A stretch of 64,000 nt of DNA from the NCBI GenBank assembly GCA_019420305.1, contig JAHZHL010000005.1:13480-77479 (forward strand), written 5' to 3'. A program made the position numbers and the translations under genes. Origin of the DNA: Bacillota bacterium. GTDB lineage: Bacteria; Bacillota; Clostridia; Peptostreptococcales; Anaerovoracaceae. The notes below the pieces were generated by a model, which saw only the letters and a list, made by a program, of their open reading frames with translations, was not told the origin of the DNA and made no database searches. This document shows positions 1 through 64,000 of this stretch, one piece after another (the stretch's first letter is position 1; each line of letters begins with the position of its first letter).

Positions 1-1
1 T

Positions 2-589
2 TCCTGCTTTGTGGAAGATCCGGCAGTTATCACAAGAAAATGCGCAATCATTACAAATCCGGGAGCTCCGTCCAGAAACGGAGAAAAGGATGAAATTATC
101 GGCGCCGTAAGAAAATTCTTCCCGGAAGACAAGATCGAATATATCAAGGCTCCGGGAACGTTAGAAGGCGGCGACGTTATGATGGTGGGTGACCATTTCT
201 ATGTGGGACGTTCCGCGAGAACCAATGAAGAGGGCATCAAACAGTTTATCGCGATTCTGGAAAAGCACGGACTCAGCGGCTCCGAAGTTCCTCTTGAAAA
301 AGTGCTTCACCTGAAGACCGGAGTAAACTACATTGAGAACAATAACATGCTGGTATCCGGTGAATTTATTGATAAGCCGGATTTCGCGAAATACAATAAA
401 ATTGTAATTCCGGAAGAGGAAGCATATGCTGCCAACTGTATCTGGGTAAACGACAAAGTAATTGTACCGGAAGGATATCCGGCTGTAGAGAAGGCAGTAA
501 AAGACGCGGGATATGAAGTTCTGCTGGTAGATACTTCCGAATACAGAAAGCTGGACGGTGGACTGAGCTGCCTGTCGCTGCGTTTCTAA
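2..589 (+). CDS. amidinotransferase-fold enzyme (dimethylarginine dimethylaminohydrolase / arginine deiminase-like), 5' end cut by the window edge
   Basis: The frame is open from the window edge. The C-terminus ...RKLDGGLSCLSLRF has the conserved catalytic Cys context of guanidino-group modifying enzymes. A terminator follows. Confidence 0.65.
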   Translation, partial: SCFVEDPAVITRKCAIITNPGAPSRNGEKDEIIGAVRKFFPEDKIEYIKAPGTLEGGDVMMVGDHFYVGRSARTNEEGIKQFIAILEKHGLSGSEVPLEKVLHLKTGVNYIENNNMLVSGEFIDKPDFAKYNKIVIPEEEAYAANCIWVNDKVIVPEGYPAVEKAVKDAGYEVLLVDTSEYRKLDGGLSCLSLRF

Positions 590-612
590 GAGACAAGCAA
601 GAAGAGCCAAAA

Positions 613-656
613 ACCTGTATCCTTAGAACATGGATACGGGTTTTTCCTTTTTTTTG
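613..656 (+). terminator. rho-independent terminator
   Basis: 10-bp stem acctgtatcc/ggatacgggt (one G-U pair) followed by a T-run ttttccttttttttg. Confidence 0.7.
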
Positions 657-695
657 TGTGTTTTGTGTATAATTTATTCAAAGATGAGGAAAATA

Positions 696-724
696 TTGAC
701 AGATAACTGCCCGTCGAATATAAT
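696..724 (+). promoter_or_regulatory. sigma-A type promoter, TTGACA-17 nt-TATAAT
   Basis: Exact consensus hexamers at 696-701 and 719-724 with a 17-nt spacer, about 120 nt upstream of the permease start. Confidence 0.6.
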
Positions 725-841
725 GAAACTGTCAGAGCGAAAGAGCGGCTTTAAAAGCGTCCGGCCCTTGTCGTTTTGCGGCTCTCAACTGACAGGCAAT
801 TATACCTTTATTAAATGAATAAAAGAAGGACGTGAATTATT

Positions 842-2287
842 ATGGAAAATCCAAAAGAAAAGGGGCTCGGCACGCTGAGGCTGACCATGTTCGGTATCGG
901 GCTGATTCTGGCCAGCGGCGCTTTTGCGATTCCCGGAGATTTCGCGGCTGCGGGAGCGTATCCTCTGGCGTCGCTGATTGGATGGGGAATTACCGGCGTC
1001 GGAATGCTTTCCTTGTGTCTTTGTTATTTCCGGCTCAGTATTGTAAAACCGCAGCTTACCAGTGGGCTTTACACTTACGCGAGAGAAGGGTTTGGCGAGT
1101 TTATCGGGTTTTGTTCTGCCTGGGGGTACTGGATCAGCGCGATTCTGGCGCAGATTTCTTTCCTTACAATGCTGTTTTCCTCACTGGGGCATTTCTTCCC
1201 CGGTGCCTTTGGAGCCGGAAACAATTTAACTTCAATTCTTACTGCGTCGGTGATCGTATGGGTGCTGGCTTTTCTCATTTCAAGAGGAATCAATCAGGCT
1301 GTGACGATTAATGTTATCGTGGTACTGGCAAAACTGCTGCCGATCCTCGTACTGCTGGTGGCGATTATCTTTGCCGGAGCGTTTGATCCCGATGTGTTTA
1401 TGGCAAACTTTACCGGAGAGGATTCCGGTATGACACTGATAGAACAGGTAAAGGGAACTACCTTTATCACCGTATGGATCTTCATCGGGATTGAAGGAGC
1501 GGTTGTAATTTCTCAGCGAGCGAAGACGACAAAGGACGCGGGAAGAGCGACCGTAATCTGCTTTCTGTGCATGCTGGCGCTGTATATGATGATATCCGTG
1601 CTGAGCATGGGTGTGCTTCCAACGGAAGAGCTGGCGGAGCTTTCGACTCCTTCTATGGCTGGAGTACTGGAAGCGGTTGTCGGCAGCTGGGGCGCGACCC
1701 TGGTGAACGTAGCGGTGATCATATCCATAGCGGGCGCGCTGTTTACCTATACGATTTTATGCGTGGACAGCGCTTACGCGCCGGCGTCAAAGGGGTGTTT
1801 TCCGAAGTTTTTCGCTAGAGTAAACGAGCGGGGGACCCCGGTTACCTCACTGTTGCTGTCAACGGTTGTAATTCAGATCTTTCTGATCATTATTTATTTT
1901 AATGATTCTACTTATCAGATCTGTTACTCTCTTTCCACCAGTATGATTATGTTCCCGTATTTCCTGTCCGGGCTGTATTGCCTGAAAATTACCTTCAAGG
2001 GTGAAACGCTGGAGGGACTCAGCGGCGGCGCGAAGGCAGGAACATGGATCATCGCCGTTATCGGCGCGGTATACGGAGCGTGGATGCTTTACGCCAGCGG
2101 CTGGCAGGCGGTATTATCTTCCGCGGTGCTGTTTGGACCGGGAATTTTGCTTTATGCCTATACACAAAGGCAGAAAGCAGAGAAAATTTTTCCAAGAGTG
2201 GTTGATACAGTTGCAGTTGTTGTGGTTGTCGTTGCGTTTGTTCTGTCAATCATGTTCATGGCAAACGGTACGATTCAGATGTTTTAG
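842..2287 (+). CDS. APC-superfamily basic amino acid antiporter, ArcD-like (arginine:ornithine antiporter candidate)
   Basis: 481 aa and multi-TM. It has motifs recalled from ArcD-type antiporters: GLYTYAREGFGEFIGFCSAWGYWIS and GNNLTSILTASVIVW. It sits next to a guanidino-modifying enzyme gene. Confidence 0.8.
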   Translation: MENPKEKGLGTLRLTMFGIGLILASGAFAIPGDFAAAGAYPLASLIGWGITGVGMLSLCLCYFRLSIVKPQLTSGLYTYAREGFGEFIGFCSAWGYWISAILAQISFLTMLFSSLGHFFPGAFGAGNNLTSILTASVIVWVLAFLISRGINQAVTINVIVVLAKLLPILVLLVAIIFAGAFDPDVFMANFTGEDSGMTLIEQVKGTTFITVWIFIGIEGAVVISQRAKTTKDAGRATVICFLCMLALYMMISVLSMGVLPTEELAELSTPSMAGVLEAVVGSWGATLVNVAVIISIAGALFTYTILCVDSAYAPASKGCFPKFFARVNERGTPVTSLLLSTVVIQIFLIIIYFNDSTYQICYSLSTSMIMFPYFLSGLYCLKITFKGETLEGLSGGAKAGTWIIAVIGAVYGAWMLYASGWQAVLSSAVLFGPGILLYAYTQRQKAEKIFPRVVDTVAVVVVVVAFVLSIMFMANGTIQMF

Positions 2288-2320
2288 AAATTAAAGTTCA
2301 CGAACTATGGGGCCGGACAG

Positions 2321-2362
2321 CCGGAACTGAAAGCATGCTTTTTTCGGTTCCGGTTTCTTTTT
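2321..2362 (+). terminator. rho-independent terminator
   Basis: ccggaac ... gttccgg stem enclosing an inner aaagca/tgcttt palindrome, followed by tttcttttt. Confidence 0.55.
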
Positions 2363-2372
2363 GAACAGACAC

Positions 2373-2400
2373 TTGCCGGACGGGTCGGTACCCATATAAT
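2373..2400 (+). promoter_or_regulatory. candidate promoter, TTGCCG-16 nt-TATAAT
   Basis: Hexamers at 2373-2378 and 2395-2400, about 37 nt upstream of the ATG at 2437. Confidence 0.45.
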
Positions 2401-2436
2401 AAATGCAGCAAGGGAAGAGAAAAGAGGTAAAACCAT

Positions 2437-4086
2437 ATGTACGCATATCAAATCAAAATTTCGCTGGAAGATGTTGTCCCACAGGTCTGGAGAAGAGCGA
2501 TTATTCCGGGAGGAATCTCTTTCTCCCGAATGGCGGCAATGCTGAACGATATTATGGGCTGGTCGGGCACCCATCTTTACGCGCTGGTAACATCTTCAGG
2601 GTTTCATGTGTCCGGAGCGCCCGAGGGAGCTGAGGAAGAACTGGATGATTTTGTCCTTGAAGAGCAGGGAATGACCGGAGGCGGGCAGGAAATTGATGAG
2701 GTCTTTTGTAACAACAAAGACTTTCTTTATATTTATGATCGGGGAGATAGCTGGGAGCACAGGGTGGAAATTGAAAAAAGAGAAGCAGCGAAGGAAGTTT
2801 ATCCGCGGATTCTTATGGGAGAAGGGAGCTGTCCGCCGGAGGATTGCGGCGGAGCGGCGGTTTTTATGGAACTGATGGAGCACCCTTCGGATGTGGAGCA
2901 GGAACTTGCGGACATGTACAGGGAAGAAATGGAGCCATTTGATCTGGAAAGAACCAATGAATTTCTTAAGGCAGTTTATGGAGGAGAGGCGTTTTCGGAA
3001 CTGCCGGAAGCGCTCTGCGATGGAGCTCTGGATATCCTGTCAGTGGATCCGAAGCTGCTGCCAAATCTATCGGAATCTCTGATCTCTTACCGGGCGGCGG
3101 ATCTGAAAGCGCTGTGGAAAAAATGGGAGATGAAAGGCTACAGCGGCTTGCGGAAGCAGGAACTTGCGGATAGGCTGGCAGATGTTCTGACAGATCCGGA
3201 TACTATGAGCGGAGAGCTTTGCGCAATGCGGGAAGAACAGCTGTCTTTCTTTGAAACCCTTCAGGAGAACCCAGTGTATGCAGTCGAGCTGACACTGGAG
3301 GCGCGCGCACAGGCCGGCCTTTTTATGGAAAAAGGTTACGCTTTCCTTACAGAAGAGCTTATTTTCTTTATTCCAAAAGAAATTAAAGAATGTTACAGAC
3401 GGATGAATCGAGCGGTGTTTGAAGAAAAGCGGCGGCGGGCTCGTCAGATCCTGGACTACTGTATGGCGGCGGCAAACCTTTATGGTATTGTCGAGATAGA
3501 TAAATTGATTGAGATTTTTAACGGACAGAACAAAGTGCCTTTGGATGAGGAAGAACTATTCGCGGTGCTGGCGCTGCAGGAGGATGACGAAGAGCGTTGG
3601 ATTGCCTGCGGACAGACGTATCTTTATGACAACGCGATTCAGTGGGACATCTTTGAAGCCATTTTGCAGCAACAGATGGGAAAGCCCTATTATATACCGC
3701 AGCAGGAAGCGTTTTTGCGCTATGCGGATCTGAATTACTGTGAGAAACCGTTGGCATGGAAGGCAGTGGAACGCTTTTTCAAAAAAGAGATGAGGTTGAA
3801 GGATTTTGACGCGGAATTTTTGTGCCATGAGCTGCAGATGATTGTCCATGTTGGTGGAGATCCCGATACGGTTTTCGAAACTCTTGGAGAGTTTCAGGTG
3901 CCGGAACCGACGGAAAGGCAGATGATACAGATGACGGATCTTCTGATGGACGCGTGGAACTGTACCAGAATGGTGACAAACCGTGGTTTTACCCCCAATG
4001 AAATGAAGGGAATGGAGAGTCCCTGCGCAAAAGGCGGCGAGATTCCGGACAATATCATTCCTTTTCCGGGGCTGCAAAAGGAATAG
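2437..4086 (+). CDS. pRiA4b ORF-3 family (MM3350-like domain) protein with a long uncharacterised C-terminal region
   Basis: The N-terminus YQIKISLEDVVPQVWRRAIIPGGISFSRMAAMLNDIMGWSGTHLY...DSWEHRVEIEK matches the family signature as I recall it. The middle segment RAADLKALWKKWEMKGYSGLRKQELADRLADVL looks like a SAP/Rho-N type helix pair. Confidence 0.7.
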   Translation: MYAYQIKISLEDVVPQVWRRAIIPGGISFSRMAAMLNDIMGWSGTHLYALVTSSGFHVSGAPEGAEEELDDFVLEEQGMTGGGQEIDEVFCNNKDFLYIYDRGDSWEHRVEIEKREAAKEVYPRILMGEGSCPPEDCGGAAVFMELMEHPSDVEQELADMYREEMEPFDLERTNEFLKAVYGGEAFSELPEALCDGALDILSVDPKLLPNLSESLISYRAADLKALWKKWEMKGYSGLRKQELADRLADVLTDPDTMSGELCAMREEQLSFFETLQENPVYAVELTLEARAQAGLFMEKGYAFLTEELIFFIPKEIKECYRRMNRAVFEEKRRRARQILDYCMAAANLYGIVEIDKLIEIFNGQNKVPLDEEELFAVLALQEDDEERWIACGQTYLYDNAIQWDIFEAILQQQMGKPYYIPQQEAFLRYADLNYCEKPLAWKAVERFFKKEMRLKDFDAEFLCHELQMIVHVGGDPDTVFETLGEFQVPEPTERQMIQMTDLLMDAWNCTRMVTNRGFTPNEMKGMESPCAKGGEIPDNIIPFPGLQKE

Positions 4087-4129
4087 TTCTTTCTGATTTT
4101 ACAGATTTCGATCAATTCCTCTTTTTCTA

Positions 4130-4158
4130 TTGACGAGAAAAATCCCTTGTGATATACT
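4130..4158 (+). promoter_or_regulatory. pyr operon promoter, TTGACG-17 nt-TATACT
   Basis: Hexamers at 4130-4135 and 4153-4158, 43 nt upstream of the pyrC ATG. Confidence 0.6.
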
Positions 4159-4200
4159 ATCGAAGATTTAGGCTGAAGATGGAAATGGAAAGGAGCAGGG

Positions 4201-5460
4201 ATGAAAACCTTACTGAAAAACGGGCACATTTTCACGGAAAAGGGATTTGAAAAAAGAGACGTTTTTGTAGTTGACGATCGTCTATCCTTTTCTGATTTTT
4301 CTACATATGATGAAAGCATCGACTGTGATTCTTTCCTTTTAATTCCAGGTTTTACCGATGTACATGTACACTTCCGGGAACCTGGTTTTTTTTATAAGGA
4401 AACGATCAAAACCGGAACTCAGGCGGCGGCCAGGGGCGGCTATACGGCGGTCTGCACCATGCCGAATCTGGACCCGGCGCCATCCAGTCTGGAGGCTCTG
4501 GAAAAACAGCTGGAGATTATCCGGCGGGACGCGGTTGTAAAAGTCTATCCCTACGGGACGATTACGAAAGAGCAGAACGGCAGGAGCGAACTTTCAGACA
4601 TGGAAGCCATGAAGGACTTTGTCATCGCCTATTCGGATGACGGAAAGGGTGTGCAGACGGCGGAGCGGATGGAAGAAGCCATGAGGAAGGCAAAAGCTCT
4701 GGGCAAAATCATTGTCGCTCACTGCGAGGATGAAAGCCTGCTGGAAGGAGGGTACATCCACAAAGGCGCTTACGCCGCGGCTCACGGACATAAAGGAATC
4801 TGTTCGGAAAGCGAATGGAAGCAGGTGGAGCGGGACCTGGATCTCTGTAAAAAGACCGGCGCGCACTATCATGTATGTCACATTTCCACAAAGGAAACGG
4901 TAGCGCTGATTCGACAGGCCAAGGAGGACGGTCTGCCGGTTACCTGTGAGACCGCGCCCCATTATCTGATTCTGTGCGAGGATGATCTGCGGGAGGACGG
5001 ACGTTTCAAAATGAATCCGCCGCTGCGGTCTTCCGCGGATAAAGCGGCGCTGATTGAGGGAATTCAGGATGGAACCATCGACATGATCGCTACGGATCAC
5101 GCTCCCCACAGCGAGGAAGAAAAGAGCCGGGGACTGGCGGACAGCGCCTTCGGCATTGTGGGCCTGGAAACCGCGTTTCCGGTACTGTACACCTTCCTCG
5201 TAAAAAAAGGCATTCTTTCACTGGAAACGTTAATTGAGCGGATGGCCATCGCTCCCCGCCGGGTATTCGGCATAGAAGGCGGATATCTGAAAGAGGGACA
5301 GATTGCGGATCTGGCGGTACTGGATCTGAAAGCCTCCGGAAATGTTCAGCCGGATCGGTTCCTTTCAAAGGGGCGCAGCACACCTTTCGCGGGACTGGAG
5401 GTTCAGGGAGAAAACGTGATGACCTTTGTAAATGGAAAACAGGTATACAGCAGGAGATAA
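4201..5460 (+). CDS. pyrC: dihydroorotase
   Basis: 419 aa with the metal-binding DVHVHFREPG motif, MPN, and ATDHAPH. Lies in the pyr operon. Confidence 0.9.
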   Translation: MKTLLKNGHIFTEKGFEKRDVFVVDDRLSFSDFSTYDESIDCDSFLLIPGFTDVHVHFREPGFFYKETIKTGTQAAARGGYTAVCTMPNLDPAPSSLEALEKQLEIIRRDAVVKVYPYGTITKEQNGRSELSDMEAMKDFVIAYSDDGKGVQTAERMEEAMRKAKALGKIIVAHCEDESLLEGGYIHKGAYAAAHGHKGICSESEWKQVERDLDLCKKTGAHYHVCHISTKETVALIRQAKEDGLPVTCETAPHYLILCEDDLREDGRFKMNPPLRSSADKAALIEGIQDGTIDMIATDHAPHSEEEKSRGLADSAFGIVGLETAFPVLYTFLVKKGILSLETLIERMAIAPRRVFGIEGGYLKEGQIADLAVLDLKASGNVQPDRFLSKGRSTPFAGLEVQGENVMTFVNGKQVYSRR

Positions 5461-5463
5461 GCA

Positions 5464-6195
5464 ATGAAAAGGAACAAGTATACGATAATCGAAAACCGGC
5501 CGCTGACCCGGGAAGTTTATGAAATGAAGCTCGGCGGAGACACCTCGGAAATTTCCGCGCCCGGACAGTTTGTGAATATCAAACTGGAGGGGTTTTATCT
5601 GAGAAGGCCCATTTCCATTTGTGATTGGAAGGAAGGGGAACTTACGATTCTTTATAAAGTTGTCGGACAGGGAACCAAGGCCATGGCAGAGATGAAAGAA
5701 GGCGGCGTGCTGGATCTTCTTTGCCCCCTTGGAAACGGTTATGATCTGGATAAGATCGCCCAGGCTTCGGAGGCGCCGCTGCTTGCGGGAGGCGGCGTGG
5801 GAATCCCTCCTATGTACGGCCTGGCGAAATCGCTGCTTGCCAGAGGACTGCGGCCGCAGGTTGTTCTGGGCTTCAACACGAAGGACGAGATTTTTTATGA
5901 AGCGGAATTTCGGATCCTGGGACTTGCGGTAACCGTGATGACGGCAGACGGAAGCTATGGGAAACAGGGCTTTGTGACGGACGGATTTGACGCTGCGGAT
6001 TATGCCTGCGCCTGCGGTCCGGAGCCTATGCTGAAAGCGGTATGGGAGAAGGCCGCGGACGGACAGTTCAGCTTTGAGGCCAGAATGGCCTGCGGCTTTG
6101 GCGGCTGCATGGGATGCAGCTGCAAGACAAAATACGGAAGCAAACGGATCTGCAAAGATGGTCCGGTTCTGGAAAGGGGGGAAATCCTGTGGTAG
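5464..6195 (+). CDS. pyrK: dihydroorotate dehydrogenase electron-transfer subunit
   Basis: 243 aa FAD/NAD-binding fold with the C-terminal Cys cluster CGFGGCMGCSC. Lies immediately upstream of pyrD. Confidence 0.9.
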   Translation: MKRNKYTIIENRPLTREVYEMKLGGDTSEISAPGQFVNIKLEGFYLRRPISICDWKEGELTILYKVVGQGTKAMAEMKEGGVLDLLCPLGNGYDLDKIAQASEAPLLAGGGVGIPPMYGLAKSLLARGLRPQVVLGFNTKDEIFYEAEFRILGLAVTVMTADGSYGKQGFVTDGFDAADYACACGPEPMLKAVWEKAADGQFSFEARMACGFGGCMGCSCKTKYGSKRICKDGPVLERGEILW

Positions 6196-7100
6196 ATTTA
6201 AGCGTATCTTTAAGCGGACTGACGCTTTCCAACCCGGTGATTCCGGCAAGCGGAACCTTCGGGTACGGAAAGGAGTACGCGGAACTTTATGACATTAACA
6301 TTCTGGGATCCCTTTCCTTTAAGGGGACTACACGGGAAGAGCGGTTCGGAAATCCTCAGCCGAGAATCGCCGAATGCGCGGAAGGGATGATTAATTCGGT
6401 AGGTCTGCAGAATCCGGGGCTTGCGGCGGTGATTGAGAAAGAACTTCCGGAACTTTCGAAGATATATAAAAAGCCGGTAATTGCCAATATCAGCGGATTT
6501 TCCATCGAAGAATACGTGCAGTGCGCAAAGGCGATGAACGATGTATCTCAGGTGGGGATTCTGGAGGTCAATGTAAGCTGCCCTAACGTTCACGATGGCG
6601 GAATGGCGTTCGGCGTACTGCCGGAAAGCGCGGCGGCAGTGACAAAGGCCGTTAAGGAAGTTGCCGCAAAGCCGGTGTACATCAAGCTGAGTCCCAACGT
6701 GACGGATATTGTTTCCATCGCCAAAGCCTGTGAAGAGGCGGGAGCGGACGGACTGAGCCTGATTAACACTCTGCTGGGAATGCGGATCGATATTAAAAGA
6801 AGGCAGCCGGTGATTGCCAATAAAATGGGCGGCTTTTCGGGTCCGGCCATTTTTCCGGTAGCGGTGCGCATGGTATATCAGGTTTCCAAAGCGGTGGATA
6901 TACCGGTTATCGGAATGGGCGGCGTTTCCAGCGCAAGAGACGTGATTGAAATGATGATGGCGGGAGCCTCAGCGGTGCAGGTAGGAGCGGCCAATCTGGT
7001 GAACCCTTACGCCTGCAAAGAAATCATCGAAGAGCTTCCGGCGGTTATGGAAGAACTGGGAATTGAGAATCTGAGAGATATTATCGGAATCATAGATTAA
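6189..7100 (+). CDS. pyrD: dihydroorotate dehydrogenase 1B catalytic subunit
   Basis: Contains [15 protein letters not shown] and SCPN motifs. I chose the GTG at 6189, which overlaps the pyrK stop (GTGGTAG), over the listed upstream extension that runs inside pyrK. Confidence 0.9.
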
Positions 7101-7116
7101 GAAAAGGAGGCAGCAG

Positions 7117-7818
7117 ATGGGAAAAGATGTAATGGTAGCTCTTGACTTCAAGAGCGGAGAGGAAGCGCTGAACTTTCTCGATCAGTTTACAGGAAAACAG
7201 CTTTATGTAAAGGTGGGAATGGAGCTTTACTACGCGGAAGGTCCGTCGATTATCCGGGAAATCAAGAAGCGGGGACACAAACTGTTCCTGGATTTAAAGC
7301 TTCACGACATTCCCAATACTGTGGAAAAGGCCATGGCGGTACTGTCCCGGCTGGATGTGGATATGGTAAATCTGCACGCGGCGGGTACCATTGAAATGAT
7401 GAAGGCGGCTCTGCGGGGGCTGACCAGAGAGGATGGCACAAGACCTCTTCTTATTGCGGTAACGCAGCTTACTTCCACCAGTCAGGAACGGATGCAGAAA
7501 GAGTTGCTGATCCCCGAAGAACTGGATCAGGTAGTCATTCAGTACGCAAAAAACGCGGCGGAGGCCGGCCTTGACGGAGTTGTATGTTCTCCTCTGGAAT
7601 CAGGCAAGATCCATGAAGCCTGCGGCAGCGGATTTCTGACCGTAACGCCGGGGGTGCGCTTTGATGACGCCAGCAAGGGGGATCAGGTGAGAGTAACCAC
7701 TCCGGCCAAAGCAAAGGAGCTGGGCTCCGATTATATTGTAGTAGGGCGGCCCATTACCCAGGCGGAGGATCCGGTGGCTGCCTATGAACGTTGTGTAAGT
7801 GAATTTGTGAACGCATAG
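7117..7818 (+). CDS. pyrF: orotidine 5'-phosphate decarboxylase
   Basis: 233 aa with LDFK..., [13 protein letters not shown] and VGRPIT motifs. A strong RBS aaaaggagg lies upstream. Confidence 0.9.
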
Positions 7819-7829
7819 GAGGTAGGAAA

Positions 7830-8477
7830 ATGGCAGACAGAAAACAAGAAATCGCGAAAGGTCTTTTATCCATCGGGGCGGTCTTCCTGCGCCCGGACGA
7901 GCCCTTTACCTGGGCCAGCGGAATCAAAAGCCCGATTTACTGTGATAATCGCCTGACGCTGACGGCGCCGGAAGTACGGATTAAAGTGGAGGAAGGCCTG
8001 GCGGAAACCATTCGGGAGCATTATCCGGAATGTGAAGTGCTGATGGGAACCAGCACGGCGGGAATCGCTCACGCGGCGATTACCGGTCACATCATGGGGC
8101 TGCCTATGGGATATGTGCGGGGTTCCGCCAAAGATCACGGGCGTACTAACCAGATTGAAGGAAAGCTGGAAAAAGGGCAGAAAGTGGTTGTCATTGAAGA
8201 CCTGATTTCTACGGCGGGATCGGTTCTGGATACCGTAAAAGCTCTGCGGGAAGCGGGAGCGGAGGTTCTGGGAATCGCCAGCATCTTTACTTACGGTATG
8301 GCAAAGGGAAAAGAGCGTATGGCCGCGGCGGACATTCAGAATATCAGCCTCTGCGATCTGGACACGTTAGTGGAAGTGGCGGCAGAGGAAGGCTATATTA
8401 AAAAAGAGGATGTGGAACGCTTAATCGCGTTCCGGGATAACCCTTCGGATGAGGGATGGATGAAAGGAGACAAATAA
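7830..8477 (+). CDS. pyrE: orotate phosphoribosyltransferase
   Basis: 215 aa with the PRPP-binding loop [13 protein letters not shown]. Confidence 0.9.
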
Positions 8478-9401
8478 ATGGCAGAAGCAATTCGTAATCT
8501 AATCAGTATTTTGGACATGTCTGTGGAGGAAATCGATCATCTCATCGAGGTGGCGGATGATATTGTGGCAAATCACGATGACTACACGGAAATCTGCAGA
8601 GGGAAAAAGCTGGCCACGCTGTTTTTTGAACCGAGCACCAGAACAAGACTCAGCTTTGAAGCGGCTATGCTGGAACTTGGCGGCAGTGTGCTGGGCTTTT
8701 CCGAAGCGTCCTCCAGCTCCGCGGCTAAGGGCGAAAGTGTAAGCGACACCGTGCGGACCGTAGGCTGCTACGCGGATATTATCGCTATGCGCCACCCGAA
8801 GGAAGGTGCGCCGCTGGTCGCTTCCAGAAGAACGACAGTTCCTATCATCAACGCGGGAGACGGCGGACATTTCCATCCGACCCAGACCCTGACCGACCTT
8901 CTGACCATTAAGAGAAAGAAAGGGGAACTGGGCAACATTACACTGGGACTGTGCGGAGACCTGCAGTTCGGAAGAACGGTTCACTCCCTGATCGAAGCCA
9001 TGCTCCGCTATCCGAATGTGAAGTTTGTGCTCATTTCGCCGGAAGAACTGCGTGTTCCGGAATACATCCGGGAAAAGCTCCGGGAAGCGGGAGCGCAGTG
9101 GTGTGAGGTAGAAAGCATGGAAGAAGTCATGCCGGAGCTGGACGTGCTGTACATGACCAGAGTGCAGAGAGAACGGTTCTTCAATGAAGAGGATTATGTA
9201 AGGCTGAAAGACACTTATATTCTGGATATGGAGAAGCTGGAAAACGCCAAGCCGGATCTGACTATCATGCATCCGCTGCCGAGGGTAAACGAAATTTCCG
9301 TAAAGGTGGACGATGATCCGCGGGCCTGCTATTTTGAACAGGCTCTGTGCGGCAAACATATCCGGATGGCGCTGATTTTGGATTTACTGGGAATCAAATA
9401 G
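8478..9401 (+). CDS. pyrB: aspartate carbamoyltransferase catalytic chain
   Basis: 307 aa with STRTR, HPTQ and HPLPR motifs. Confidence 0.95.
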
Positions 9402-9413
9402 GAGGTACGAGGA

Positions 9414-9839
9414 ATGAATATTGACGGTGTAAATACAGGAATTGTTCTGGACCATATCAAAGCGGGAAAGAGCATGGAGATTTATAACTACCTGCGGCTG
9501 GATAAGCTGGACTGCAGCGTGGCGGTTGTCCAGAATGTACGCAGCAGCAAATACGGAAAAAAGGACATCATCAAGATTGACGATGAGATTGAATTGGATT
9601 TTGAAATGCTGGGCTACATAGACAGCAATATCACCATTAACCGGGTTAAGGACGGAAAGCTGCAGAAAAAGGAGCATCTGGAACTGCCGGAGACTCTGAC
9701 CGATGTGATTAAATGTAAAAACCCCAGATGCATCACTTCCACGGAGCAGGAAATTACCCATATCTTTAAGCTGGCGGACCGGGAAAAAAAGATTTACCGC
9801 TGCGCTTACTGCGATGTGGAGCATAAAGAATATAAATAG
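9414..9839 (+). CDS. pyrI: aspartate carbamoyltransferase regulatory chain
   Basis: 141 aa with the C-terminal zinc motif CKNPRC...CAYC. Follows pyrB. Confidence 0.9.
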   Translation: MNIDGVNTGIVLDHIKAGKSMEIYNYLRLDKLDCSVAVVQNVRSSKYGKKDIIKIDDEIELDFEMLGYIDSNITINRVKDGKLQKKEHLELPETLTDVIKCKNPRCITSTEQEITHIFKLADREKKIYRCAYCDVEHKEYK

Positions 9840-9852
9840 TTTCTCAAAAGAC

Positions 9853-9895
9853 AAAGGCATGGGAGCGGAAATCCGAGGTTCCCATGTCTTTTGTA
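9853..9895 (+). terminator. rho-independent terminator of the pyr operon
   Basis: aaaggcatggga ... tcccatgtcttt stem followed by a T-rich tail. Confidence 0.7.
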
Positions 9896-10042
9896 TTAGG
9901 GAGAAAAGTCGGAGCCCTCGGAACGGGCAGGAATTATGTGCCCAATATACAAAATAGAGGGATTGGCTACAATACGGACAAAGAACCGGTGATACCGATG
10001 GTTCCTCTATGGGAAATTTATCGAAACAATGAGAAAATTTTC

Positions 10043-10071
10043 TTGATTCCTGGAAAGTAACAGACTATAAT
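10043..10071 (+). promoter_or_regulatory. candidate promoter, TTGATT-17 nt-TATAAT
   Basis: Hexamers at 10043-10048 and 10066-10071, about 60 nt upstream of the methyltransferase start. Confidence 0.55.
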
Positions 10072-10129
10072 TAGAAAAGTAATTTTTTGAAATGACAGGA
10101 AAGGCTCTCTTTTTTATTGAGGAGGAATT

Positions 10130-10996
10130 ATGAGCAAACCATTTATCAACTGGGAAGAACTGGCCAAGCTTGCCATGCCCGCGCCGCCTAAACGGGCGGA
10201 AGACTCTGGTGATAGAGGTCCTAAAAGGGGATATGGCGGTTGGGACAATCAGGCGGAATTTTATAACCGGATGGCGAAGATGGAAGCGGGATTCACGTTG
10301 AACCAGATTAACTGTTTTGATACTTCAAAGGAGGATACGGTTTTGGATGTAGGCTGCGGACCGGGAAGAATCACCGTGCCGATGGCAAAGCGTGCAAAAT
10401 CCGTTATGTCTTTGGACGCGTCTCCGAAGATGCTGGAATTCTGCGCGGCAAACGCCAGAGAAGCGGGGCTGGATAATGTAACGACGAAATTGTTCGACTG
10501 GGAAACAGAAGATATTTCCACCTTGGGAAAATTTGATATCGTCATTGCTTCCAGAACGGTCGCTCTGCAGGATCTGGCGCGGCTTTCCAGTCTGGCGAAA
10601 AAATATGTAGCGATTGTAATCTGGGCCCATGGATACCCAAGTATCCCCGGGATTGTCGGGAAGCTGTTTAAAGGAACCGAAGAAAGACCTATGCCGGAAC
10701 CGCCTCAGCATCGCGACAGAAGGCTGGGAAACAACTTGTGGTATAACCGGGTATATGACCTGGGGTTTGACCCGAATCTGAATATTGTGGAGGACGGATT
10801 TACCAGAACCTTTGAAAGCAGGCAGCAGGCTTATGAAGAACTGCGCAAACTCCAGCCGGAGCTTGCGGAAGAAAAACTCCCGATTTTTGAAAAGAATACC
10901 GATGAATTCCTGACAGAAAACCAGGATGGCAGCATTACCTTCCTGGCGAAAACAAAGAGTATCGTTCTCTGGTGGAAGCCGGAGGTACAGGAATAA
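10130..10996 (+). CDS. class I SAM-dependent methyltransferase
   Basis: SAM-binding motif I VLDVGCGPGRITVPMA followed by SLDASPKML. 288 aa. Substrate unknown. Confidence 0.8.
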   Translation: MSKPFINWEELAKLAMPAPPKRAEDSGDRGPKRGYGGWDNQAEFYNRMAKMEAGFTLNQINCFDTSKEDTVLDVGCGPGRITVPMAKRAKSVMSLDASPKMLEFCAANAREAGLDNVTTKLFDWETEDISTLGKFDIVIASRTVALQDLARLSSLAKKYVAIVIWAHGYPSIPGIVGKLFKGTEERPMPEPPQHRDRRLGNNLWYNRVYDLGFDPNLNIVEDGFTRTFESRQQAYEELRKLQPELAEEKLPIFEKNTDEFLTENQDGSITFLAKTKSIVLWWKPEVQE

Positions 10997-11004
10997 AGCG
11001 AAGT

Positions 11005-11046
11005 CCCGTTGGTGTGAAGAGCGCGTTACACCGATGGGATTTTTTA
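11005..11046 (+). terminator. rho-independent terminator
   Basis: cccgttggtgtga ... ttacaccgatggg stem with G-U pairs, followed by atttttt. Confidence 0.6.
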
Positions 11047-11329
11047 ATGAATTTTTATGGAAAATCTAGCTGTGGATGGTAATTCCGGAGCCGTTGCCTT
11101 AAGGGCATTAAGGATTGAAATTGAACTATAAAAATTATAGAAATTCGAAAGAAATAATGAGGGCAATTATAGTGGCTGAAAACGATGTTCACAGGGTGCG
11201 AAAAAAGAAAAAATGTGTATTTTTTTGAAGAATGTTTGTACGGAAACGTACAAAAAAAAGAAGTTATGTTAAAATAACAACGTTTAAAGGAAAAATTTAG
11301 ATACAATTTCTTGATAATGAGAATTTTTT

Positions 11330-11520
11330 AGAATTGCAGATAAAAATATTCCGAACGTGAACGCCTGCAGAGTGGAACTTATGGCCGAACGTCGATGGGT
11401 GATTCTGGAAACGGAGTCGCCTCCCGCATTTGGAAAGGAATCAGAAATACAAGCATAGCTAAGACGTTTAGCTCAGATATGCGATGCTCTGAAACAGGCT
11501 CTTTCACGAATACAGGGGAA
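11330..11520 (+). promoter_or_regulatory. structured 5' leader of unknown class ending in an intrinsic terminator (11489-11520)
   Basis: Long untranslated region before the ATG at 11556. It has a direct repeat CCGAACGT (11341 and 11374), the hairpins ggag-ucgc-cucc and agctaa-gacgt-ttagct, and a terminal stem ctctttc/ggaagag followed by TTTTTTT. Confidence 0.4.
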
Positions 11521-11555
11521 GAGTTTTTTTGTGTATTTAGGGGCGAGATAGAAAT

Positions 11556-13298
11556 ATGAAAATGGAGAAAAGAAAAGAATTAAAAAAACGGGCAGGCAGA
11601 GCGGGAGCTTTGCTGCTGATTTTTGTTATGCTGTTGGCCATGTCCGGGTGCAGGGAAAGTATGGTGATTCAGGAGATCATTTATGATCAGGCTTCCAAAG
11701 ATATTGACTTTCAGAATCAAATGAAGCTGGCGAAGAACAATGAAAACAGCCAGAAAAAAGATAAAACGCTGCCGAGGCAGAAAAATGACAAGACGGACAA
11801 GAAAGCGGATATCAAGCATCAGGCATCCAAAAAGGGAAAGAAAGATAATAATGGCGAAGCGCCGAATACAACACATAACCGCAATTCGAAAAATAATACG
11901 AAAAATGACAGCAATGGCACAAAACCGGGAAAAAGCGGAGAGAAGGAACAGGCTTCGGAGGATGACAGCAGCGCGGGGGCTTCCAACAATCCGAATGACA
12001 GGCAGATATACGACGGAAACGGAAATGTCGTTGATCTTCCGGAAGAGGTGAATTCTGTCGTAGTAACGGGAGACGCGGCTTCGCTGATCCAGATGATGGG
12101 AGGAAAAGATATTGTAAGTGGAAGCTCCAGTAGTTTTACGAATAATTCTTTGGCTCAAGAAGTATTCGGATTGAGCAATAAAACAAAAACGCTGTGGGAT
12201 GGAGATGGAGATACAGCAATGTCTTCTTCGAATTTTAATCAGCTGCTGGCAATGAAACCGGACGTATGTGTGTATGTCAGCGGGCAAAATAGCTTCAGCG
12301 GAAGTCAGCTTGCCACATTGAAAAAGAAAAAGATTGCCTGTGTGGTGCTGCCAAGGTTCAATACAGCAGACAATATTCAGGATGCGGTGAATGTGGCGGC
12401 GGAGATGATCGGAGACCGCAGTGATGAAGACGGGGGAGTGAACGCGAAAGACAAAGCGGAAGAATATGAAAGGTACTGCAGAAATTTAGTATCCGAGGTA
12501 AAAGGAAAGACAGGACTTTTTACCTGGAATAATACGGATTTTAATAATGACTATGATAGCACAAAACAAAAGAAAACGGCAAACAGTACAGCGAAGGACG
12601 GACAGTATACGTTATATGTTTCACAGTGGGAAGACTGCACCTATAAAATTGCCAGTGGAAGCACAACTTTGTTTGAGGATTCCAGTGGAGTGGCAATCTC
12701 CCCGCAGGGATACTCAAACAGCCCCCTTAGTTATTACCTGAGTACAGCCGGAGTTTGCAATAATGGAGCCAGATTTATAGAAAACGCGAAGTCAGAGTAC
12801 GCGGTAACGCCATTTAATCGCAATGTATTTAAGCACACATCAAGCGGCAGCTATTCCTTTTATGGAAGTCAGACAGAAAGCTTCACAAGGGTAAAGAGCG
12901 GCAGTACAGACGTTGCTCTGGGAGACTCGGACTTCAAGGCAATTATTGTAGACAGCAAAGCTGCCAAAAATAAAATTGAGAATTCGGAAACATGGGATTT
13001 CCATGATCGGGTTAAAGTCGGAAATGTAACGGACTTTGGCATAGAGCGAAATGGGGAACTGATTAATTCCTATATTCGTTCTAATGACTGGGATATCTAT
13101 GTGAATCCGTGCGGGGTAGAAAGCTGGACAGAAGGATCTGTGGAATCCGTTCTGGAAACAAAGTGGGCCGCATGGAAATTCCATAATGGAAGCTTTAGCG
13201 AAACAGATGTGAAAAACGAGATCAAAGAGTTTTACAAGACCTTTTATAACTATGATTTAAGCAATAGCCAGACCAATATGATTCTGGCGGGAAATTAA
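11556..13298 (+). CDS. lipoprotein: class III (Fe-chelate / corrinoid type, Peripla_BP_2-like) substrate-binding protein on a long Lys/Asn-rich tether
   Basis: Signal peptide with lipobox LLAMSGC. About 115 aa are low-complexity K/N/D/S sequence. The binding-protein pattern follows: VVVTGDAASLIQMMGGKDIVSGS ... LLAMKPDVCVYVSG ... KKKKIACVVLPRFNTADNIQDAVNVAAEMIGD ... AEEYERYCRNLV. Confidence 0.7.
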   Translation: MKMEKRKELKKRAGRAGALLLIFVMLLAMSGCRESMVIQEIIYDQASKDIDFQNQMKLAKNNENSQKKDKTLPRQKNDKTDKKADIKHQASKKGKKDNNGEAPNTTHNRNSKNNTKNDSNGTKPGKSGEKEQASEDDSSAGASNNPNDRQIYDGNGNVVDLPEEVNSVVVTGDAASLIQMMGGKDIVSGSSSSFTNNSLAQEVFGLSNKTKTLWDGDGDTAMSSSNFNQLLAMKPDVCVYVSGQNSFSGSQLATLKKKKIACVVLPRFNTADNIQDAVNVAAEMIGDRSDEDGGVNAKDKAEEYERYCRNLVSEVKGKTGLFTWNNTDFNNDYDSTKQKKTANSTAKDGQYTLYVSQWEDCTYKIASGSTTLFEDSSGVAISPQGYSNSPLSYYLSTAGVCNNGARFIENAKSEYAVTPFNRNVFKHTSSGSYSFYGSQTESFTRVKSGSTDVALGDSDFKAIIVDSKAAKNKIENSETWDFHDRVKVGNVTDFGIERNGELINSYIRSNDWDIYVNPCGVESWTEGSVESVLETKWAAWKFHNGSFSETDVKNEIKEFYKTFYNYDLSNSQTNMILAGN

Positions 13299-13306
13299 AA
13301 GAAAGG

Positions 13307-16300
13307 ATGAAATCTATGCTCAAACAAGGCGGGAAAAAAATTGTTTGTATGGTTTTGGCGCTGACGTTGATTATAACAATGGCAGTGCCGGCGGTTGGAT
13401 TCGCGGAAAGCGAGGGAACTGTAATCTCTGTTTCGAAAGAAGAGGAATTGATAAAGGCAGTAGAAGATGCTTCTTCCGGCGATACGATTCAGTTGGAAAC
13501 GGATATCCAGCTAACGGATATTTTAGAGATTTCAGGAAAAGAAGATTTGACAATCAAAGGGAAAACAGGGAAGGAAAAGCTGACCATTTCCTTGAGTTCT
13601 TACAGCAGCGCGCAAAAAAGTGAAGAAGACGCCATGATCAGCGTAACAGATTCGGCGCTTGCGATAGCAGATTTGATCATGGATGGAGAGTCCCATATGA
13701 GGGTTCTGTACATTGGAGCAAAAGGCAATGTGAATTTGAACAGCGGAGCGGTTGTTACCGGCGGATGTCTTGGGAAAAGCGGACAAAATTACGGAGCCGG
13801 AATTCTACTGACGGGGAGAAACGCGACAAACGCAGCTTCTCTGACCTTGAATAATGGAGCGGAAGTAAAGGAAAACGATGCGAACGGAGGCTATTCGATA
13901 ACCGGAATCGGAATTTGTAACTATAGGTATGGGACGATCACCGTGAACGGAGGAACCGTGAGCGGCAATGAAGACAACGCGGAAGCCAATCGGCGTAAAT
14001 TCAGCTATGGAGGGGGAATCGCGCTTGTCGGGGCAAAAGCAAATCTGATTCTGAAAAGTGGTACCATTTCCGGAAATAGCGCGCAGGGCGGAGGCGGCGG
14101 AATTTATACAACTGCCTCAGCCGGTACGGATATCCGGATCGAAGGGGGCACAGTAAGCAATAACACAACTTATACTTCGGGGGCAGGTATTTATGTCGGA
14201 GCGGCAGAGGTGACAATGTCCGGCGGCGCTGTTTCCGGAAATACAGCCGAATCCGATGAAGCGGCAACCGTATACGCTTCCGGAGGCGGCGTATATGTAG
14301 CGGGCGGATCCGATTCTCAGGGAACGTTTACGCTGACCGGCGGTACGATCGAAGATAATGAGGCAAAGTCGACGGCTAAGAGCAATGCCAATGATCCACA
14401 GATTGGCCAGGGCGGCGGAGTGATGGCGGATGGTACGTTTTTGATGACCGGCGGTGTCATTTCCGGAAATTCGGCTGTTACCACCAATTCTCTGGAGGGG
14501 ACTGCCGCCTGTGGAGGCGGGGTCAGTGTAAAAGGCGGCTCCAATCCCGGCACCTTTACCATGGCAGGGGGTACCATTACGGATAATACAGCAGACAACC
14601 AGGGTGGAGCTGTATATGTGAATAATAAATATTTGGAGCAAAGTACAATGTATCCAACAGAAAGCGCTGTTTTGCATTCCGGGAACGGGAATTTCGAAAT
14701 CAGTGGCAATATAAAGATCACAGAGAATTTGGTATCCGGAAGTGAAAATAATATTTACCTTCCAACAGGTACGGTTATTACAATTCGCGATGAATTATCC
14801 CCACAGTCTGAAGTTTATTTGGGCAGTGAAGATACCGAAATGGGTACCGTGATTGGAGAAGCGGGGATCAATTATACGATCACCGCTGCGGACGCGCGGC
14901 TTCTCAAATCCAATGAAGGAAAAAATATTTATGACAGAAATTCAGCGGGACAAATCGTAATCTCTCAGGCGCAGCAGGACAGCTACATTGATTTGCAGGA
15001 TGCCGAAATTTCGGGAGTCGAGGAGGAATATTCCTATACAGGACATGAAATTGAGCCCAATCCGGTTGTTACTCTGAAAGGGACTGTGTTAAAAGAAGGG
15101 ACGGATTATACGGTTTCTTATAATATAAAGGGTTATGACAATGTGAATGTGAGTAATTCAGAAACAAAGGCCGTTTTAAGAGTGACAGGCGCGGGAGCGT
15201 ATACCGGAACAATCACGAAAACATTTGACATTGTACCGAAAAACATAGAAGAGATAAGAATTGAGCCGATCAGTGATCGCATTGCGACAGGTGAGGCGGT
15301 GACTCCTGCGGTAAAAGCCTATAACGAAGATGTGCTGATGACAGAAGGTACTGACTTTGAAGTAGTGTATCGTAATAATACGGCAGTGGGAACTGCGTCA
15401 GCAACAATCACAGGTATTAATAATTATACCGGAACAAAAGAGATAAGCTTTAAAATCATCAGTTCAGACGGATTGACAACCGCGGATTCAGAAGAGTCGC
15501 TTCAAACTGCGATTCAAGACGCGGAAGGGAGTGAAGGGTCTCCGGAAGCAATTTATCTTCTGAAAGATATATCCCTTTCTGAAACTCTGGAAATTGCGGA
15601 AGGAAAATCGATCCGGCTGGTCGGAAACGGAGATGATACGACCATTTCCACAGAGACATCATTGGACAACCTAATTGTGGCGGAAGGAAAAATGACGATC
15701 GAAAATATGATCCTGAATTCAAATACGAAGGGAAGAGGTCTTTTTGTAGGGAAAACAGGGATCGCGACGATTAGCAACAATACGGTTATAACAGGAGGAG
15801 TTTGCACAAGAGGTTCCAGTGATGAAGAATACTCAGGCGGAGCAATTTATAACAGTGGAACCGTACTCATCGAAGCAGGCGAGCTCTGCGGAAACAAAGC
15901 GAAAAATGGAGGAGCGGTTTATAATTCGCCAGATGCGACAATTACCATTCAGTCCGCGTCGATTCATGAAAATGAAGCGGTCTCCGCGGGCGGCGGACTT
16001 TATAATGAGGGAAACGCGGAACTGAAAAAAGATGGGGTTCTTTCCAATAATATTGCTTCCTATTCACAAGGTGTTTTCAGCGCCGCAGGGGGCGGAATTT
16101 ATAATAGCGGAGAGATGGCATGCGAAGAAGGAAGCGTGATAAAGGAAAATCAGGCTGAAAAATTCGGCGGCGGAATTTATACGACAGGGAAGTTAAGCCT
16201 GCTGGGCGGCAGTATTCAGGGGAATACCACGGAAGGCGATTCTGTAGAGCGAGTGATTAACTGCGGCGGGGGAGTTTTCGTAGCTTCCGGAACGTTTACC

Positions 16301-17935
16301 ATGACGGAAGGAACCATTACGGATAACACAGCGTACTCTACGGCGGCAACAAACACCCCTTATGGTTCTGTCGGAAATGGCGGCGGCGTTTATGTAAATA
16401 ACAGTAGTGACACGGCATCTTTTGTCATGGAAAGCGGAACGATCCGCGGAAACAGGGCGGTAAGCTCAATGGAGTCCGAATATTTTGGGCATGGAGGCGG
16501 TGTTTATGTTATGGGCGGTGAAAATACTTCCGGAAACGACAATGTAAAGCCAGGAAATTTCACAATGAAGGGAGGAACGATTACGGAGAACTCCTCAACC
16601 GGTGAAGGCGCTGGCGTTTATCTGGGGAACAAAGAACATTACACCATCTCTTACACCAATTATGACTACATCGGATCTGTAAACTGTTCGATGAGTGGAA
16701 ACGCGAATGTTTTGGAAAACGCAACAGATAATGTATATCTGACATCGGGCGTAGCCATCAAGCTGCTCGGTGCCTTAAACGGCCAGACGATCGGGGTTTC
16801 TTCCGGAGGCAAGGGGACGGTAGCGGTCGCGGAAGGCAGCGGCTATACGGTGACCGAATCGGATCAAAACAAATTTAAGAGCGATGAAGCGCTGCGCACA
16901 ATCGGGCTGGATAACGAAAACAACCAGATTGTTCTTCAAGCGATTGATTTGGCAGAGCGATACTCCGTTCAACTCAGCAGCGAAACCTATTCTTATACAG
17001 GAAGGGAAATTAAACCGGAGGTAGAAGTAACGGCGAAAGACGGAACAACGCTTAAAGAAGGCAAGGACTACGAAGTGGCGTATGACGGTTCCGGAACATC
17101 CAACAAAAAGCTGATCAATGTGGGAACGAAAACCGTCACTGTAACAGGCATTGGCAATTATACCGGCACCCTGACGAAAGAGTATGAAATTGCAGCCAGA
17201 AATATTGCGGAAGTATCGGCCTCAATAAGGGATCAGTACTATACCGGAGTGGTACTTACGCCGAACCCGTCCTCGATTACTTACAATTCGATAACCCTTT
17301 TAAGGGGGACGGACTATAAGATATCCTACTCGAATAACCGAAATCAGGGGACTGCCAAGGTGGTGCTTACCGGTGTCGGAAATTTCAGTGGAACCAAGAC
17401 CATTACCTTTAAAATTTTCAAAAGGATTTCGAATACAACAATTTCCGCGATAGCAAATAAAGCTTATACCGGAAGGGCAATCAGACCTGCTTTAACGGTA
17501 AGACATGGAAGCAGCAGGCTGAGAAGCGGTACGGATTATACTGTTCGCTATAAAAACAATGTTTCTACCGGAAAGGCAACGGTCACGATTACTGGAAAGG
17601 GATACTATAAAGGTACAAAAAGCAGAGCCTTTAAGATTGTACCCAGGAAGGCGACAGTTTCTAAGGTGCGTTCTGTGAAAAAAGGACAACTTGTCGTGAA
17701 ATGGAAACGGGATAAAAAAGCAAACGGATATCAGGTGATTGTCGCGAAAAATAAAAAATTCACAAAGGGAAAGAAAACGGCTAACATTACAAAAAATAAA
17801 ACAACTTCCAAAACCTTTAAAAAACTGACAAAAGGTAAGAAGTATTATGTGAAAGTAAGAGCTTATAAAAAAATTGACGGGAAGAAAGCGTACGGCGCTT
17901 ATAGCAAAGTAAAGAACAAAAAGGTAAAGAAGTAA
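13307..17935 (+). CDS. 1542-aa secreted protein with two right-handed beta-helix (Pmp-like GG[AG][IV]Y repeat) modules, multiple Ig-like repeats and a basic FN3-like C-terminus
   Basis: Signal peptide ...AVPAVGFAESEG. GGGIY/GGAVY/GGGVYV motifs recur. The Y(S/T)YTG..I.P...V....L.EG.DY.V.Y repeats end in TG.GNYTGT. The C-terminal segment is WKRD..ANGYQV...YYVKVRAYKK. No LPXTG motif or SLH repeats seen. Confidence 0.8.
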   Translation: MKSMLKQGGKKIVCMVLALTLIITMAVPAVGFAESEGTVISVSKEEELIKAVEDASSGDTIQLETDIQLTDILEISGKEDLTIKGKTGKEKLTISLSSYSSAQKSEEDAMISVTDSALAIADLIMDGESHMRVLYIGAKGNVNLNSGAVVTGGCLGKSGQNYGAGILLTGRNATNAASLTLNNGAEVKENDANGGYSITGIGICNYRYGTITVNGGTVSGNEDNAEANRRKFSYGGGIALVGAKANLILKSGTISGNSAQGGGGGIYTTASAGTDIRIEGGTVSNNTTYTSGAGIYVGAAEVTMSGGAVSGNTAESDEAATVYASGGGVYVAGGSDSQGTFTLTGGTIEDNEAKSTAKSNANDPQIGQGGGVMADGTFLMTGGVISGNSAVTTNSLEGTAACGGGVSVKGGSNPGTFTMAGGTITDNTADNQGGAVYVNNKYLEQSTMYPTESAVLHSGNGNFEISGNIKITENLVSGSENNIYLPTGTVITIRDELSPQSEVYLGSEDTEMGTVIGEAGINYTITAADARLLKSNEGKNIYDRNSAGQIVISQAQQDSYIDLQDAEISGVEEEYSYTGHEIEPNPVVTLKGTVLKEGTDYTVSYNIKGYDNVNVSNSETKAVLRVTGAGAYTGTITKTFDIVPKNIEEIRIEPISDRIATGEAVTPAVKAYNEDVLMTEGTDFEVVYRNNTAVGTASATITGINNYTGTKEISFKIISSDGLTTADSEESLQTAIQDAEGSEGSPEAIYLLKDISLSETLEIAEGKSIRLVGNGDDTTISTETSLDNLIVAEGKMTIENMILNSNTKGRGLFVGKTGIATISNNTVITGGVCTRGSSDEEYSGGAIYNSGTVLIEAGELCGNKAKNGGAVYNSPDATITIQSASIHENEAVSAGGGLYNEGNAELKKDGVLSNNIASYSQGVFSAAGGGIYNSGEMACEEGSVIKENQAEKFGGGIYTTGKLSLLGGSIQGNTTEGDSVERVINCGGGVFVASGTFTMTEGTITDNTAYSTAATNTPYGSVGNGGGVYVNNSSDTASFVMESGTIRGNRAVSSMESEYFGHGGGVYVMGGENTSGNDNVKPGNFTMKGGTITENSSTGEGAGVYLGNKEHYTISYTNYDYIGSVNCSMSGNANVLENATDNVYLTSGVAIKLLGALNGQTIGVSSGGKGTVAVAEGSGYTVTESDQNKFKSDEALRTIGLDNENNQIVLQAIDLAERYSVQLSSETYSYTGREIKPEVEVTAKDGTTLKEGKDYEVAYDGSGTSNKKLINVGTKTVTVTGIGNYTGTLTKEYEIAARNIAEVSASIRDQYYTGVVLTPNPSSITYNSITLLRGTDYKISYSNNRNQGTAKVVLTGVGNFSGTKTITFKIFKRISNTTISAIANKAYTGRAIRPALTVRHGSSRLRSGTDYTVRYKNNVSTGKATVTITGKGYYKGTKSRAFKIVPRKATVSKVRSVKKGQLVVKWKRDKKANGYQVIVAKNKKFTKGKKTANITKNKTTSKTFKKLTKGKKYYVKVRAYKKIDGKKAYGAYSKVKNKKVKK

Positions 17936-17938
17936 GAA

Positions 17939-19171
17939 GTGAGTACAGGCAAAAAACAGCAGTTACAGGAAGAGAATCATTCAAAAATACAAATGCATGT
18001 CCGGCCTGGAGAGGAAAATGTATTCCAAAAGGAGCAGCTCAGGCGGCATGGAATGGACAGCCGCAGTCGGATGTTGCTGCTGATGGCAGTTTCTGCGGCA
18101 GTGGTGTACTGCCTCTCCATCATTCTTCCTACAAACTTGTTCGCCCAGACCCAGATTCTGTCACTGGCCGAATGCCTGCAGCAGGTAAGGCTCAGAGTCA
18201 GCGGACTATTTCTGGCTCTGGGAGAAAGTGGAGCGCTTAGTACGCAGTATATTCTGTTCCGTTATGGAATCGTTGCGTTGGTAGGGGCGGCATTAGCGGT
18301 CAGCGGAGCAGTATATCAGGGTTCTTTTCGCAATGCGTTGGCATCTCCAACGACTCTGGGGGTGCAGTCAGGCGGTGTACTGGGAGGAACCATTTATGTG
18401 ATGTTCTTCGCCTCTTATACTTCGGAAAATCAGACTGCTTCTCAGATTCAGGAAGGTCTGGAATCTATGAGCATTTTCGCGAGAAATGCCAGAGGATTTG
18501 CCATTCTGGCGGGATGTTTCGCGGGAGTCTTTCTGATTATAACGATTTCTAAAATTGTAGGAAAGGGTAAAGTCTCCAGTATCGCGCTGATTCTTTCCGG
18601 ATCTGTTTTTGGTTCCCTAATCAGCGGAACGATTGAACTGGTACAGTACTATCTGTTGCTTCATGATACTTATGGGACAAAAACTTATGAGCTGCGTTAC
18701 TTGATGCTGGGGACATTCGATAATGTCATATCTCTGGAGGACTTTCTGATTGTAGCAATTCCGCTGCTTACTGGGATTATTGCGGTTATGGGAATGAGAA
18801 ACCGACTAAATCTTCTGGTGTTCGGAGAGGACGAAGCCCGCTCCATGGGGATACGGGTAGAGCTGACCCGTAATATCATGGTTGGGGTTGTGACGATTCT
18901 GACTGCGGTAGTAATTTCATTCTGCGGACAAATTGGATTTGTCGGATTTATTGTGCCTCACCTGGCGCGGCGATTTGTAGGACCGGACTTCCGTTATCTG
19001 GTACCGGGTTCTGCGCTGATGGGAGCGATTTGTATGATGGTCGTTTACTATATTGCTACGGTCATCGGATATTCTTCCAATATTAATTTTGTAACCAGCC
19101 TGGTTGGAGGCTCGATTTTCCTGATTATGATTGCGAGGTTCAGAAACAGACGATATGCAGATTGGGCTTAA
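17939..19171 (+). CDS. FecCD-family ABC permease (iron-chelate / corrinoid uptake type)
   Basis: Contains NALASPTTLGVQSGGVLGG and VFGEDEARSMGI motifs and is multi-TM. The start is uncertain: GTG 17939 as listed, or ATG 18053, which gives a more typical length. Confidence 0.85.
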   Translation: MSTGKKQQLQEENHSKIQMHVRPGEENVFQKEQLRRHGMDSRSRMLLLMAVSAAVVYCLSIILPTNLFAQTQILSLAECLQQVRLRVSGLFLALGESGALSTQYILFRYGIVALVGAALAVSGAVYQGSFRNALASPTTLGVQSGGVLGGTIYVMFFASYTSENQTASQIQEGLESMSIFARNARGFAILAGCFAGVFLIITISKIVGKGKVSSIALILSGSVFGSLISGTIELVQYYLLLHDTYGTKTYELRYLMLGTFDNVISLEDFLIVAIPLLTGIIAVMGMRNRLNLLVFGEDEARSMGIRVELTRNIMVGVVTILTAVVISFCGQIGFVGFIVPHLARRFVGPDFRYLVPGSALMGAICMMVVYYIATVIGYSSNINFVTSLVGGSIFLIMIARFRNRRYADWA

Positions 19172-20282
19172 AGAAACCGAAAACTTAATAAGAGCAGAGA
19201 AACAAAACTATCGGAAAAAAATCTGGCTGCTGACGGGGATCGCACTTTTTATATTCCTGTTTTCGCTGTGTTTGAAAACAATTGAAACCGGATTTGTTTC
19301 GCCAGCAGAAGTTTTGGCCAATTATAAAGCGTGGATTCAGATCAATATGGGAAAATGGTTTGAATGGCCGGTTTACCTGCAGCGGACACAGATTATCGAT
19401 GGACTTCCATATTACTATGATTCTATCTCTCGTTTAAAAATAACGGCAATTACCTTTGGGTGCGGCATGCTTTTAGCTATGTCCGGCCACCTGTTCCAAA
19501 GTGTGTTCCGAAATCCGATTGCAGCCCCTACTATGCTAGGTGTCAACACAGGGGTTAACTTGGGAATCCTTTTTCTGGTTCTGCAATACGGCGGTCTTGC
19601 GACAGGTATGCCATATCAGAAGTATGTATATTGTTATACCGGCGCGGTGCTGATGTTGATTCTGGTTCTTGGTGTAGGAAAACTTTCCAGTGGGAAGAAA
19701 AAATTCTCTGTATTTGATCTGCTGATTGTGGGAGCCATTTTGTCTCAGGTAGTCGGCGCAGTGCGGACATATTATACCTTTAGCATGGAGAATGATGAAG
19801 TTTTGCTGCTAAATGAAATTTCCAACGCGATTACCGTCAATACAGATAATATCTCTTTTGTTTTTCTGGGGGCGGCGTTACTGATCTGTATTGTGCCTGT
19901 TTATTTCATTCGTTTTAGCTTTAATGCGGTAAGTTTTGAGAATGATGAGGCGAGAAGCTTTGGTGTGAATACAATGGCGCTGAAAGTAGGTTCATTAATA
20001 CTGGGGACCTTTATGATTACTGCGGCTATGGTTCATTGCGGCAGCGTCGGAATGGTATCACTGATTGCTCCTTTTCTCAGCCGATCGATCTTTGGCGCGG
20101 AATCGCGAAAGGTTTTTTGGGGGAATCTTCTGGTTGGAGGCACGCTCCTTGTAGTATGCAGAGATATTGCTTCCATGATCTATTTTACTTCAGAGGGTTT
20201 ACCGATTGGAACCGTTGTTGATTTTGTGGCAGTGCCAATCTTTGTAATTATACTGGTAACACAAAGGAGGGTATGGGAATGA
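19155..20282 (+). CDS. FecCD-family ABC permease (second subunit)
   Basis: Contains NPIAAPTMLGVNTGVNLG and ENDEARSFGV motifs. I chose ATG 19155, which overlaps the upstream stop by 17 nt; the track start is 19131. Confidence 0.85.
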   Translation: MQIGLKETENLIRAEKQNYRKKIWLLTGIALFIFLFSLCLKTIETGFVSPAEVLANYKAWIQINMGKWFEWPVYLQRTQIIDGLPYYYDSISRLKITAITFGCGMLLAMSGHLFQSVFRNPIAAPTMLGVNTGVNLGILFLVLQYGGLATGMPYQKYVYCYTGAVLMLILVLGVGKLSSGKKKFSVFDLLIVGAILSQVVGAVRTYYTFSMENDEVLLLNEISNAITVNTDNISFVFLGAALLICIVPVYFIRFSFNAVSFENDEARSFGVNTMALKVGSLILGTFMITAAMVHCGSVGMVSLIAPFLSRSIFGAESRKVFWGNLLVGGTLLVVCRDIASMIYFTSEGLPIGTVVDFVAVPIFVIILVTQRRVWE

Positions 20283-21061
20283 AGCTAGAGTTGCGTGATG
20301 TGGCCTGCGGTTATTCAGATAAAAAAAATATACTGGAGCATGTCAGCTTTGAGGTGAATACGGGGGAGATCTGCTGTATTCTGGGGCCGAATGGAGTGGG
20401 AAAAACAACGCTTTTTAAGACCATCCTGCGTCTGATGAAAGCCACTGGCGGAAGCATTCTTCTGGATGGAGAAGATATTTCAAAACTTTCTCCCTTTCAG
20501 ATGGCACAGGCAATGGCCTATGTTTCCCAGTATCATGTACCGCCGTTTCCCTATGTGGTAAAAGATGTAGTCATGTTGGGAAGAATCAGCAGTGTCCGCT
20601 ATTTTGGACAACCTTCCAAGCGAGATTATGAAATTGCTGAGCAGGCTATGGAAGATATGGGAATTCGGCACCTCAGGGAAGCAGTTTATACGGATATTTC
20701 CGGTGGAGAGCGGCAGCTTGTTATGGTTGCAAGGGCGTTGGCGCAGGAACCGCGCTTTTTGGTACTCGATGAGCCTACTGCAAGCCTGGATTATGGAAAT
20801 ATGGTTCGCGTGATGCAGAAGATAAAGAATCTCAGTGGGAAAGGTTATGGGATTATTATGACGACCCATAATCCGGACCAGGCATTTATGTGTGAATCCA
20901 AGGTTGCCCTTCTGCAGCGGAACGCGCCGGTAAAATTCGGAAACGCGGCAGATGTTGTAACCCGGAAAAATCTGTACGATGCTTACAAAGTCGATGTACG
21001 GGTTGTAGAATTCGCTACAAAAGAGGGAAAACGCGTAAGACTATGCGCCCCGGTTTTTTAG
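20279..21061 (+). CDS. ABC transporter ATP-binding protein (FepC/FecE/BtuD-like)
   Basis: Walker A GPNGVGKTT, signature ISGGERQ, Walker B FLVLDEPT. ATG 20279 forms an ATGA overlap with the permease stop and has better RBS spacing (aaggaggg) than 20273. Confidence 0.9.
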   Translation: MKLELRDVACGYSDKKNILEHVSFEVNTGEICCILGPNGVGKTTLFKTILRLMKATGGSILLDGEDISKLSPFQMAQAMAYVSQYHVPPFPYVVKDVVMLGRISSVRYFGQPSKRDYEIAEQAMEDMGIRHLREAVYTDISGGERQLVMVARALAQEPRFLVLDEPTASLDYGNMVRVMQKIKNLSGKGYGIIMTTHNPDQAFMCESKVALLQRNAPVKFGNAADVVTRKNLYDAYKVDVRVVEFATKEGKRVRLCAPVF

Positions 21062-21101
21062 AGAACCGATAAAAAGACATGAATCAAAGAGGAACAATAA
21101 T

Positions 21102-22085
21102 ATGAACTTAACAAAAGAAGAACTGGAATTTAGTACAAAACAGATTAATCGGATTATCAATAACATTGAAACTGTGATCATTGGTAAACGAAGCGCGGTG
21201 GAACTGGTTGTCATGGCTCTGATCTGCGGTGGCCATGTATTGATTGAAGACGTGCCGGGAGTTGGTAAGACAAGCCTTGTTTCCGCGCTGGCAAAATCCA
21301 TTGCCTGTCATTTTAAGCGGATTCAGTTTACCCCTGACATTATGCCATCGGATGTAACCGGATTTTCGATTTTCAATCAGAAAACCCGAGAATTCGAATT
21401 TCGTCCAGGGGCGGTCATCAGCAACATCGTGCTGGCAGATGAAATCAATCGCGCGTCGGCGAAAACACAGGCGAGCCTTCTGGAAGTTATGGAAGAGCGG
21501 CAGATTACAGTAGATTCCAAAACTTACCGGATGCCGGAACCGTTTATGGTATTGGCAACACAGAACCCGCTGGAATCTTTCGGGACATACCCGCTTCCCG
21601 AAGCGCAGATTGACCGTTTTCTTATAAAACTATCTATAGGCTATCCGTCTTTTGATGAAGAGGTAAAAGTCGTATCTATGGGAAAATCAGCAAAAGCAGC
21701 GATTAAGGCTGTTGTTTCAGGGCAGGATATCGTTAATCTGAGGAAAGCTTCCGAACGGGTTTATATCGATCCGTCTGTTGCCAGGTATATTGTTGAGATC
21801 GTAACTGCTACTCGAAACCATCCGGAAATTCAAATAGGAAGCAGCCCGAGAGGTGGGATTGCGTTATATGGAATCTGCCGCGCGTATGCTATGTACAGAG
21901 GAAGAAATTATGTAATACCAGATGATGTGAAAAAGCTGGCTCCCCATGTAATTTGCCATCGGATTGCGCTGACCCACGAAGCGAAAATTGATAAAAGAAC
22001 CCCGCAGCAGGTGATGGACTCGATTTTAAACAGTATTATTGTCCCCACAGGGCAGGAAACCGGCAGTAAGGAAAAGCAGGCATGA
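21102..22085 (+). CDS. MoxR-family AAA+ ATPase
   Basis: Contains GHVLIEDVPGVGKT and ADEINRASAKTQASLLEVMEERQITV, the typical AAA_3/MoxR signatures. 327 aa. Confidence 0.9.
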   Translation: MNLTKEELEFSTKQINRIINNIETVIIGKRSAVELVVMALICGGHVLIEDVPGVGKTSLVSALAKSIACHFKRIQFTPDIMPSDVTGFSIFNQKTREFEFRPGAVISNIVLADEINRASAKTQASLLEVMEERQITVDSKTYRMPEPFMVLATQNPLESFGTYPLPEAQIDRFLIKLSIGYPSFDEEVKVVSMGKSAKAAIKAVVSGQDIVNLRKASERVYIDPSVARYIVEIVTATRNHPEIQIGSSPRGGIALYGICRAYAMYRGRNYVIPDDVKKLAPHVICHRIALTHEAKIDKRTPQQVMDSILNSIIVPTGQETGSKEKQA

Positions 22086-23368
22086 AACTACAGTTGCCGA
22101 AACGATGGAAGCTTCGCAGAGCTGGAAAAAGAAAAAAGAATCCGAAAAGACGGATAATGGTAAAAAAAATTATTTTTTGCGTACTGGCAGTCGCAATTAC
22201 CGGTGTGCCCGCAGTTTTCCTTAATACGATCTACGGCTATCTGCCGGGGATCGTCGTTGTCCTGGGAATTGCGATATCATACGGATATCTGCATATTCTG
22301 AAAAGGACACTGACTTTTACAGAGTTATCGGATCTGTCAAACTGCGAAAGAGGAACTCAGGTGGAATTTTCCGTACGGATTAAGAACCGATTTTTTCTGG
22401 TTTACCCGAAGCTGGAATTGTATTTTTATATTTCGGATCTCTTCGGTGAAGAGGATACGGTTACAAAGTCCGTCATTACGCTGGCTCCAAAGGAAGTTCG
22501 CCAGTTTGACTTTTCCGTGCGATTTGATCACATCGGAACATACAGCGCCGGATTAAAGAGGATGAAGAGCTACGATCTGCTGGGATTGTTTACATATGAA
22601 CAGAAGAATCCAAAGGAATATCAGATAAATGTGGCGCCGAAAATTTTTGATGTCGCCAGCCTGCAGATTTCAAATACAACTATGACGGAGAGTCAGAAAA
22701 TGGTGATCCCCACTGTAATTGATGGCTCAGACTATGCAGGCGTAAGGGAATATGTATGGGGAGACCCGATTAAGACAATCCACTGGAAGTTGTCAGCCAG
22801 AACAGAAACCTATATGACGAAACAGTTTGAAAGTTATGGAGTGATGGGAATCAGTATTATTCTGGATTTCCTGTCCCCGGAATATGAAGCGGAAGTCCTG
22901 ATGAGCATGTTCGACAGTGTGGTGGAAACCGGACTTTCTGTCGCAGAGTACGCGGAAGAAAACGGGATGGAATATGAAATTCTATATACGGATCGTAAAG
23001 GAGAAAAGAAAAAAGCAAATACAGGCCGGCAGACCGATTATGTGCAGATGATTCAGGATATGCCGAAGATTTCTACGGATCAAAGTATTTCATCAGGAAT
23101 CGGGATTCTGCGGGAGGAATGTAACAATCTTTACTCCCAGGGAAATATCGCCTTTTGTACGGCGAACCTTACCCAGGAAGCTGTGGACCTTTTGATCGAG
23201 ATTCACAATAAAAGGAAGAATCCAATTTTGTTCCTGATGATACCAGAGCATATGAAAGAGGAAGAAAGAGAGGATTATCTGAAACCTTTAGGAAATCTGG
23301 ACAGCGCGAATGTGTTTTATTATATTCTGTCTTCTGCCAGGGAACTGGGCGGAGGTGAGAAAAAATGA
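22082..23368 (+). CDS. DUF58-family protein (vWA-like partner of MoxR) with two N-terminal TM helices
   Basis: DUF58 signature DYAGVREYVWGDPIKTIHWKLSARTETYMTKQFE. ATGA overlap with the moxR stop. Confidence 0.8.
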   Translation: MKLQLPKRWKLRRAGKRKKNPKRRIMVKKIIFCVLAVAITGVPAVFLNTIYGYLPGIVVVLGIAISYGYLHILKRTLTFTELSDLSNCERGTQVEFSVRIKNRFFLVYPKLELYFYISDLFGEEDTVTKSVITLAPKEVRQFDFSVRFDHIGTYSAGLKRMKSYDLLGLFTYEQKNPKEYQINVAPKIFDVASLQISNTTMTESQKMVIPTVIDGSDYAGVREYVWGDPIKTIHWKLSARTETYMTKQFESYGVMGISIILDFLSPEYEAEVLMSMFDSVVETGLSVAEYAEENGMEYEILYTDRKGEKKKANTGRQTDYVQMIQDMPKISTDQSISSGIGILREECNNLYSQGNIAFCTANLTQEAVDLLIEIHNKRKNPILFLMIPEHMKEEEREDYLKPLGNLDSANVFYYILSSARELGGGEKK

Positions 23369-24705
23369 AGTTCGGATATTACATAAAAAACTGCATATGG
23401 GAATGGATCCTTTGCTCTGTAATCGCCTGCAGTCTCAGCATGATTATTTTTAATGGATTTTACATCGCGGCAGATCGGCAGAGCAACTACGCGGTCATTA
23501 TTACAATGACAGCAGTGCTTACCGCAATTTGCTTCGCAGGGGCCTACAGTAAGAAAAGCGCGTGGATCGCGCTGGCTTCCGGGATCGCGGCTGCAGTTGC
23601 GGGTCTCATTCTTTTGCGCCAGTCGGAACCCCTGCGGAATGTGTTTCGGGATCAGGAGAGCAATCCTTATTTATATTTCCTGATTCTGATTCTAACTGCG
23701 CTGGCAGTCTTTTTTCTCAGTCGAACCCGGACCGGAACCGGCATCTTATTTGTAGCGGGAGCTTTCCTGACCGCGGCGATCCAGTTCCTGTATGAATCCG
23801 GCCATCTTTACGCGATGTTGCTGTTTTTATGCGGCTGTGGAACAATGTATATTTATAAGAATTATCAGAAGAACGTTTTGGGGTCGGAAACCCTGAAAAC
23901 AGCCTTTGGGAGGACTTTCGCCATTTCCACGGTCTTATGTATGATAGTTTTAGCGCTTTCTGCGGGTGTCTTTTATGGAATTGTAAAGCCGTTGGATCCA
24001 CCGAAGCAGGATCTCAAATTGATTACAAAATATATGGCGCTGGAAGTTCTGGAAAAAGTCGGAATTGCAGATACCCACATTATGAATGACAGCGAGGAAC
24101 GGACAAATAATGTAAACGATAATGAAAAGGACAGTAAACAGAAAGGTGATAGGAAGGAAGACAAGTCGGAAGGTGATCAGGAAAAACAGAAGGATGAAAA
24201 GAAAAAAGAACAGAGAAATAACCCTTCCAGGCTGGATAACTCCAAGAAAAACAAGCTGTTTTACGCGATAAAATACACGACAGAATTTCTTACTCCATTT
24301 TTATTGATTCCGTTATTTTGCTTGCTGATCGCCACAGCGATCCTGATAAAATTGTGGGTCAGACGAAGATGGTTGAAAAAAACAATGGAACAGCCGAAAA
24401 AGGAGCAGATCCTGCGAATGTATCATCTGTACCTGAAAAAATTCAGGCATCTTAAAATTCGAAAAGCCCCGGAGGAAACCCCTTTTGAATTTAAAGAAAG
24501 GGTCGCTCCACATCTTAGGGCATTTAACGAGGAAAATGTATCGTTTTCCACACTGACCGATATCTTCGTCCGGGCAAAGTACAGCGAAGCGGTTCCGGAT
24601 GAAAAGGAATATCAATGCTATTTAACGTTCCACAAGACGTTTTATAAAAACTGCAGGAAATATCTTGGGAACTTTAAATATATGTTAAAATTTTTCATTT
24701 TATAA
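23365..24705 (+). CDS. polytopic membrane protein with a C-terminal DUF4129-like domain (TgpA-like, no transglutaminase core visible)
   Basis: About 6 N-terminal TM helices, a Lys/Glu/Asp-rich linker and one more TM. The cytoplasmic tail ILRMYHLYLKKFRHLKIRKAPEETPFEF...FVRAKYSE resembles DUF4129. ATGA overlap with the DUF58 gene stop. Confidence 0.6.
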   Translation: MKFGYYIKNCIWEWILCSVIACSLSMIIFNGFYIAADRQSNYAVIITMTAVLTAICFAGAYSKKSAWIALASGIAAAVAGLILLRQSEPLRNVFRDQESNPYLYFLILILTALAVFFLSRTRTGTGILFVAGAFLTAAIQFLYESGHLYAMLLFLCGCGTMYIYKNYQKNVLGSETLKTAFGRTFAISTVLCMIVLALSAGVFYGIVKPLDPPKQDLKLITKYMALEVLEKVGIADTHIMNDSEERTNNVNDNEKDSKQKGDRKEDKSEGDQEKQKDEKKKEQRNNPSRLDNSKKNKLFYAIKYTTEFLTPFLLIPLFCLLIATAILIKLWVRRRWLKKTMEQPKKEQILRMYHLYLKKFRHLKIRKAPEETPFEFKERVAPHLRAFNEENVSFSTLTDIFVRAKYSEAVPDEKEYQCYLTFHKTFYKNCRKYLGNFKYMLKFFIL

Positions 24706-24720
24706 TGAGGAGGTTACATT

Positions 24721-26967
24721 ATGAAACTCAAAAAAAGAACGCTATCTCTTGTCATTGTGCTGACCATGGTAGCGACTCTGTTTGTGCCTATTACGGCGTC
24801 GGCGGCAGAGACTGCCACATGGGACCCGCCGACAGAGGCAATGGAGGTCGATCCAGATATCGTAAAGGTGGCGGGGCACGCCGCGAATACAACTGCAGTC
24901 CATTATCTGGGCGGCGATCTGGTGACAGCGAGATCTTCGGATCTGACAAAAGGAACGACCGAAGCCAGCAGCGCGGCAGAAAAGCTGGCGGCAGCTTCCA
25001 CAATTACGGAGCTGGGCGCTTTCGGGAGCTCTATCAACGTAAGTCCGGATCCGTACTGGTGGAATTATTTCTACAATCTGTATGATGCGGCGAATAACGA
25101 TGGAGAAAATCAGGCCCCGGCTTCCGATACAGTACAGCTGGTAAGTGCGAATCCGATGGGCGCGGATCTGACACCGGTTTCCGGGTATGAAAATCTGACA
25201 GTAAGCGGAACCGATCAGGTGCCGCATTCTGTAGGGATGAAGCCGGATGTTTTCCTCGGGATTAACGGAAGCGGAGGAAAGACATATGACGATTATCTGA
25301 TCCTTATGAAGGATTATGTGGATAACGGGGGAGACTGGAATCCGATTCAGGTGAACTATAAAGCGACTGATCTGAATGACTTTATCGAAGATATGTACAA
25401 CTTGTCCGAAGCCATTGTAAAGAGCGGCAAAGAAGGCCGATATGGAGATACCGAAGCCATCGCCAAAAATTATGAAGCATATATCAAAGGCTTGCAACTT
25501 TATGTTATGAAGCAGATTGACGATGGCAAAGTCGATAAAAAAACAGTGGCGATTGTTGACCCAGAAACATTAAGCGACGGACATTATCAGGCATATAACA
25601 GCAGTATGTCCAAGGGAACTGCGGCTTCCTGCAGAGCGGCAGAGTATGTAGAAAATACTACGAACAATATTATTGACACAGAAGGAATTGAGAATACTGG
25701 TACAGCTGCCAGTCCGCAGTATCTGGCTACAGCAGAACAGATTACGAAGGCTGATGCGATTTTTATTACGGTACAAGCACAGATCAACATGTCAGAAGAG
25801 CAGTTCGCCAGTGAACTGGCAGAGGCTGCCGGTGTGGAAGTAGAAGAGCTTCCTCCGATCTATGCCTATGATCCAAACGGAGCTTTCTCTATCCGCGCGA
25901 ACTCAGCAGAAAACTTTGTGGGAATCGGACAGTATCAGGGATTCCTGTATCCGGAAGTGATTAATCCGGTTTACGCGGCAGCTTATGTATACCAGAACTT
26001 TTATCATCTGAATGAAGCGGACTATAAGGCTTTGACGCAGTATGCTCTTTCCGAAGCTTCCCTGCCGGAAGGCTATGATGGAGCAGATACTGCAGGTTAT
26101 ACAAAAGAGTATATTGATGATCGGATTGCAGAAGGAATTCAGTACTATAAAAATAATGTAGGTACCTATGAAGACACGAAGCTGGCGCTTACCGAGGATT
26201 ATGACAGAAATATTGACAGATCGATTGATTTTTCGAGGGTAACCATCTCGGCTATCGCAAATCAGATGTATACAGGAAAAGCGCTGACACCGGCAATAAC
26301 AGTAAAAGATGGGGAAAAAGTACTGAAAAACGGAACCGATTATACAGTGACCTATCGGAATAATGTGAATAAAGGAAGAGCAACGGTAACCGTTACGGGA
26401 AAGGGAACTTATAAAGGACAAAAGACGGTTTATTTCAATATTGTAAGTAAATCCATCACAGGAGCAACCGTCTCCGCCATCGGAACCAAGACATACAATG
26501 GAAGAGTCCAGAGACCGGCAGTAACTGTAAAACTCGGAACCACGACTCTGAAAAATAATACAGACTACAAAGTTGCTTACAGCACAAACAAGAATCCGGG
26601 TAAAGCGACTGTAACCATTACAGGCGCCGGAAACTACGCCGGAACGAAAAAAGTGACCTTCAAAATTAAGCCGAAAAAAGCGACGGTAAGAAAAACAAAG
26701 ACTTATAAAAAAAGAAAGCTGAAAGTAACCTGGAAAAGAGACAGTCTTGCTACCGGCTACCAGGTAGTAGTCGGCACTAATGCGAAAGTAACAAAGAATA
26801 AGAAGGTGATCAATGTTACAAGGAATAAGACTACCAGCAAGACTTTCAAAAAGCTGAAGAGAGGCAAGAGATACTACGTAAAAGTAAGATCTTATAAAAA
26901 GGTGGATGGCAAGAAGCTTTACGGCGCTTACAGCAAGGTTAAGAGATCTGCGAAGATTAAGCGGTAA
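24721..26967 (+). CDS. secreted protein: class III SBP-like N-terminal domain fused to two Ig-like repeats and a basic FN3-like C-terminus
   Basis: Signal peptide ...VPITASAAE. SBP-like pattern GMKPDVFLGING ... NPIQVNYKATDLNDFIEDMYNLSEAIVKSGK ... AIAKNYEAYIKGLQLYVMKQ ... KKTVAIVDP ... ADAIFIT. The tail is paralogous to the end of the 1542-aa protein. Confidence 0.6.
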   Translation: MKLKKRTLSLVIVLTMVATLFVPITASAAETATWDPPTEAMEVDPDIVKVAGHAANTTAVHYLGGDLVTARSSDLTKGTTEASSAAEKLAAASTITELGAFGSSINVSPDPYWWNYFYNLYDAANNDGENQAPASDTVQLVSANPMGADLTPVSGYENLTVSGTDQVPHSVGMKPDVFLGINGSGGKTYDDYLILMKDYVDNGGDWNPIQVNYKATDLNDFIEDMYNLSEAIVKSGKEGRYGDTEAIAKNYEAYIKGLQLYVMKQIDDGKVDKKTVAIVDPETLSDGHYQAYNSSMSKGTAASCRAAEYVENTTNNIIDTEGIENTGTAASPQYLATAEQITKADAIFITVQAQINMSEEQFASELAEAAGVEVEELPPIYAYDPNGAFSIRANSAENFVGIGQYQGFLYPEVINPVYAAAYVYQNFYHLNEADYKALTQYALSEASLPEGYDGADTAGYTKEYIDDRIAEGIQYYKNNVGTYEDTKLALTEDYDRNIDRSIDFSRVTISAIANQMYTGKALTPAITVKDGEKVLKNGTDYTVTYRNNVNKGRATVTVTGKGTYKGQKTVYFNIVSKSITGATVSAIGTKTYNGRVQRPAVTVKLGTTTLKNNTDYKVAYSTNKNPGKATVTITGAGNYAGTKKVTFKIKPKKATVRKTKTYKKRKLKVTWKRDSLATGYQVVVGTNAKVTKNKKVINVTRNKTTSKTFKKLKRGKRYYVKVRSYKKVDGKKLYGAYSKVKRSAKIKR

Positions 26968-27024
26968 GCTGTAACGTTTCTTTGAGCAGAACAAACAGCG
27001 TAGTTAGTCCGTCAGAATGTGAGG

Positions 27025-27067
27025 AAACTGCGGCAGCATAAAAGCAGATGTTGCCGCGGTTTTCTTT
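27025..27067 (+). terminator. rho-independent terminator closing the nine-gene operon
   Basis: 15-bp stem aaactgcggcagcat / atgttgccgcggttt (two G-U pairs) followed by tctttat. Confidence 0.7.
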
Positions 27068-27094
27068 ATGGTATATCATAGAGGGAGGTATCTT

Positions 27095-28276
27095 ATGGAT
27101 TTTACAAAATTGCCAAAACGCGGCGAAGCGATTTCTTTGCTTTTTGAAAACTGGCAGCCTGTGCCTGACATAATGGAGATCGATGTGGCGGAAGCGGAAG
27201 GATATGCGCTTGCCGAAAACCAGTACGCGGCATTTTCGATCCCGGTAGTGCGGGCTTCCGGGATGGATGGTATCGCGGTGCGATACGATGATTTCGCGGA
27301 GGGGGTTCCGGATACGTCAGGCTGGGAAGAAGGAAGGGAATATGTGCGGGCGGATACGGGAGACGACTTTGACGACGCCTATGATACGGTCATTCCCATT
27401 GAACGGGTCACGATATCGGAGCAGGGAGGAATTTCTCTGGATACGGGGTTGAAGATCGAGAGAGGGATGCATGTCCTGGGAAAAGGTTCTATGCTGTGGG
27501 AAGGCCAGCTTCTGGCAGAAAAAGGCACGATGCTTCAGGGTCGGCATCTGGCAGCATTAGTCTCCGGCGGCGTACAGATCGTTCCTGTGATAAAAAAGCC
27601 GAAGGTTGGATTTATTCCTACTGGAAGCGAGTTGGTTCCCGCGGGAACAACGCCGAAGCGGGGGCAGAATATTGACAGCAACAGTGTTCTGGCAAAATCC
27701 ATGCTGCGGGAAATGGGGGCGGAGCCGATATGCTACCCGATTGTAAGAGACAGCAGAGATGAACTGGAGCAGGCGTTGGATAAGGCTCTTTCGGAATGCG
27801 ATATTGTTATTATTAACGCAGGGTCATCCAAAGGAAAAGAAGATTTTAATACAAGACTGCTGCGGGAAAAGGGAAACTTGCTGTGTCATGGGGTAGGCGC
27901 GGTGCCGGGAAGACCTATGGGAGTGGCAGTCATTGACGGAAAGGCGGTTATCAATGTGGCGGGGCCGTCTATGGCGGCTTTTTACGGGATGGAATGGATG
28001 ATACGCGGCATTGTATGCAGATGGATGAATGTTCCTGTTCCGGAGCGCCCGGTTATACGAGCGGAGCTTTTAGAAGATCTTCCGGCACCGCCGTTTTTTG
28101 AGCGTATGGCCTTTGTGGATCTGAGCGAAAAGGATGGAAAGTATTACGCGAGACCGCATGAACGGGGCGAAAAAGGAAGGCGGCATGCCCTATCATCAGA
28201 AGGTATTTTTATATCCTCTCTGGGAAAGGGCGGATCAAAAAGAGGAGAGAGCATTGAAGTTCAGCGGCTGGATTGA
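27095..28276 (+). CDS. moeA: molybdopterin molybdenumtransferase (MoeA family)
   Basis: Contains RASGMDGIAV, IPTGSELV and NAGSSKGKEDF motifs. I chose ATG 27095, which follows the gggagg RBS, over the listed 27068. Confidence 0.8.
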   Translation: MDFTKLPKRGEAISLLFENWQPVPDIMEIDVAEAEGYALAENQYAAFSIPVVRASGMDGIAVRYDDFAEGVPDTSGWEEGREYVRADTGDDFDDAYDTVIPIERVTISEQGGISLDTGLKIERGMHVLGKGSMLWEGQLLAEKGTMLQGRHLAALVSGGVQIVPVIKKPKVGFIPTGSELVPAGTTPKRGQNIDSNSVLAKSMLREMGAEPICYPIVRDSRDELEQALDKALSECDIVIINAGSSKGKEDFNTRLLREKGNLLCHGVGAVPGRPMGVAVIDGKAVINVAGPSMAAFYGMEWMIRGIVCRWMNVPVPERPVIRAELLEDLPAPPFFERMAFVDLSEKDGKYYARPHERGEKGRRHALSSEGIFISSLGKGGSKRGESIEVQRLD

Positions 28277-28400
28277 AAAGTTAACCCGCTTTTAACACAA
28301 GTGCGAATCATTTAACACAGGCTTGCTTGTATTTTACGGTGCCTGCGCATACACTTTTATTATAGAAATCGGAATGAAATATGTGAAAGTGGGGGATTTT

Positions 28401-29780
28401 ATGAAAAAGACGTATGTGCTGGATACAAACGTACTGGTACAGGCGCCGTATGCGCTCTGGTCCTTTGAAAATAACGATGTGGTTCTGCCGGTTGCAGCTT
28501 TGGAAGAACTGGACGGGCTGAAAAAAGCAGAAGGAGAGAAAGGAGCCAACGCGAGACAGGCAATCCGGTTTTTAGAGCAGCTCCGTCAGAGCGGAGATCT
28601 GTCCCGCGGCGTGGAGCTTCCCGATGGTGGGATGTTACGGCTGGAATTAAACTGCGTGGACATTGAACTTCCGGACGGGCTGAAAAAGGACAGTCCCGAC
28701 AACCGAATTCTGAAAGTCTGCAGAGGATTGGAAAATCAGGGAATTGCCAATATCCTTGTCACCAAGGATATTGTTGTGCGGATCAAAGCGCAGATGATGG
28801 GTCTGAGAGCGGAAGATTTTACAACCGAACAGGTACCGGAGTCTCGGAGCCAGTATACAGGAAGAGCGGAAGTCTATGTGGCGGATGAAAAGTTGGAACA
28901 GTTTAAAGAGGATGGGCTGTTTCCTGAAGATTTGTATCTTACCGCGGCAGATGGGCAAAGAGAAACCGTTGAACCGGTGGAAAATCAATTTTTTATCCTC
29001 CATTCGGATCTTTTTGAAAAAAAGACTATGCTGGGGAAATACAGAAAAGGCAAAATCGTGCCGCTTTCTTACGCGAAGGCGCAGCCTTACGGGGTAAAAC
29101 CAAGAAATGCTGGTCAGTATTTTTTACAGGAAGCGCTCATGATGGACGCGCAGGAAGCTCCGCTTGTAATTGTAAAGGGAATGGCGGGGACAGCGAAAAC
29201 TTTTTACACGATGGCGGTGGGACTTTCAAAAGTTCTGGAAAGCGAGAACCCGGAATACCGGAAAATACTGGTCTGTCGATCCAATGCGCAGTTCGATAAA
29301 GAAATCGGATTTCTGCCGGGGACGGAACAGGAAAAAATCTCACCTTTGCTGCGTCCGGTAATCGATAACCTGGAAGTATTGCTCAGCCAGGAAGAAAAAA
29401 GCAGCGGTTCTCTGATCGCGGATGAAAAAGAGCTGCGGGGAAAAATCGACTACCTTTTCGACGCGGGAATTGTGACTGCGGAAGCCATCAACTTTATCAG
29501 AGGGCGTTCGATATCCCATACCTGGCTGGTAATTGACGAGGCGCAAAATTTAAGTCCGGTTCAGGCAAAGGGAATTATTACCCGGGTTGGCAAAGGGACA
29601 AAAGTGATTCTTCTGGGGGATCCGGAGCAGATCGACCAGCCTTTTTTAGACGAGCGAACCAACGGACTCAGCTTTGCGGCAGAGAAAATGAAGGGAAGTC
29701 CTCTCTGTGTGCAGATTACTATGAGCGCCGGAGAATGTGAACGTTCCAATCTGGCGTGGGACGCTGCTCAGAGAATGTAA
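28401..29780 (+). CDS. PhoH2-type protein (N-terminal PIN domain + PhoH-like ATPase)
   Basis: PIN start YVLDTNVLV...LEELD. P-loop GMAGTAKT, with Ala where Gly is usual. Walker B WLVIDEAQN, then GDPEQID. ATG 28401 sits after an RBS-like gtggggga. Confidence 0.85.
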   Translation: MKKTYVLDTNVLVQAPYALWSFENNDVVLPVAALEELDGLKKAEGEKGANARQAIRFLEQLRQSGDLSRGVELPDGGMLRLELNCVDIELPDGLKKDSPDNRILKVCRGLENQGIANILVTKDIVVRIKAQMMGLRAEDFTTEQVPESRSQYTGRAEVYVADEKLEQFKEDGLFPEDLYLTAADGQRETVEPVENQFFILHSDLFEKKTMLGKYRKGKIVPLSYAKAQPYGVKPRNAGQYFLQEALMMDAQEAPLVIVKGMAGTAKTFYTMAVGLSKVLESENPEYRKILVCRSNAQFDKEIGFLPGTEQEKISPLLRPVIDNLEVLLSQEEKSSGSLIADEKELRGKIDYLFDAGIVTAEAINFIRGRSISHTWLVIDEAQNLSPVQAKGIITRVGKGTKVILLGDPEQIDQPFLDERTNGLSFAAEKMKGSPLCVQITMSAGECERSNLAWDAAQRM

Positions 29781-29795
29781 AAGAAAGTGAGAAGT

Positions 29796-30437
29796 ATGAT
29801 GCGGGAATCCAGACTGTTTGATGGAGTAAAGGAGAAAGAACAAGAAGCGCTTTTAAACTGCCTTTCCTCAAAAGAGTCATGTTTCGTGAAAAATGATTTT
29901 GTGCTGCATGGGGGCGTGTCGGAACCGATAACCGGGATGGTGCGGGAAGGAAGTCTCCAGATTATAAAAGAAGACTATTGGGGAAACCGGATCATTATTG
30001 ATGTGCTGGGGCCGGGAGAGATTTTCGGAGAAGCGTTCGCCTGCGCGGAGATCTCTCCGATTCCTATCAGTGTAGTTGCGGCGGAAAAAACAAAGCTGCT
30101 GCTGTTTGATTACCAGAAATTGTTGACAACCTGCTCGTCTTCCTGCGCGTTTCATTCAAGGGTCATCCGGAATATGACCAGAATTCTGGCGGAAAAGAAT
30201 ATCCTGCTGATGCAGAAAATGGAACATATTACGAAACGAACGACCAGAGAAAAGCTGCTTTCCTATCTTTCTTCCCAGGCTGTTATGAAAGGTTCAAGCA
30301 GCTTTGAAATCCCTTTCAATCGGCAGGAACTGGCTGATTACCTGGCAGTCGATCGGAGCGCAATGTCCGCTGAACTTGCCCGAATGCGTGATGATGGACT
30401 GCTGCGGTTTCGGAAAAACAGATTTACGCTGCTCTAG
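29796..30437 (+). CDS. Crp/Fnr-family transcriptional regulator
   Basis: cNMP-binding-like N-terminal barrel (GEIFGEAF) and C-terminal HTH (RQELADYLAVDRSAMSAELARM). Confidence 0.8.
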   Translation: MMRESRLFDGVKEKEQEALLNCLSSKESCFVKNDFVLHGGVSEPITGMVREGSLQIIKEDYWGNRIIIDVLGPGEIFGEAFACAEISPIPISVVAAEKTKLLLFDYQKLLTTCSSSCAFHSRVIRNMTRILAEKNILLMQKMEHITKRTTREKLLSYLSSQAVMKGSSSFEIPFNRQELADYLAVDRSAMSAELARMRDDGLLRFRKNRFTLL

Positions 30438-30444
30438 TAATGAA

Positions 30445-30474
30445 GAGGCGCGAAGGCGCCTCGTTTCTTTTTTG
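30445..30474 (+). terminator. rho-independent terminator
   Basis: gaggcgc-gaag-gcgcctc hairpin followed by gtttcttttttg. Confidence 0.7.
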
Positions 30475-30580
30475 TCATCAAATTTTAAGAAAACCCCTAT
30501 ACAAAAGAGATTTGTTTTGTTGTACAATAATAATATCTACGAGAAACAGAAGGCAAGATAACAGGGAGAAAAAAGAAAAT

Positions 30581-31243
30581 ATGATAATTGAGAAAAAAGA
30601 TAATTTTCGGTTGGATGAAGATATTGTTCCGGGTACGCTGAAACCTCTAATGGAAGAATTTCAGGATTTCGTACTGCTGAGAAACACTTATCATGCGGCG
30701 ATCCGCGAGGTCAGTACAAAGCTGGAAGTTCTGGACGACGAGTTCCAGGTGCGTTATGATTACAACCCGATCCACCATATGGAGTGCAGGCTGAAATCGC
30801 CTCGCAGTCTCTTTGAAAAGCTGGAGCGCAAAGGACTCGAAATTGAAATCGCGTCGATCAGTCAGATTACAGATATGGCGGGAATCCGGGTAATCTGCAA
30901 TTACATTGATGATGTGTACGCGGTCGCTTCTCTGCTCTTAAAGCAGAACGATATCAAGCTGATCCGGCGAAGAGATTATATAAAAGAGCCGAAGGAGAGC
31001 GGATATCGCAGTCTCCATCTGGTTGTGCAGATTCCGGTATTCCTTTCGGATAAAACGGAAATGGTGCCGGTGGAGATTCAGCTTCGGACTATTGCGATGG
31101 ATACCTGGGCCAGTTTGGAACATGAGCTGAAATATAAGCGCAGCGGGGGCATTACGCCTGCTATGGAAGAAGAACTGAAAGACTGCGCGAAAGCGTTGGC
31201 AGAGGTGGATCAAAGGATGGAGAGAATCCATAAGGAGCTTTAA
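30581..31243 (+). CDS. small alarmone synthetase (RelA/SpoT-domain GTP pyrophosphokinase, RelQ/RelP type)
   Basis: 220 aa with HHMECRLKSPRSLFEKL, DMAGIRVIC, GYRSLHLVV and IEIQLRTIAMDTWA motifs. The listed ORF start 30440 lies inside the upstream terminator, so I used ATG 30581. Confidence 0.85.
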   Translation: MIIEKKDNFRLDEDIVPGTLKPLMEEFQDFVLLRNTYHAAIREVSTKLEVLDDEFQVRYDYNPIHHMECRLKSPRSLFEKLERKGLEIEIASISQITDMAGIRVICNYIDDVYAVASLLLKQNDIKLIRRRDYIKEPKESGYRSLHLVVQIPVFLSDKTEMVPVEIQLRTIAMDTWASLEHELKYKRSGGITPAMEEELKDCAKALAEVDQRMERIHKEL

Positions 31244-31375
31244 TTACGAAAATGATAAACCCGGAATGAGATTCCGTCTTATTGTGGCAGATGTGTGAAG
31301 AATGGGATGGATTTCTTTTCAATGTGAACGGGATATGTTAGAATCGGATAAACAGAAAAAAGAAAAGAGGGAAAT

Positions 31376-32605
31376 ATGAAAAAAAGAATCATTTCATTGG
31401 TAGTAGCGGTATGCCTGCTGGCAAGTCTGGGGCTGACCGGGTGCGGCAGCAGCAGTCCTTATAGCGGTTATGATTTGTCTGAATATGTAAAGACCGGAAC
31501 TTACAAAGGACTGGAGATGGATAAGATTGAAGTGTCGGTTTCGGATGAGGAGGTTGACGCGCAGATTCAGACAAATGTAGAGGAAACCAAGACAACGGAA
31601 AAAATAAAAGAAGGTACGGTCGCGAAAAACGATACGGTCAATATTGACTATGAGGGAAAAATTGACGGAAAAACTTTTAACGGAGGAAGCGCCGAAGGCT
31701 ATGATCTCACGATCGGATCAGGAGCGTTTATTGACGGCTTTGAGGACGGACTGATCGGAAAAGCGGTAGGATCCACCCAGACGCTGAATCTCAAGTTCCC
31801 GGACGACTACAGCAGTTCCGATGTGGCCGGCAAGGACGTCGTATTTACGGTAAAGATTAATTATATTTCTAAGGAGACCATTCCGGTATATAATGATCAG
31901 TGGGTAGCGGACAACAGCGATGTTAAAACGACAGCGGAATATGAGAAACAGGTCAGAGAAGAGCTTTACAAGGAAAAAGAGGATACAGAAAAGAGTAATG
32001 TGATCAGCACGCTCTGGACCAAAGTTGTCGACAGTTCCGAAGTTATCAAATATCCGGAAGACGAAGTGAACAAATATGTGGAAAAGATCGAGGCTCAGTA
32101 TCAGTCTATGGCGGAAAACAACGGAATGGAATTGAAAGATTTGTGGGAACAATACGGAATTGAATCAGAAAAAGAGTACAATTCCGAGAATAAGCAGACC
32201 GCGCAGGCCTATGTAAAAGAGCAGATGGTTATGTATGATATCGCGGAAAAAGAAAATCTGAGCTATACGGATGAAGAAGAGAAAGAGCTCAGATCGCAGC
32301 TGGAAGAGGCGGATTATCAGGATGATGAGTCTTTTGAAGAATCGTTCGGGCAGGATATGGATACCTATATTGAGCTTGCGCTGACTTTCAATAAGGTCGG
32401 GGAATTCATTTTTGACAATGCGAAAGTTGCGGGGGAAGAAGCGGAGTCGACGAAAGAAACTCAGTCTGAGCAGACGACACAGGCAACTGAGGCAACTGAG
32501 ACAACTCAGGCTGAACCCTCACCGGAGGAAGATATGAGCCAGCAGGATGATGCGGGTGCGGATGACGCCACATCGAATGATCAGCCTGGCGGAGCGGACG
32601 CTTAA
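31376..32605 (+). CDS. lipoprotein with a trigger-factor-type FKBP PPIase and C-terminal chaperone-like domain, plus an acidic tail
   Basis: Lipobox LGLTGC. PPIase segment VNIDYEGKIDGKTFNGGSAEGYDLTIGSGAFIDGFEDGLIG. No ribosome-binding N-domain. Confidence 0.7.
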   Translation: MKKRIISLVVAVCLLASLGLTGCGSSSPYSGYDLSEYVKTGTYKGLEMDKIEVSVSDEEVDAQIQTNVEETKTTEKIKEGTVAKNDTVNIDYEGKIDGKTFNGGSAEGYDLTIGSGAFIDGFEDGLIGKAVGSTQTLNLKFPDDYSSSDVAGKDVVFTVKINYISKETIPVYNDQWVADNSDVKTTAEYEKQVREELYKEKEDTEKSNVISTLWTKVVDSSEVIKYPEDEVNKYVEKIEAQYQSMAENNGMELKDLWEQYGIESEKEYNSENKQTAQAYVKEQMVMYDIAEKENLSYTDEEEKELRSQLEEADYQDDESFEESFGQDMDTYIELALTFNKVGEFIFDNAKVAGEEAESTKETQSEQTTQATEATETTQAEPSPEEDMSQQDDAGADDATSNDQPGGADA

Positions 32606-32761
32606 TGAATGGATGAAACCTGAAAAACGGCAGAAAAATCGGAATTGCGTGGAATTTGCGATTTCAGAAAAATAATATTGAAAAGAACTGCAAGGTATGG
32701 TACTATCGTTACGTTAGTTTGTCGATTAAGCCAGAACCTTGCAGTTTTGGCAAGAAGGAAA

Positions 32762-32925
32762 CTAGGATTCTCTGGAGAGTCTCAGCTTTGAGCGCCGAAG
32801 GTGTAAGCGGGAACGGAAGTTTTCGCGATCTCTCAGGCAAAAGGACAGAGCGAATCGTTGATAGGATTATCATTCATAGCTTTGCCTATTCTCTGGAAAG
32901 TCGAATTGTTCGGCTTTTTTTCTTT
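32762..32925 (+). ncRNA. glycine riboswitch (single aptamer about 32765-32850) with a terminator-type expression platform
   Basis: CUCUGGAGAG ... CGCCGAAGGUGUAA ... CUCUCAGGCAAAAGGACAGAG matches the glycine aptamer core. Downstream stem aaagtcgaa/ttcggcttt plus a T-run at 32897-32925. Lies upstream of an alanine/glycine:cation symporter. Confidence 0.85.
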
Positions 32926-32978
32926 GCGTTTAACTGCGCAGGGAATTGAATTTTATTATTATTGAGAGGGTAAAAAAC

Positions 32979-34403
32979 ATGGAACAACTGAATCACGTTT
33001 TGGAAAGTATTGACAGTATTGTGTGGGGCGTGCCACTGATCGTGCTGATTATGGGTACCGGTATCTTCCTTACCATCAGACTCGGCGTGCTGCAGTTCCG
33101 TAAACTCGGAAAAGCGCTTAAGTACATGGTAAAAAATGAAGCGGATGGAGAGGGAGAAGTAACCAGTTTTGGAGCGCTGTGCACCGCCATGGCGGCAACC
33201 ATCGGTACCGGAAACATCGTAGGTGTTGCGACAGCGATTATCGCCGGCGGACCGGGAGCGCTGTTCTGGATGATTTTGGCCGCGTGCCTGGGGATGGCTA
33301 CGAAATACTCAGAGGGCGTTCTGGCGCTCAAATACCGAGTGCTCAAGCCGGATGGACACGCTCTTGGCGGACCTTTCTACTATATTGAGAATGGAATGGG
33401 AAAAAAGTGGATCTGGCTGGCAAAGCTCTTCGCCATATTCGGAACCTGCGCGGGGCTTCTGGGCATCGGGACGATTACGCAGGTAAACGGAATCGCGACT
33501 GCGGCACAGGGATTCTTTGATCCCAACAATGAGAATACCGTGCATCTTTTCGGCAGGGACTATTCTATTTCCATTGTCATTACTGCCGTTGTGGTGGCCT
33601 TTTTTACCGCCCTTGTTGTAATCGGCGGAATTCAAAGAATCGCCAGTGTAACGACGATTGTCGTGCCCTTTATGGCTATCGGCTACGTGGTGATCTGTGT
33701 TTCGATTCTGATCGCGAATATTTCAGCGATTCCTCATGTAATAGGCGAAGTATTCGCCAGCGCTTTCGGACTGCGCGCGGTTGCGGGAGGCGCGATCGGC
33801 TCTCTTCTGATGGCAATGCAGATGGGCGTCGCGAGAGGAATCTTTTCCAATGAAGCAGGACTGGGAAGCGCGCCGATCGCGGCTGCCGCGGCGCAGACCA
33901 AAGAACCGGTGAGACAGGGACTGATTTCTATGACCGGAACATTTATTGACACGGTAATTATCTGTACCATGACGGGACTTACCCTTATGGTAACCGGAGC
34001 GTATGACAGCGCGCTGGATCAGGGTCTGGAAGGTGTGCAGGTAACAGCGCTGGCCTTTGGCAAGGGACTTCCATGGTCTGTGGAAACCGGCTCTTTTGTG
34101 ATGATGCTGTGCCTGGTATTCTTCGCCTTTACTACGATCCTTGGATGGGATTATTACAGCGAACGCTGTCTGGAATATCTGACAGGGGGCAAAAAAGGAG
34201 TCCTTACCACATACAGATGGCTTTATATCCTGGCAGTACTGGCTGGTCCGTTTATTACGGTAAGCGCGGTGTGGACCATCGCCGATATCTTTAACGGACT
34301 GATGGCTATTCCGAACCTGATCGCTCTTCTCGCGCTGAATGGTGTGATCGTGGCGGAAACAAGAAGCTATTTCAAGCGTCTGGCTGAAAATCGGCTTGAG
34401 TAA
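32979..34403 (+). CDS. alanine/glycine:cation symporter (AGCS family)
   Basis: 474 aa, multi-TM, with GEVTSFGALCTAMAATIGTGNIVGVATAI and GIFSNEAGLGSAPIAAAAA motifs. I chose ATG 32979 after the gagagg RBS rather than the listed TTG 32946. Confidence 0.9.
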   Translation: MEQLNHVLESIDSIVWGVPLIVLIMGTGIFLTIRLGVLQFRKLGKALKYMVKNEADGEGEVTSFGALCTAMAATIGTGNIVGVATAIIAGGPGALFWMILAACLGMATKYSEGVLALKYRVLKPDGHALGGPFYYIENGMGKKWIWLAKLFAIFGTCAGLLGIGTITQVNGIATAAQGFFDPNNENTVHLFGRDYSISIVITAVVVAFFTALVVIGGIQRIASVTTIVVPFMAIGYVVICVSILIANISAIPHVIGEVFASAFGLRAVAGGAIGSLLMAMQMGVARGIFSNEAGLGSAPIAAAAAQTKEPVRQGLISMTGTFIDTVIICTMTGLTLMVTGAYDSALDQGLEGVQVTALAFGKGLPWSVETGSFVMMLCLVFFAFTTILGWDYYSERCLEYLTGGKKGVLTTYRWLYILAVLAGPFITVSAVWTIADIFNGLMAIPNLIALLALNGVIVAETRSYFKRLAENRLE

Positions 34404-34428
34404 AGATTCGATAAAATTTGACATAAGA

Positions 34429-34476
34429 AAAACGGCGGGAGCAGGACAAAAAACGTTCTGACTTCCGTCGTTTTTT
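34429..34476 (+). terminator. rho-independent terminator
   Basis: aaaacggcgggag ... cttccgtcgtttt stem followed by a T-run. Confidence 0.6.
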
Positions 34477-34515
34477 CATATAGATATAAGGACAGACATA
34501 AAAGGGGGATAAATA

Positions 34516-34773
34516 ATGTTAAACACAGAGGATATCAGAAATAAAGAAGTGATCAATATTTATGACGGAAAGAGCCTGGGATTTGTCTACGATATTGAGA
34601 TCAACCTGAAAGAAGGAAGAATTGAAGGAATCGTGCTGCCGGGAGAACGCGGGCTGTTTAACCTGTTCGGCAGGGAGAGCGAGGATTTCGTGATAAAGTG
34701 GAAGAATGTGAAAACCATTGGAGAGGACGTGATTTTGGTAAATGTTCCGACCTCTTTGGAATCCGCGACTTAA
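34516..34773 (+). CDS. YlmC/YmxH-family sporulation protein (PRC barrel)
   Basis: 85 aa with [34 protein letters not shown], typical of the family. Confidence 0.85.
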
Positions 34774-34778
34774 AGCAC

Positions 34779-34807
34779 TTGGCAAAAAACACAATATGTA
34801 GTAAAAT
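34779..34807 (+). promoter_or_regulatory. candidate promoter, TTGGCA-17 nt-TAAAAT
   Basis: Hexamers at 34779-34784 and 34802-34807, upstream of nrdR. Confidence 0.45.
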
Positions 34808-34868
34808 CAGAATGTCAGGTTACAGGAATAGTAGATATGCAGGAAACAGCTGTGAAAGGAGGGCAAAG

Positions 34869-35375
34869 ATGAAGTGCCCGTTTTGTGAAAATCAGGATAC
34901 CAGAGTGATTGATTCCAGACATACGGAAGATGGACATGCCATCCGCAGGAGGCGCGAATGTGACGCCTGCGGAAAGCGGTTTACGACCTACGAAAAAGTG
35001 GAAGAAATGATTCTTATGGTAATAAAAAAAGACGGCCGCCGGGAAGCCTTTGACCGGAACAAGATTATGAATGGAATCATAAAAGCTTGCGAAAAAAGAC
35101 CGGTTCCCCTGGCTGAAATTGAAAAGGTGGTAGATGAGATTGAGCGGGGGCTCAATAATATGATGGAAAAGGAAGTGGAGAGTACATTCATTGGCGAGCT
35201 GATTATGGAACAGCTGCGCAGGTTGGATGAAGTCGCCTATGTTCGCTTTGCTTCCGTGTACAGACAGTTTACGGACATTAATACTTTTGTAGCTGAAATT
35301 GAAAAACTCCTGACCAGCAAAAAAAACAATAAAGGAAGCGTATATCATGAAGAAAAAAATTCGAGTAGCGATTGA
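34869..35375 (+). CDS. nrdR: transcriptional repressor NrdR
   Basis: [17 protein letters not shown]...[16 protein letters not shown] zinc ribbon plus an ATP-cone. ATG 34869 follows the aaaggaggg RBS; the listed upstream extension is discarded. Confidence 0.9.
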
Positions 35376-36012
35376 CGGTCCCAGCGGCGCGGGAAAGAGT
35401 ACGATCGCAAAGGCAGTCGCCAGAGAGCTGGGAATCGATTATATTGATACAGGCGCCATGTATCGGGCAGTAGGATATAAGACGATCCGCTGTGGAGTGA
35501 ATCCGGATGACGCGCAGGCTATGAAGGACATGCTGGATCATACGGAGATTGATTTTTCCGGCGGCAATATTATTCTGGATGGCGTGATCATCAATGACAA
35601 AATCCGTACGCCGGAGATTTCAAAGAGGGCTTCGGAGTGTTCCGCTCTGGCGGATGTAAGAGAAAAACTGGTGCAGCTTCAGCGGCAGATGGGACAGGCC
35701 AAGAGTGTAATTATGGACGGACGAGATATCGGAAGCAATGTGCTGAGGGATGCGGAATACAAGTTTTTTTTGACAGCCTCACCGGAAGAACGCGCGCGGC
35801 GCCGGTTTGAAGAACTGAAGGAAAAGGGGCAGTCGGTTGAATACGGGCAAATCCTTTCCGATATCCGGCAGAGAGATCATAAGGATATGACAAGAGAGCT
35901 GAATCCTCTCTGTAAAGCGGAGGATGCGGTGGAGGTGGATTCCACTGAAATGGGAATTGAAGAAGTGACGGAGTTTATATTAAAGGAGATAGAGAAGACA
36001 TGGCAACAGTAA
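35347..36012 (+). CDS. cmk: cytidylate kinase
   Basis: [35 protein letters not shown]. 221 aa. Overlaps the nrdR 3' end by 29 nt. Confidence 0.9.
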
Positions 36013-37241
36013 GACCTTTCAGAGCGGTTCGTCCGGCTCAGAAATACGCGGATAAAGTTGTTTCCCTGCCCTATGACGTTATGAATCGGCAGGAAGCGGA
36101 AAAAATGGCAGAGGGAAACCCATACAGTTTCCTCCATATCTGCCGCTCGGAAATTGATCTTCCGAATCAGAAAGATCCTTATGACAGGAGCGTTTATGAA
36201 AAGGCAAAGCAGAATATCGGGGATTTCCTGAACAAGGGTGTGTTCATCCAGGACGAGGAACCGGCCCTTTATATCTACCGGCAGGTGATGGACGGGCGTG
36301 TACAGACGGGAATCGCGGCCACCGTATCGGTGGATGAATATCAGAACAATACCATTAAAAAGCACGAATTTACCAGAGTGGAAAAGGAGCAGGATCGGAT
36401 TAACCACTTCGACATCTGCGATGCCAACACGGAACCGGTGTTTCTAACCTATAGGGATGACAAGCGAATCCGCCTGCTGATCGAGGGCTGGATCGCGGAA
36501 AACAAGTCGGTTTACGATCTGGAGACGGAAGACGGAATCCGCCATACCCTTTGGGTGATCGACGATCCGGAGCGGATTGGGCATATTACCGATCTTTTTA
36601 AAGAAGTTCCGTCTCTTTATATTGCCGACGGGCATCACAGAAGCGCTTCCGCCTGCAAGGTAGGGCTGAAAAGGAGAGAAGAACATCCTGACTACACAGG
36701 AGAAGAAGAGTTTAACTTCTTTATGGCGGTACTGTTTCCGGATGCGGATCTGCATATTTTCGACTACAACCGAGTGGTAAAGGATCTGAATGGCAATACG
36801 GTGGAAAGCTTTATGGCAAAAGTAAAGGAGGCCGGATTCAAGATCGATAAAAAGGGAGAGGATATTTACTATCCGGAAACGAAGCACTGCTTCTCTATGT
36901 ATCTGGAAGGCATTTGGTATCGGCTGACGGCAAAGCCGGAGATCATTCCGGATCACGTAATCGACTCCTTGGATGTGGCGATTCTGCAAAACCGGATTCT
37001 GGGACCGATTCTGGGAATAGAGGATCCGCGTACGGACAAGAGAATTGACTTTGTGGGCGGAATCCGGGGGCTGGAGGAATTGGAAAAGCGCTGCCATGAA
37101 GATATGAAAGTGGCGTTTGCCGTTTATCCGGTAGAAATTACAGATCTGCTGAATGTTTCTGATAATAACATGGTAATGCCGCCGAAATCCACCTGGTTTG
37201 AGCCAAAGCTGGGGAGCGGATTATTTATCCATATGCTGTAA
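36000..37241 (+). CDS. DUF1015-family protein
   Basis: N-terminus [12 protein letters not shown] plus ...IADGHHRSASA, characteristic of DUF1015. 413 aa. Confidence 0.85.
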   Translation: MATVRPFRAVRPAQKYADKVVSLPYDVMNRQEAEKMAEGNPYSFLHICRSEIDLPNQKDPYDRSVYEKAKQNIGDFLNKGVFIQDEEPALYIYRQVMDGRVQTGIAATVSVDEYQNNTIKKHEFTRVEKEQDRINHFDICDANTEPVFLTYRDDKRIRLLIEGWIAENKSVYDLETEDGIRHTLWVIDDPERIGHITDLFKEVPSLYIADGHHRSASACKVGLKRREEHPDYTGEEEFNFFMAVLFPDADLHIFDYNRVVKDLNGNTVESFMAKVKEAGFKIDKKGEDIYYPETKHCFSMYLEGIWYRLTAKPEIIPDHVIDSLDVAILQNRILGPILGIEDPRTDKRIDFVGGIRGLEELEKRCHEDMKVAFAVYPVEITDLLNVSDNNMVMPPKSTWFEPKLGSGLFIHML

Positions 37242-37253
37242 CCGAATGTGAAT

Positions 37254-37300
37254 AAACACTCCTGAAAGGGAAATACTACCTTTGAGGAGTGTTTTTTATT
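37254..37300 (+). terminator. rho-independent terminator
   Basis: 16-bp stem aaacactcctgaaagg / cctttgaggagtgttt with one mismatch, followed by tttatt. Confidence 0.8.
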
Positions 37301-38917
37301 ATGAAAAAGCGGATATACGCAGTGGGAGTTCTGTTGGGAACAGCGTTGATTGCCCTGGCAGGACGCACCTTTTACATTCAGGTTATCGGACATGAAGAAC
37401 TGGCGCAGGCCGCCGCCGCCCAGCAGCGGATTGCGCTGGAAGGTGCAAACAGCCGGGGAATGATCTACGATCGGAACCATACGCCCCTGGTGGGAAATAA
37501 TCAAGAGTATATTTACATTATTCGGCAGGAACAGTTTGACGGCGAAACGATGAACGCTCTGAATAAGCTGAATGCCAGAGAAATACAGAACCGCGGCAGC
37601 GGTTACCGGGTGTTTGCCTCCAGAGAATATGATAAGGAGGCGGGGCAAAGATTGATTCGGAACTCTTCTGCGTATATTCTGGAAGCAGGAAGGCGATACC
37701 GCAAGGAGCAGATGGCGGCGCACCTGCTGGGCTATGTGAATCCGCAGGATCAAAGCGGCGCGTCGGGGCTGGAACGGATGTATGATGAGGAGCTGTCTCT
37801 TCTGGATAAAAAAATTTTTACAATCGCGGATGTCAGGGGCAATTTTCTCCAGGGAAGCGGTCTGGTGGTTTCCTCAGCATTGGATAGGGATTCTTACGTG
37901 AAAGAGGGAATCATAACGACGCTGGACGCGGGGATTCAGGGAAAGGTCGAAGAGCTGCTGAAAGAGTCTCCCAAAGACGGGGCGGTTGTAGTTCTGAAAA
38001 GCGGTACCGGCGAAATCGTGGCTTCTGCCAGCACACCGGGATTTGATCCGTCCAATATCAATGAATATATGGAAAATGGAAGCGATGAACTGGTTAATAA
38101 GGTGACGCAAGGAGAATACCCGCCGGGATCGATTTTTAAAATCGTGGTGGCGGCAGCGGCGCTGGAAAAAGGAATCGAACCTGAAACTTCCTGGAACTGC
38201 AAGGGATATGAAGTGGTGCATGGAAATCGGGTAAACTGCAAAACCGGCGGCGAAGAAGGACACGGAACGATTACTTTTCAGGAAGCCTTTGCCCAGTCCT
38301 GCAACTCAGCGTTTATTCAGATTGCGGAAAAAACAGGAGCAGAGGCGATTCTGAACATGGCGGAGCGGATGGGGCTCGGAGAGGAGGCGCTTTCCGGCTA
38401 TCCGGGTGAAAAAAATGGAAATCTGATGACTGTGCGGCAGTCCGCAGGAGCGGCGATCGCGAATCTTGCCATCGGACAGGGGGAGACACTGGTGACGCCC
38501 CTGCAGGCGGCCAGAATGACCAATATCATCGCCTCCGGCGGCGCTGATCCGGGGGTACATCTTGTTCTGGAAGAAGGAGACGCGGCAGATGAGGCGCCGA
38601 CTGCGGTGCTGGATAAGGAGACGGCGGAAAAACTCAGGAACATGATGGCGCAGACGATGATCAGCGGTTCCGGAAAAACGTTGAAAGCAGAGACTTCCAT
38701 GGCAGCTAAAACCGGATCCGCAGAGAGCTCCATGGGAGGCGAGGATGTAGTCCACGGCTGGATTACAGGGTTTGCGCCGGCAGAGAAACCCGAGTATACA
38801 ATTACGGTATTCATAGAAGATGGGGAGTCGGGAAGCGGTTCCGCCGGGCCCGTGTTTTCTGAGATTGTAGAGTATCTGAGTGATTCGGAAAGCTTTGAAC
38901 AGGCTTTTTCCTTCTGA
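37301..38917 (+). CDS. class B penicillin-binding protein (SpoVD/FtsI-like transpeptidase, no PASTA domain)
   Basis: SxxK (GSIFK), SxN (SCN) and KTG (AKTGSA) motifs with an N-terminal TM. I used ATG 37301 because the listed GTG 37289 lies inside the terminator. Confidence 0.8.
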   Translation: MKKRIYAVGVLLGTALIALAGRTFYIQVIGHEELAQAAAAQQRIALEGANSRGMIYDRNHTPLVGNNQEYIYIIRQEQFDGETMNALNKLNAREIQNRGSGYRVFASREYDKEAGQRLIRNSSAYILEAGRRYRKEQMAAHLLGYVNPQDQSGASGLERMYDEELSLLDKKIFTIADVRGNFLQGSGLVVSSALDRDSYVKEGIITTLDAGIQGKVEELLKESPKDGAVVVLKSGTGEIVASASTPGFDPSNINEYMENGSDELVNKVTQGEYPPGSIFKIVVAAAALEKGIEPETSWNCKGYEVVHGNRVNCKTGGEEGHGTITFQEAFAQSCNSAFIQIAEKTGAEAILNMAERMGLGEEALSGYPGEKNGNLMTVRQSAGAAIANLAIGQGETLVTPLQAARMTNIIASGGADPGVHLVLEEGDAADEAPTAVLDKETAEKLRNMMAQTMISGSGKTLKAETSMAAKTGSAESSMGGEDVVHGWITGFAPAEKPEYTITVFIEDGESGSGSAGPVFSEIVEYLSDSESFEQAFSF

Positions 38918-38942
38918 CCGCCAGTTCCCCGGGAAAGGAAAA

Positions 38943-38973
38943 GAACCGGCAGCTCACGGGCTGTCGGTTCTTT
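38943..38973. terminator. hairpin between convergent genes (possible bidirectional terminator)
   Basis: gaaccggcagc-tcacg-ggctgtcggttc, flanked by an A-run and a T-run. The right arm overlaps the last sigK-like codons. Confidence 0.45.
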
Positions 38974-39598
38974 CCAGCTTCAGCGCTTCCCGCAGTTTTA
39001 AGAGCGCTCTTTTTTCAATACGGGAAACGTAAGAGCGGCTGATTCCCAGAGAAGCGGCTACTTCTCTCTGAGTTTTCGGACAGCGGCCGAAAATTCCGTA
39101 CCGATTCAAAATAACTTTTTTTTCTCTTTCATCCAGAACCTGATTCAACGCTTTCATCAGTTTTGAAATCTGGATTTTCAGGCTGATATCGTCTAAAATC
39201 GCGTCCGGATCGGTTCCCAGAATATCGTTGAAGCTGATTTCGTTGCCGTCTTTATCAACTCCGATCGGTACCGAAAGAGAAACTTCCGCTTTGTTTTTCT
39301 TTGAGGCCCTGATACTCATCAGAATCTCATTTTCAATACATTTCGCGGCGTACGTGGCAAGGCGGGTTGCCTTTTTGCTGCTGTATGTGTTGACCGCTTT
39401 TATGAGGCCGATGGTTCCGATGGAAATTAAATCATCCGTCTGGTAACCGGAGCCCGTATATTTTTTCGCAATGTGGGCGACAAGCCGCAGATTGCGTTCG
39501 ATCAGAATATCCTTTGCATCCTCATCTCCGGATTCATAAAGAGATATGTAGTATTCCTCCTCTTTTGCGGTTAATGGTTTCGGAAAGGAAACGCTCAT
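38954..39598 (-). CDS. sigK: sporulation sigma factor of the SigE/SigK group, SigK-like, without a pro-sequence
   Basis: ERNLRLVAHIAKKY, DLISIGTIGLIKAVNTY, CIENEILM, and VPIGVDKDGNEISFNDILG resembles the SigK DPIG.DKEGNEIS segment. Uninterrupted (no skin-type insertion). Confidence 0.65.
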   Translation of the reverse strand: MSVSFPKPLTAKEEEYYISLYESGDEDAKDILIERNLRLVAHIAKKYTGSGYQTDDLISIGTIGLIKAVNTYSSKKATRLATYAAKCIENEILMSIRASKKNKAEVSLSVPIGVDKDGNEISFNDILGTDPDAILDDISLKIQISKLMKALNQVLDEREKKVILNRYGIFGRCPKTQREVAASLGISRSYVSRIEKRALLKLREALKLERTDSP

Positions 39599-39678
39599 TA
39601 TGTAACCCCCCTCTATAGTTTCTTACTATATGCGAAACCAAGAGGGGAAGTGCCTGACCCAGGCAAAAGTGCATGGTC

Positions 39679-39840
39679 CTATTTACACTGGAATGACAGG
39701 CAGTCTGTGCACTGATCCTGTTTGGGGGCAGCTTCATGGGTGCCTACCGTGATACAGTCCAGAGAGCAGTAGTTCTGCGCTCCCGCGTGATGGGAGCATT
39801 GCGCCACCGTGCATTTGATGCTTTCATTAATACGGTTCAT
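39679..39840 (-). CDS. small Cys-rich protein (53 aa), DUF1540-like
   Basis: Not in the ORF track because it is under 60 aa. My translation is MNRINESIKCTVAQCSHHAGAQNYCSLDCITVGTHEAAPKQDQCTDCLSFQCK. A ggaggtag RBS lies 8 nt upstream. It shows the C.V..C..H......C.L..I.VG pattern of DUF1540. Confidence 0.6.
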   Translation of the reverse strand: MNRINESIKCTVAQCSHHAGAQNYCSLDCITVGTHEAAPKQDQCTDCLSFQCK

Positions 39841-39974
39841 TATTTTTTCTACCTCCTTTTTGCTTTCAATGATAGTATGGCTGATAACGGAGAAAATATG
39901 AGCGGAAATATTTTTAGAGCCTGCTTGTATGACAAATAATGAAATGGTAAAATATGTAAAAAGGGGGGATATTT

Positions 39975-40652
39975 ATGAAAATCCATGGTCTTCCAAAAGA
40001 AGAACGGCCGCGGGAAAAGATGATCTTTGCGGGAAAGGAAACGCTTTCCAATTCAGAGCTGCTGGCTATTTTATTGCGTTCAGGAACCAAAAACAGATCT
40101 GCACTGGAAATTGCCGCGGAAGTTCTGTCACAGAATGAAAACGGTATTCTGCATCTGGAAAACTGCAGTCTGGAGGAACTCAGCGAAATAAAAGGAGTGG
40201 GAATGGCGAAAGCCTGCCAGATTCTGGCCGCGGTTGAACTGGGAAAGCGAATCGCGTCACATCCGCGAAGGCTCCGGAAAGAAATCGGAAATCCTGATGA
40301 TATTGTGCAACTTTTTATGGAAAAGATGAGATACTATAAGAAAGAACATTTTAAGGCACTGCTCATTAACGCGAAAGGGGCGATTATCGAAGAGTATGAA
40401 GTTTCCATCGGGGATTTGTGCTCCACGCCCATCCATCCAAGAGAAGTGTTCTGTCAGGCAGTCAAGCGAAGCGCGGCCGCGGTACTCTTTGTACATAACC
40501 ATCCCAGCGGGGATCCGACTCCCAGCCGGCAGGACGTGGAAACGACCGGGAGGCTGATAAAGGCGGCGGAAATTCTGGGAATCTGCGTACTGGATCATAT
40601 TATTATCGGAGACGGTACTTACATAAGTCTGAAAAGCAAAGGACTGATGTAA
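39975..40652 (+). CDS. radC: RadC-family (JAB/MPN domain, UPF0758) protein
   Basis: HhH segment GVGMAKACQILAAVELGKR and JAMM motif HNHPSGDPTPSRQD. Confidence 0.85.
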   Translation: MKIHGLPKEERPREKMIFAGKETLSNSELLAILLRSGTKNRSALEIAAEVLSQNENGILHLENCSLEELSEIKGVGMAKACQILAAVELGKRIASHPRRLRKEIGNPDDIVQLFMEKMRYYKKEHFKALLINAKGAIIEEYEVSIGDLCSTPIHPREVFCQAVKRSAAAVLFVHNHPSGDPTPSRQDVETTGRLIKAAEILGICVLDHIIIGDGTYISLKSKGLM

Positions 40653-40681
40653 ATAGGAAAAAGGACCGGCGGGAAAGCAGT

Positions 40682-41494
40682 ATGAAATTAAAAAGTTACA
40701 AAAATAATATCGTAAGGATTGGAATTGGAGTTCTTGCCACGGTACTGATTGGGTTTCTTTTTAAAGCCGCGGCGGGACCATCGGAGATAAAAGGCTGGAT
40801 GCAGGAAGCGGTTTCCTTTGTATCAGAGCCGGTTTTTGACGCGGCGGGCGGAATTGAGGACGGCTTTCGGGGAATTTTCCGGTTTCGAGAAGTACTTGCG
40901 GAAAACGAAGCCCTGAAAGAGGAAAATGAAACCCTGAAGCGGAAAAACACGGATCTGCGGCTTACAAAGACAGAAAAAGAAGAACTGGAGGAACTGTGCC
41001 GGATTTTTGATTATACCGCTATAGAAGAGAAGGCGGTTGTCGCGGCGAATATTACAGCGATGGATGAGTCGGGCTGGCAGGGGGGATTTCTGCTGGATAA
41101 GGGCAGCAAAAGCGGAGTCAGGGAGGGGTGCGCGGTTGTATCCGGTGACGGAGTGGTGGGAAAGGTCGTGGATGTCTCTGAGAATACCGCAAAGGTAGCT
41201 TCTATCCTGGCGGATTATGCGAAAGTGAGTTTCCAGGCTGAAAAAAAAGCGGAGCTGATTGGCGTCCTGACAAGCGATGGAAACGGGGGCTTTTCCGGAT
41301 ATCTGTTCGCGGAAAAAGGAGAACTGAAAAAAGGAATGCGGCTGGTGACTTCGGGAATCGGAACGTATCCGGAAGGTCTCGCACTGGGAACGGTGACGCG
41401 GGTTGAATCCGAGAAGGGCACACAGAGGGTGCTGCTGAGGGCAAAGCCGCAGGCCGCGTTTTCCAGATTAAAAAAAGTGGGGGTTGTACTTTGA
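40682..41494 (+). CDS. mreC: rod shape-determining protein MreC
   Basis: N-terminal TM, coiled coil ENEALKEENETLKRKN and beta-barrel segment GDGVVGKVVDVSENTAKV. Synteny with mreD and PBP2. Confidence 0.85.
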   Translation: MKLKSYKNNIVRIGIGVLATVLIGFLFKAAAGPSEIKGWMQEAVSFVSEPVFDAAGGIEDGFRGIFRFREVLAENEALKEENETLKRKNTDLRLTKTEKEELEELCRIFDYTAIEEKAVVAANITAMDESGWQGGFLLDKGSKSGVREGCAVVSGDGVVGKVVDVSENTAKVASILADYAKVSFQAEKKAELIGVLTSDGNGGFSGYLFAEKGELKKGMRLVTSGIGTYPEGLALGTVTRVESEKGTQRVLLRAKPQAAFSRLKKVGVVL

Positions 41495-41979
41495 AAACAA
41501 GTGGCATGATCGTTTTTTTCCTTTGCGCTTTGATTCTTCAGAATACGGCGGTCGTATTGTTCTGCGCAGGAGGAGCCGGTCCGCAGCTGCTGCTGGCGGC
41601 AGCGGTTCTGTCCGTATTTTTCGCGGAAGAGGAGAAATGGGCGGTGGCGGCGGCCGTGTGCGCGGGAGCGCTGCAGGATCTATGCTTTTCCATCTATGCC
41701 GGACCGGGCGCCGCGGCATCCTTCGCGGCGGCAGTCACGGCTTCCGCGGCAAAGCGACTGTTTGCCTGGGAACGTCCGCGTTTTTTCTTCCTCTTTTCCG
41801 CATTGTCAGCAGTTGTGTATAATTTTACACTCTGGGGCGGGGAAAAACTGTTGGGCGCACCCTTCCGCTTCGCTTTCCTGATCCGGGTGCTTCCACTGTA
41901 TATGGTATATAGTCTGGCTGTCATGGGGAGCGTTTACTTCCTTTTTATAAAAAACAAAGAAAGCGGGTATCCGACATGA
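41491..41979 (+). CDS. mreD: rod shape-determining protein MreD
   Basis: 162-aa polytopic hydrophobic protein directly after mreC, with overlapping stop/start. Called by position and hydrophobicity. Confidence 0.65.
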   Translation: MKTSGMIVFFLCALILQNTAVVLFCAGGAGPQLLLAAAVLSVFFAEEEKWAVAAAVCAGALQDLCFSIYAGPGAAASFAAAVTASAAKRLFAWERPRFFFLFSALSAVVYNFTLWGGEKLLGAPFRFAFLIRVLPLYMVYSLAVMGSVYFLFIKNKESGYPT

Positions 41980-44510
41980 AACGATGGTTAAATTCCAGAT
42001 ATCTTCAGCTTTTGGCGCTGATTGGGACTCTGATGCTTATTTTATTTGTCCGTCTTTTTATTCTGACCGTCGCGGAGAACGAAGAATGGTCAGAGGCGGC
42101 GGAAAATCTCAGTACAAAGACGATTTATGAAACTGCGCCGAGGGGGCAGATTCTGGATCGGAACGGGGAGGTGCTGGCGGGAAATGATTATACCCTGTCT
42201 GTACGGATGAGCCGGGGAACCATGTCGGATGAACAGCTGAACGAGTCTGTTTTGAAACTGACCCGTCTGCTGAACGAAAACGGGGATACCGTCTCGGGAG
42301 ATTTCCCCATACAGGTTGGAGCGGACGGCAGACTGCGCTATGCGGATGGCGCGGAAAAAGAAGAATTTCTGAAAAGATTCGGGTTTTCCGAGGAGTTAAA
42401 TGCGGAAGAAGCCTTTTCAAAACTGAGAAAGTATTTTAAAATAAAAGACACTGTATCCTCGCGAGAGGCAAGAGATCTTTTATCGGTACGAAATGAAATG
42501 GCGGAACTGGGATATCAGAAATATATACCGGTAACGGTAGCAAGGGATGTTTCCGATCGCACCGTGGCCATTCTGGAAGAAAGCGGCAGCGAATATCCCG
42601 GGGCGGAGGTGTTCTCCGAAGTATCCCGCGTTTATCCGAACGGGAATACCGCTTCCCATATTCTGGGTTACCTTGGAAAAATTTCGGGCAATGAAAAAGA
42701 ACCGTATGTGGATGATAAGGGATATCAAAGCTGGGATCTGATTGGAAAAGACGGGATTGAACGGGCTTATGAGGATGTGTTGAGGGGAACCGCGGGTGAA
42801 CAGAAGATTCAGGTTAACGCAGAGGGAAACTTTGTAAAAAATATAGGAAAAACAGAAGCGGAGAAGGGAAAGGACGTGACCCTTACCATTGATCTGCAGC
42901 TTCAGAAAGCTGCGGAAAACGCTCTAAGCGGAGCTCTTTCCGCCATGCGCGGCGGAGGAAGCTTTACGGGACAGCACGGAACCTATGCTATGAAGCAGGC
43001 GAAACATGCCCGGGTCGGAGCCGTTGTGGCTCTGGATGTAAAGTCCGGAGAGGTTCTGGCTATGGCAAGCTGTCCGGACTTTGATCCGAATCTGTTCGCG
43101 AATGGGATCTCAAACAGAGATTGGGAAGCTCTGCAAAGTGAAAATCCGAGAGATCCGCTGGCTCCCGCGCCGCTTTATAATGTTGCGACTATGAGCGCGG
43201 TGCAGCCCGGTTCCACTTTTAAAATGGTAACGGCAACCGCGGCAATGCAGTGTGGACTGGATCCGAAGCGCAGGCTTTATGATGACGGCTATGTTCAGAT
43301 CGGGAACAAATCATTCGGATGTGTGGTGTGGAACCAGTCACGCAGAAAACATGGATACCTTAATCTGCAGGAAGCACTGGAGGTTTCCTGTAATTATTAT
43401 TTTTTCGATGCGGCCGCGGGATATGATTTTTATACAGGAAAGAGTCTCGGATATAAAAAGGATATCAGCATTGATACCATTATGGACTATGCGGAGCAGT
43501 ATGGTCTCGGGCAGGCTACAGGTATTGAAATACCGGAGACTGTGACAGAGGCTCCGTCCAGAGAGGCAAAAGTCCGGAGTTTGAAGAATTCACTGGAGAA
43601 CGTGCTTCTTGCGCAGGCGGAAACGTATTTCACGCGGAGTGTGACACAGGACAGAGACCTTCTGGATGAAAAGGTTCATACCATTACCGGATGGATCGGT
43701 TCTGAATTTACAAGGGCGGAAGTGGAAGAAAAGCTGGAAAGCCTTTCCGGAGTACGCGGCGATCAGCTTTCCGCGCTAACCGATTTGTGTAAATACACCT
43801 ATCTGGATCAGGCTACATGGAATACGGCTGACGCGCTGAATATTGCCATCGGGCAGGGAATGAATTCCTATACACCCCTCCAGATGGCAGTCTATACGGC
43901 AACGATTGGAAATAAAGGCGTAAGAAATCCGGTGAGCCTGGTTGCAAAGATTGAAGGACGTGGTAAAATAGAAAAGGACATCGTATCAAAGGTAGAGGTG
44001 GAAGACGATGACTGCTTTGAAGAAATTATCGGAGGAATGGTGAAAGCTGCCGGCGGAAAAAGCGGCAGTCTGTCCGGGACGTTCGGAGAATTCCCTGTTA
44101 CGGTAGCGGCGAAGAGCGGCACTGCGGAACGTTCCGGAAAAATCAATCCTTCGGATGAAGAGGAATATATCAGAGAACATCTGGGCGCGATCGCGCCGTA
44201 TTTAAGCTGGGACGCGATTCAGGAAGAAAAAGAACGCCTGATGAGGGAATATCCGGACATTTATACGTCGCGCCATACGGCAGTAAGACGCGCGGTAATG
44301 AATCTGAGCAAAGGAAACGTGACAGAAGAAACCATCGATCAGTATAAAGAAAGCTATGATAATTTTGCGTGGGTAGTGAGCATGGCTCCGGCGGAAAACC
44401 CGGAGATCGCGGTTGCGGTTATGGTTGCGCAGGGCGGCGCGGCGGCAAATGCCGCTCCCATAGCAAAAGAGGTTATGGGAACGTATTTTCAACAGCAAGA
44501 AAACGAGTGA
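41976..44510 (+). CDS. mrdA: penicillin-binding protein 2 (elongation-type class B PBP)
   Basis: 844 aa with STFK, SCN and KSGTA motifs. Follows mreCD. Confidence 0.8.
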   Translation: MKRWLNSRYLQLLALIGTLMLILFVRLFILTVAENEEWSEAAENLSTKTIYETAPRGQILDRNGEVLAGNDYTLSVRMSRGTMSDEQLNESVLKLTRLLNENGDTVSGDFPIQVGADGRLRYADGAEKEEFLKRFGFSEELNAEEAFSKLRKYFKIKDTVSSREARDLLSVRNEMAELGYQKYIPVTVARDVSDRTVAILEESGSEYPGAEVFSEVSRVYPNGNTASHILGYLGKISGNEKEPYVDDKGYQSWDLIGKDGIERAYEDVLRGTAGEQKIQVNAEGNFVKNIGKTEAEKGKDVTLTIDLQLQKAAENALSGALSAMRGGGSFTGQHGTYAMKQAKHARVGAVVALDVKSGEVLAMASCPDFDPNLFANGISNRDWEALQSENPRDPLAPAPLYNVATMSAVQPGSTFKMVTATAAMQCGLDPKRRLYDDGYVQIGNKSFGCVVWNQSRRKHGYLNLQEALEVSCNYYFFDAAAGYDFYTGKSLGYKKDISIDTIMDYAEQYGLGQATGIEIPETVTEAPSREAKVRSLKNSLENVLLAQAETYFTRSVTQDRDLLDEKVHTITGWIGSEFTRAEVEEKLESLSGVRGDQLSALTDLCKYTYLDQATWNTADALNIAIGQGMNSYTPLQMAVYTATIGNKGVRNPVSLVAKIEGRGKIEKDIVSKVEVEDDDCFEEIIGGMVKAAGGKSGSLSGTFGEFPVTVAAKSGTAERSGKINPSDEEEYIREHLGAIAPYLSWDAIQEEKERLMREYPDIYTSRHTAVRRAVMNLSKGNVTEETIDQYKESYDNFAWVVSMAPAENPEIAVAVMVAQGGAAANAAPIAKEVMGTYFQQQENE

Positions 44511-44521
44511 GAGAGGAAATT

Positions 44522-45208
44522 ATGGGCGAAGTAATTTTAGTGGCATCAGGAAAAGGAGGAACCGGGAAGACTGCGGTGACAGCCAATCTGGGGGCGCTTT
44601 TGGCAAAGAAAGGCGCGAAAGTGGCGCTGATTGACATGGATATGGGCATGCGGAATCTGGATCTTTATCTGGGGCTTGAGAACCGGGTTGTTTATAACAT
44701 CATGGATGTGTTTTCCGGAATCTGCAGGATTAAACGCGCCCTGATACGGGATCGGCGTTTTGAGAATCTTTATCTGATGTCTGCCTGTCCGAGGAAGGAT
44801 AACCGGGATATCACGCCTCTCCATATGGAAATTTTATGCAGGAAACTGAAAAAAGATTTTGATTATGTGTTTATCGACTGTCCCGCGGGCATTGGAAGCG
44901 GCCTGGATATTTCTATGGCAGGAGCTGACCGGGCACTCCTTGTGACTGAAGCGGACATGGCGGCAGTGCGGGACGCGGACGTGCTGAACCGCTATCTGAA
45001 AAAAGAGGGGTTGCGCGATACCTGCTATCTTGTCAATAAAATTCGAGCGGATCTCATGGCGCGGCACCTGGTTCCGGATCTGAGAGAAATCGCGGAAATT
45101 CTGAACAGCCGGCTTGTAGGCGTAATCCAGTTTGATGACAATATCTATATTTCGACGAACCGGGGAATCCCCATTGTGGCGAAAGAAGGAACGTACATAG
45201 AAGAATGA
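44522..45208 (+). CDS. minD: MinD-like ParA-family ATPase, apparently lacking the C-terminal membrane-targeting helix
   Basis: Deviant Walker A SGKGGTGKT, with GLRNLD-like MGMRNLDLYLGLENRVVYN and DYVFIDCPAG. At 228 aa it ends about 40 residues earlier than B. subtilis MinD as I recall it. I used ATG 44522. Confidence 0.65.
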   Translation: MGEVILVASGKGGTGKTAVTANLGALLAKKGAKVALIDMDMGMRNLDLYLGLENRVVYNIMDVFSGICRIKRALIRDRRFENLYLMSACPRKDNRDITPLHMEILCRKLKKDFDYVFIDCPAGIGSGLDISMAGADRALLVTEADMAAVRDADVLNRYLKKEGLRDTCYLVNKIRADLMARHLVPDLREIAEILNSRLVGVIQFDDNIYISTNRGIPIVAKEGTYIEE

Positions 45209-45253
45209 GGGAGCCGGGTCGCTGAGCAAACGGGACGGGTACCGCATTCCCGA

Positions 45254-46360
45254 TTAAAGGCCCGTGCTGCGCCCGCGGATTCCGATGCTGAGGATCAGTC
45301 CCAGTGCGGTCATATTGGCGAGTACGGAAGAACCGCCGTAGCTGATGAACGGCAGCGTTACTCCGGTTACCGGCATGATCCCCATGGTCATGGCGATATT
45401 TTCAAAGACCTGGAAGAGGAACATCCCGAGAAAGCCTATGGCAAGCAGAGCGCCATAGCGATCCGCGGAGCTGTATACAGCTCTGGCTGTGCGCCAGAGA
45501 AGCAAAAGAAAAAGAGTGAGAACCAGTGCGCCGCCAAGAAAGCCGAGTTCTTCGACAATGACCGAAAAGATAAAATCCGACTTCTGGACTGGAAGAAAAT
45601 CCAGTTCTTTTTGTGTTCCGGAAAAAAGCCCTTTTCCGGAAAGTCCTCCGGAGCCGATTGCGACTTTTGAATTCCAGACCTGGTAATTTCCGGGCAGGGT
45701 CAGATTGTCCGGATGGAGGAAGGCGTCAATTCTCTGTTTCTGGTAGGTGGCCATGAATCGGTAAGCGATGGGAAGGGACAACAGAAAAAGGAGCGCGAAA
45801 CGAAAAAACAGTTTTCGGTCAATCCCCGCGAAAAAAATCATAAACACCCAGATAAAGCAGTAAACCGCGGCGCTTCCGAGATCTTCTTTGACTACAATCA
45901 GAATAAAGGGCGACGCGTAAAGGGCAGACATCAGAACGCCGCGCAGATTGTGCACTTCCGCCTGCCTGCGGGAAAAATAATTGGCCATGAGAATTGTAAA
46001 CGGAATTTTAACAAATTCAGAAGGCTGAAGCGTTGTGAACCCAATATCGATCCAGGAACGGGCTCCATTTGAGATCATTCCCAGTCCCGGGATATAGACG
46101 CTGAGCAGAAAAAGAACCGAGCCGATATAGAGAATCCGGCTCAGATCTTCAAATTTCCGGTAATCTAAAATGACCATGGCTGCCATAGCGAAAAAACCCA
46201 GTCCGTAGGCAGCGCTCTGAACTATGACATCACGCAGCGCGAGCTGCCCGTTTTTTAATGAAATACTGGCGATCATCAGAATGCTTAGCGTAGCAAAGCA
46301 TACGGCGATTACCAGAAAAAACTTATCTGCATTTTTCCAGAATTTCCAATAACTTCCCAT
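45254..46360 (-). CDS. rodA: FtsW/RodA/SpoVE-family peptidoglycan polymerase (RodA-like)
   Basis: 368 aa, 10-TM SEDS protein with PSEF.K, LPVQKSDFIFSVI.EELG and PFISYGGSS motifs. Confidence 0.8.
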   Translation of the reverse strand: MGSYWKFWKNADKFFLVIAVCFATLSILMIASISLKNGQLALRDVIVQSAAYGLGFFAMAAMVILDYRKFEDLSRILYIGSVLFLLSVYIPGLGMISNGARSWIDIGFTTLQPSEFVKIPFTILMANYFSRRQAEVHNLRGVLMSALYASPFILIVVKEDLGSAAVYCFIWVFMIFFAGIDRKLFFRFALLFLLSLPIAYRFMATYQKQRIDAFLHPDNLTLPGNYQVWNSKVAIGSGGLSGKGLFSGTQKELDFLPVQKSDFIFSVIVEELGFLGGALVLTLFLLLLWRTARAVYSSADRYGALLAIGFLGMFLFQVFENIAMTMGIMPVTGVTLPFISYGGSSVLANMTALGLILSIGIRGRSTGL

Positions 46361-46378
46361 TCATTCCCTTTCCGAACC

Positions 46379-46407
46379 TTGACGAGGCCGCATGAAAACA
46401 TTATAAT
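46379..46407 (+). promoter_or_regulatory. candidate promoter, TTGACG-17 nt-TATAAT
   Basis: Hexamers at 46379-46384 and 46402-46407, upstream of rny. Confidence 0.55.
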
Positions 46408-46523
46408 GTTAATGTGTGATTTTATTTAAAAATTATTACGTGATGCAGGATTTTTATTATATTTTACAAGCAATGTGGGATTAACAGATACGAAAAAAAT
46501 TTTGTGGAAAAGGAGGTGTTTCA

Positions 46524-48068
46524 ATGACGAATATCGTTGTTGTTATTGTCGTAGCAGTAATAACCCTGGTAATAGGGATTTTAATCGGATATATTATAAG
46601 AAAGTCAGTTGGGGAAAAAGCTATCGGCAGCGCGGAACAAAAGGCGAAAAATCTGATTCTGGACGCTGAGAACCGGTCAGAGACGATCCGGAAAGAATAC
46701 ATTCTGGAAGCCAAAGAAGAAGCGCACAAACTCAGAAGTGACGCGGATCGGGAAATCCGTGAGCGCCGTTCTGAAATTTCAAAGTCAGAGCGGAGACTGA
46801 TTCAAAAGGAAGAATCAATTGACAGAAAACTTGAAAATATAGAGAAAAAAGAAGAAAGCATTACAAACAAAGAGCAGTCGATTATATCGAAGCAGAAAGA
46901 ATTAGATCACGTAATCAATCAGCAGATGGAGGAACTGGAGAAAATCTCCGGTTACTCGGTGGAAGAGGCTAAAGCCATCCTGCTGGAAAACACCGAAAAG
47001 GAGATTCGATATGAAGCATCAGTAATGATCAAAGAAATCGAGTCCAAAGCCAAAGAAGAAGCGGATAAAAAAGCCAAGGAGATTATTACAGGGGCAATCC
47101 AGAGGTGCGCCGCGGATCATGTGGCAGAGAGCACGGTTTCCGTAGTTCCGCTTCCGAATGATGAGATGAAAGGGCGCATTATCGGAAGAGAGGGAAGGAA
47201 TATCAGAGCGATTGAAACTCTGACGGGAATTGACCTTATCATCGATGATACGCCGGAGGCAGTCATACTGTCAGGATTTGATCCGGTAAGAAGAGAAGTC
47301 GCACGCCTGTCGTTGGAAAAATTGATTGTAGATGGAAGAATTCATCCCGCGAGAATCGAAGAAATGGTAAAGAAATCTGAGCGGGAAGTGAATGCCATTA
47401 TTAAAGAGGAGGGAGAACAGGCCACCTTTGAGGTAGGGATACATAATCTCCATCCCGAACTGGTAAAACTTCTGGGAAGGCTGAAATACAGGACTTCCTA
47501 TGGGCAGAATGTATTAAAGCATTCGATTGAAGTCGCGCATCTCGCGGGACTGATGGCAGGAGAATTAGGTCTGGATATCACCCTTGCCAAGCGGGCCGGA
47601 CTGCTCCATGATATCGGTAAAGCCATTGATCATGAGAAAGAAGGAACGCACGTTGATCTGGGAATCGAGGTGCTGAAGAAGTACAAGGAATCCCCAGCCG
47701 TTATCAACGGTATGGCGGCGCACCATGGAGATTACGAGCCGAAGTCCATGGAAGCGGTGCTAATCGCGGCTGCGGATGCGCTTTCGGCGGCAAGACCGGG
47801 CGCGAGAAGAGAAACCCTGGAGACGTATATCAAACGTCTGGAAAAATTGGAGGAAATCGCCAACACTACTCCGGGAGTAGACAAGTCCTTCGCGATCCAG
47901 GCAGGAAGAGAAATCCGCATTATCGCCAAACCGGAAGCAGTTTCCGACGAAGAGATTGTCTTTCTGGCGCGGGATATTTCCAAGAAGATCGAATCGGAAC
48001 TGGAATATCCGGGGCAGATCAAAGTCAATGTTGTGCGTGAGACAAGGGCGATTGACTACGCCAAGTAA
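46524..48068 (+). CDS. rny: ribonuclease Y
   Basis: N-terminal TM, long coiled coil, KH domain ([15 protein letters not shown]) and HD domain (LLHDIGKA). 514 aa. Confidence 0.95.
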
Positions 48069-48148
48069 ACTTGCGCTGTGAAATCTTAAGGAAGATTAAG
48101 AGTCCGGATCGGAAACCTTAATTCTTTAATAAGGATGAGTTAAAACAT

Positions 48149-48199
48149 AACCCGCTGTAAACTGATACAATAAAGTTGTCAGTTTGCAGCGGGTTTTTT
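48149..48199 (+). terminator. rho-independent terminator
   Basis: 17-bp stem aacccgctgtaaactga / tcagtttgcagcgggtt followed by tttt. Confidence 0.8.
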
Positions 48200-48238
48200 G
48201 TGTGGGTCCGCTGAACAAAGAAAGAAGGGGAAGTGAAC

Positions 48239-49066
48239 ATGAAACGAAAGCGAATGACCGAGCTCTTTCCGGGACTGCTTCCATTGCGAAAGCGTCAGAG
48301 GGTATTTTGTTTTTACGCGGGGATGAGTCTGGATGGAAATGTCTACGCGAAAGAGCGGAAAATCGATGACCTGCCATGGGTACAGTACAGCGGGTTCAGC
48401 ATGCTCTACAACCAGCAGACCGGATTCGACATGAAATATCAGGAAAATAAAGTATTTAACCTGCGGCTGGCGGCGAAAAAACTGGACGGACTGCTCATTG
48501 CGCCGGGAGAAACTTTTTCTTTCTGGAAAGCGGTGCGTTACGCGGATCGGGAAGTTCCTTACAAGGACGGTCTTACTGTTGTGAATGGAAAGGTGGCGGC
48601 AAGTCCGGGCGGCGGCTTGTGCCAGATGAGCAATCTTCTGTTTGAGCTGTTTCTCCATTCACCGCTGGAAATCACAGAGCGCAAGGGGCATGAAAAAAAG
48701 GAATTTCCCGATACTCACAATTCCCTGGAAGGTGTGGACGCCACTGTCAGCGAGGGATGGACAGATTTAAAAGTAAAAAACAAAACCGGACAGACATTCC
48801 AGATCCGGATTGTGTTTGATGAGAAACGGATTTTTGGCATTCTGAGAACCGATCATCGGCCGGAGGTGTTCTATAAAATTCGGAATGAACATCTCGTATA
48901 TCAACGGCGGGATGGACGCGTTTACCAAAGAGTGTCTGTTTATCGGGATGAAGTCGCTGAAAACGGAGAGCCGCGCGGCAGGACACGGCTGCTTTATGAA
49001 AATTGCTGTGAAATCGGCTATGAACTTCCTGCGGGTGTGGAAATAAAGGAGGAAATGGGGAAATGA
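48239..49066 (+). CDS. vanW: VanW-family protein
   Basis: FSFWKAVRYADREVPYKDGLTVVNGKV...GGGLCQMSNLLF is the typical VanW core. Lies directly upstream of a Van-type ligase. Confidence 0.8.
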   Translation: MKRKRMTELFPGLLPLRKRQRVFCFYAGMSLDGNVYAKERKIDDLPWVQYSGFSMLYNQQTGFDMKYQENKVFNLRLAAKKLDGLLIAPGETFSFWKAVRYADREVPYKDGLTVVNGKVAASPGGGLCQMSNLLFELFLHSPLEITERKGHEKKEFPDTHNSLEGVDATVSEGWTDLKVKNKTGQTFQIRIVFDEKRIFGILRTDHRPEVFYKIRNEHLVYQRRDGRVYQRVSVYRDEVAENGEPRGRTRLLYENCCEIGYELPAGVEIKEEMGK

Positions 49067-50112
49067 ATAGAAAAAAGATCGGGATCCTTTTCGGGGGGAG
49101 TTCTTCGGAGTATGAAATTTCACTGAAATCAGCATATGGAATTATCAGTCACATTGACAGAAAGCGGTATGAGCCGGTGCTGCTGGGGATTACCAGAGAA
49201 GGAACATGGTTTCTATATCAGGGGGATATTGAACGAATTAAAGATGGAAGCTGGTATCGTCAGGCAGCCTGTATTCCGGCAGTTATTTCTCCGGATCGCA
49301 GATTTCAGGGAGTCGTTTACATGCAGGATGGGGATATAAAGCAGATCCGTCTGGACGCGGCGCTTCCTGTGATGCACGGACGCCTTGGAGAAGACGGAAC
49401 GGTTCAGGGGCTGCTGGAACTGGCGGGAATTCCCATTATCGGGTGTGGAACGAAGGCATCTGCTGTCTGTATGGACAAGGATCTGTCGCACCGTCTGGCG
49501 TCATCGGTGGGCATCCGCGTACCGAAATCAAAGGTACTGACTATCTGGGGAAATCGCGAAAAGGCGCTTGCCTGGGCAGAGGCCGTCGGGTATCCGATTT
49601 TTGTCAAACCGGCGACAGAAGGTTCCTCCATCGGCATCAGTAAGGTATTCGGGGAAAAGCAACTCGGACAGGCAGTGGATATCGCGTTCCAATATGATGC
49701 AAAGGTGATTCTGGAGGAGGAGATTCCCGGCTTCGAGGTGGGATGCGCCGTGCTGGGGTGCGAAGACCCCCTGCTGGGATGTGTGGATGAAATTGAAGTA
49801 TCCGGAGGATTCTTTGATTTTCAGGAAAAATATACGCAGAAGCGCTCGAAAATTCATGTGCCGGCAAGAATTTCAGCGGAAAAGATGAAAGAAATACAGG
49901 AGGCGGCAAAGCGGATCTACTGGGTGCTGGGCTGCAAAGGGTTCGCGCGGGTGGATCTGTTTCTGACACCGGAAGGTGAACTGGTCTTTAACGAAGTGAA
50001 TACGATTCCGGGATTTACTCCATACAGCCGTTATCCTAACATGATGAAACAGATTGGGCTTTCTTATGGCGAAGTGATAGAACGGCTGATTCAGACGGAG
50101 GTTCTATCATGA
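49063..50112 (+). CDS. D-alanine--D-serine/D-lactate type ligase (VanG-like) of the Ddl family
   Basis: N-terminus KIGILFGGSSSEYEISLKSA and LPVMHGRLGEDGTVQGLLELAGIPIIGC. The C-terminal NTIPGFTPYSRYPNMM resembles the PGFTSYSRYPRMM motif I recall for Van ligases, not the SMYPKLW of housekeeping Ddl. Confidence 0.75.
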   Translation: MNRKKIGILFGGSSSEYEISLKSAYGIISHIDRKRYEPVLLGITREGTWFLYQGDIERIKDGSWYRQAACIPAVISPDRRFQGVVYMQDGDIKQIRLDAALPVMHGRLGEDGTVQGLLELAGIPIIGCGTKASAVCMDKDLSHRLASSVGIRVPKSKVLTIWGNREKALAWAEAVGYPIFVKPATEGSSIGISKVFGEKQLGQAVDIAFQYDAKVILEEEIPGFEVGCAVLGCEDPLLGCVDEIEVSGGFFDFQEKYTQKRSKIHVPARISAEKMKEIQEAAKRIYWVLGCKGFARVDLFLTPEGELVFNEVNTIPGFTPYSRYPNMMKQIGLSYGEVIERLIQTEVLS

Positions 50113-50831
50113 GGAGGATTTTTTTAGAAAAGAAAGAGATTCATAAAGGAAGCTTGGTTCTTGTTAATCGGAACCACGCGCTTCCGCGACAGATTGGGGA
50201 AGGACAGCTGCAATCCCTGGGAGGATCCGTGTCCATGGAGAAGGCCGCGGCCGCGCAGCTCGGGCGTCTTCTGGAAAGAAAACGGGAAATCGTCTGTGTC
50301 AGCGGATTTCGCAGCCGAAAAGAACAGGAGGAATTGTATCTCCGATCCCTGGAGGAACATGGAGAAGTTTTTACGAACAAGTATGTGGCAGAGCCGGGAC
50401 ACAGTGAGCATGAGAGCGGTCTGGCAGTAGATCTGGCGCAAAGAGGAGCGCCGCCGGATCTCATACGCCCGTCTTTTCCGGACAGCGGCGTGTGCCGGAG
50501 CTTTCGGAAAAAGGCGCCATGGTTCGGATTTATTCAGCGGTATGAAGAGGGGAAAGAAGCGATCACCGGAATCGCGTGCGAACCGTGGCATTTCCGGTAT
50601 GTGGGCTTTCCCCACTCTCTGATCATGCAGAAAAAAGACCTCGCGCTGGAAGAATACCTGGATCTTCTGAAAACAGGCGGAGAGCTGATCTGGAAATACG
50701 CGGGCAGGCGCTTTCAAATCCGCTACGTGGATCTCGGCGGAAAGACATCAATCTTTGCGGAAATACCGGAACGAAGAGCCTGGCGAATTTCCGGCGACAA
50801 CCGGAGCGGCTTTATTGTTACGTTGTTTTAA
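50109..50831 (+). CDS. M15B D,D-peptidase (VanY / VanXY-like)
   Basis: SGFRS..EQ, the zinc motif SEHESGLAVD (SxHxxGxAxD) and EPWH (ExxH). No signal peptide or TM visible. Confidence 0.8.
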   Translation: MRRIFLEKKEIHKGSLVLVNRNHALPRQIGEGQLQSLGGSVSMEKAAAAQLGRLLERKREIVCVSGFRSRKEQEELYLRSLEEHGEVFTNKYVAEPGHSEHESGLAVDLAQRGAPPDLIRPSFPDSGVCRSFRKKAPWFGFIQRYEEGKEAITGIACEPWHFRYVGFPHSLIMQKKDLALEEYLDLLKTGGELIWKYAGRRFQIRYVDLGGKTSIFAEIPERRAWRISGDNRSGFIVTLF

Positions 50832-50901
50832 ACCGCAAATTGTTTGCAAGCGGCTTCCGATGCGGTTATACTATAGGCAGGTAAATTTTGTTGGGAGGCG
50901 G

Positions 50902-51708
50902 ATGCAGATGGGGAGAAAACCGGCAGCGGAAAGGCGGATTGAGATCCTGGAGACAGCGGTCAGCTTATTTCTCAGCCAGGGATATTTAAAGACTTCCATG
51001 CAGGATGTGGCGGAGGCGGCAAGTGTGTCAAAGGCTACGCTGTACCAGATTTTTGAATCCAAAGAAGGATTGGGAACCGAAGCAGTGTCTCTTCTTACGA
51101 TGCGGATGCTGGAACGGGTGGAGGCGGCAGCAGAGCGAAATCATCCCTTTTCTCAGGAGCTGCTGAAGCAGAGTATCCGGATCCGTATGGAACAGTTTGC
51201 GCAACGCAGCCGATTGGCGGAAGAGATTCGATTTTCCATAGAGGAAGGGCAGAAGAAACAGTATCTTCTGCCTCTGGTTCAGAACAGCCTGCGGATCTTC
51301 CGATGCTTTACAAGAGTGATCATGCGAACCTTCGGATTGGGGAGCGAACTGATGGCGGGAGAACTGACCTTTGTTCTAAACGGTCTGCTGAGGGAGTATA
51401 TGGCGGTAAACGGTGAGGAAGGGCTGAAGCTGGAAGAGGACGCGGTCTGCGATCTGATTATTGATTGTCTGGAGGCAGTGATGGAACGGCGCAGGGATAA
51501 GGAACGGATGATTACCCCACAGCAGATGCGGACTTTTCAGGAAACGCTGGATGGAGAAGTGTCTTCCATATATCCGAATCTGCGGAAGATGCAGCTCCGC
51601 AAGGCACTGAAAGGCGCGATTCGGGATTATGAACAGAGCGGGGATCTTTCTTGTTTGCGGGAAGCGTCCGCGTTGATTGACAAATTAAAACAGATGGAAG
51701 AAAAATGA
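50902..51708 (+). CDS. TetR/AcrR-family transcriptional regulator
   Basis: N-terminal HTH ILETAVSLFLSQGYLKTSMQDVAEAASVSKATLYQIF. ATG 50902 follows the gggagg RBS. Confidence 0.75.
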   Translation: MQMGRKPAAERRIEILETAVSLFLSQGYLKTSMQDVAEAASVSKATLYQIFESKEGLGTEAVSLLTMRMLERVEAAAERNHPFSQELLKQSIRIRMEQFAQRSRLAEEIRFSIEEGQKKQYLLPLVQNSLRIFRCFTRVIMRTFGLGSELMAGELTFVLNGLLREYMAVNGEEGLKLEEDAVCDLIIDCLEAVMERRRDKERMITPQQMRTFQETLDGEVSSIYPNLRKMQLRKALKGAIRDYEQSGDLSCLREASALIDKLKQMEEK

Positions 51709-51778
51709 GCGGTTCGGATTCCTTGACGCAAGTGGGAGGATGAGATAAAATAAATAGGTTATAGACAAAGGAGAGACT

Positions 51779-52897
51779 ATGATTTATTTAGATAACAGCG
51801 CGACGACCAGACAGCATGAGCAGGTGACGGATACGATGCTGACCTATATGCGGGAGGATTTCGGAAACCCGTCCTCGCTTTACAGCCTGGGCATCACGGC
51901 GGAAAAAGCGGTAAAAGAAGCCCGGAAAAAGGTAATAAAAGCCATGGGAAAAAACGAGGGCGCCGTTTATTTTACCTCCGGAGGAACGGAAGCGGACAGT
52001 ATGGCGATCTTCGGAGCCGCGATGGCGAGAAAGCGCCGGGGCCGCGGGATTGTGACCTCAAAGGTGGAGCATCCGGCAGTGCTGGAAGCCTGCGGACGTC
52101 TGGAAGAAATGGGGTTTGACGTTACGTATGTGGGAGTGGATTCGGAATGCCGTGTCAATATGGATGAATTGAAAGCAGCAGTCCGTGAAGATACGATTCT
52201 GATCACCATCATGCAGGTGAATAACGAAACCGGAAGCATTATGCCTGTCGACGAGCTTGCGGAATTTAAAAAGCAGGCGCTGCTGCATACAGACGCGGTA
52301 CAGGCCTTTGGAAAAATCGAGCTGCCCCGCGGCGCGGATCTGATTTCCGTCAGCGGGCACAAGATACACGGCCCCAAGGGAATTGGCGGACTCTGGATAG
52401 GGGAAGGCGTCCGCATCCGGCCGTTTTTAGTCGGCGGAGGCCAGGAGGCGGGCATGCGGTCCGGCACAGAGAACGTACCCGCCATCGCGGGATTCGGGAT
52501 CGCGGCGGAGCTGGCGGAAGATCCGCAGCCTGCTGTAGCGCAGGTGCGGGACTACCTGCGAAGGGGTCTGAAAGAAGAAATCTCCGATATCCGGTTTAAC
52601 AGCCCGGAGGATGCCTGTCCTTCGGTTTTGAATGTATCGTTTCTCGGGACGCGCGCGGAGGTGCTGCTCCACACACTGGAACAGGACGAAATTTATGTTT
52701 CCACAGGATCCGCGTGTTCCTCCAATAAGAAAGGACAGAGCCACGTGCTGGAAGCGATGGGGCTTTCCGATAAGGAGATTGAAGGGGCTGTGCGCTTCAG
52801 CTTCAGCCGGTATAATACGATAGAAGAGATGGATTTTGTTTTAGAAAAAGTAAAAGCTGCCGTATCCCGTTTTCGGAAGCTGGGGAGCTTTCGGTAG
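51779..52897 (+). CDS. cysteine desulfurase (NifS/IscS family)
   Basis: FTSGGTEADS, PLP lysine context SVSGHKIHGPKGIG and active-site loop GSACSS. Paired with thiI. Confidence 0.85.
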   Translation: MIYLDNSATTRQHEQVTDTMLTYMREDFGNPSSLYSLGITAEKAVKEARKKVIKAMGKNEGAVYFTSGGTEADSMAIFGAAMARKRRGRGIVTSKVEHPAVLEACGRLEEMGFDVTYVGVDSECRVNMDELKAAVREDTILITIMQVNNETGSIMPVDELAEFKKQALLHTDAVQAFGKIELPRGADLISVSGHKIHGPKGIGGLWIGEGVRIRPFLVGGGQEAGMRSGTENVPAIAGFGIAAELAEDPQPAVAQVRDYLRRGLKEEISDIRFNSPEDACPSVLNVSFLGTRAEVLLHTLEQDEIYVSTGSACSSNKKGQSHVLEAMGLSDKEIEGAVRFSFSRYNTIEEMDFVLEKVKAAVSRFRKLGSFR

Positions 52898-52912
52898 CAG
52901 AAGGAGAAGGTC

Positions 52913-54100
52913 TTGAACGAGCAACATATTTTTATTGTCAGATGCGGAGAGGTTGCCTTAAAGGGCATGAACAAGCCATATTTTGAGCGGATGCTGGCGG
53001 AACGGATCCGCAAGCTGCTGAAACGGAAATTTGCGGATTTTGAAGTGAAGCGCCAGGAGGGGCTGATTTTCGTGAGAGCGGATAAATCCTATGAGAAAGA
53101 AGAGATTATCCGGGAAATTTCCAAAGTGTTTGGAGTCGCTTCCATCAGCCCGGCTGTGGAAGCGGAGCCCGCGCTGGACGCCATCGGCGAAGCGGCCGTC
53201 GCTTATATGAAAGAAGCTATCGAGGAACGGGGCATTCAGACGTTTAAAGTGAAGGCAAAGCGGGCGGATAAAAATTTTCCTGTAAAATCACCGGAAATCG
53301 GACGGATTATCGGAGCGAAAATCCTGATCGGATGCAAGGTGCTGCGGGTGGATGTCAACCATCCGGACTGCCTGCTTTTTGTGGATGTACGCCATGATAA
53401 AGCGTACATTTACCAGGACAAAATCGCCGGATTCGGCGGGCTGCCCCTGGGAACCAACGGCAAGGGCATGAGCCTTCTGTCCGGAGGTATCGACAGCCCG
53501 GTGGCTACCTGGATGATGGCAAAGCGGGGAATGATGATCGAAGCGATCCATTTTCATTCCTATCCGTATACCAGTCAGAGAGCGCAGGAGAAAGTCGAAG
53601 AGCTGGCGAGAATCGTCGCTACCTATTGCGGTCGGTTTAAAATGCATGTGATCAATCTGTTGCCGATTCAGGAACAGATTGTTCAGAACTGTCCGGAAGA
53701 AGAAACAACCATTCTGGTTCGCCGTTTTATGATGCGGATCGCGGAAAAGGTCGCTGGTGAGACGGGCTGCGGCATGCTGATTACCGGAGAAAATCTGGGG
53801 CAGGTTGCCAGCCAGACCGCCGAAGCGCTGGTGGTAACCGACGCGTCGGTCAAGATGCCGGTTATGCGTCCGCTGATCGCGCTGGATAAAGTCGATATTA
53901 TGGATAAGGCGCGGGAGATCGGTACGTATGAAACGTCAATCCAGCCTTATGAGGATTGCTGCACCGTATTCCTTCCCAAGCATCCGGTGACAAAGCCGAG
54001 ACTGGAGCGAATCCTGGAATCCGAGAGCCGCCTGGACTGCGAAACTCTGATCGCGGATGCTGTAGCTTCCAGAGAAACCATCGACATAAAGCCGGAATAA
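52913..54100 (+). CDS. thiI: tRNA 4-thiouridine synthase ThiI
   Basis: THUMP N-domain plus PP-loop SLLSGGIDSPVA. TTG start as listed. Confidence 0.9.
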   Translation: MNEQHIFIVRCGEVALKGMNKPYFERMLAERIRKLLKRKFADFEVKRQEGLIFVRADKSYEKEEIIREISKVFGVASISPAVEAEPALDAIGEAAVAYMKEAIEERGIQTFKVKAKRADKNFPVKSPEIGRIIGAKILIGCKVLRVDVNHPDCLLFVDVRHDKAYIYQDKIAGFGGLPLGTNGKGMSLLSGGIDSPVATWMMAKRGMMIEAIHFHSYPYTSQRAQEKVEELARIVATYCGRFKMHVINLLPIQEQIVQNCPEEETTILVRRFMMRIAEKVAGETGCGMLITGENLGQVASQTAEALVVTDASVKMPVMRPLIALDKVDIMDKAREIGTYETSIQPYEDCCTVFLPKHPVTKPRLERILESESRLDCETLIADAVASRETIDIKPE

Positions 54101-54205
54101 TCGCTAAAAATAGAAGAATTTCCTCCTTTTCTCCTAAGGACAAGCCGGCAGGGCGGTACTATAATGGAACTGTACCGTGCAGGTCAGAGAAAGGAGGACT
54201 TTTTT

Positions 54206-54586
54206 ATGCATGTAAAATTTCAGATGACAGATGATATTCTAATCGCTTCCGTATTTGGAGAACTGGATCATCACAGCGCGACCGCGGTGCGGGATGAAAT
54301 TGATCAGACGATGGAAGCCTTTCAATGCCGGCATCTGATTTTGGATTTTGAAAAAGTGACGTTTATGGACAGTTCCGGTATCGGCGTGGTACTGGGAAGA
54401 TATAATAAGGTGACCCGCAAAGACGGAAGGATTTTTCTCGCGGGATGTTCTGAATTCGTGGAAAAGATTTTATATATGGCGGGGGTATTTTCCCTTGTGG
54501 ACAGGCAGAAGAATGTGCAGGATGCGCTCTGTCTTTTGAAAGGACAGCGGCAGATGCAGATGGAGGTGAGTGCCAGTGGAGAATAG
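54206..54586 (+). CDS. spoIIAA: anti-sigma-F factor antagonist SpoIIAA (STAS)
   Basis: ELDHHSA...FMDSSGIGV with the phospho-serine context DSSG. ATG 54206 sits 8 nt after the aaggagg RBS. Confidence 0.85.
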   Translation: MHVKFQMTDDILIASVFGELDHHSATAVRDEIDQTMEAFQCRHLILDFEKVTFMDSSGIGVVLGRYNKVTRKDGRIFLAGCSEFVEKILYMAGVFSLVDRQKNVQDALCLLKGQRQMQMEVSASGE

Positions 54587-55013
54587 AATGAAGATGGAAT
54601 TCGCGGCCCGCGCGGAAAACGAAGCCTTTGCCCGGGCCGCGGCCGCGGCCTTTGTGGCGTGTCTGGATCCGACGATTGAAGAACTTACGGAAATCAAGAC
54701 CGGCGTTTCCGAAGCGGTCAGCAACAGCATCATCCACGGATATGGGGAAGATCCGGAAAAGATGGTGGAACTGGAATGCAGGATTCTCGCGGATCGGAAA
54801 GTTGTTCTTCTTGTCCGGGATCAGGGCGCGGGCATTGCGGATGTGGAGAAAGCCAGAGAACCGATGTTTACGACAGGAAAGCCGGAAGAACGCTCCGGTA
54901 TGGGATTTACGGTGATGGAAAGCTTTATGGATCGAGTAGAGGTCACCTCATGTGTGGGAGAGGGAACCACCGTGACGATGATCAAACAGTTGGATGTCGG
55001 CGATGGCTTCTAA
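54576..55013 (+). CDS. spoIIAB: anti-sigma-F factor SpoIIAB (serine kinase)
   Basis: FARAAAAAFVACLDPTIEELTEIKTGVSEAVSNSIIHGY and ERSGMGFT. GTG 54576 makes the N-terminus VENRMKMEFAARAENEAFAR align residue-for-residue with B. subtilis MKNEMHLEFSALSQNESFAR as I recall it. ATG 54588 is an alternative start. Confidence 0.85.
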   Translation: MENRMKMEFAARAENEAFARAAAAAFVACLDPTIEELTEIKTGVSEAVSNSIIHGYGEDPEKMVELECRILADRKVVLLVRDQGAGIADVEKAREPMFTTGKPEERSGMGFTVMESFMDRVEVTSCVGEGTTVTMIKQLDVGDGF

Positions 55014-55743
55014 ATATGTCCCGGTTAAAAAAGAAGATACATATGCCCTGATTCAAAGAGCCCAGCAGGGAGATCGGCAGGCATGCGAACAGATTGTCAG
55101 CCAGAATACCGGCCTTGTGAAAAATCTGGCTCTGAAGTTCGCGGGATCCGGCTACGAACTGGAAGATCTGCTGCAAATCGGGTTTATGGGTCTGCTTAAA
55201 GCCATTGAACGGTTTGACATGAGCTTTGACGTGATGTTTTCCACCTACGCGGTGCCTATGATTCTGGGAGAAATCAAACGGTATATCCGCGATGACGGCA
55301 AGCTCAAGGTCAGCCGTCAGATGAAGATGGACATCCGGAATCTGAAACGGATCAAAGAAGAATACTATTATAAGAACGGGACCTGGCCCAAGCTGAGCTA
55401 CCTTGCCCGGGAAATGGAGGTTCCGGTGGAGAAGGTGCTGGAAATTCTGGACGCGGCGGAAGCCCTCTCTAACGTGGAAAGTCTGGACAACAGTGAAATC
55501 TCGGAAGGCTATCGGGAAAAAAAGGTCAGTCATATTTCCGAGGAAGATCGGAATATCGAACTGATCGACCTGAAAATGGTGATCGGTTCCCTTTCTGAGC
55601 GGGAACGGCAGGTGATTGTGCTTCGGTATTTTAAAGACATGACTCAACAGCAGATCGCGGGAAAAATGGGAATTTCCCAGGTGCAGGTATCTCGCATCGA
55701 GAAAAAAGTACTCAAAAGCATGCGGGAGAAGATGGTGGAATAA
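54994..55743 (+). CDS. sigF: sporulation sigma factor SigF
   Basis: Third gene of the spoIIA operon, with NTGLVKNLALKF, DLLQIGFMGLLKAIERFD, FSTYAVPMILGEIKRYIRD and region 4 QQQIAGKMGISQVQVSRIEKK. The start could be 54994 or 55003. Confidence 0.9.
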   Translation: MSAMASKYVPVKKEDTYALIQRAQQGDRQACEQIVSQNTGLVKNLALKFAGSGYELEDLLQIGFMGLLKAIERFDMSFDVMFSTYAVPMILGEIKRYIRDDGKLKVSRQMKMDIRNLKRIKEEYYYKNGTWPKLSYLAREMEVPVEKVLEILDAAEALSNVESLDNSEISEGYREKKVSHISEEDRNIELIDLKMVIGSLSERERQVIVLRYFKDMTQQQIAGKMGISQVQVSRIEKKVLKSMREKMVE

Positions 55744-55764
55744 AAGGTATGGAACAGAACGGAG

Positions 55765-55798
55765 AAAACGGCCGGCTTACAAAAGCCGACCGTTTTTT
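55765..55798 (+). terminator. rho-independent terminator of the spoIIA operon
   Basis: aaaacggccggc-ttacaaaa-gccgaccgtttt stem with one mismatch, followed by tttttt. Confidence 0.7.
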
Positions 55799-55799
55799 A

Positions 55800-55889
55800 G
55801 AATTCCGCGCCGCATGAGTCTGATAATTTAAAATTTTATTTTTATGCATATATATACATAAAAATGATTGACGGGGAATTCCGCGCCGC
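55800..55889. repeat. direct 14-nt repeat GAATTCCGCGCCGC (55800-55813 and 55876-55889) bracketing the AT palindrome TTTTTATG-catatatata-CATAAAAA
   Basis: Read directly from the sequence. The second copy lies in the spacer of the promoter listed below. Confidence 0.8.
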
Positions 55890-55896
55890 TTATAAT
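55868..55896 (+). promoter_or_regulatory. promoter of the lactate-utilisation locus, TTGACG-17 nt-TATAAT
   Basis: Hexamers at 55868-55873 and 55891-55896, about 60 nt upstream of the ATG at 55959. Confidence 0.6.
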
Positions 55897-55958
55897 ATAC
55901 AATATATTAAATGTTATATTTTTTGTGTATGGCAATTTGCGAAAGAAAGGAGTTTCAA

Positions 55959-57383
55959 ATGACAATTGCTGATATTATAATTATTGCCGTGTACATCGTG
56001 GCCATGTTTGGCGTAGGGGTGTACGCGAGAACCAGGATTAAATCGGTAGACGATTTTCTGGTTGCGGGGAACCGATTTAAGACTTTTTCTCTGGTAGGAA
56101 CGCTGGTAGCAGCTCTGACCGGCGCGGGAACCACCATGGGAATCGTAGGCAGTGTATACCAGTATGGCGCGGGTATTATGTGGAACTTTATCGGCCTGGC
56201 AGCGGGCTGTATTATATTTGGTCTGGTATATTGCACAGCGGTACGGAGAACCGGAGCCAGATCTATGGCGGAGCTGATCGCGGGAAGGTTCGGAAGACTG
56301 CCGAGATTTTTTTCCGGATTGATTGTTCCGATTTATTGTCTTGGATCGGTAACCATCTGCGTTGCGGGTATGGGAAGATTGATTACCTATATCAGCAGGG
56401 ACTTTAACCTGAATATCAGCATGTTTGCCGCGGTTCTGGTGACCTGCATTATTGTTGTGGGCTATACGGCTCTGGGCGGACTTTATTCTGTTGTATGGAC
56501 AGATGTGGTACAGTTTGTTATTATGATTGTGGTAATCATGGTAATCGGACCGATCCTGGCTATTAAAAACGCGGGATCTTTTGAAGCATTGGAAAGCGCG
56601 GTGCAAGTAAGCGGGACATCGCTTACGAATCCCTTTGAGGGAGTTCCGCTGGCGTATATGGCAAGCAGCGCGATCCTCATGTTTGTAGGAACCCCGGGAG
56701 ACCCGACGGTTCCGCAGAGAGCCCTGGCGGCAGATACGGAACGAACCGCGAAAAAATCCTTTGTTATCGCCGGTATCCTGTATGTGGTATTCGGCGCGGG
56801 ACTCCTGTTTATCGGCGCGGGAGCCATGCAGGCGATGCCGAACATCGCGGATACATACGGAACGACCGAAGCGGCTTTCCCGGTCTATATCATGCACTAT
56901 TATCCGCCGGTTCTGCGGGGGCTGGGTATCGCGGCTCTGTTGGCGGCGATCATGTCCACCATCAGCGCGATGCTGCTGGTGGCGACGACCCATCTGGTTT
57001 ACGATGTGGGCAAAGCCATCAAGCCGGATCTTTCGGATGATACGCTGAAAAAGGTGCTGCCCATCGCCATTTGCGTACTGGGCGCGATTGTCGTGTACAC
57101 GGCTCTGAAAGTGACGACCCTGGCGGATGTACTGTATTTTATCTTCTCTCTGTGCGGATCGTCGTTTATCTTCCCGATGATCGCGACTCTCTGGTGGAAG
57201 AAGGCTTCCACATGGGGCGTTACGGCGGGGATTGTACTGGGCGCGGCCTGCTGCCTGACCATGTACGCCACCGGACATATGGGACCGGGAGGCGATCCGG
57301 TCTATGTGAGCATGGCGGTTTCTCTGGTTGCCGTGGGTCTTCTCTCTCTGATTATCCCGGATAAAAAGAAAGCGGAGGCGTAA
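55959..57383 (+). CDS. sodium:solute symporter (SSS) family transporter
   Basis: 474 aa, about 13 TM, with the N-terminal pattern VGVYARTRIKSVDDFLVAGNR typical of SSS proteins. ATG 55959 follows the gaaaggag RBS. Confidence 0.8.
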   Translation: MTIADIIIIAVYIVAMFGVGVYARTRIKSVDDFLVAGNRFKTFSLVGTLVAALTGAGTTMGIVGSVYQYGAGIMWNFIGLAAGCIIFGLVYCTAVRRTGARSMAELIAGRFGRLPRFFSGLIVPIYCLGSVTICVAGMGRLITYISRDFNLNISMFAAVLVTCIIVVGYTALGGLYSVVWTDVVQFVIMIVVIMVIGPILAIKNAGSFEALESAVQVSGTSLTNPFEGVPLAYMASSAILMFVGTPGDPTVPQRALAADTERTAKKSFVIAGILYVVFGAGLLFIGAGAMQAMPNIADTYGTTEAAFPVYIMHYYPPVLRGLGIAALLAAIMSTISAMLLVATTHLVYDVGKAIKPDLSDDTLKKVLPIAICVLGAIVVYTALKVTTLADVLYFIFSLCGSSFIFPMIATLWWKKASTWGVTAGIVLGAACCLTMYATGHMGPGGDPVYVSMAVSLVAVGLLSLIIPDKKKAEA

Positions 57384-57410
57384 GAACGAATAAAAGCAAG
57401 GAGGACAAGG

Positions 57411-58205
57411 ATGAAACATATCTTTGTACTGATAAAAGAAGTGCCGGATATGACACGAGTCAAATTCGACAGCGAAAAGGGCACCGTAAACCGCAATTCC
57501 GCGGATGCGGAGATGAACCCCTTTGATTTGAACGCGCTGCAGGCGGCCGTAGATCTGAAACAGATCTGCGGCTGTCAGGTTACAGCCGTGATTATGGGAC
57601 CGCCGAAAGCGGAAAAATCCCTGAAAGACGCTTTCGCCCGGGGCGCGGATCGATGCGTTCTGGTGACAGACGCCAAATTCGGAGGAAGTGATACGCTGGC
57701 GACTTCAAGAACGTTGGCGGCGGCTGTAAAAAAAATGGGGAAGCCGGATCTGATTCTCTGCGGGGAAAAGTCCGTAGACGGAGATACAGCCCAGGTGGGA
57801 GCGGAAGTCGCTGAACGGATGGGAATTCCCCACAGCTATTATGTGGAAGAAATCTGCGGCATGGGTGAAAAGGAAGTTACAGTGCGGGTAGAAGATCTCA
57901 GTGGAAAAAAGCAGGAGAGGGTTATGACGCTTCCTGCTCTTCTTTCTGTAACCAAGAATATCAACTTCCCCCAGATGCCGCCCCTGAAGAGGAAGCTGGA
58001 GTCTTTGGACGCGGAGATTATACGGTTGAAACTGGCGGATCTGGAAGGGCTTCTTACGGAAGAGGAAACCGGCTTTAAAGGCTCCCCCACGAAGGTTCTG
58101 AAAATTGAGGTGCCGAGGATGAAGACCCGGGACAGCAAAATTTTCCGGGAGAGCTATGACGAATTTTCCGCAGCCATCCGGGGCGCGATAAAAGAGGTAT
58201 TATAA
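57411..58205 (+). CDS. etfB: electron transfer flavoprotein beta subunit
   Basis: MKHIFVLIKEVPD...NPFDLNALQAAVDLK and LILCGEKSVDGDTAQVG, typical EtfB. 264 aa. Confidence 0.85.
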   Translation: MKHIFVLIKEVPDMTRVKFDSEKGTVNRNSADAEMNPFDLNALQAAVDLKQICGCQVTAVIMGPPKAEKSLKDAFARGADRCVLVTDAKFGGSDTLATSRTLAAAVKKMGKPDLILCGEKSVDGDTAQVGAEVAERMGIPHSYYVEEICGMGEKEVTVRVEDLSGKKQERVMTLPALLSVTKNINFPQMPPLKRKLESLDAEIIRLKLADLEGLLTEEETGFKGSPTKVLKIEVPRMKTRDSKIFRESYDEFSAAIRGAIKEVL

Positions 58206-58217
58206 GGAGGGAAAAGC

Positions 58218-59219
58218 GTGGAGCAGAGACATAAAATTTTAATTCTGGCGGAACTGTGCGAAGGCGGCGTCCACAAAGTTGCCTATGAACTGATTGGAAA
58301 GGCTCTGGAGCTTTATCCTTCCGGAAAATCGGTTGTGGAATGTCTGCTCCTTGGGAACGGGGAGCCGGACGCAGCCGAACTTTGCAGAAGAGGGGCCGAG
58401 ACGGTTTATTATATGAAGGATCCGGCTTTTGAAGAGCCGGAAGAACAGCTCTATAAAGAAAATATCTGCGCGTTTATCAGAGAGCATGAACCGGAAATCG
58501 TGCTCATTGGAGCCACCTCTCTGGGAAGATCCCTGGGACCGAGGATCGCGGCGGCGCTGCGGACCGGCCTGACGGCCGACTGCACACAGCTGCAGATTAG
58601 TACGGAAGAAAAAACAGCGGGGAAACTGGAACAGATACGTCCGGCTTTCAGCGACAATATTTTAGCCCATATTGTAACCGGGACCATGCCTCAGATGGCA
58701 ACCGTGCGGTACAAGGAATTTCCTGAAGCGGTTTCGGACAAGTCAAGGGAAGTTAATATAAAAGTGATAAAGCCGTATCGGACGGAAGTTTCCGGATGCA
58801 GGATTACGCGGGTGTATCGGGAGCTTCAGGAAAATATTCAGGACGCTCAGGTGATCGTGGCGGGAGGAAGAGGAATCCGCAAAAAAGAAGATCTGGCTCT
58901 CTTAAAAGAACTGGCGGATCTGCTGGGCGGACAGGTTGGCGTTTCCCGCGCCCTTGTAGACGCGGGACTTGCGGGAAGTTCCATGCAAGTTGGCTACAGC
59001 GGAAATCGGGTAAAGCCCGCTCTGTATATCGCCTGCGGAATTTCCGGAGCGCCGCAGCATCTGGCGGGAATGAAGGAATCGGACGTCGTAATTGCCGTCA
59101 ATACAGACCCTTCCGCGCCAATCTTTTCTATCTGTGACTATGGCTATGTAGGGGATCTGTACCAGATCCTGCCGCAGATGATCGAAGATGTGAAAGCATG
59201 GAAGGGGGAAGGAAAATGA
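58218..59219 (+). CDS. etfA: electron transfer flavoprotein alpha subunit
   Basis: C-terminal FAD domain VGVSRALVDAG..QVGYSGNRVKPALYIACGISGAPQHLAGM. GTG start as listed. Confidence 0.85.
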   Translation: MEQRHKILILAELCEGGVHKVAYELIGKALELYPSGKSVVECLLLGNGEPDAAELCRRGAETVYYMKDPAFEEPEEQLYKENICAFIREHEPEIVLIGATSLGRSLGPRIAAALRTGLTADCTQLQISTEEKTAGKLEQIRPAFSDNILAHIVTGTMPQMATVRYKEFPEAVSDKSREVNIKVIKPYRTEVSGCRITRVYRELQENIQDAQVIVAGGRGIRKKEDLALLKELADLLGGQVGVSRALVDAGLAGSSMQVGYSGNRVKPALYIACGISGAPQHLAGMKESDVVIAVNTDPSAPIFSICDYGYVGDLYQILPQMIEDVKAWKGEGK

Positions 59220-60613
59220 ACCGGCAAATCATGGAAGAACTAGTTGAAATCGTGGGAAGGGATTATCTGCTTACCGATGGACAGCAGGTTTCGGCTTATT
59301 TGTACGATCAGGTGGAAATCCCCCTGCGTCCGAAGGCTTCCCGACACTCTATTGTTGTAAAACCCGCGTCTACGGAAGAAGTGTCGGCCATTGTTTCCCT
59401 GGCCTCTCGGGAAAATATTCCTGTTGTCGTGCGGGGCGGCGGTACGGGGCTTTGCGGAGCGGCGACGCCTGTTTATGACAGTATGATTATCAGTATGGAA
59501 CGAATGAACCATATTCTGGAGATCGATGAAAAGAATATGATGGCTGTCATGGAAGCGGGGGTGACTCTGGCGGACCTTCTGGAGGAACTGGAAGGCCACG
59601 AGGGCATCGGCTTTCCGGTACACCCCGGCGATGAAGGGGCGCAGATGGGCGGCATGGTTTCCACCAACGCGGGGGGCGCCCGGGCAGTGCGACATGGAAT
59701 TATGCGGAATCACATTAAGGGTATCAAAGTGGTGCTGGCGGACGGCAGCGTTCTTTCCCTGGGAGGAAAACTCCTGAAGGACAACGCGGGTTACAATCTA
59801 ATGCATCTGATTATCGGCAGCGAAGGAACCCTGGCGATTGTAACGGAAGTTACTCTGCGGATTTATCCGGAAGAAAAATACACCGCTTCCATTGTGGCTT
59901 CCTTTGATACCATTGAAGAAGCATCTTCCGCGGTACTGGATGTAGTAAAAAGCGGCGTCTCGCCCCTGGCGGTGGAATATCAGGACAAAAAGCTGAATCT
60001 GGAGACGGCGGAGCTTCTGGGTCTCCACTGGCCGGTGAAGGAAGGCAGTGCGGATCTGATTATCATCCTCTCGGAGAAGACGGAAACCGCCCTGTACGAC
60101 AACTGCCGGGCAATTGATCAAATCTGCGACCGCCACCATGCCAGAGAAGCGATGTTCGCGGGAACCAAACAGGAGGAGGCAGACGTTTTAGCCATCCGAA
60201 GCGGCAGCTATGATGTCATTAAGGATGACATTTACCATTCCTTTGATATGGCGGTGCCGCCAAGCAGTATGCCGGAATTTTTAGGGGAACTGTGGAGGCT
60301 GGTAGATTCCTATGATACCAGAACTAATATCACCGCCCATATTGCGGACGGAAACGTGCATAATGATATTCTGCTGGTGGATGGCAAAGTGCCGGATTAT
60401 CACAGAGAGCTGCAGGAAAAGATGTATCAGCTGTGCTTCTCCTATCATGGAACCATTACCGGGGAGCACGGAATCGGGAAGCTGCGGGTCGGAGATCTGC
60501 CGCTGCAGAAATCGCCGCGGGAAATGGAACTGATGGAGCAGATTAAAAAAGTCTTTGACCCCAAGTGTATTCTGAATCCGGGAACGGTGCTGCGTTCTCA
60601 GAGAGAGGAGTGA
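59216..60613 (+). CDS. FAD-binding oxidase of the GlcD family (LctD-like lactate dehydrogenase partner of EtfAB)
   Basis: FAD_binding_4 pattern VVRGGGTGLCGAA and C-terminal GTITGEHGIGKLR. ATG 59216 forms an ATGA overlap with the etfA stop. Confidence 0.8.
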   Translation: MNRQIMEELVEIVGRDYLLTDGQQVSAYLYDQVEIPLRPKASRHSIVVKPASTEEVSAIVSLASRENIPVVVRGGGTGLCGAATPVYDSMIISMERMNHILEIDEKNMMAVMEAGVTLADLLEELEGHEGIGFPVHPGDEGAQMGGMVSTNAGGARAVRHGIMRNHIKGIKVVLADGSVLSLGGKLLKDNAGYNLMHLIIGSEGTLAIVTEVTLRIYPEEKYTASIVASFDTIEEASSAVLDVVKSGVSPLAVEYQDKKLNLETAELLGLHWPVKEGSADLIIILSEKTETALYDNCRAIDQICDRHHAREAMFAGTKQEEADVLAIRSGSYDVIKDDIYHSFDMAVPPSSMPEFLGELWRLVDSYDTRTNITAHIADGNVHNDILLVDGKVPDYHRELQEKMYQLCFSYHGTITGEHGIGKLRVGDLPLQKSPREMELMEQIKKVFDPKCILNPGTVLRSQREE

Positions 60614-60620
60614 TCCGGAA

Positions 60621-61910
60621 ATGAAGATCGACCTGAAATACGGAGACGGTACAGTAGCGCTGGACTGTGACAAGCTGGCGAATTACGCGATCCTGGCCTC
60701 GGAAGAACGGGAGGCGCGGGAGGAAGAAGCTCTGATTCAGGAAGCTTTGGAGCATCCCATCGGAAGTCCCCGGCTGCGGGATCTGGCCAGCCCCTCGGAT
60801 TCGGTCTGCATCGTGGTATCGGACATCAGCCGGGCGTATCAGAAAATGAGCCTTTTTCTGCCATATGTGATTCGGGAATTGGAAGAGGCAGGAGTTCCGG
60901 ATGAGCAGATTACGCTGCTGTGCGCCCTGGGCGCCCATTCTCCCCAGAGCGAGGAAGAAAAACGCCTGGTTCTGGGAGGACTTTACGGCAGATTTCGGTT
61001 TGTGGAGCATGACTGCCGGGATGAAAAGAATCTGGTTCATCTGGGAACAACACGCCATGGAACGCCGATCTGTGTTTCCCGTTACGCGGCGGAGGCGGAT
61101 CTGGTTGTCCTGACAGGAGCGGTTACTTATCACGATATGGCAGGATTCGGCGGCGGAAGAAAATCCGTTATGCCGGGGATCGTATCTTATGAAGCGGTCT
61201 GCGCCAATCATCTGCGTGTTTTCGCCAAGGAACTGGGCGGCGGTCTGAATCCCGACTGCAGGCTGGGCAATCTTGAGGGAAATCCCATGCACGAGGACAT
61301 GGTGGATGCCTGCGGGCTGTTGCGGCCGGCTTTTCTTTTCAACGTGGTGCTGGATGGAAACAATCGATACTATAAAGCGGTGGCAGGCGACTGGGAGCAG
61401 GCGTTCCGCAAAGGAACCGGGTATTGTGAAGAGGCGTGTATGGTTCCTATCAGACGGAAAGCGGATATTGCCATAGCCTGCTGCGGCGGTTATCCCAAAG
61501 ACATGAATCTGTATCAGGCGTCAAAAGGCTACGCGGTAGGAATCGACGCGGTAAAACCGGGAGGCGCCGTCATTCTGCTGGCACGGTGTGAGGACGGGAT
61601 GGGAGCGGACCCCTCTGTTTCCATTATAACCGATTACGACAGCCATCTGGAGCGGGAAAAGAAAATGCGGGAAGCCTTTGAGCCTGAAGCGTATTCCGGC
61701 TATTACATCTGCGAGATGGCAAACAAATACCGTCTGATGCTGGTTTCGGATTATCAGCCGGCAGAGGAGCTGGAAAAAAGCGGAGTTCAGATGTTTTCTT
61801 CTCTGGAGGAGGCGCTTGCCTGCGCGGGGGCGGAAAAAGAAAACGTCTTTACCTATGTCATACCGGCGGCCATGTCTATTGTGACAAAATTCGTAAAAGG
61901 GGAGGAATAA
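60621..61910 (+). CDS. larA: nickel-pincer dependent lactate racemase LarA family
   Basis: The segment TYHDMAGFGGGRKSVMPGIVSYEAVCANH reproduces the His-(10)-Lys-(16)-His spacing of L. plantarum LarA H174/K184/H200, recalled from the literature. 429 aa. Confidence 0.8.
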   Translation: MKIDLKYGDGTVALDCDKLANYAILASEEREAREEEALIQEALEHPIGSPRLRDLASPSDSVCIVVSDISRAYQKMSLFLPYVIRELEEAGVPDEQITLLCALGAHSPQSEEEKRLVLGGLYGRFRFVEHDCRDEKNLVHLGTTRHGTPICVSRYAAEADLVVLTGAVTYHDMAGFGGGRKSVMPGIVSYEAVCANHLRVFAKELGGGLNPDCRLGNLEGNPMHEDMVDACGLLRPAFLFNVVLDGNNRYYKAVAGDWEQAFRKGTGYCEEACMVPIRRKADIAIACCGGYPKDMNLYQASKGYAVGIDAVKPGGAVILLARCEDGMGADPSVSIITDYDSHLEREKKMREAFEPEAYSGYYICEMANKYRLMLVSDYQPAEELEKSGVQMFSSLEEALACAGAEKENVFTYVIPAAMSIVTKFVKGEE

Positions 61911-61913
61911 ACG

Positions 61914-63077
61914 ATGAAGCACAAGTTTGTAGCAAAGCGGTACTGGAAAGAAGAAGTGCCTCCTATGAGCATTGTGGATAAGCTGGCCCAGAGATACGAT
62001 GATGTTATCGATCTGAGTCTGGGGGATCCGGATCTGGTTACCGATCCCATTATTATAGACAAAGCTTTTGAGGACGCGCGGAAGGGTCACACCAAGTATA
62101 CGGATTTCCGCGGCGACGCCGAGCTGCGGCAGGAGATTCGCAATTACTATAAAGAAGAATACGATTACGAGATAGACGATGAGGAAATCTTCGTTACCGC
62201 CAGCGGCACCCACGCCATGTGTCTTGCTTTCTGCGGCATTCTGGATCCGGGGGATGAAGTGATTATTCACGCGCCCTATTATACTTACTATACGACCCAG
62301 ATCAAGTTCGCGGGCGGTGTTCCGGTGATTCTGGACTGTTACGAGGAAGAAGGCTTTCAGCTGAATGTGCAGCGGATGGAAAAGCTGATTACCGAACGGA
62401 CCAAAGCCATTGTGGTTAATACCCCCAATAACCCTACGGGAGTATGTATGACAAGAGAAACCCTCATGGCGGTGGCAGAACTCGCGAAAAAATACGATCT
62501 GCTGGTGGTGGCCGATGACATTTACACGGCATACAGCTTTGGAGAGCCGTTTATTCCCATGACAAGCCTTCCGGGTATGAAAGAACGGACCATTACCCTC
62601 AACAGCTATTCCAAGGACTACACCATGACCGGCTGGCGGGTTGGACAGATTATCGCGCCTCCGCCGGTGATTCGCGCGATTAATTCCGTAAACGACGCGG
62701 TTATGTTTACCGCGCCTTCCATTTCCCAGAGAGCGGCTATTCACGCTATCCGCAACAGGAAGACTGTGCAGCCGCCGATGATCGAGGAATATAAGAAAAG
62801 AGTATTCTACGCCGCGGATCGGATTAACGCGATGAAGAATCTTTCGGTGATGCCGCCCCAGGGGACGTTCTATCTTCTCATCAACATCAAAAAACTGGGA
62901 ATGGACTGTATGCAGGCCAGCGATCTGATTCTTAACGAAGCTCATGTGCTGACTGTTCCGGGCATTTCCTTCGGAGCCTGCGGAGAAGGGTATGTGCGTA
63001 TCGCCTGCACGAAGGAAATTGACGTTCTCAAAGAAGCCTTCGACCGGATGGAGAAAGTGAAGGCGCTGGTAGAGTGA
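61914..63077 (+). CDS. PLP-dependent aminotransferase, class I/II
   Basis: NPNNPTG, and the PLP-lysine context SYSKDYTMTGWRVG. 387 aa. Confidence 0.85.
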   Translation: MKHKFVAKRYWKEEVPPMSIVDKLAQRYDDVIDLSLGDPDLVTDPIIIDKAFEDARKGHTKYTDFRGDAELRQEIRNYYKEEYDYEIDDEEIFVTASGTHAMCLAFCGILDPGDEVIIHAPYYTYYTTQIKFAGGVPVILDCYEEEGFQLNVQRMEKLITERTKAIVVNTPNNPTGVCMTRETLMAVAELAKKYDLLVVADDIYTAYSFGEPFIPMTSLPGMKERTITLNSYSKDYTMTGWRVGQIIAPPPVIRAINSVNDAVMFTAPSISQRAAIHAIRNRKTVQPPMIEEYKKRVFYAADRINAMKNLSVMPPQGTFYLLINIKKLGMDCMQASDLILNEAHVLTVPGISFGACGEGYVRIACTKEIDVLKEAFDRMEKVKALVE

Positions 63078-63124
63078 TGTGCGAACCCGGAAACGGGAAT
63101 TTTATAAACATTTGACAGGATTTT

Positions 63125-63240
63125 AAAATTGTTTCCATTATTTCAACCTTTCTGGGAGACAGATGTGTTAAAAGCACAATTTTGCCACGGAAAATTTGCT
63201 CTTTGAACGCTGGAACCCTGAAAAAGATGGAAACAATTTT
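63125..63240. repeat. perfect 14-nt inverted repeat AAAATTGTTTCCAT (63125-63138) / ATGGAAACAATTTT (63227-63240)
   Basis: Read directly from the sequence. Confidence 0.75.
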
Positions 63241-63289
63241 TATTTTTTGCAAAGTGTTGATAAAAGCGGCCGCAGACAGCCAGATAAAT

Positions 63290-63634
63290 TTATGTTTCTC
63301 TGTCAAGAAAATGAAGCTGCCAGCGATGTTGAATGTTCAGTTTTCCATATAAGTTATAAATATGGCGTCTCAGAGTGTTTTCCGAGATGCAGAGTTTTTC
63401 CGCGATTTGTTCATTTTCCAGCCCATCAAGCAACAACTCCAGAATTTCTTCTTCTCTGTGCGTGAGACAGTAGGTCTCCCGAAACCAAGATATGGATTCC
63501 CTCGGAGAAGTGTTCTGCTGTTTACGATCCTGGAAGAGCCGGATGGACAGATGCTCTTTCAGACTGTCCAGAAAGAAAATTTCTTTATCTGAGAAATTCT
63601 GAGAATCTTTCGACCGGCGCCTGAGAACTTGTTC
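63290..63634 (-). pseudogene. start-less remnant of a LuxR/GerE-type HTH regulator (C-terminal domain only)
   Basis: My minus-strand translation is ...CLTHREEEILELLLDGLENEQIAEKLCISENTLRRHIYNLYGKLNIQHR..., a clear LuxR-type HTH. The open frame is bounded upstream by TGA at 63635-63637. It has no ATG or GTG, and its only TTG codons lie inside the HTH (ELLLDG), too far downstream to encode the domain. Confidence 0.5.
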
Positions 63635-63647
63635 TCAGGCGCCTTTT
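63616..63647 (+). terminator. strong hairpin plus T-run (terminator-like on the + strand)
   Basis: 13-bp perfect stem ggcgcctgagaac / gttctcaggcgcc with a 2-nt loop, followed by ttttct. No obvious + strand gene ends here. Confidence 0.4.
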
Positions 63648-64000
63648 CTATGTTTGAAAATCAGGTTGTAGAAGAATTTTATCAACACTTCGTAATTTTT
63701 TGTATTTGTTTCTATTTTTTTTCAGCGTTCCAGAGGTACAGTTACTTAAAGCAGCTGTTTTTCGGCAAATCTGCTCATCTATAGAGCCCAAAGCCGGGAA
63801 ATTTTAGTAACAATTTGTGTTTTACATAGAATGTTGATAAAGCGTTCCAATCAGGCCGTATTGTACGCATCTGCGGTATGCAGGGAGACCTTTGGAAAAC
63901 TGCCTGAAAATACAATCTTGCTTAAAATAAGGAAGCGGGAAGGGGGAGGGGCGAATAAGTTTTTGAAAAGGGAAACTTATTGAAATTTCAACGTATTTAT

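Follow-up and report, generated by a model that had tools for sequence, protein, structure and literature searches.

The locus reported here resembles the type II ABC importer MolBC, whose partner MolA binds molybdate and tungstate (PMC4031551, PMC4245157). In a stretch of 64,000 nt (the window), an operon was found whose best reading is that of an elaborated MolBC-A relative. We lean towards the view that the locus serves to acquire molybdenum or tungsten (Mo/W), with a MolBC-A-like type II (FecCD-family) importer at its core; the cargo would probably be an oxyanion. No published description of this operon type was found. Features are listed in Table 1, and related loci are cited by number.

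Table 1. Positions of the features of the locus, in window coordinates, with the evidence used for assignment
Feature	Position	Strand	Evidence
Class I SAM-dependent methyltransferase, 288 aa	10130-10996	+	Pfam Methyltransf_31/25/11
Moco/Tuco riboswitch aptamer (Rfam RF01055), P3-less class	11337-11456	+	cmscan
Expression platform, 8-bp hairpin (GCUCUUUC...GGGGAAGAGU region), then U7 run	~11498-11531	+	centroid fold, sequence reading
Lipoprotein binding protein (protein 1), 580 aa	11556-13298	+	lipobox conservation, AF2, Foldseek, profile comparisons
Secreted surface protein (protein 2), 1542 aa	13307-17935	+	fn3 match, weak Chlam_PMP/POMP_repeat matches
FecCD-family permease 1, 410 aa	17939-19171	+	Pfam FecCD 188.7 bits
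FecCD-family permease 2, 375 aa	19155-20282	+	Pfam FecCD 138.8 bits
ABC ATPase, FepC/HmuV-like, 260 aa	20279-21061	+	ABC_tran 107.8 bits
MoxR-type AAA+ ATPase, 327 aa	21102-22085	+	Pfam AAA_3 212.7 bits, AAA_lid_2, bpMoxR
DUF58 protein, 428 aa, N-terminal hydrophobic hairpin	22082-23368	+	Pfam DUF58 29.9 bits (cutoff 23.4)
Polytopic membrane protein, 446 aa, C-terminal DUF4129	23365-24705	+	DUF4129 26.1 bits (cutoff 24.8)
Secreted protein (protein 9), 748 aa	24721-26967	+	hhalign, AF2, pI, anchors of homologues
Operon terminator, strong hairpin ending in U-rich run	27021-27066	+	-29.6 kcal/mol, z = -7.0
MoeA-like molybdopterin metal insertase, 393 aa	27095-28276	+	MoeA_N, MoCF_biosynth

All nine forward-strand open reading frames of an earlier, sequence-only reading were recovered (11556-26967). 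Its junctions were borne out, with gaps of 8 nt (13298/13307), 3 nt (17935/17939), 40 nt (21061/21102), and 15 nt (24705/24721) and ATGA overlaps at 22082-22085 and 23365-23368, and with them the claim of a single closely packed gene unit. The 17-nt overlap at the start of permease 2 and the ATGA overlap at the start of the ABC ATPase hold when the starts (19155 and 20279) are taken from gene calls in identical contigs; the longest open reading frames begin at 19131 and 20273, respectively. The proposed downstream terminator is a genuine 19-bp hairpin, and none of 200 shuffled sequences folded equally well. The extent of the unit had been drawn too small, as the SAM methyltransferase and moeA-like genes on either side appear to belong to it as well.

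The operon is headed by a Moco/Tuco riboswitch. For 11330-11520, a leader and terminator had been proposed; the terminator stands, and the supposed leader is the riboswitch aptamer, which had been missed. It matched the full-length RF01055 model, with P3 deleted, at 60.3 bits (E = 5.7 × 10−12; gathering score 36). Covariation over 20 aptamers (94.5% of cells paired, compensatory changes in 17 of 25 pairs) supports the predicted aptamer fold. According to the centroid fold of 11425-11545 and a reading of the sequence, the hairpin and U7 run of the expression platform constitute a predicted intrinsic terminator, so that the riboswitch would be an OFF switch; an alternative anti-terminator pairing is conceivable within the platform. 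When Mo/W cofactor is ample, the P3-less aptamer would bind it and the downstream terminator would form; when cofactor is scarce, the operon would be transcribed. In seven other lineages, a homologous aptamer is found at this position, with RF01055 aptamers located 5′ of the orthologous operons of Zhenpiania, Lentihominibacter, a Clostridia MAG, Eubacteriaceae, Ruminococcaceae, Acutalibacteraceae, and Oscillospiraceae. In Spirochaetia, Syntrophomonadaceae, Dehalococcoidales, and a JGI contig, simple operons of a MolA-like binding protein and FecCD are likewise headed by this aptamer. Counting against the Mo/W reading, the aptamer is present in only about 8 of 25 lineages with this transporter type and is missing, among others, at L013, L019, L022, L027, and L029.

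Protein 1 consists of a signal peptide with lipobox Cys32 (G31-C32 is invariant in 19 homologues), a disordered tether of ~115 aa (31-146), and a binding domain (147-580); the pLDDT of its AF2 model is below 50 in the tether and above 90 in the domain. Neither protein 1 nor protein 9 matched the Peripla_BP_2 HMM in Pfam and NCBIfam searches. Despite this, the earlier assignment of protein 1 as a class III binding protein was upheld by the fold search, in which 4ovk (E = 1 × 10−13), MolA (3psa, E = 1 × 10−11, TM 0.73), and 4pag were the best Foldseek matches. The same three structures were retrieved when the sequence profile of protein 1 was compared with PDB sequences, and hhalign against 46 simple MolA-like binding proteins gave a probability of 100% (E = 5 × 10−40). 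As modeled, the domain is an enlarged class III (MolA-like) fold whose closest solved relatives include MolA.

Permease 1 best matched HmuU (E = 2.8 × 10−27) and MolB/HI1471 (E = 7.6 × 10−27) in the PDB, and permease 2 matched FhuB, HmuU, and MolB. Walker A, signature, and Walker B motifs are legible in the ATPase sequence. Two differences from the described system are evident: the domain of protein 1 is ~110 residues larger than MolA of Haemophilus MolBC, and, in contrast to MolB2, the permease is heterodimeric, being formed by two FecCD proteins. An enlarged binding domain and a heterodimeric permease are more typical of bulky-chelate importers, which counts against an oxyanion as cargo. The low affinity with which MolA itself binds (PMC4031551) also counts against oxyanion import.

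The transporter families bear on the possibility that a chelate (siderophore, haem, or corrinoid) is captured and relayed inward in two tiers, in which case the link to Mo would be incidental or the cargo would be a Mo/W metallophore complex. The FecCD and FepC-like families and the presence of two binding-protein-like proteins are in line with it, as are the best NCBIfam matches of the permeases and ATPase, i.e. BtuC, FhuB, haem, and FecE models (haem, FecE, and corrinoid ATPases for the ATPase). The siderophore binders YiuA, CeuE, and FeuA also appear in the fold search of protein 1, although at lower rank. However, all these NCBIfam matches are far under the equivalog cutoffs, neither NEAT nor any other domain specific to haem or siderophores was returned by the Pfam search, and no cobalamin riboswitch was found, whereas the Moco aptamer recurs in many lineages and MoeA and MOT1 neighbor these loci. 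We regard a chelate importer as quite improbable. The siderophore, haem, and corrinoid classes named in the sequence-only reading are not those indicated by the Moco/Tuco riboswitch, the MolA-group binding protein, and the conserved moeA-like neighbor; its interpretation as a whole was partly supported.

The moeA-like gene has a ribosome-binding site, GAGGGAGG, ahead of its ATG at 27095; the strong terminator separates it from the operon, so that co-transcription is at most putative, a point against the Mo/W reading. Its product matched PRK14498 (240 bits) and MoeA (144 bits) in NCBIfam, both under equivalog cutoffs, and best matched Pyrococcus MoeA (1xi8/1wu2) in the PDB. Genes further out differ, but in six lineages a moeA-like gene is the immediate neighbor of the cluster; relatives with this arrangement are L008, the L009 group, L017/18, L027, and L034. 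It is also found near simple MolA-like loci (L053, L066, L073, L076, L088, L089, and L098). The methyltransferase-binding protein-FecCD-ATPase operon of L101 has as its neighbor a molybdate transporter of the MOT1 type that carries a Moco aptamer of its own, and 4 kb from the L026 locus there is a Mo enzyme of the xanthine dehydrogenase family, again with a Moco aptamer.

Control by a Moco riboswitch and the proximity of MoeA would suit the uptake of metal-free pterin equally well. The importer might then take up cPMP, molybdopterin, or intact Moco/Tuco from neighboring anaerobes instead of metal; MoeA would (re-)metalate the imported pterin, and processing or protection of the labile cargo would fall to the methyltransferase and the MoxR module. 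Type II importers usually move bulky cofactors, to which the enlarged domain and heterodimeric permease would correspond, and every host found is a strict anaerobe, where oxygen-labile pterins could persist. Yet we know of no bacterial pterin or Moco importer, and MoeA would be needless if the cofactor were imported intact. Comparative genomics favors salvage, reporting many organisms that have molybdoenzymes but lack both a full Moco pathway and any known Mo transporter (PMC6147048); on the other hand, MolA, the closest characterized binding protein, binds oxyanions (PMC4031551). Taken together, pterin salvage appears unlikely, and Mo/W uptake is the reading followed below.

The methyltransferase gene of the window is cleanly devoid of a Moco aptamer upstream, with a promoter-like region kept. 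At L013/14, L017/18, L022, L025, and L026, the homologous gene is part of the operon and separates the ATPase gene from the MoxR gene, and in Zhenpiania it is upstream with its own Moco aptamer; because of these arrangements, the methyltransferase is considered a likely conserved companion belonging to the system. In Acetobacterium, Dehalococcoidales, and a JGI metagenome contig, members of the wider family adjoin Peripla_BP_2/FecCD/ATPase genes. To our knowledge, a methyltransferase has no place in oxyanion uptake, which counts against that cargo.

MoxR is 61–89% identical across all related loci, in each of which the DUF58 gene adjoins the MoxR and DUF4129 genes and the DUF4129 protein is conserved. 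The DUF58 protein has hydrophobic segments at 30-72. The hydropathy profile of the DUF4129 protein comprises ~6–7 N-terminal hydrophobic segments, a charged linker, and one more segment before DUF4129; its TgpA_N match is weak (16.6 bits, cutoff 30), and no transglutaminase core was found in it. The sequence-only reading would have been refuted by a triad found beside the ABC genes in this genome alone, but the triad is not peculiar to it: the combination of long binding protein, a pair of FecCD permeases, and MoxR-DUF58-DUF4129 is common to ~25 Clostridia/Coriobacteriia lineages.

Triads of the MoxR-DUF58-TgpA type are widespread without transporters, which favors the view that the triad and surface proteins are a self-contained envelope module (e.g. 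for handling wall or S-layer proteins) that shares the transcript and has no role in uptake. Clusters of this type have been described (PMC5700661, PMC8430577). Among the additional neighbors, large surface proteins of varying type (beta-helix, LRR_5, SLH) occur most often, and at L029 the triad forms a separate divergent unit, both of which would agree with independence. Against it, the triad strictly tracks the long binding protein and two permeases across two phyla, in several gene orders. Every SBP1-type locus whose flanks extend far enough has it, despite shuffled or divergent order (L029, L032, L034, and L036), and none of 57 simple MolA-like loci does. The triad is also inserted between the permease and ATPase genes at L034 and L040-L041, and is under Moco control wherever the locus bears the riboswitch. 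An independent module is thus very improbable, and judging from its distribution the triad is a putative membrane-associated module and obligatory partner of this transporter subtype. Within a Mo/W importer, it may act at the cytoplasmic or membrane side, e.g. in assembly, gating, or metal hand-off; the sequence-only reading had suggested that it might remodel the envelope.

In protein 9, a binding-protein-like domain (~30-500) is combined with a pair of Ig-like repeats and an FN3 that is very basic (AF2 pLDDT 86); the N-terminal domain is acidic (pI 4.2) versus the basic FN3 (pI 11.2), a putative wall anchor. The hhalign comparison of the N-terminal domain with the 46 MolA-like binding proteins (97.6%, E = 3.6 × 10−12, 224 columns) points to a divergent class III (MolA-like) homologue. 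Both supposed binding domains are thus class III relatives, protein 1 by fold search and protein 9 by profile comparison. Protein 9 is found in most related loci, and homologues elsewhere are fused to SLH/FIVAR or choline-binding repeats. Given these anchors and its own anchor-like module, the pair of wall-displayed and lipid-tethered proteins proposed earlier is a fair reading of the anatomy. The MolA-like domain of protein 9, displayed further out by the Ig-like spacers and basic FN3 tail, may catch ligand in the wall zone and relay it inward. Lipid-anchored protein 1, on its flexible tether of ~115 residues, would hand the Mo/W species to the heterodimeric FecCD permease, which, driven by the FepC-like ATPase, would import molybdate or tungstate as the favored cargo; the adjacent MoeA-like enzyme would then put the metal into molybdopterin.

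Protein 2, described earlier as a giant beta-helix protein, contains Ig-like repeats, two beta-helix-like regions of PMP repeats, and, at its C-terminus, an FN3 that is very basic (pI 10.8). Weak PMP-repeat matches are the sole basis for the beta-helix, whereas fn3 was detected by Pfam at the C-termini of both proteins 2 and 9, and the C-terminal 275 aa of protein 2 are 53% identical to protein 9. The gene is a variable accessory: it is missing at L009/L015/L022 (Zhenpiania is among the loci without it), is located upstream at L008/L027, and is replaced by genes for LRR_5/SLH proteins at L007/L034.

The cluster joins a predicted cofactor-sensing leader, a MolA-like lipoprotein, an apparently heterodimeric FecCD permease with its ATPase, and a further protein whose MolA-like domain is linked to a putative wall anchor. 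A membrane/AAA+ module of MoxR, DUF58, and DUF4129 proteins is an obligatory partner, and MoeA and a methyltransferase are conserved companions. The core is formed by nine consecutive ORFs on the + strand, as an earlier sequence-only reading had listed, and the junctions it described were recovered when the ORFs were read in the window (gaps of 8, 3, 40, and 15 nt; ATGA overlaps at 22082 and 23365). The 17-nt overlap at 19155 and the ATGA overlap at 20279 hold given the starts from gene calls in identical contigs. Pfam bore out the families that had been named: two FecCD permeases (PF01032; 188.7 bits for permease 1, 138.8 bits for permease 2), an ABC ATPase (ABC_tran, 107.8 bits), an AAA_3/AAA_lid_2 MoxR protein (AAA_3, 212.7 bits), DUF58 (29.9 bits, cutoff 23.4), and DUF4129 (26.1 bits, passing its cutoff). 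The strong terminator proposed 3′ of the operon was found as a hairpin of -29.6 kcal/mol (z = -7.0). Of the "leader/terminator" proposed upstream, the terminator stood, but the leader itself is a Moco/Tuco riboswitch that had been missed. The unit had also been drawn too small, leaving out the moeA-like gene after the terminator and the methyltransferase gene upstream.

The RF01055 aptamer in the leader scored 60.3 bits against a gathering score of 36 in Rfam and covers model positions 1-135 with the P3 stem deleted. Together with its expression platform, an 8-bp hairpin followed by U7, it gives the leader the predicted anatomy of an OFF switch. A simple terminator scan missed both real terminators, whereas folding detected both. 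We aligned 20 aptamers from related loci; as the alignment was fitted to the covariance model, it leans towards the model structure, with 94.5% of cells paired, compensatory changes in 17 of 25 pairs, and a covariation score reached by 0 of 500 shuffles. The P1, P2, P4, and P5 helices of RF01055 are kept with covariation support. P3 is missing from every one of the 20 aptamers. The longer ones (L021, L026 minus strand, L085, and L100; L-numbers denote fetched comparison loci) were first read as P3-containing, and the alignment placed their extra length in an extended distal P2.

Coordinates of the operon, its companions, and related RNA elements
Feature	Position	Strand	Basis
Operon, nine ORFs	11556-26967	+	ORFs read in window
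Protein 1, lipoprotein binding protein	11556-13298	+	
Protein 2, 1542-aa giant surface protein	13307-17935	+	
Permease 1	17939-19171	+	Pfam
N-terminal extension, permease 1	17939-18170	+	
Permease 2	19155-20282	+	Pfam
N-terminal extension, permease 2	19155-19450	+	
ATPase	20279-21061	+	Pfam
MoxR, DUF58, and DUF4129 genes	21102-24705	+	Pfam
Protein 9	24721-26967	+	
Moco/Tuco riboswitch aptamer	11337-11456		Rfam
Expression platform (8-bp hairpin + U7)	~11498-11531	+	folding
Terminator hairpin 3′ of operon	27021-27066		folding
Methyltransferase gene	10130-10996		
moeA-like gene	27095-28276		Pfam
Longer aptamer, L026	5966-6111	minus	A4 alignment
Longer aptamer, L021	4415-4569		A4 alignment
Longer aptamer, L100	935-1091		A4 alignment
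Longer aptamer, L085			A4 alignment

The P3-less class was correlated with use of the tungsten cofactor (Tuco) by Regulski et al. (PMC2408646). In L026, a P3-less aptamer precedes a xanthine-dehydrogenase-family Mo enzyme, and therefore absence of P3 does not identify tungsten. With P3 lacking throughout the collection, a tungsten-specific reading of the system was dropped and the metal (Mo vs W) was not called. The present leader shares with known Moco/Tuco regulons, which comprise moaABCDE, modABC, tupABC, and W/Mo enzymes (PMC2408646), the RF01055 family and the P3-less class, and is predicted to share a terminator-type OFF platform before a transporter operon; the transporter controlled here, however, is of the FecCD type and not ModABC, TupABC or WtpABC. 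By its RNA, the operon belongs to the RF01055 regulon like any other member, with a transporter type that is new compared with those described in the literature searched. Our literature searches returned no papers tying a Moco riboswitch to FecCD or MolA transporters.

The association recurs in related genomes. In Zhenpiania hominis, Lentihominibacter, a Clostridia MAG, Eubacteriaceae, Ruminococcaceae, Acutalibacteraceae, and Oscillospiraceae, the orthologous operon is directly preceded by a Moco aptamer, which is carried by only about one third of the lineages with the long form (i.e. a long binding protein, two permeases, and the MoxR-DUF58-DUF4129 triad). It also precedes simple MolA-like operons, which have one permease and a short binding protein, in Spirochaetia, Syntrophomonadaceae, Dehalococcoidales (tandem copies), and a JGI contig. 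Further molybdenum genes lie close by in single loci: the xanthine-dehydrogenase-family enzyme of L026 is itself under aptamer control, and beside the operon of L101 lies a molybdate transporter gene of the MOT1 type, preceded by a separate aptamer. The latter MFS_MOT1-type gene (L101, 11984-13269, minus strand) and its Moco aptamer stand back to back with an aptamer-controlled operon of methyltransferase, binding protein, FecCD, and ATPase genes; the neighbourhood also has a MoaE gene and a cobalamin riboswitch. In a Geobacteraceae locus (L092, 3590-4124), two Moco aptamers flank a Moco-II RNA (RF01713), with an FMN riboswitch 9 kb further.

The moeA-like gene encodes MoeA_N and MoCF_biosynth domains (Pfam E = 8e-20 and 4e-18), and its PDB matches are Pyrococcus MoeA (best) and E. 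coli MoeA. Its product is a MoeA-like molybdopterin metal insertase; it scored under every NCBIfam equivalog cutoff and was thus assigned to no specific MoeA type. moeA flanks the cluster in six lineages with otherwise different neighbours, and moeA genes are also found near several simple loci. A strong terminator stands between the operon and moeA, so that any co-transcription of the two would be hypothetical.

The methyltransferase gene belongs to the system as well. It lies within the operon in five lineages and has its own aptamer in Zhenpiania, and members of the wider family (240 matches) neighbour Peripla_BP_2, FecCD, and ATPase genes in Acetobacterium, Dehalococcoidales, and others. 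Between the window (9835-10135) and L009 (8245-8695), a promoter-like TTGATTC-N17-TATAAT before the methyltransferase gene is kept, and the ~136-nt Moco aptamer of Zhenpiania is precisely missing from the window there, a clean riboswitch-sized indel. Class I SAM methyltransferases of this family (~285 aa) accompany MolA-like binding protein/FecCD/ATPase operons in L099, L100, L101, and many of L042-L098, often under Moco aptamers; hosts include Clostridia, Acetobacterium, Dehalococcoidales, Bathyarchaeota, Methanospirillum, Desulfatiglandales, and Propioniciclava. One such locus from Dehalococcoidales (GCA_016933655.1; L100, 1-9034) carries tandem Moco aptamers and then an operon of Peripla_BP_2, FecCD, ATPase, methyltransferase, DUF364/DUF4213, RidA, Aminotran_5, RidA, and a second methyltransferase. 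To our knowledge, no methylation step is known in Mo/W uptake, and conservation of the methyltransferase suggests that acquisition of these metals includes a chemical step not yet recognised.

With FecCD subunits, a cognate ATPase, and a class III binding protein all present, the transporter is a type II (BtuCD/FecCD-type) ABC importer. Walker A (GPNGVGKT), signature (SGGERQ), and Walker B (LVLDEPT) motifs are readable in the ATPase. PDB matches of the permeases include HmuU, MolB, BtuC, and FhuB, with MolB among the best for permease 1. Two distinct FecCD genes occur in the window and in all long-form loci, compared with one in simple MolA-like loci; the permease is thus predicted to be a heterodimer of two diverged subunits. 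In both permeases, an N-terminal extension of ~70-100 residues precedes the Pfam FecCD match, and we speculate that these extensions might be docking sites for the DUF58 and DUF4129 proteins.

Protein 1 has a lipobox cysteine (Cys32) that is invariant in the homologue alignment. Its AF2 model consists of a disordered tether (residues 31-146) and a confident domain (147-580) with a long helix at 297-319. Pfam returned no Peripla_BP_2 match for this protein, and neither protein 1 nor protein 9 was assigned a family by Pfam or NCBIfam. The class III binding protein expected here from sequence was recognised by its two-lobe, single-long-helix fold in the AF2 model and by Foldseek: 79 matches were obtained at E <= 0.001, and the best 50 of these 79 are all class III-type binding proteins. 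The order was led by the Veillonella binding protein 4ovk (E = 1e-13), MolA (3psa, E = 1e-11, TM 0.73), and then 4pag, with siderophore and haem binders ranking lower. A sequence profile of protein 1 recovers 4ovk, 4pag, and 3psa (the last at E = 0.029), and hhalign against 46 simple MolA-like binding proteins gave a probability of 100% (E = 5e-40). The structural match at rank 2, the profile match, and the hhalign result place protein 1 in the MolA subgroup.

These matches bear on the ligand. The sequence-only reading had named siderophores, haem, and corrinoids, and an importer of iron, haem or corrinoids in the classical sense is improbable: every NCBIfam equivalog score is far under its cutoff, no B12 riboswitch was found with Rfam, and no NEAT-type domains were found with Pfam. 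Identification as a cobalamin or iron importer was rejected on the missed cutoffs and the lack of a B12 riboswitch. The nearest known system is MolBC-A of Haemophilus influenzae (HI1470/HI1471/HI1472), which has the same combination of FecCD permease, FepC-like ATPase, and class III binding protein. MolBC-A is a type II ABC importer for molybdate/tungstate, with MolA as the molybdate/tungstate binder (PMC4031551, PMC4245157), and is repressed when Mo is sufficient (PMC4031551), much as predicted here. Its permease, however, is a homodimer from a single molB, whereas two diverged subunits with N-terminal extensions are encoded here. The binding protein differs from MolA in being a lipoprotein held by a long tether and in having a domain ~110 residues larger. 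Predicted control by a Moco riboswitch distinguishes the present system further, as do its added parts, i.e. the second, putatively wall-anchored binding-protein homologue, MoxR-DUF58-DUF4129, the methyltransferase, and MoeA. Judged by sequence and predicted structure, the system is a structural relative of MolBC-A and probably works like it, the homodimeric permease and the extra parts aside. Salvage of a pterin or of Moco itself would also fit the larger binding domain, the predicted heterodimer of the permease, and hosts that are strict anaerobes; we regard it as improbable though worth bearing in mind beside metal uptake, the reading we prefer.

For protein 9, phmmer against PDB sequences gave nothing useful, and Foldseek with the full model was dominated by matches of the Ig/FN3 tail. 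Comparison with protein 1 by hhalign was conflicting (85% with A2/A1, 17% with broader profiles) and was resolved by the profile of the 46 simple MolA-like binding proteins, collected from related loci, which matched the N-terminal domain of protein 9 at 97.6% (E = 3.6e-12, 224 columns). The second binding-protein-like domain of the earlier reading is therefore a homologue of MolA-like binding proteins, and from the two hhalign matches (100% and 97.6%) it follows that proteins 1 and 9 are both related to class III binding proteins of the MolA type. Proteins 2 and 9 have in common a C-terminal module of Ig-like repeats and FN3 (53% identity), the FN3 being extremely basic (pI ~11). Homologues of protein 9 bear SLH/FIVAR or choline-binding repeats in place of this module, and these swaps of anchor type support a wall-anchored location for protein 9. 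A likeness to the Isd/NEAT haem relay and to Bacteroides BtuG/BtuH had been proposed. It extends to the two-tier anatomy alone, here a putative wall-displayed binding module plus a lipoprotein that would feed a FecCD-type permease; Pfam and NCBIfam gave no match to a NEAT or BtuG domain on proteins 1, 2, and 9. The outer module here is instead a binding-protein homologue, and the inferred cargo is Mo/W.

The window sequence was found in several gut-type metagenome assemblies, and relatives of protein 1 occur in Lentihominibacter, Zhenpiania, and other Anaerovoracaceae. When the window proteins were mapped onto 98 fetched loci, the combination of a long binding protein with two FecCD permeases and the MoxR-DUF58-DUF4129 triad was found in ~25 lineages, usually with the ATPase and a protein-9-like gene. 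These lineages comprise Anaerovoracaceae, Eubacteriaceae, Lachnoclostridium, Ruminococcaceae, Acutalibacteraceae, Oscillospiraceae, Lachnospiraceae, Alkaliphilus, and Coriobacteriia. The set is kept despite shuffled gene order (L032, L034, L036, L040, L041) or a divergent triad (L029). A profile search of 1.84 billion representative proteins yielded 312 relatives of the long form at E <= 1e-30 (about 312 clusters when grouped at 50% identity). Protein 2, the giant beta-helix protein that had been listed among the parts of the operon, is not integral: Zhenpiania lacks it, L008 and L027 have it at another position, and in L007 and L034 LRR_5/SLH proteins take its place. Among 136 non-core neighbouring ORFs, no family for Moco synthesis and none of Mo/W enzymes recurred; the census gave only surface proteins (LRR_5, LRR_8, and SLH), radical SAM proteins, and housekeeping genes. 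In two distant versions of the cluster (L007 and L013), the thiamine genes thiC, thiM, thiE, and thiD lie a few kb upstream, probably by coincidence.

The triad was present in every long-form locus with enough flank and in 0 of 57 simple MolA-like loci. Its position beside ABC genes, which the sequence-only reading had known from this genome, therefore extends across ~25 lineages, and the triad is an integral part of this transporter subtype, inherited together with it. Such strict co-inheritance counts against an independent envelope module merely co-transcribed with the importer, which we consider very improbable. In L008 (16047-16973), a second MoxR gene and another ORF follow the protein-9-like gene and may represent a second triad.

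MoxR-DUF58 triads are widespread and have long been without an assigned function; known examples are YeaC-YeaD-YebA of B. subtilis, the Bacteroides Bat operon, mycobacterial Rv1479-1481, and the bifidobacterial PFNA cluster. As in these MoxR-DUF58-TgpA/vWA triads, an AAA_3 MoxR is followed here by DUF58 and a polytopic protein with C-terminal DUF4129, and stop codons overlap the next start (by 4 nt between the MoxR and DUF58 genes). In contrast to them, the triad sits inside an ABC importer operon with strict co-inheritance, and the third protein lacks a transglutaminase core: Pfam gave no Transglut_core match, and TgpA_N (16.6 bits) fell under its cutoff of 30. The "TgpA-like" triad proposed earlier thus stands as MoxR, DUF58, and DUF4129, without the full TgpA architecture. 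Hydropathy indicates an N-terminal membrane hairpin in the DUF58 protein and about seven hydrophobic segments with a charged linker in the DUF4129 protein, and MoxR is soluble. On account of these features, the triad is predicted to act at the cytoplasmic membrane face on the importer or the metal hand-off, the weakest step of our model.

MoxR-class ATPases with vWA-like partners act in a metal-cofactor context elsewhere, namely CoxD/CoxE, NorQ/NorD, CbbQ/CbbO, and the BchI/BchD chelatase motors; CoxD and CoxE are needed for maturing the Mo-Cu centre of CO dehydrogenase. The Cox, Nor, Cbb, and Bch systems act on a cytoplasmic enzyme or substrate, whereas here membrane-protein partners are encoded with a transporter, in an operon without a target enzyme. 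Literature searches found no paper coupling a MoxR triad to an ABC importer or to Mo/W uptake. Tentatively, and with some doubt, the triad might be a dedicated mechanochemical partner of the type II importer, either for ATP-driven assembly or gating of the heterodimeric permease, or for stripping Mo/W that is tightly bound or thiolated outside the cell and passing it to MoeA. If true, this would be the first concrete physiological role for MoxR-DUF58 triads. The triad now stands in a defined context predicted to respond to a known ligand and can thus be tested by uptake assays.

In the model as a whole, cofactor shortage would cause read-through of the operon past the leader. A Mo/W species, most likely an oxyanion by analogy with MolBC-A (PMC4031551, PMC4245157), would be captured, perhaps first by the outer protein 9, and handed by the tethered lipoprotein to the permease; MoeA would then put Mo/W into molybdopterin. 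In surveys of Mo/W use, ModABC, WtpABC, and TupABC are the sole prokaryotic transporters considered, and many organisms are noted that have molybdoenzymes but lack a known transporter (PMC6147048, PMC13144720). Importers of the FecCD type under Moco riboswitch control could fill part of this gap. Many more simple MolA-like operons exist besides the long form, in anaerobes of gut, sediments, and bioreactors. If the mechanochemical reading of the triad is true, a fourth prokaryotic route of Mo/W uptake would stand beside ModABC, TupABC, and WtpABC, and would include a SAM-dependent step that is still unexplained.

The remainder of the window contains housekeeping genes only. Directly after moeA comes a gene fusing PIN and PhoH-like ATPase domains (28323-29780), and behind it lie genes for a Crp-family regulator and a small protein with a RelA/SpoT domain. 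Upstream of a sodium:alanine symporter-family gene (32946-34403) stands the aptamer of a glycine riboswitch (RF00504, 55.8 bits, 32762-32858). Finally, genes for a VanW-like protein, a D-Ala-D-Ala ligase, a VanY-type carboxypeptidase, and a TetR-family protein stand in a row at 48233-51708.
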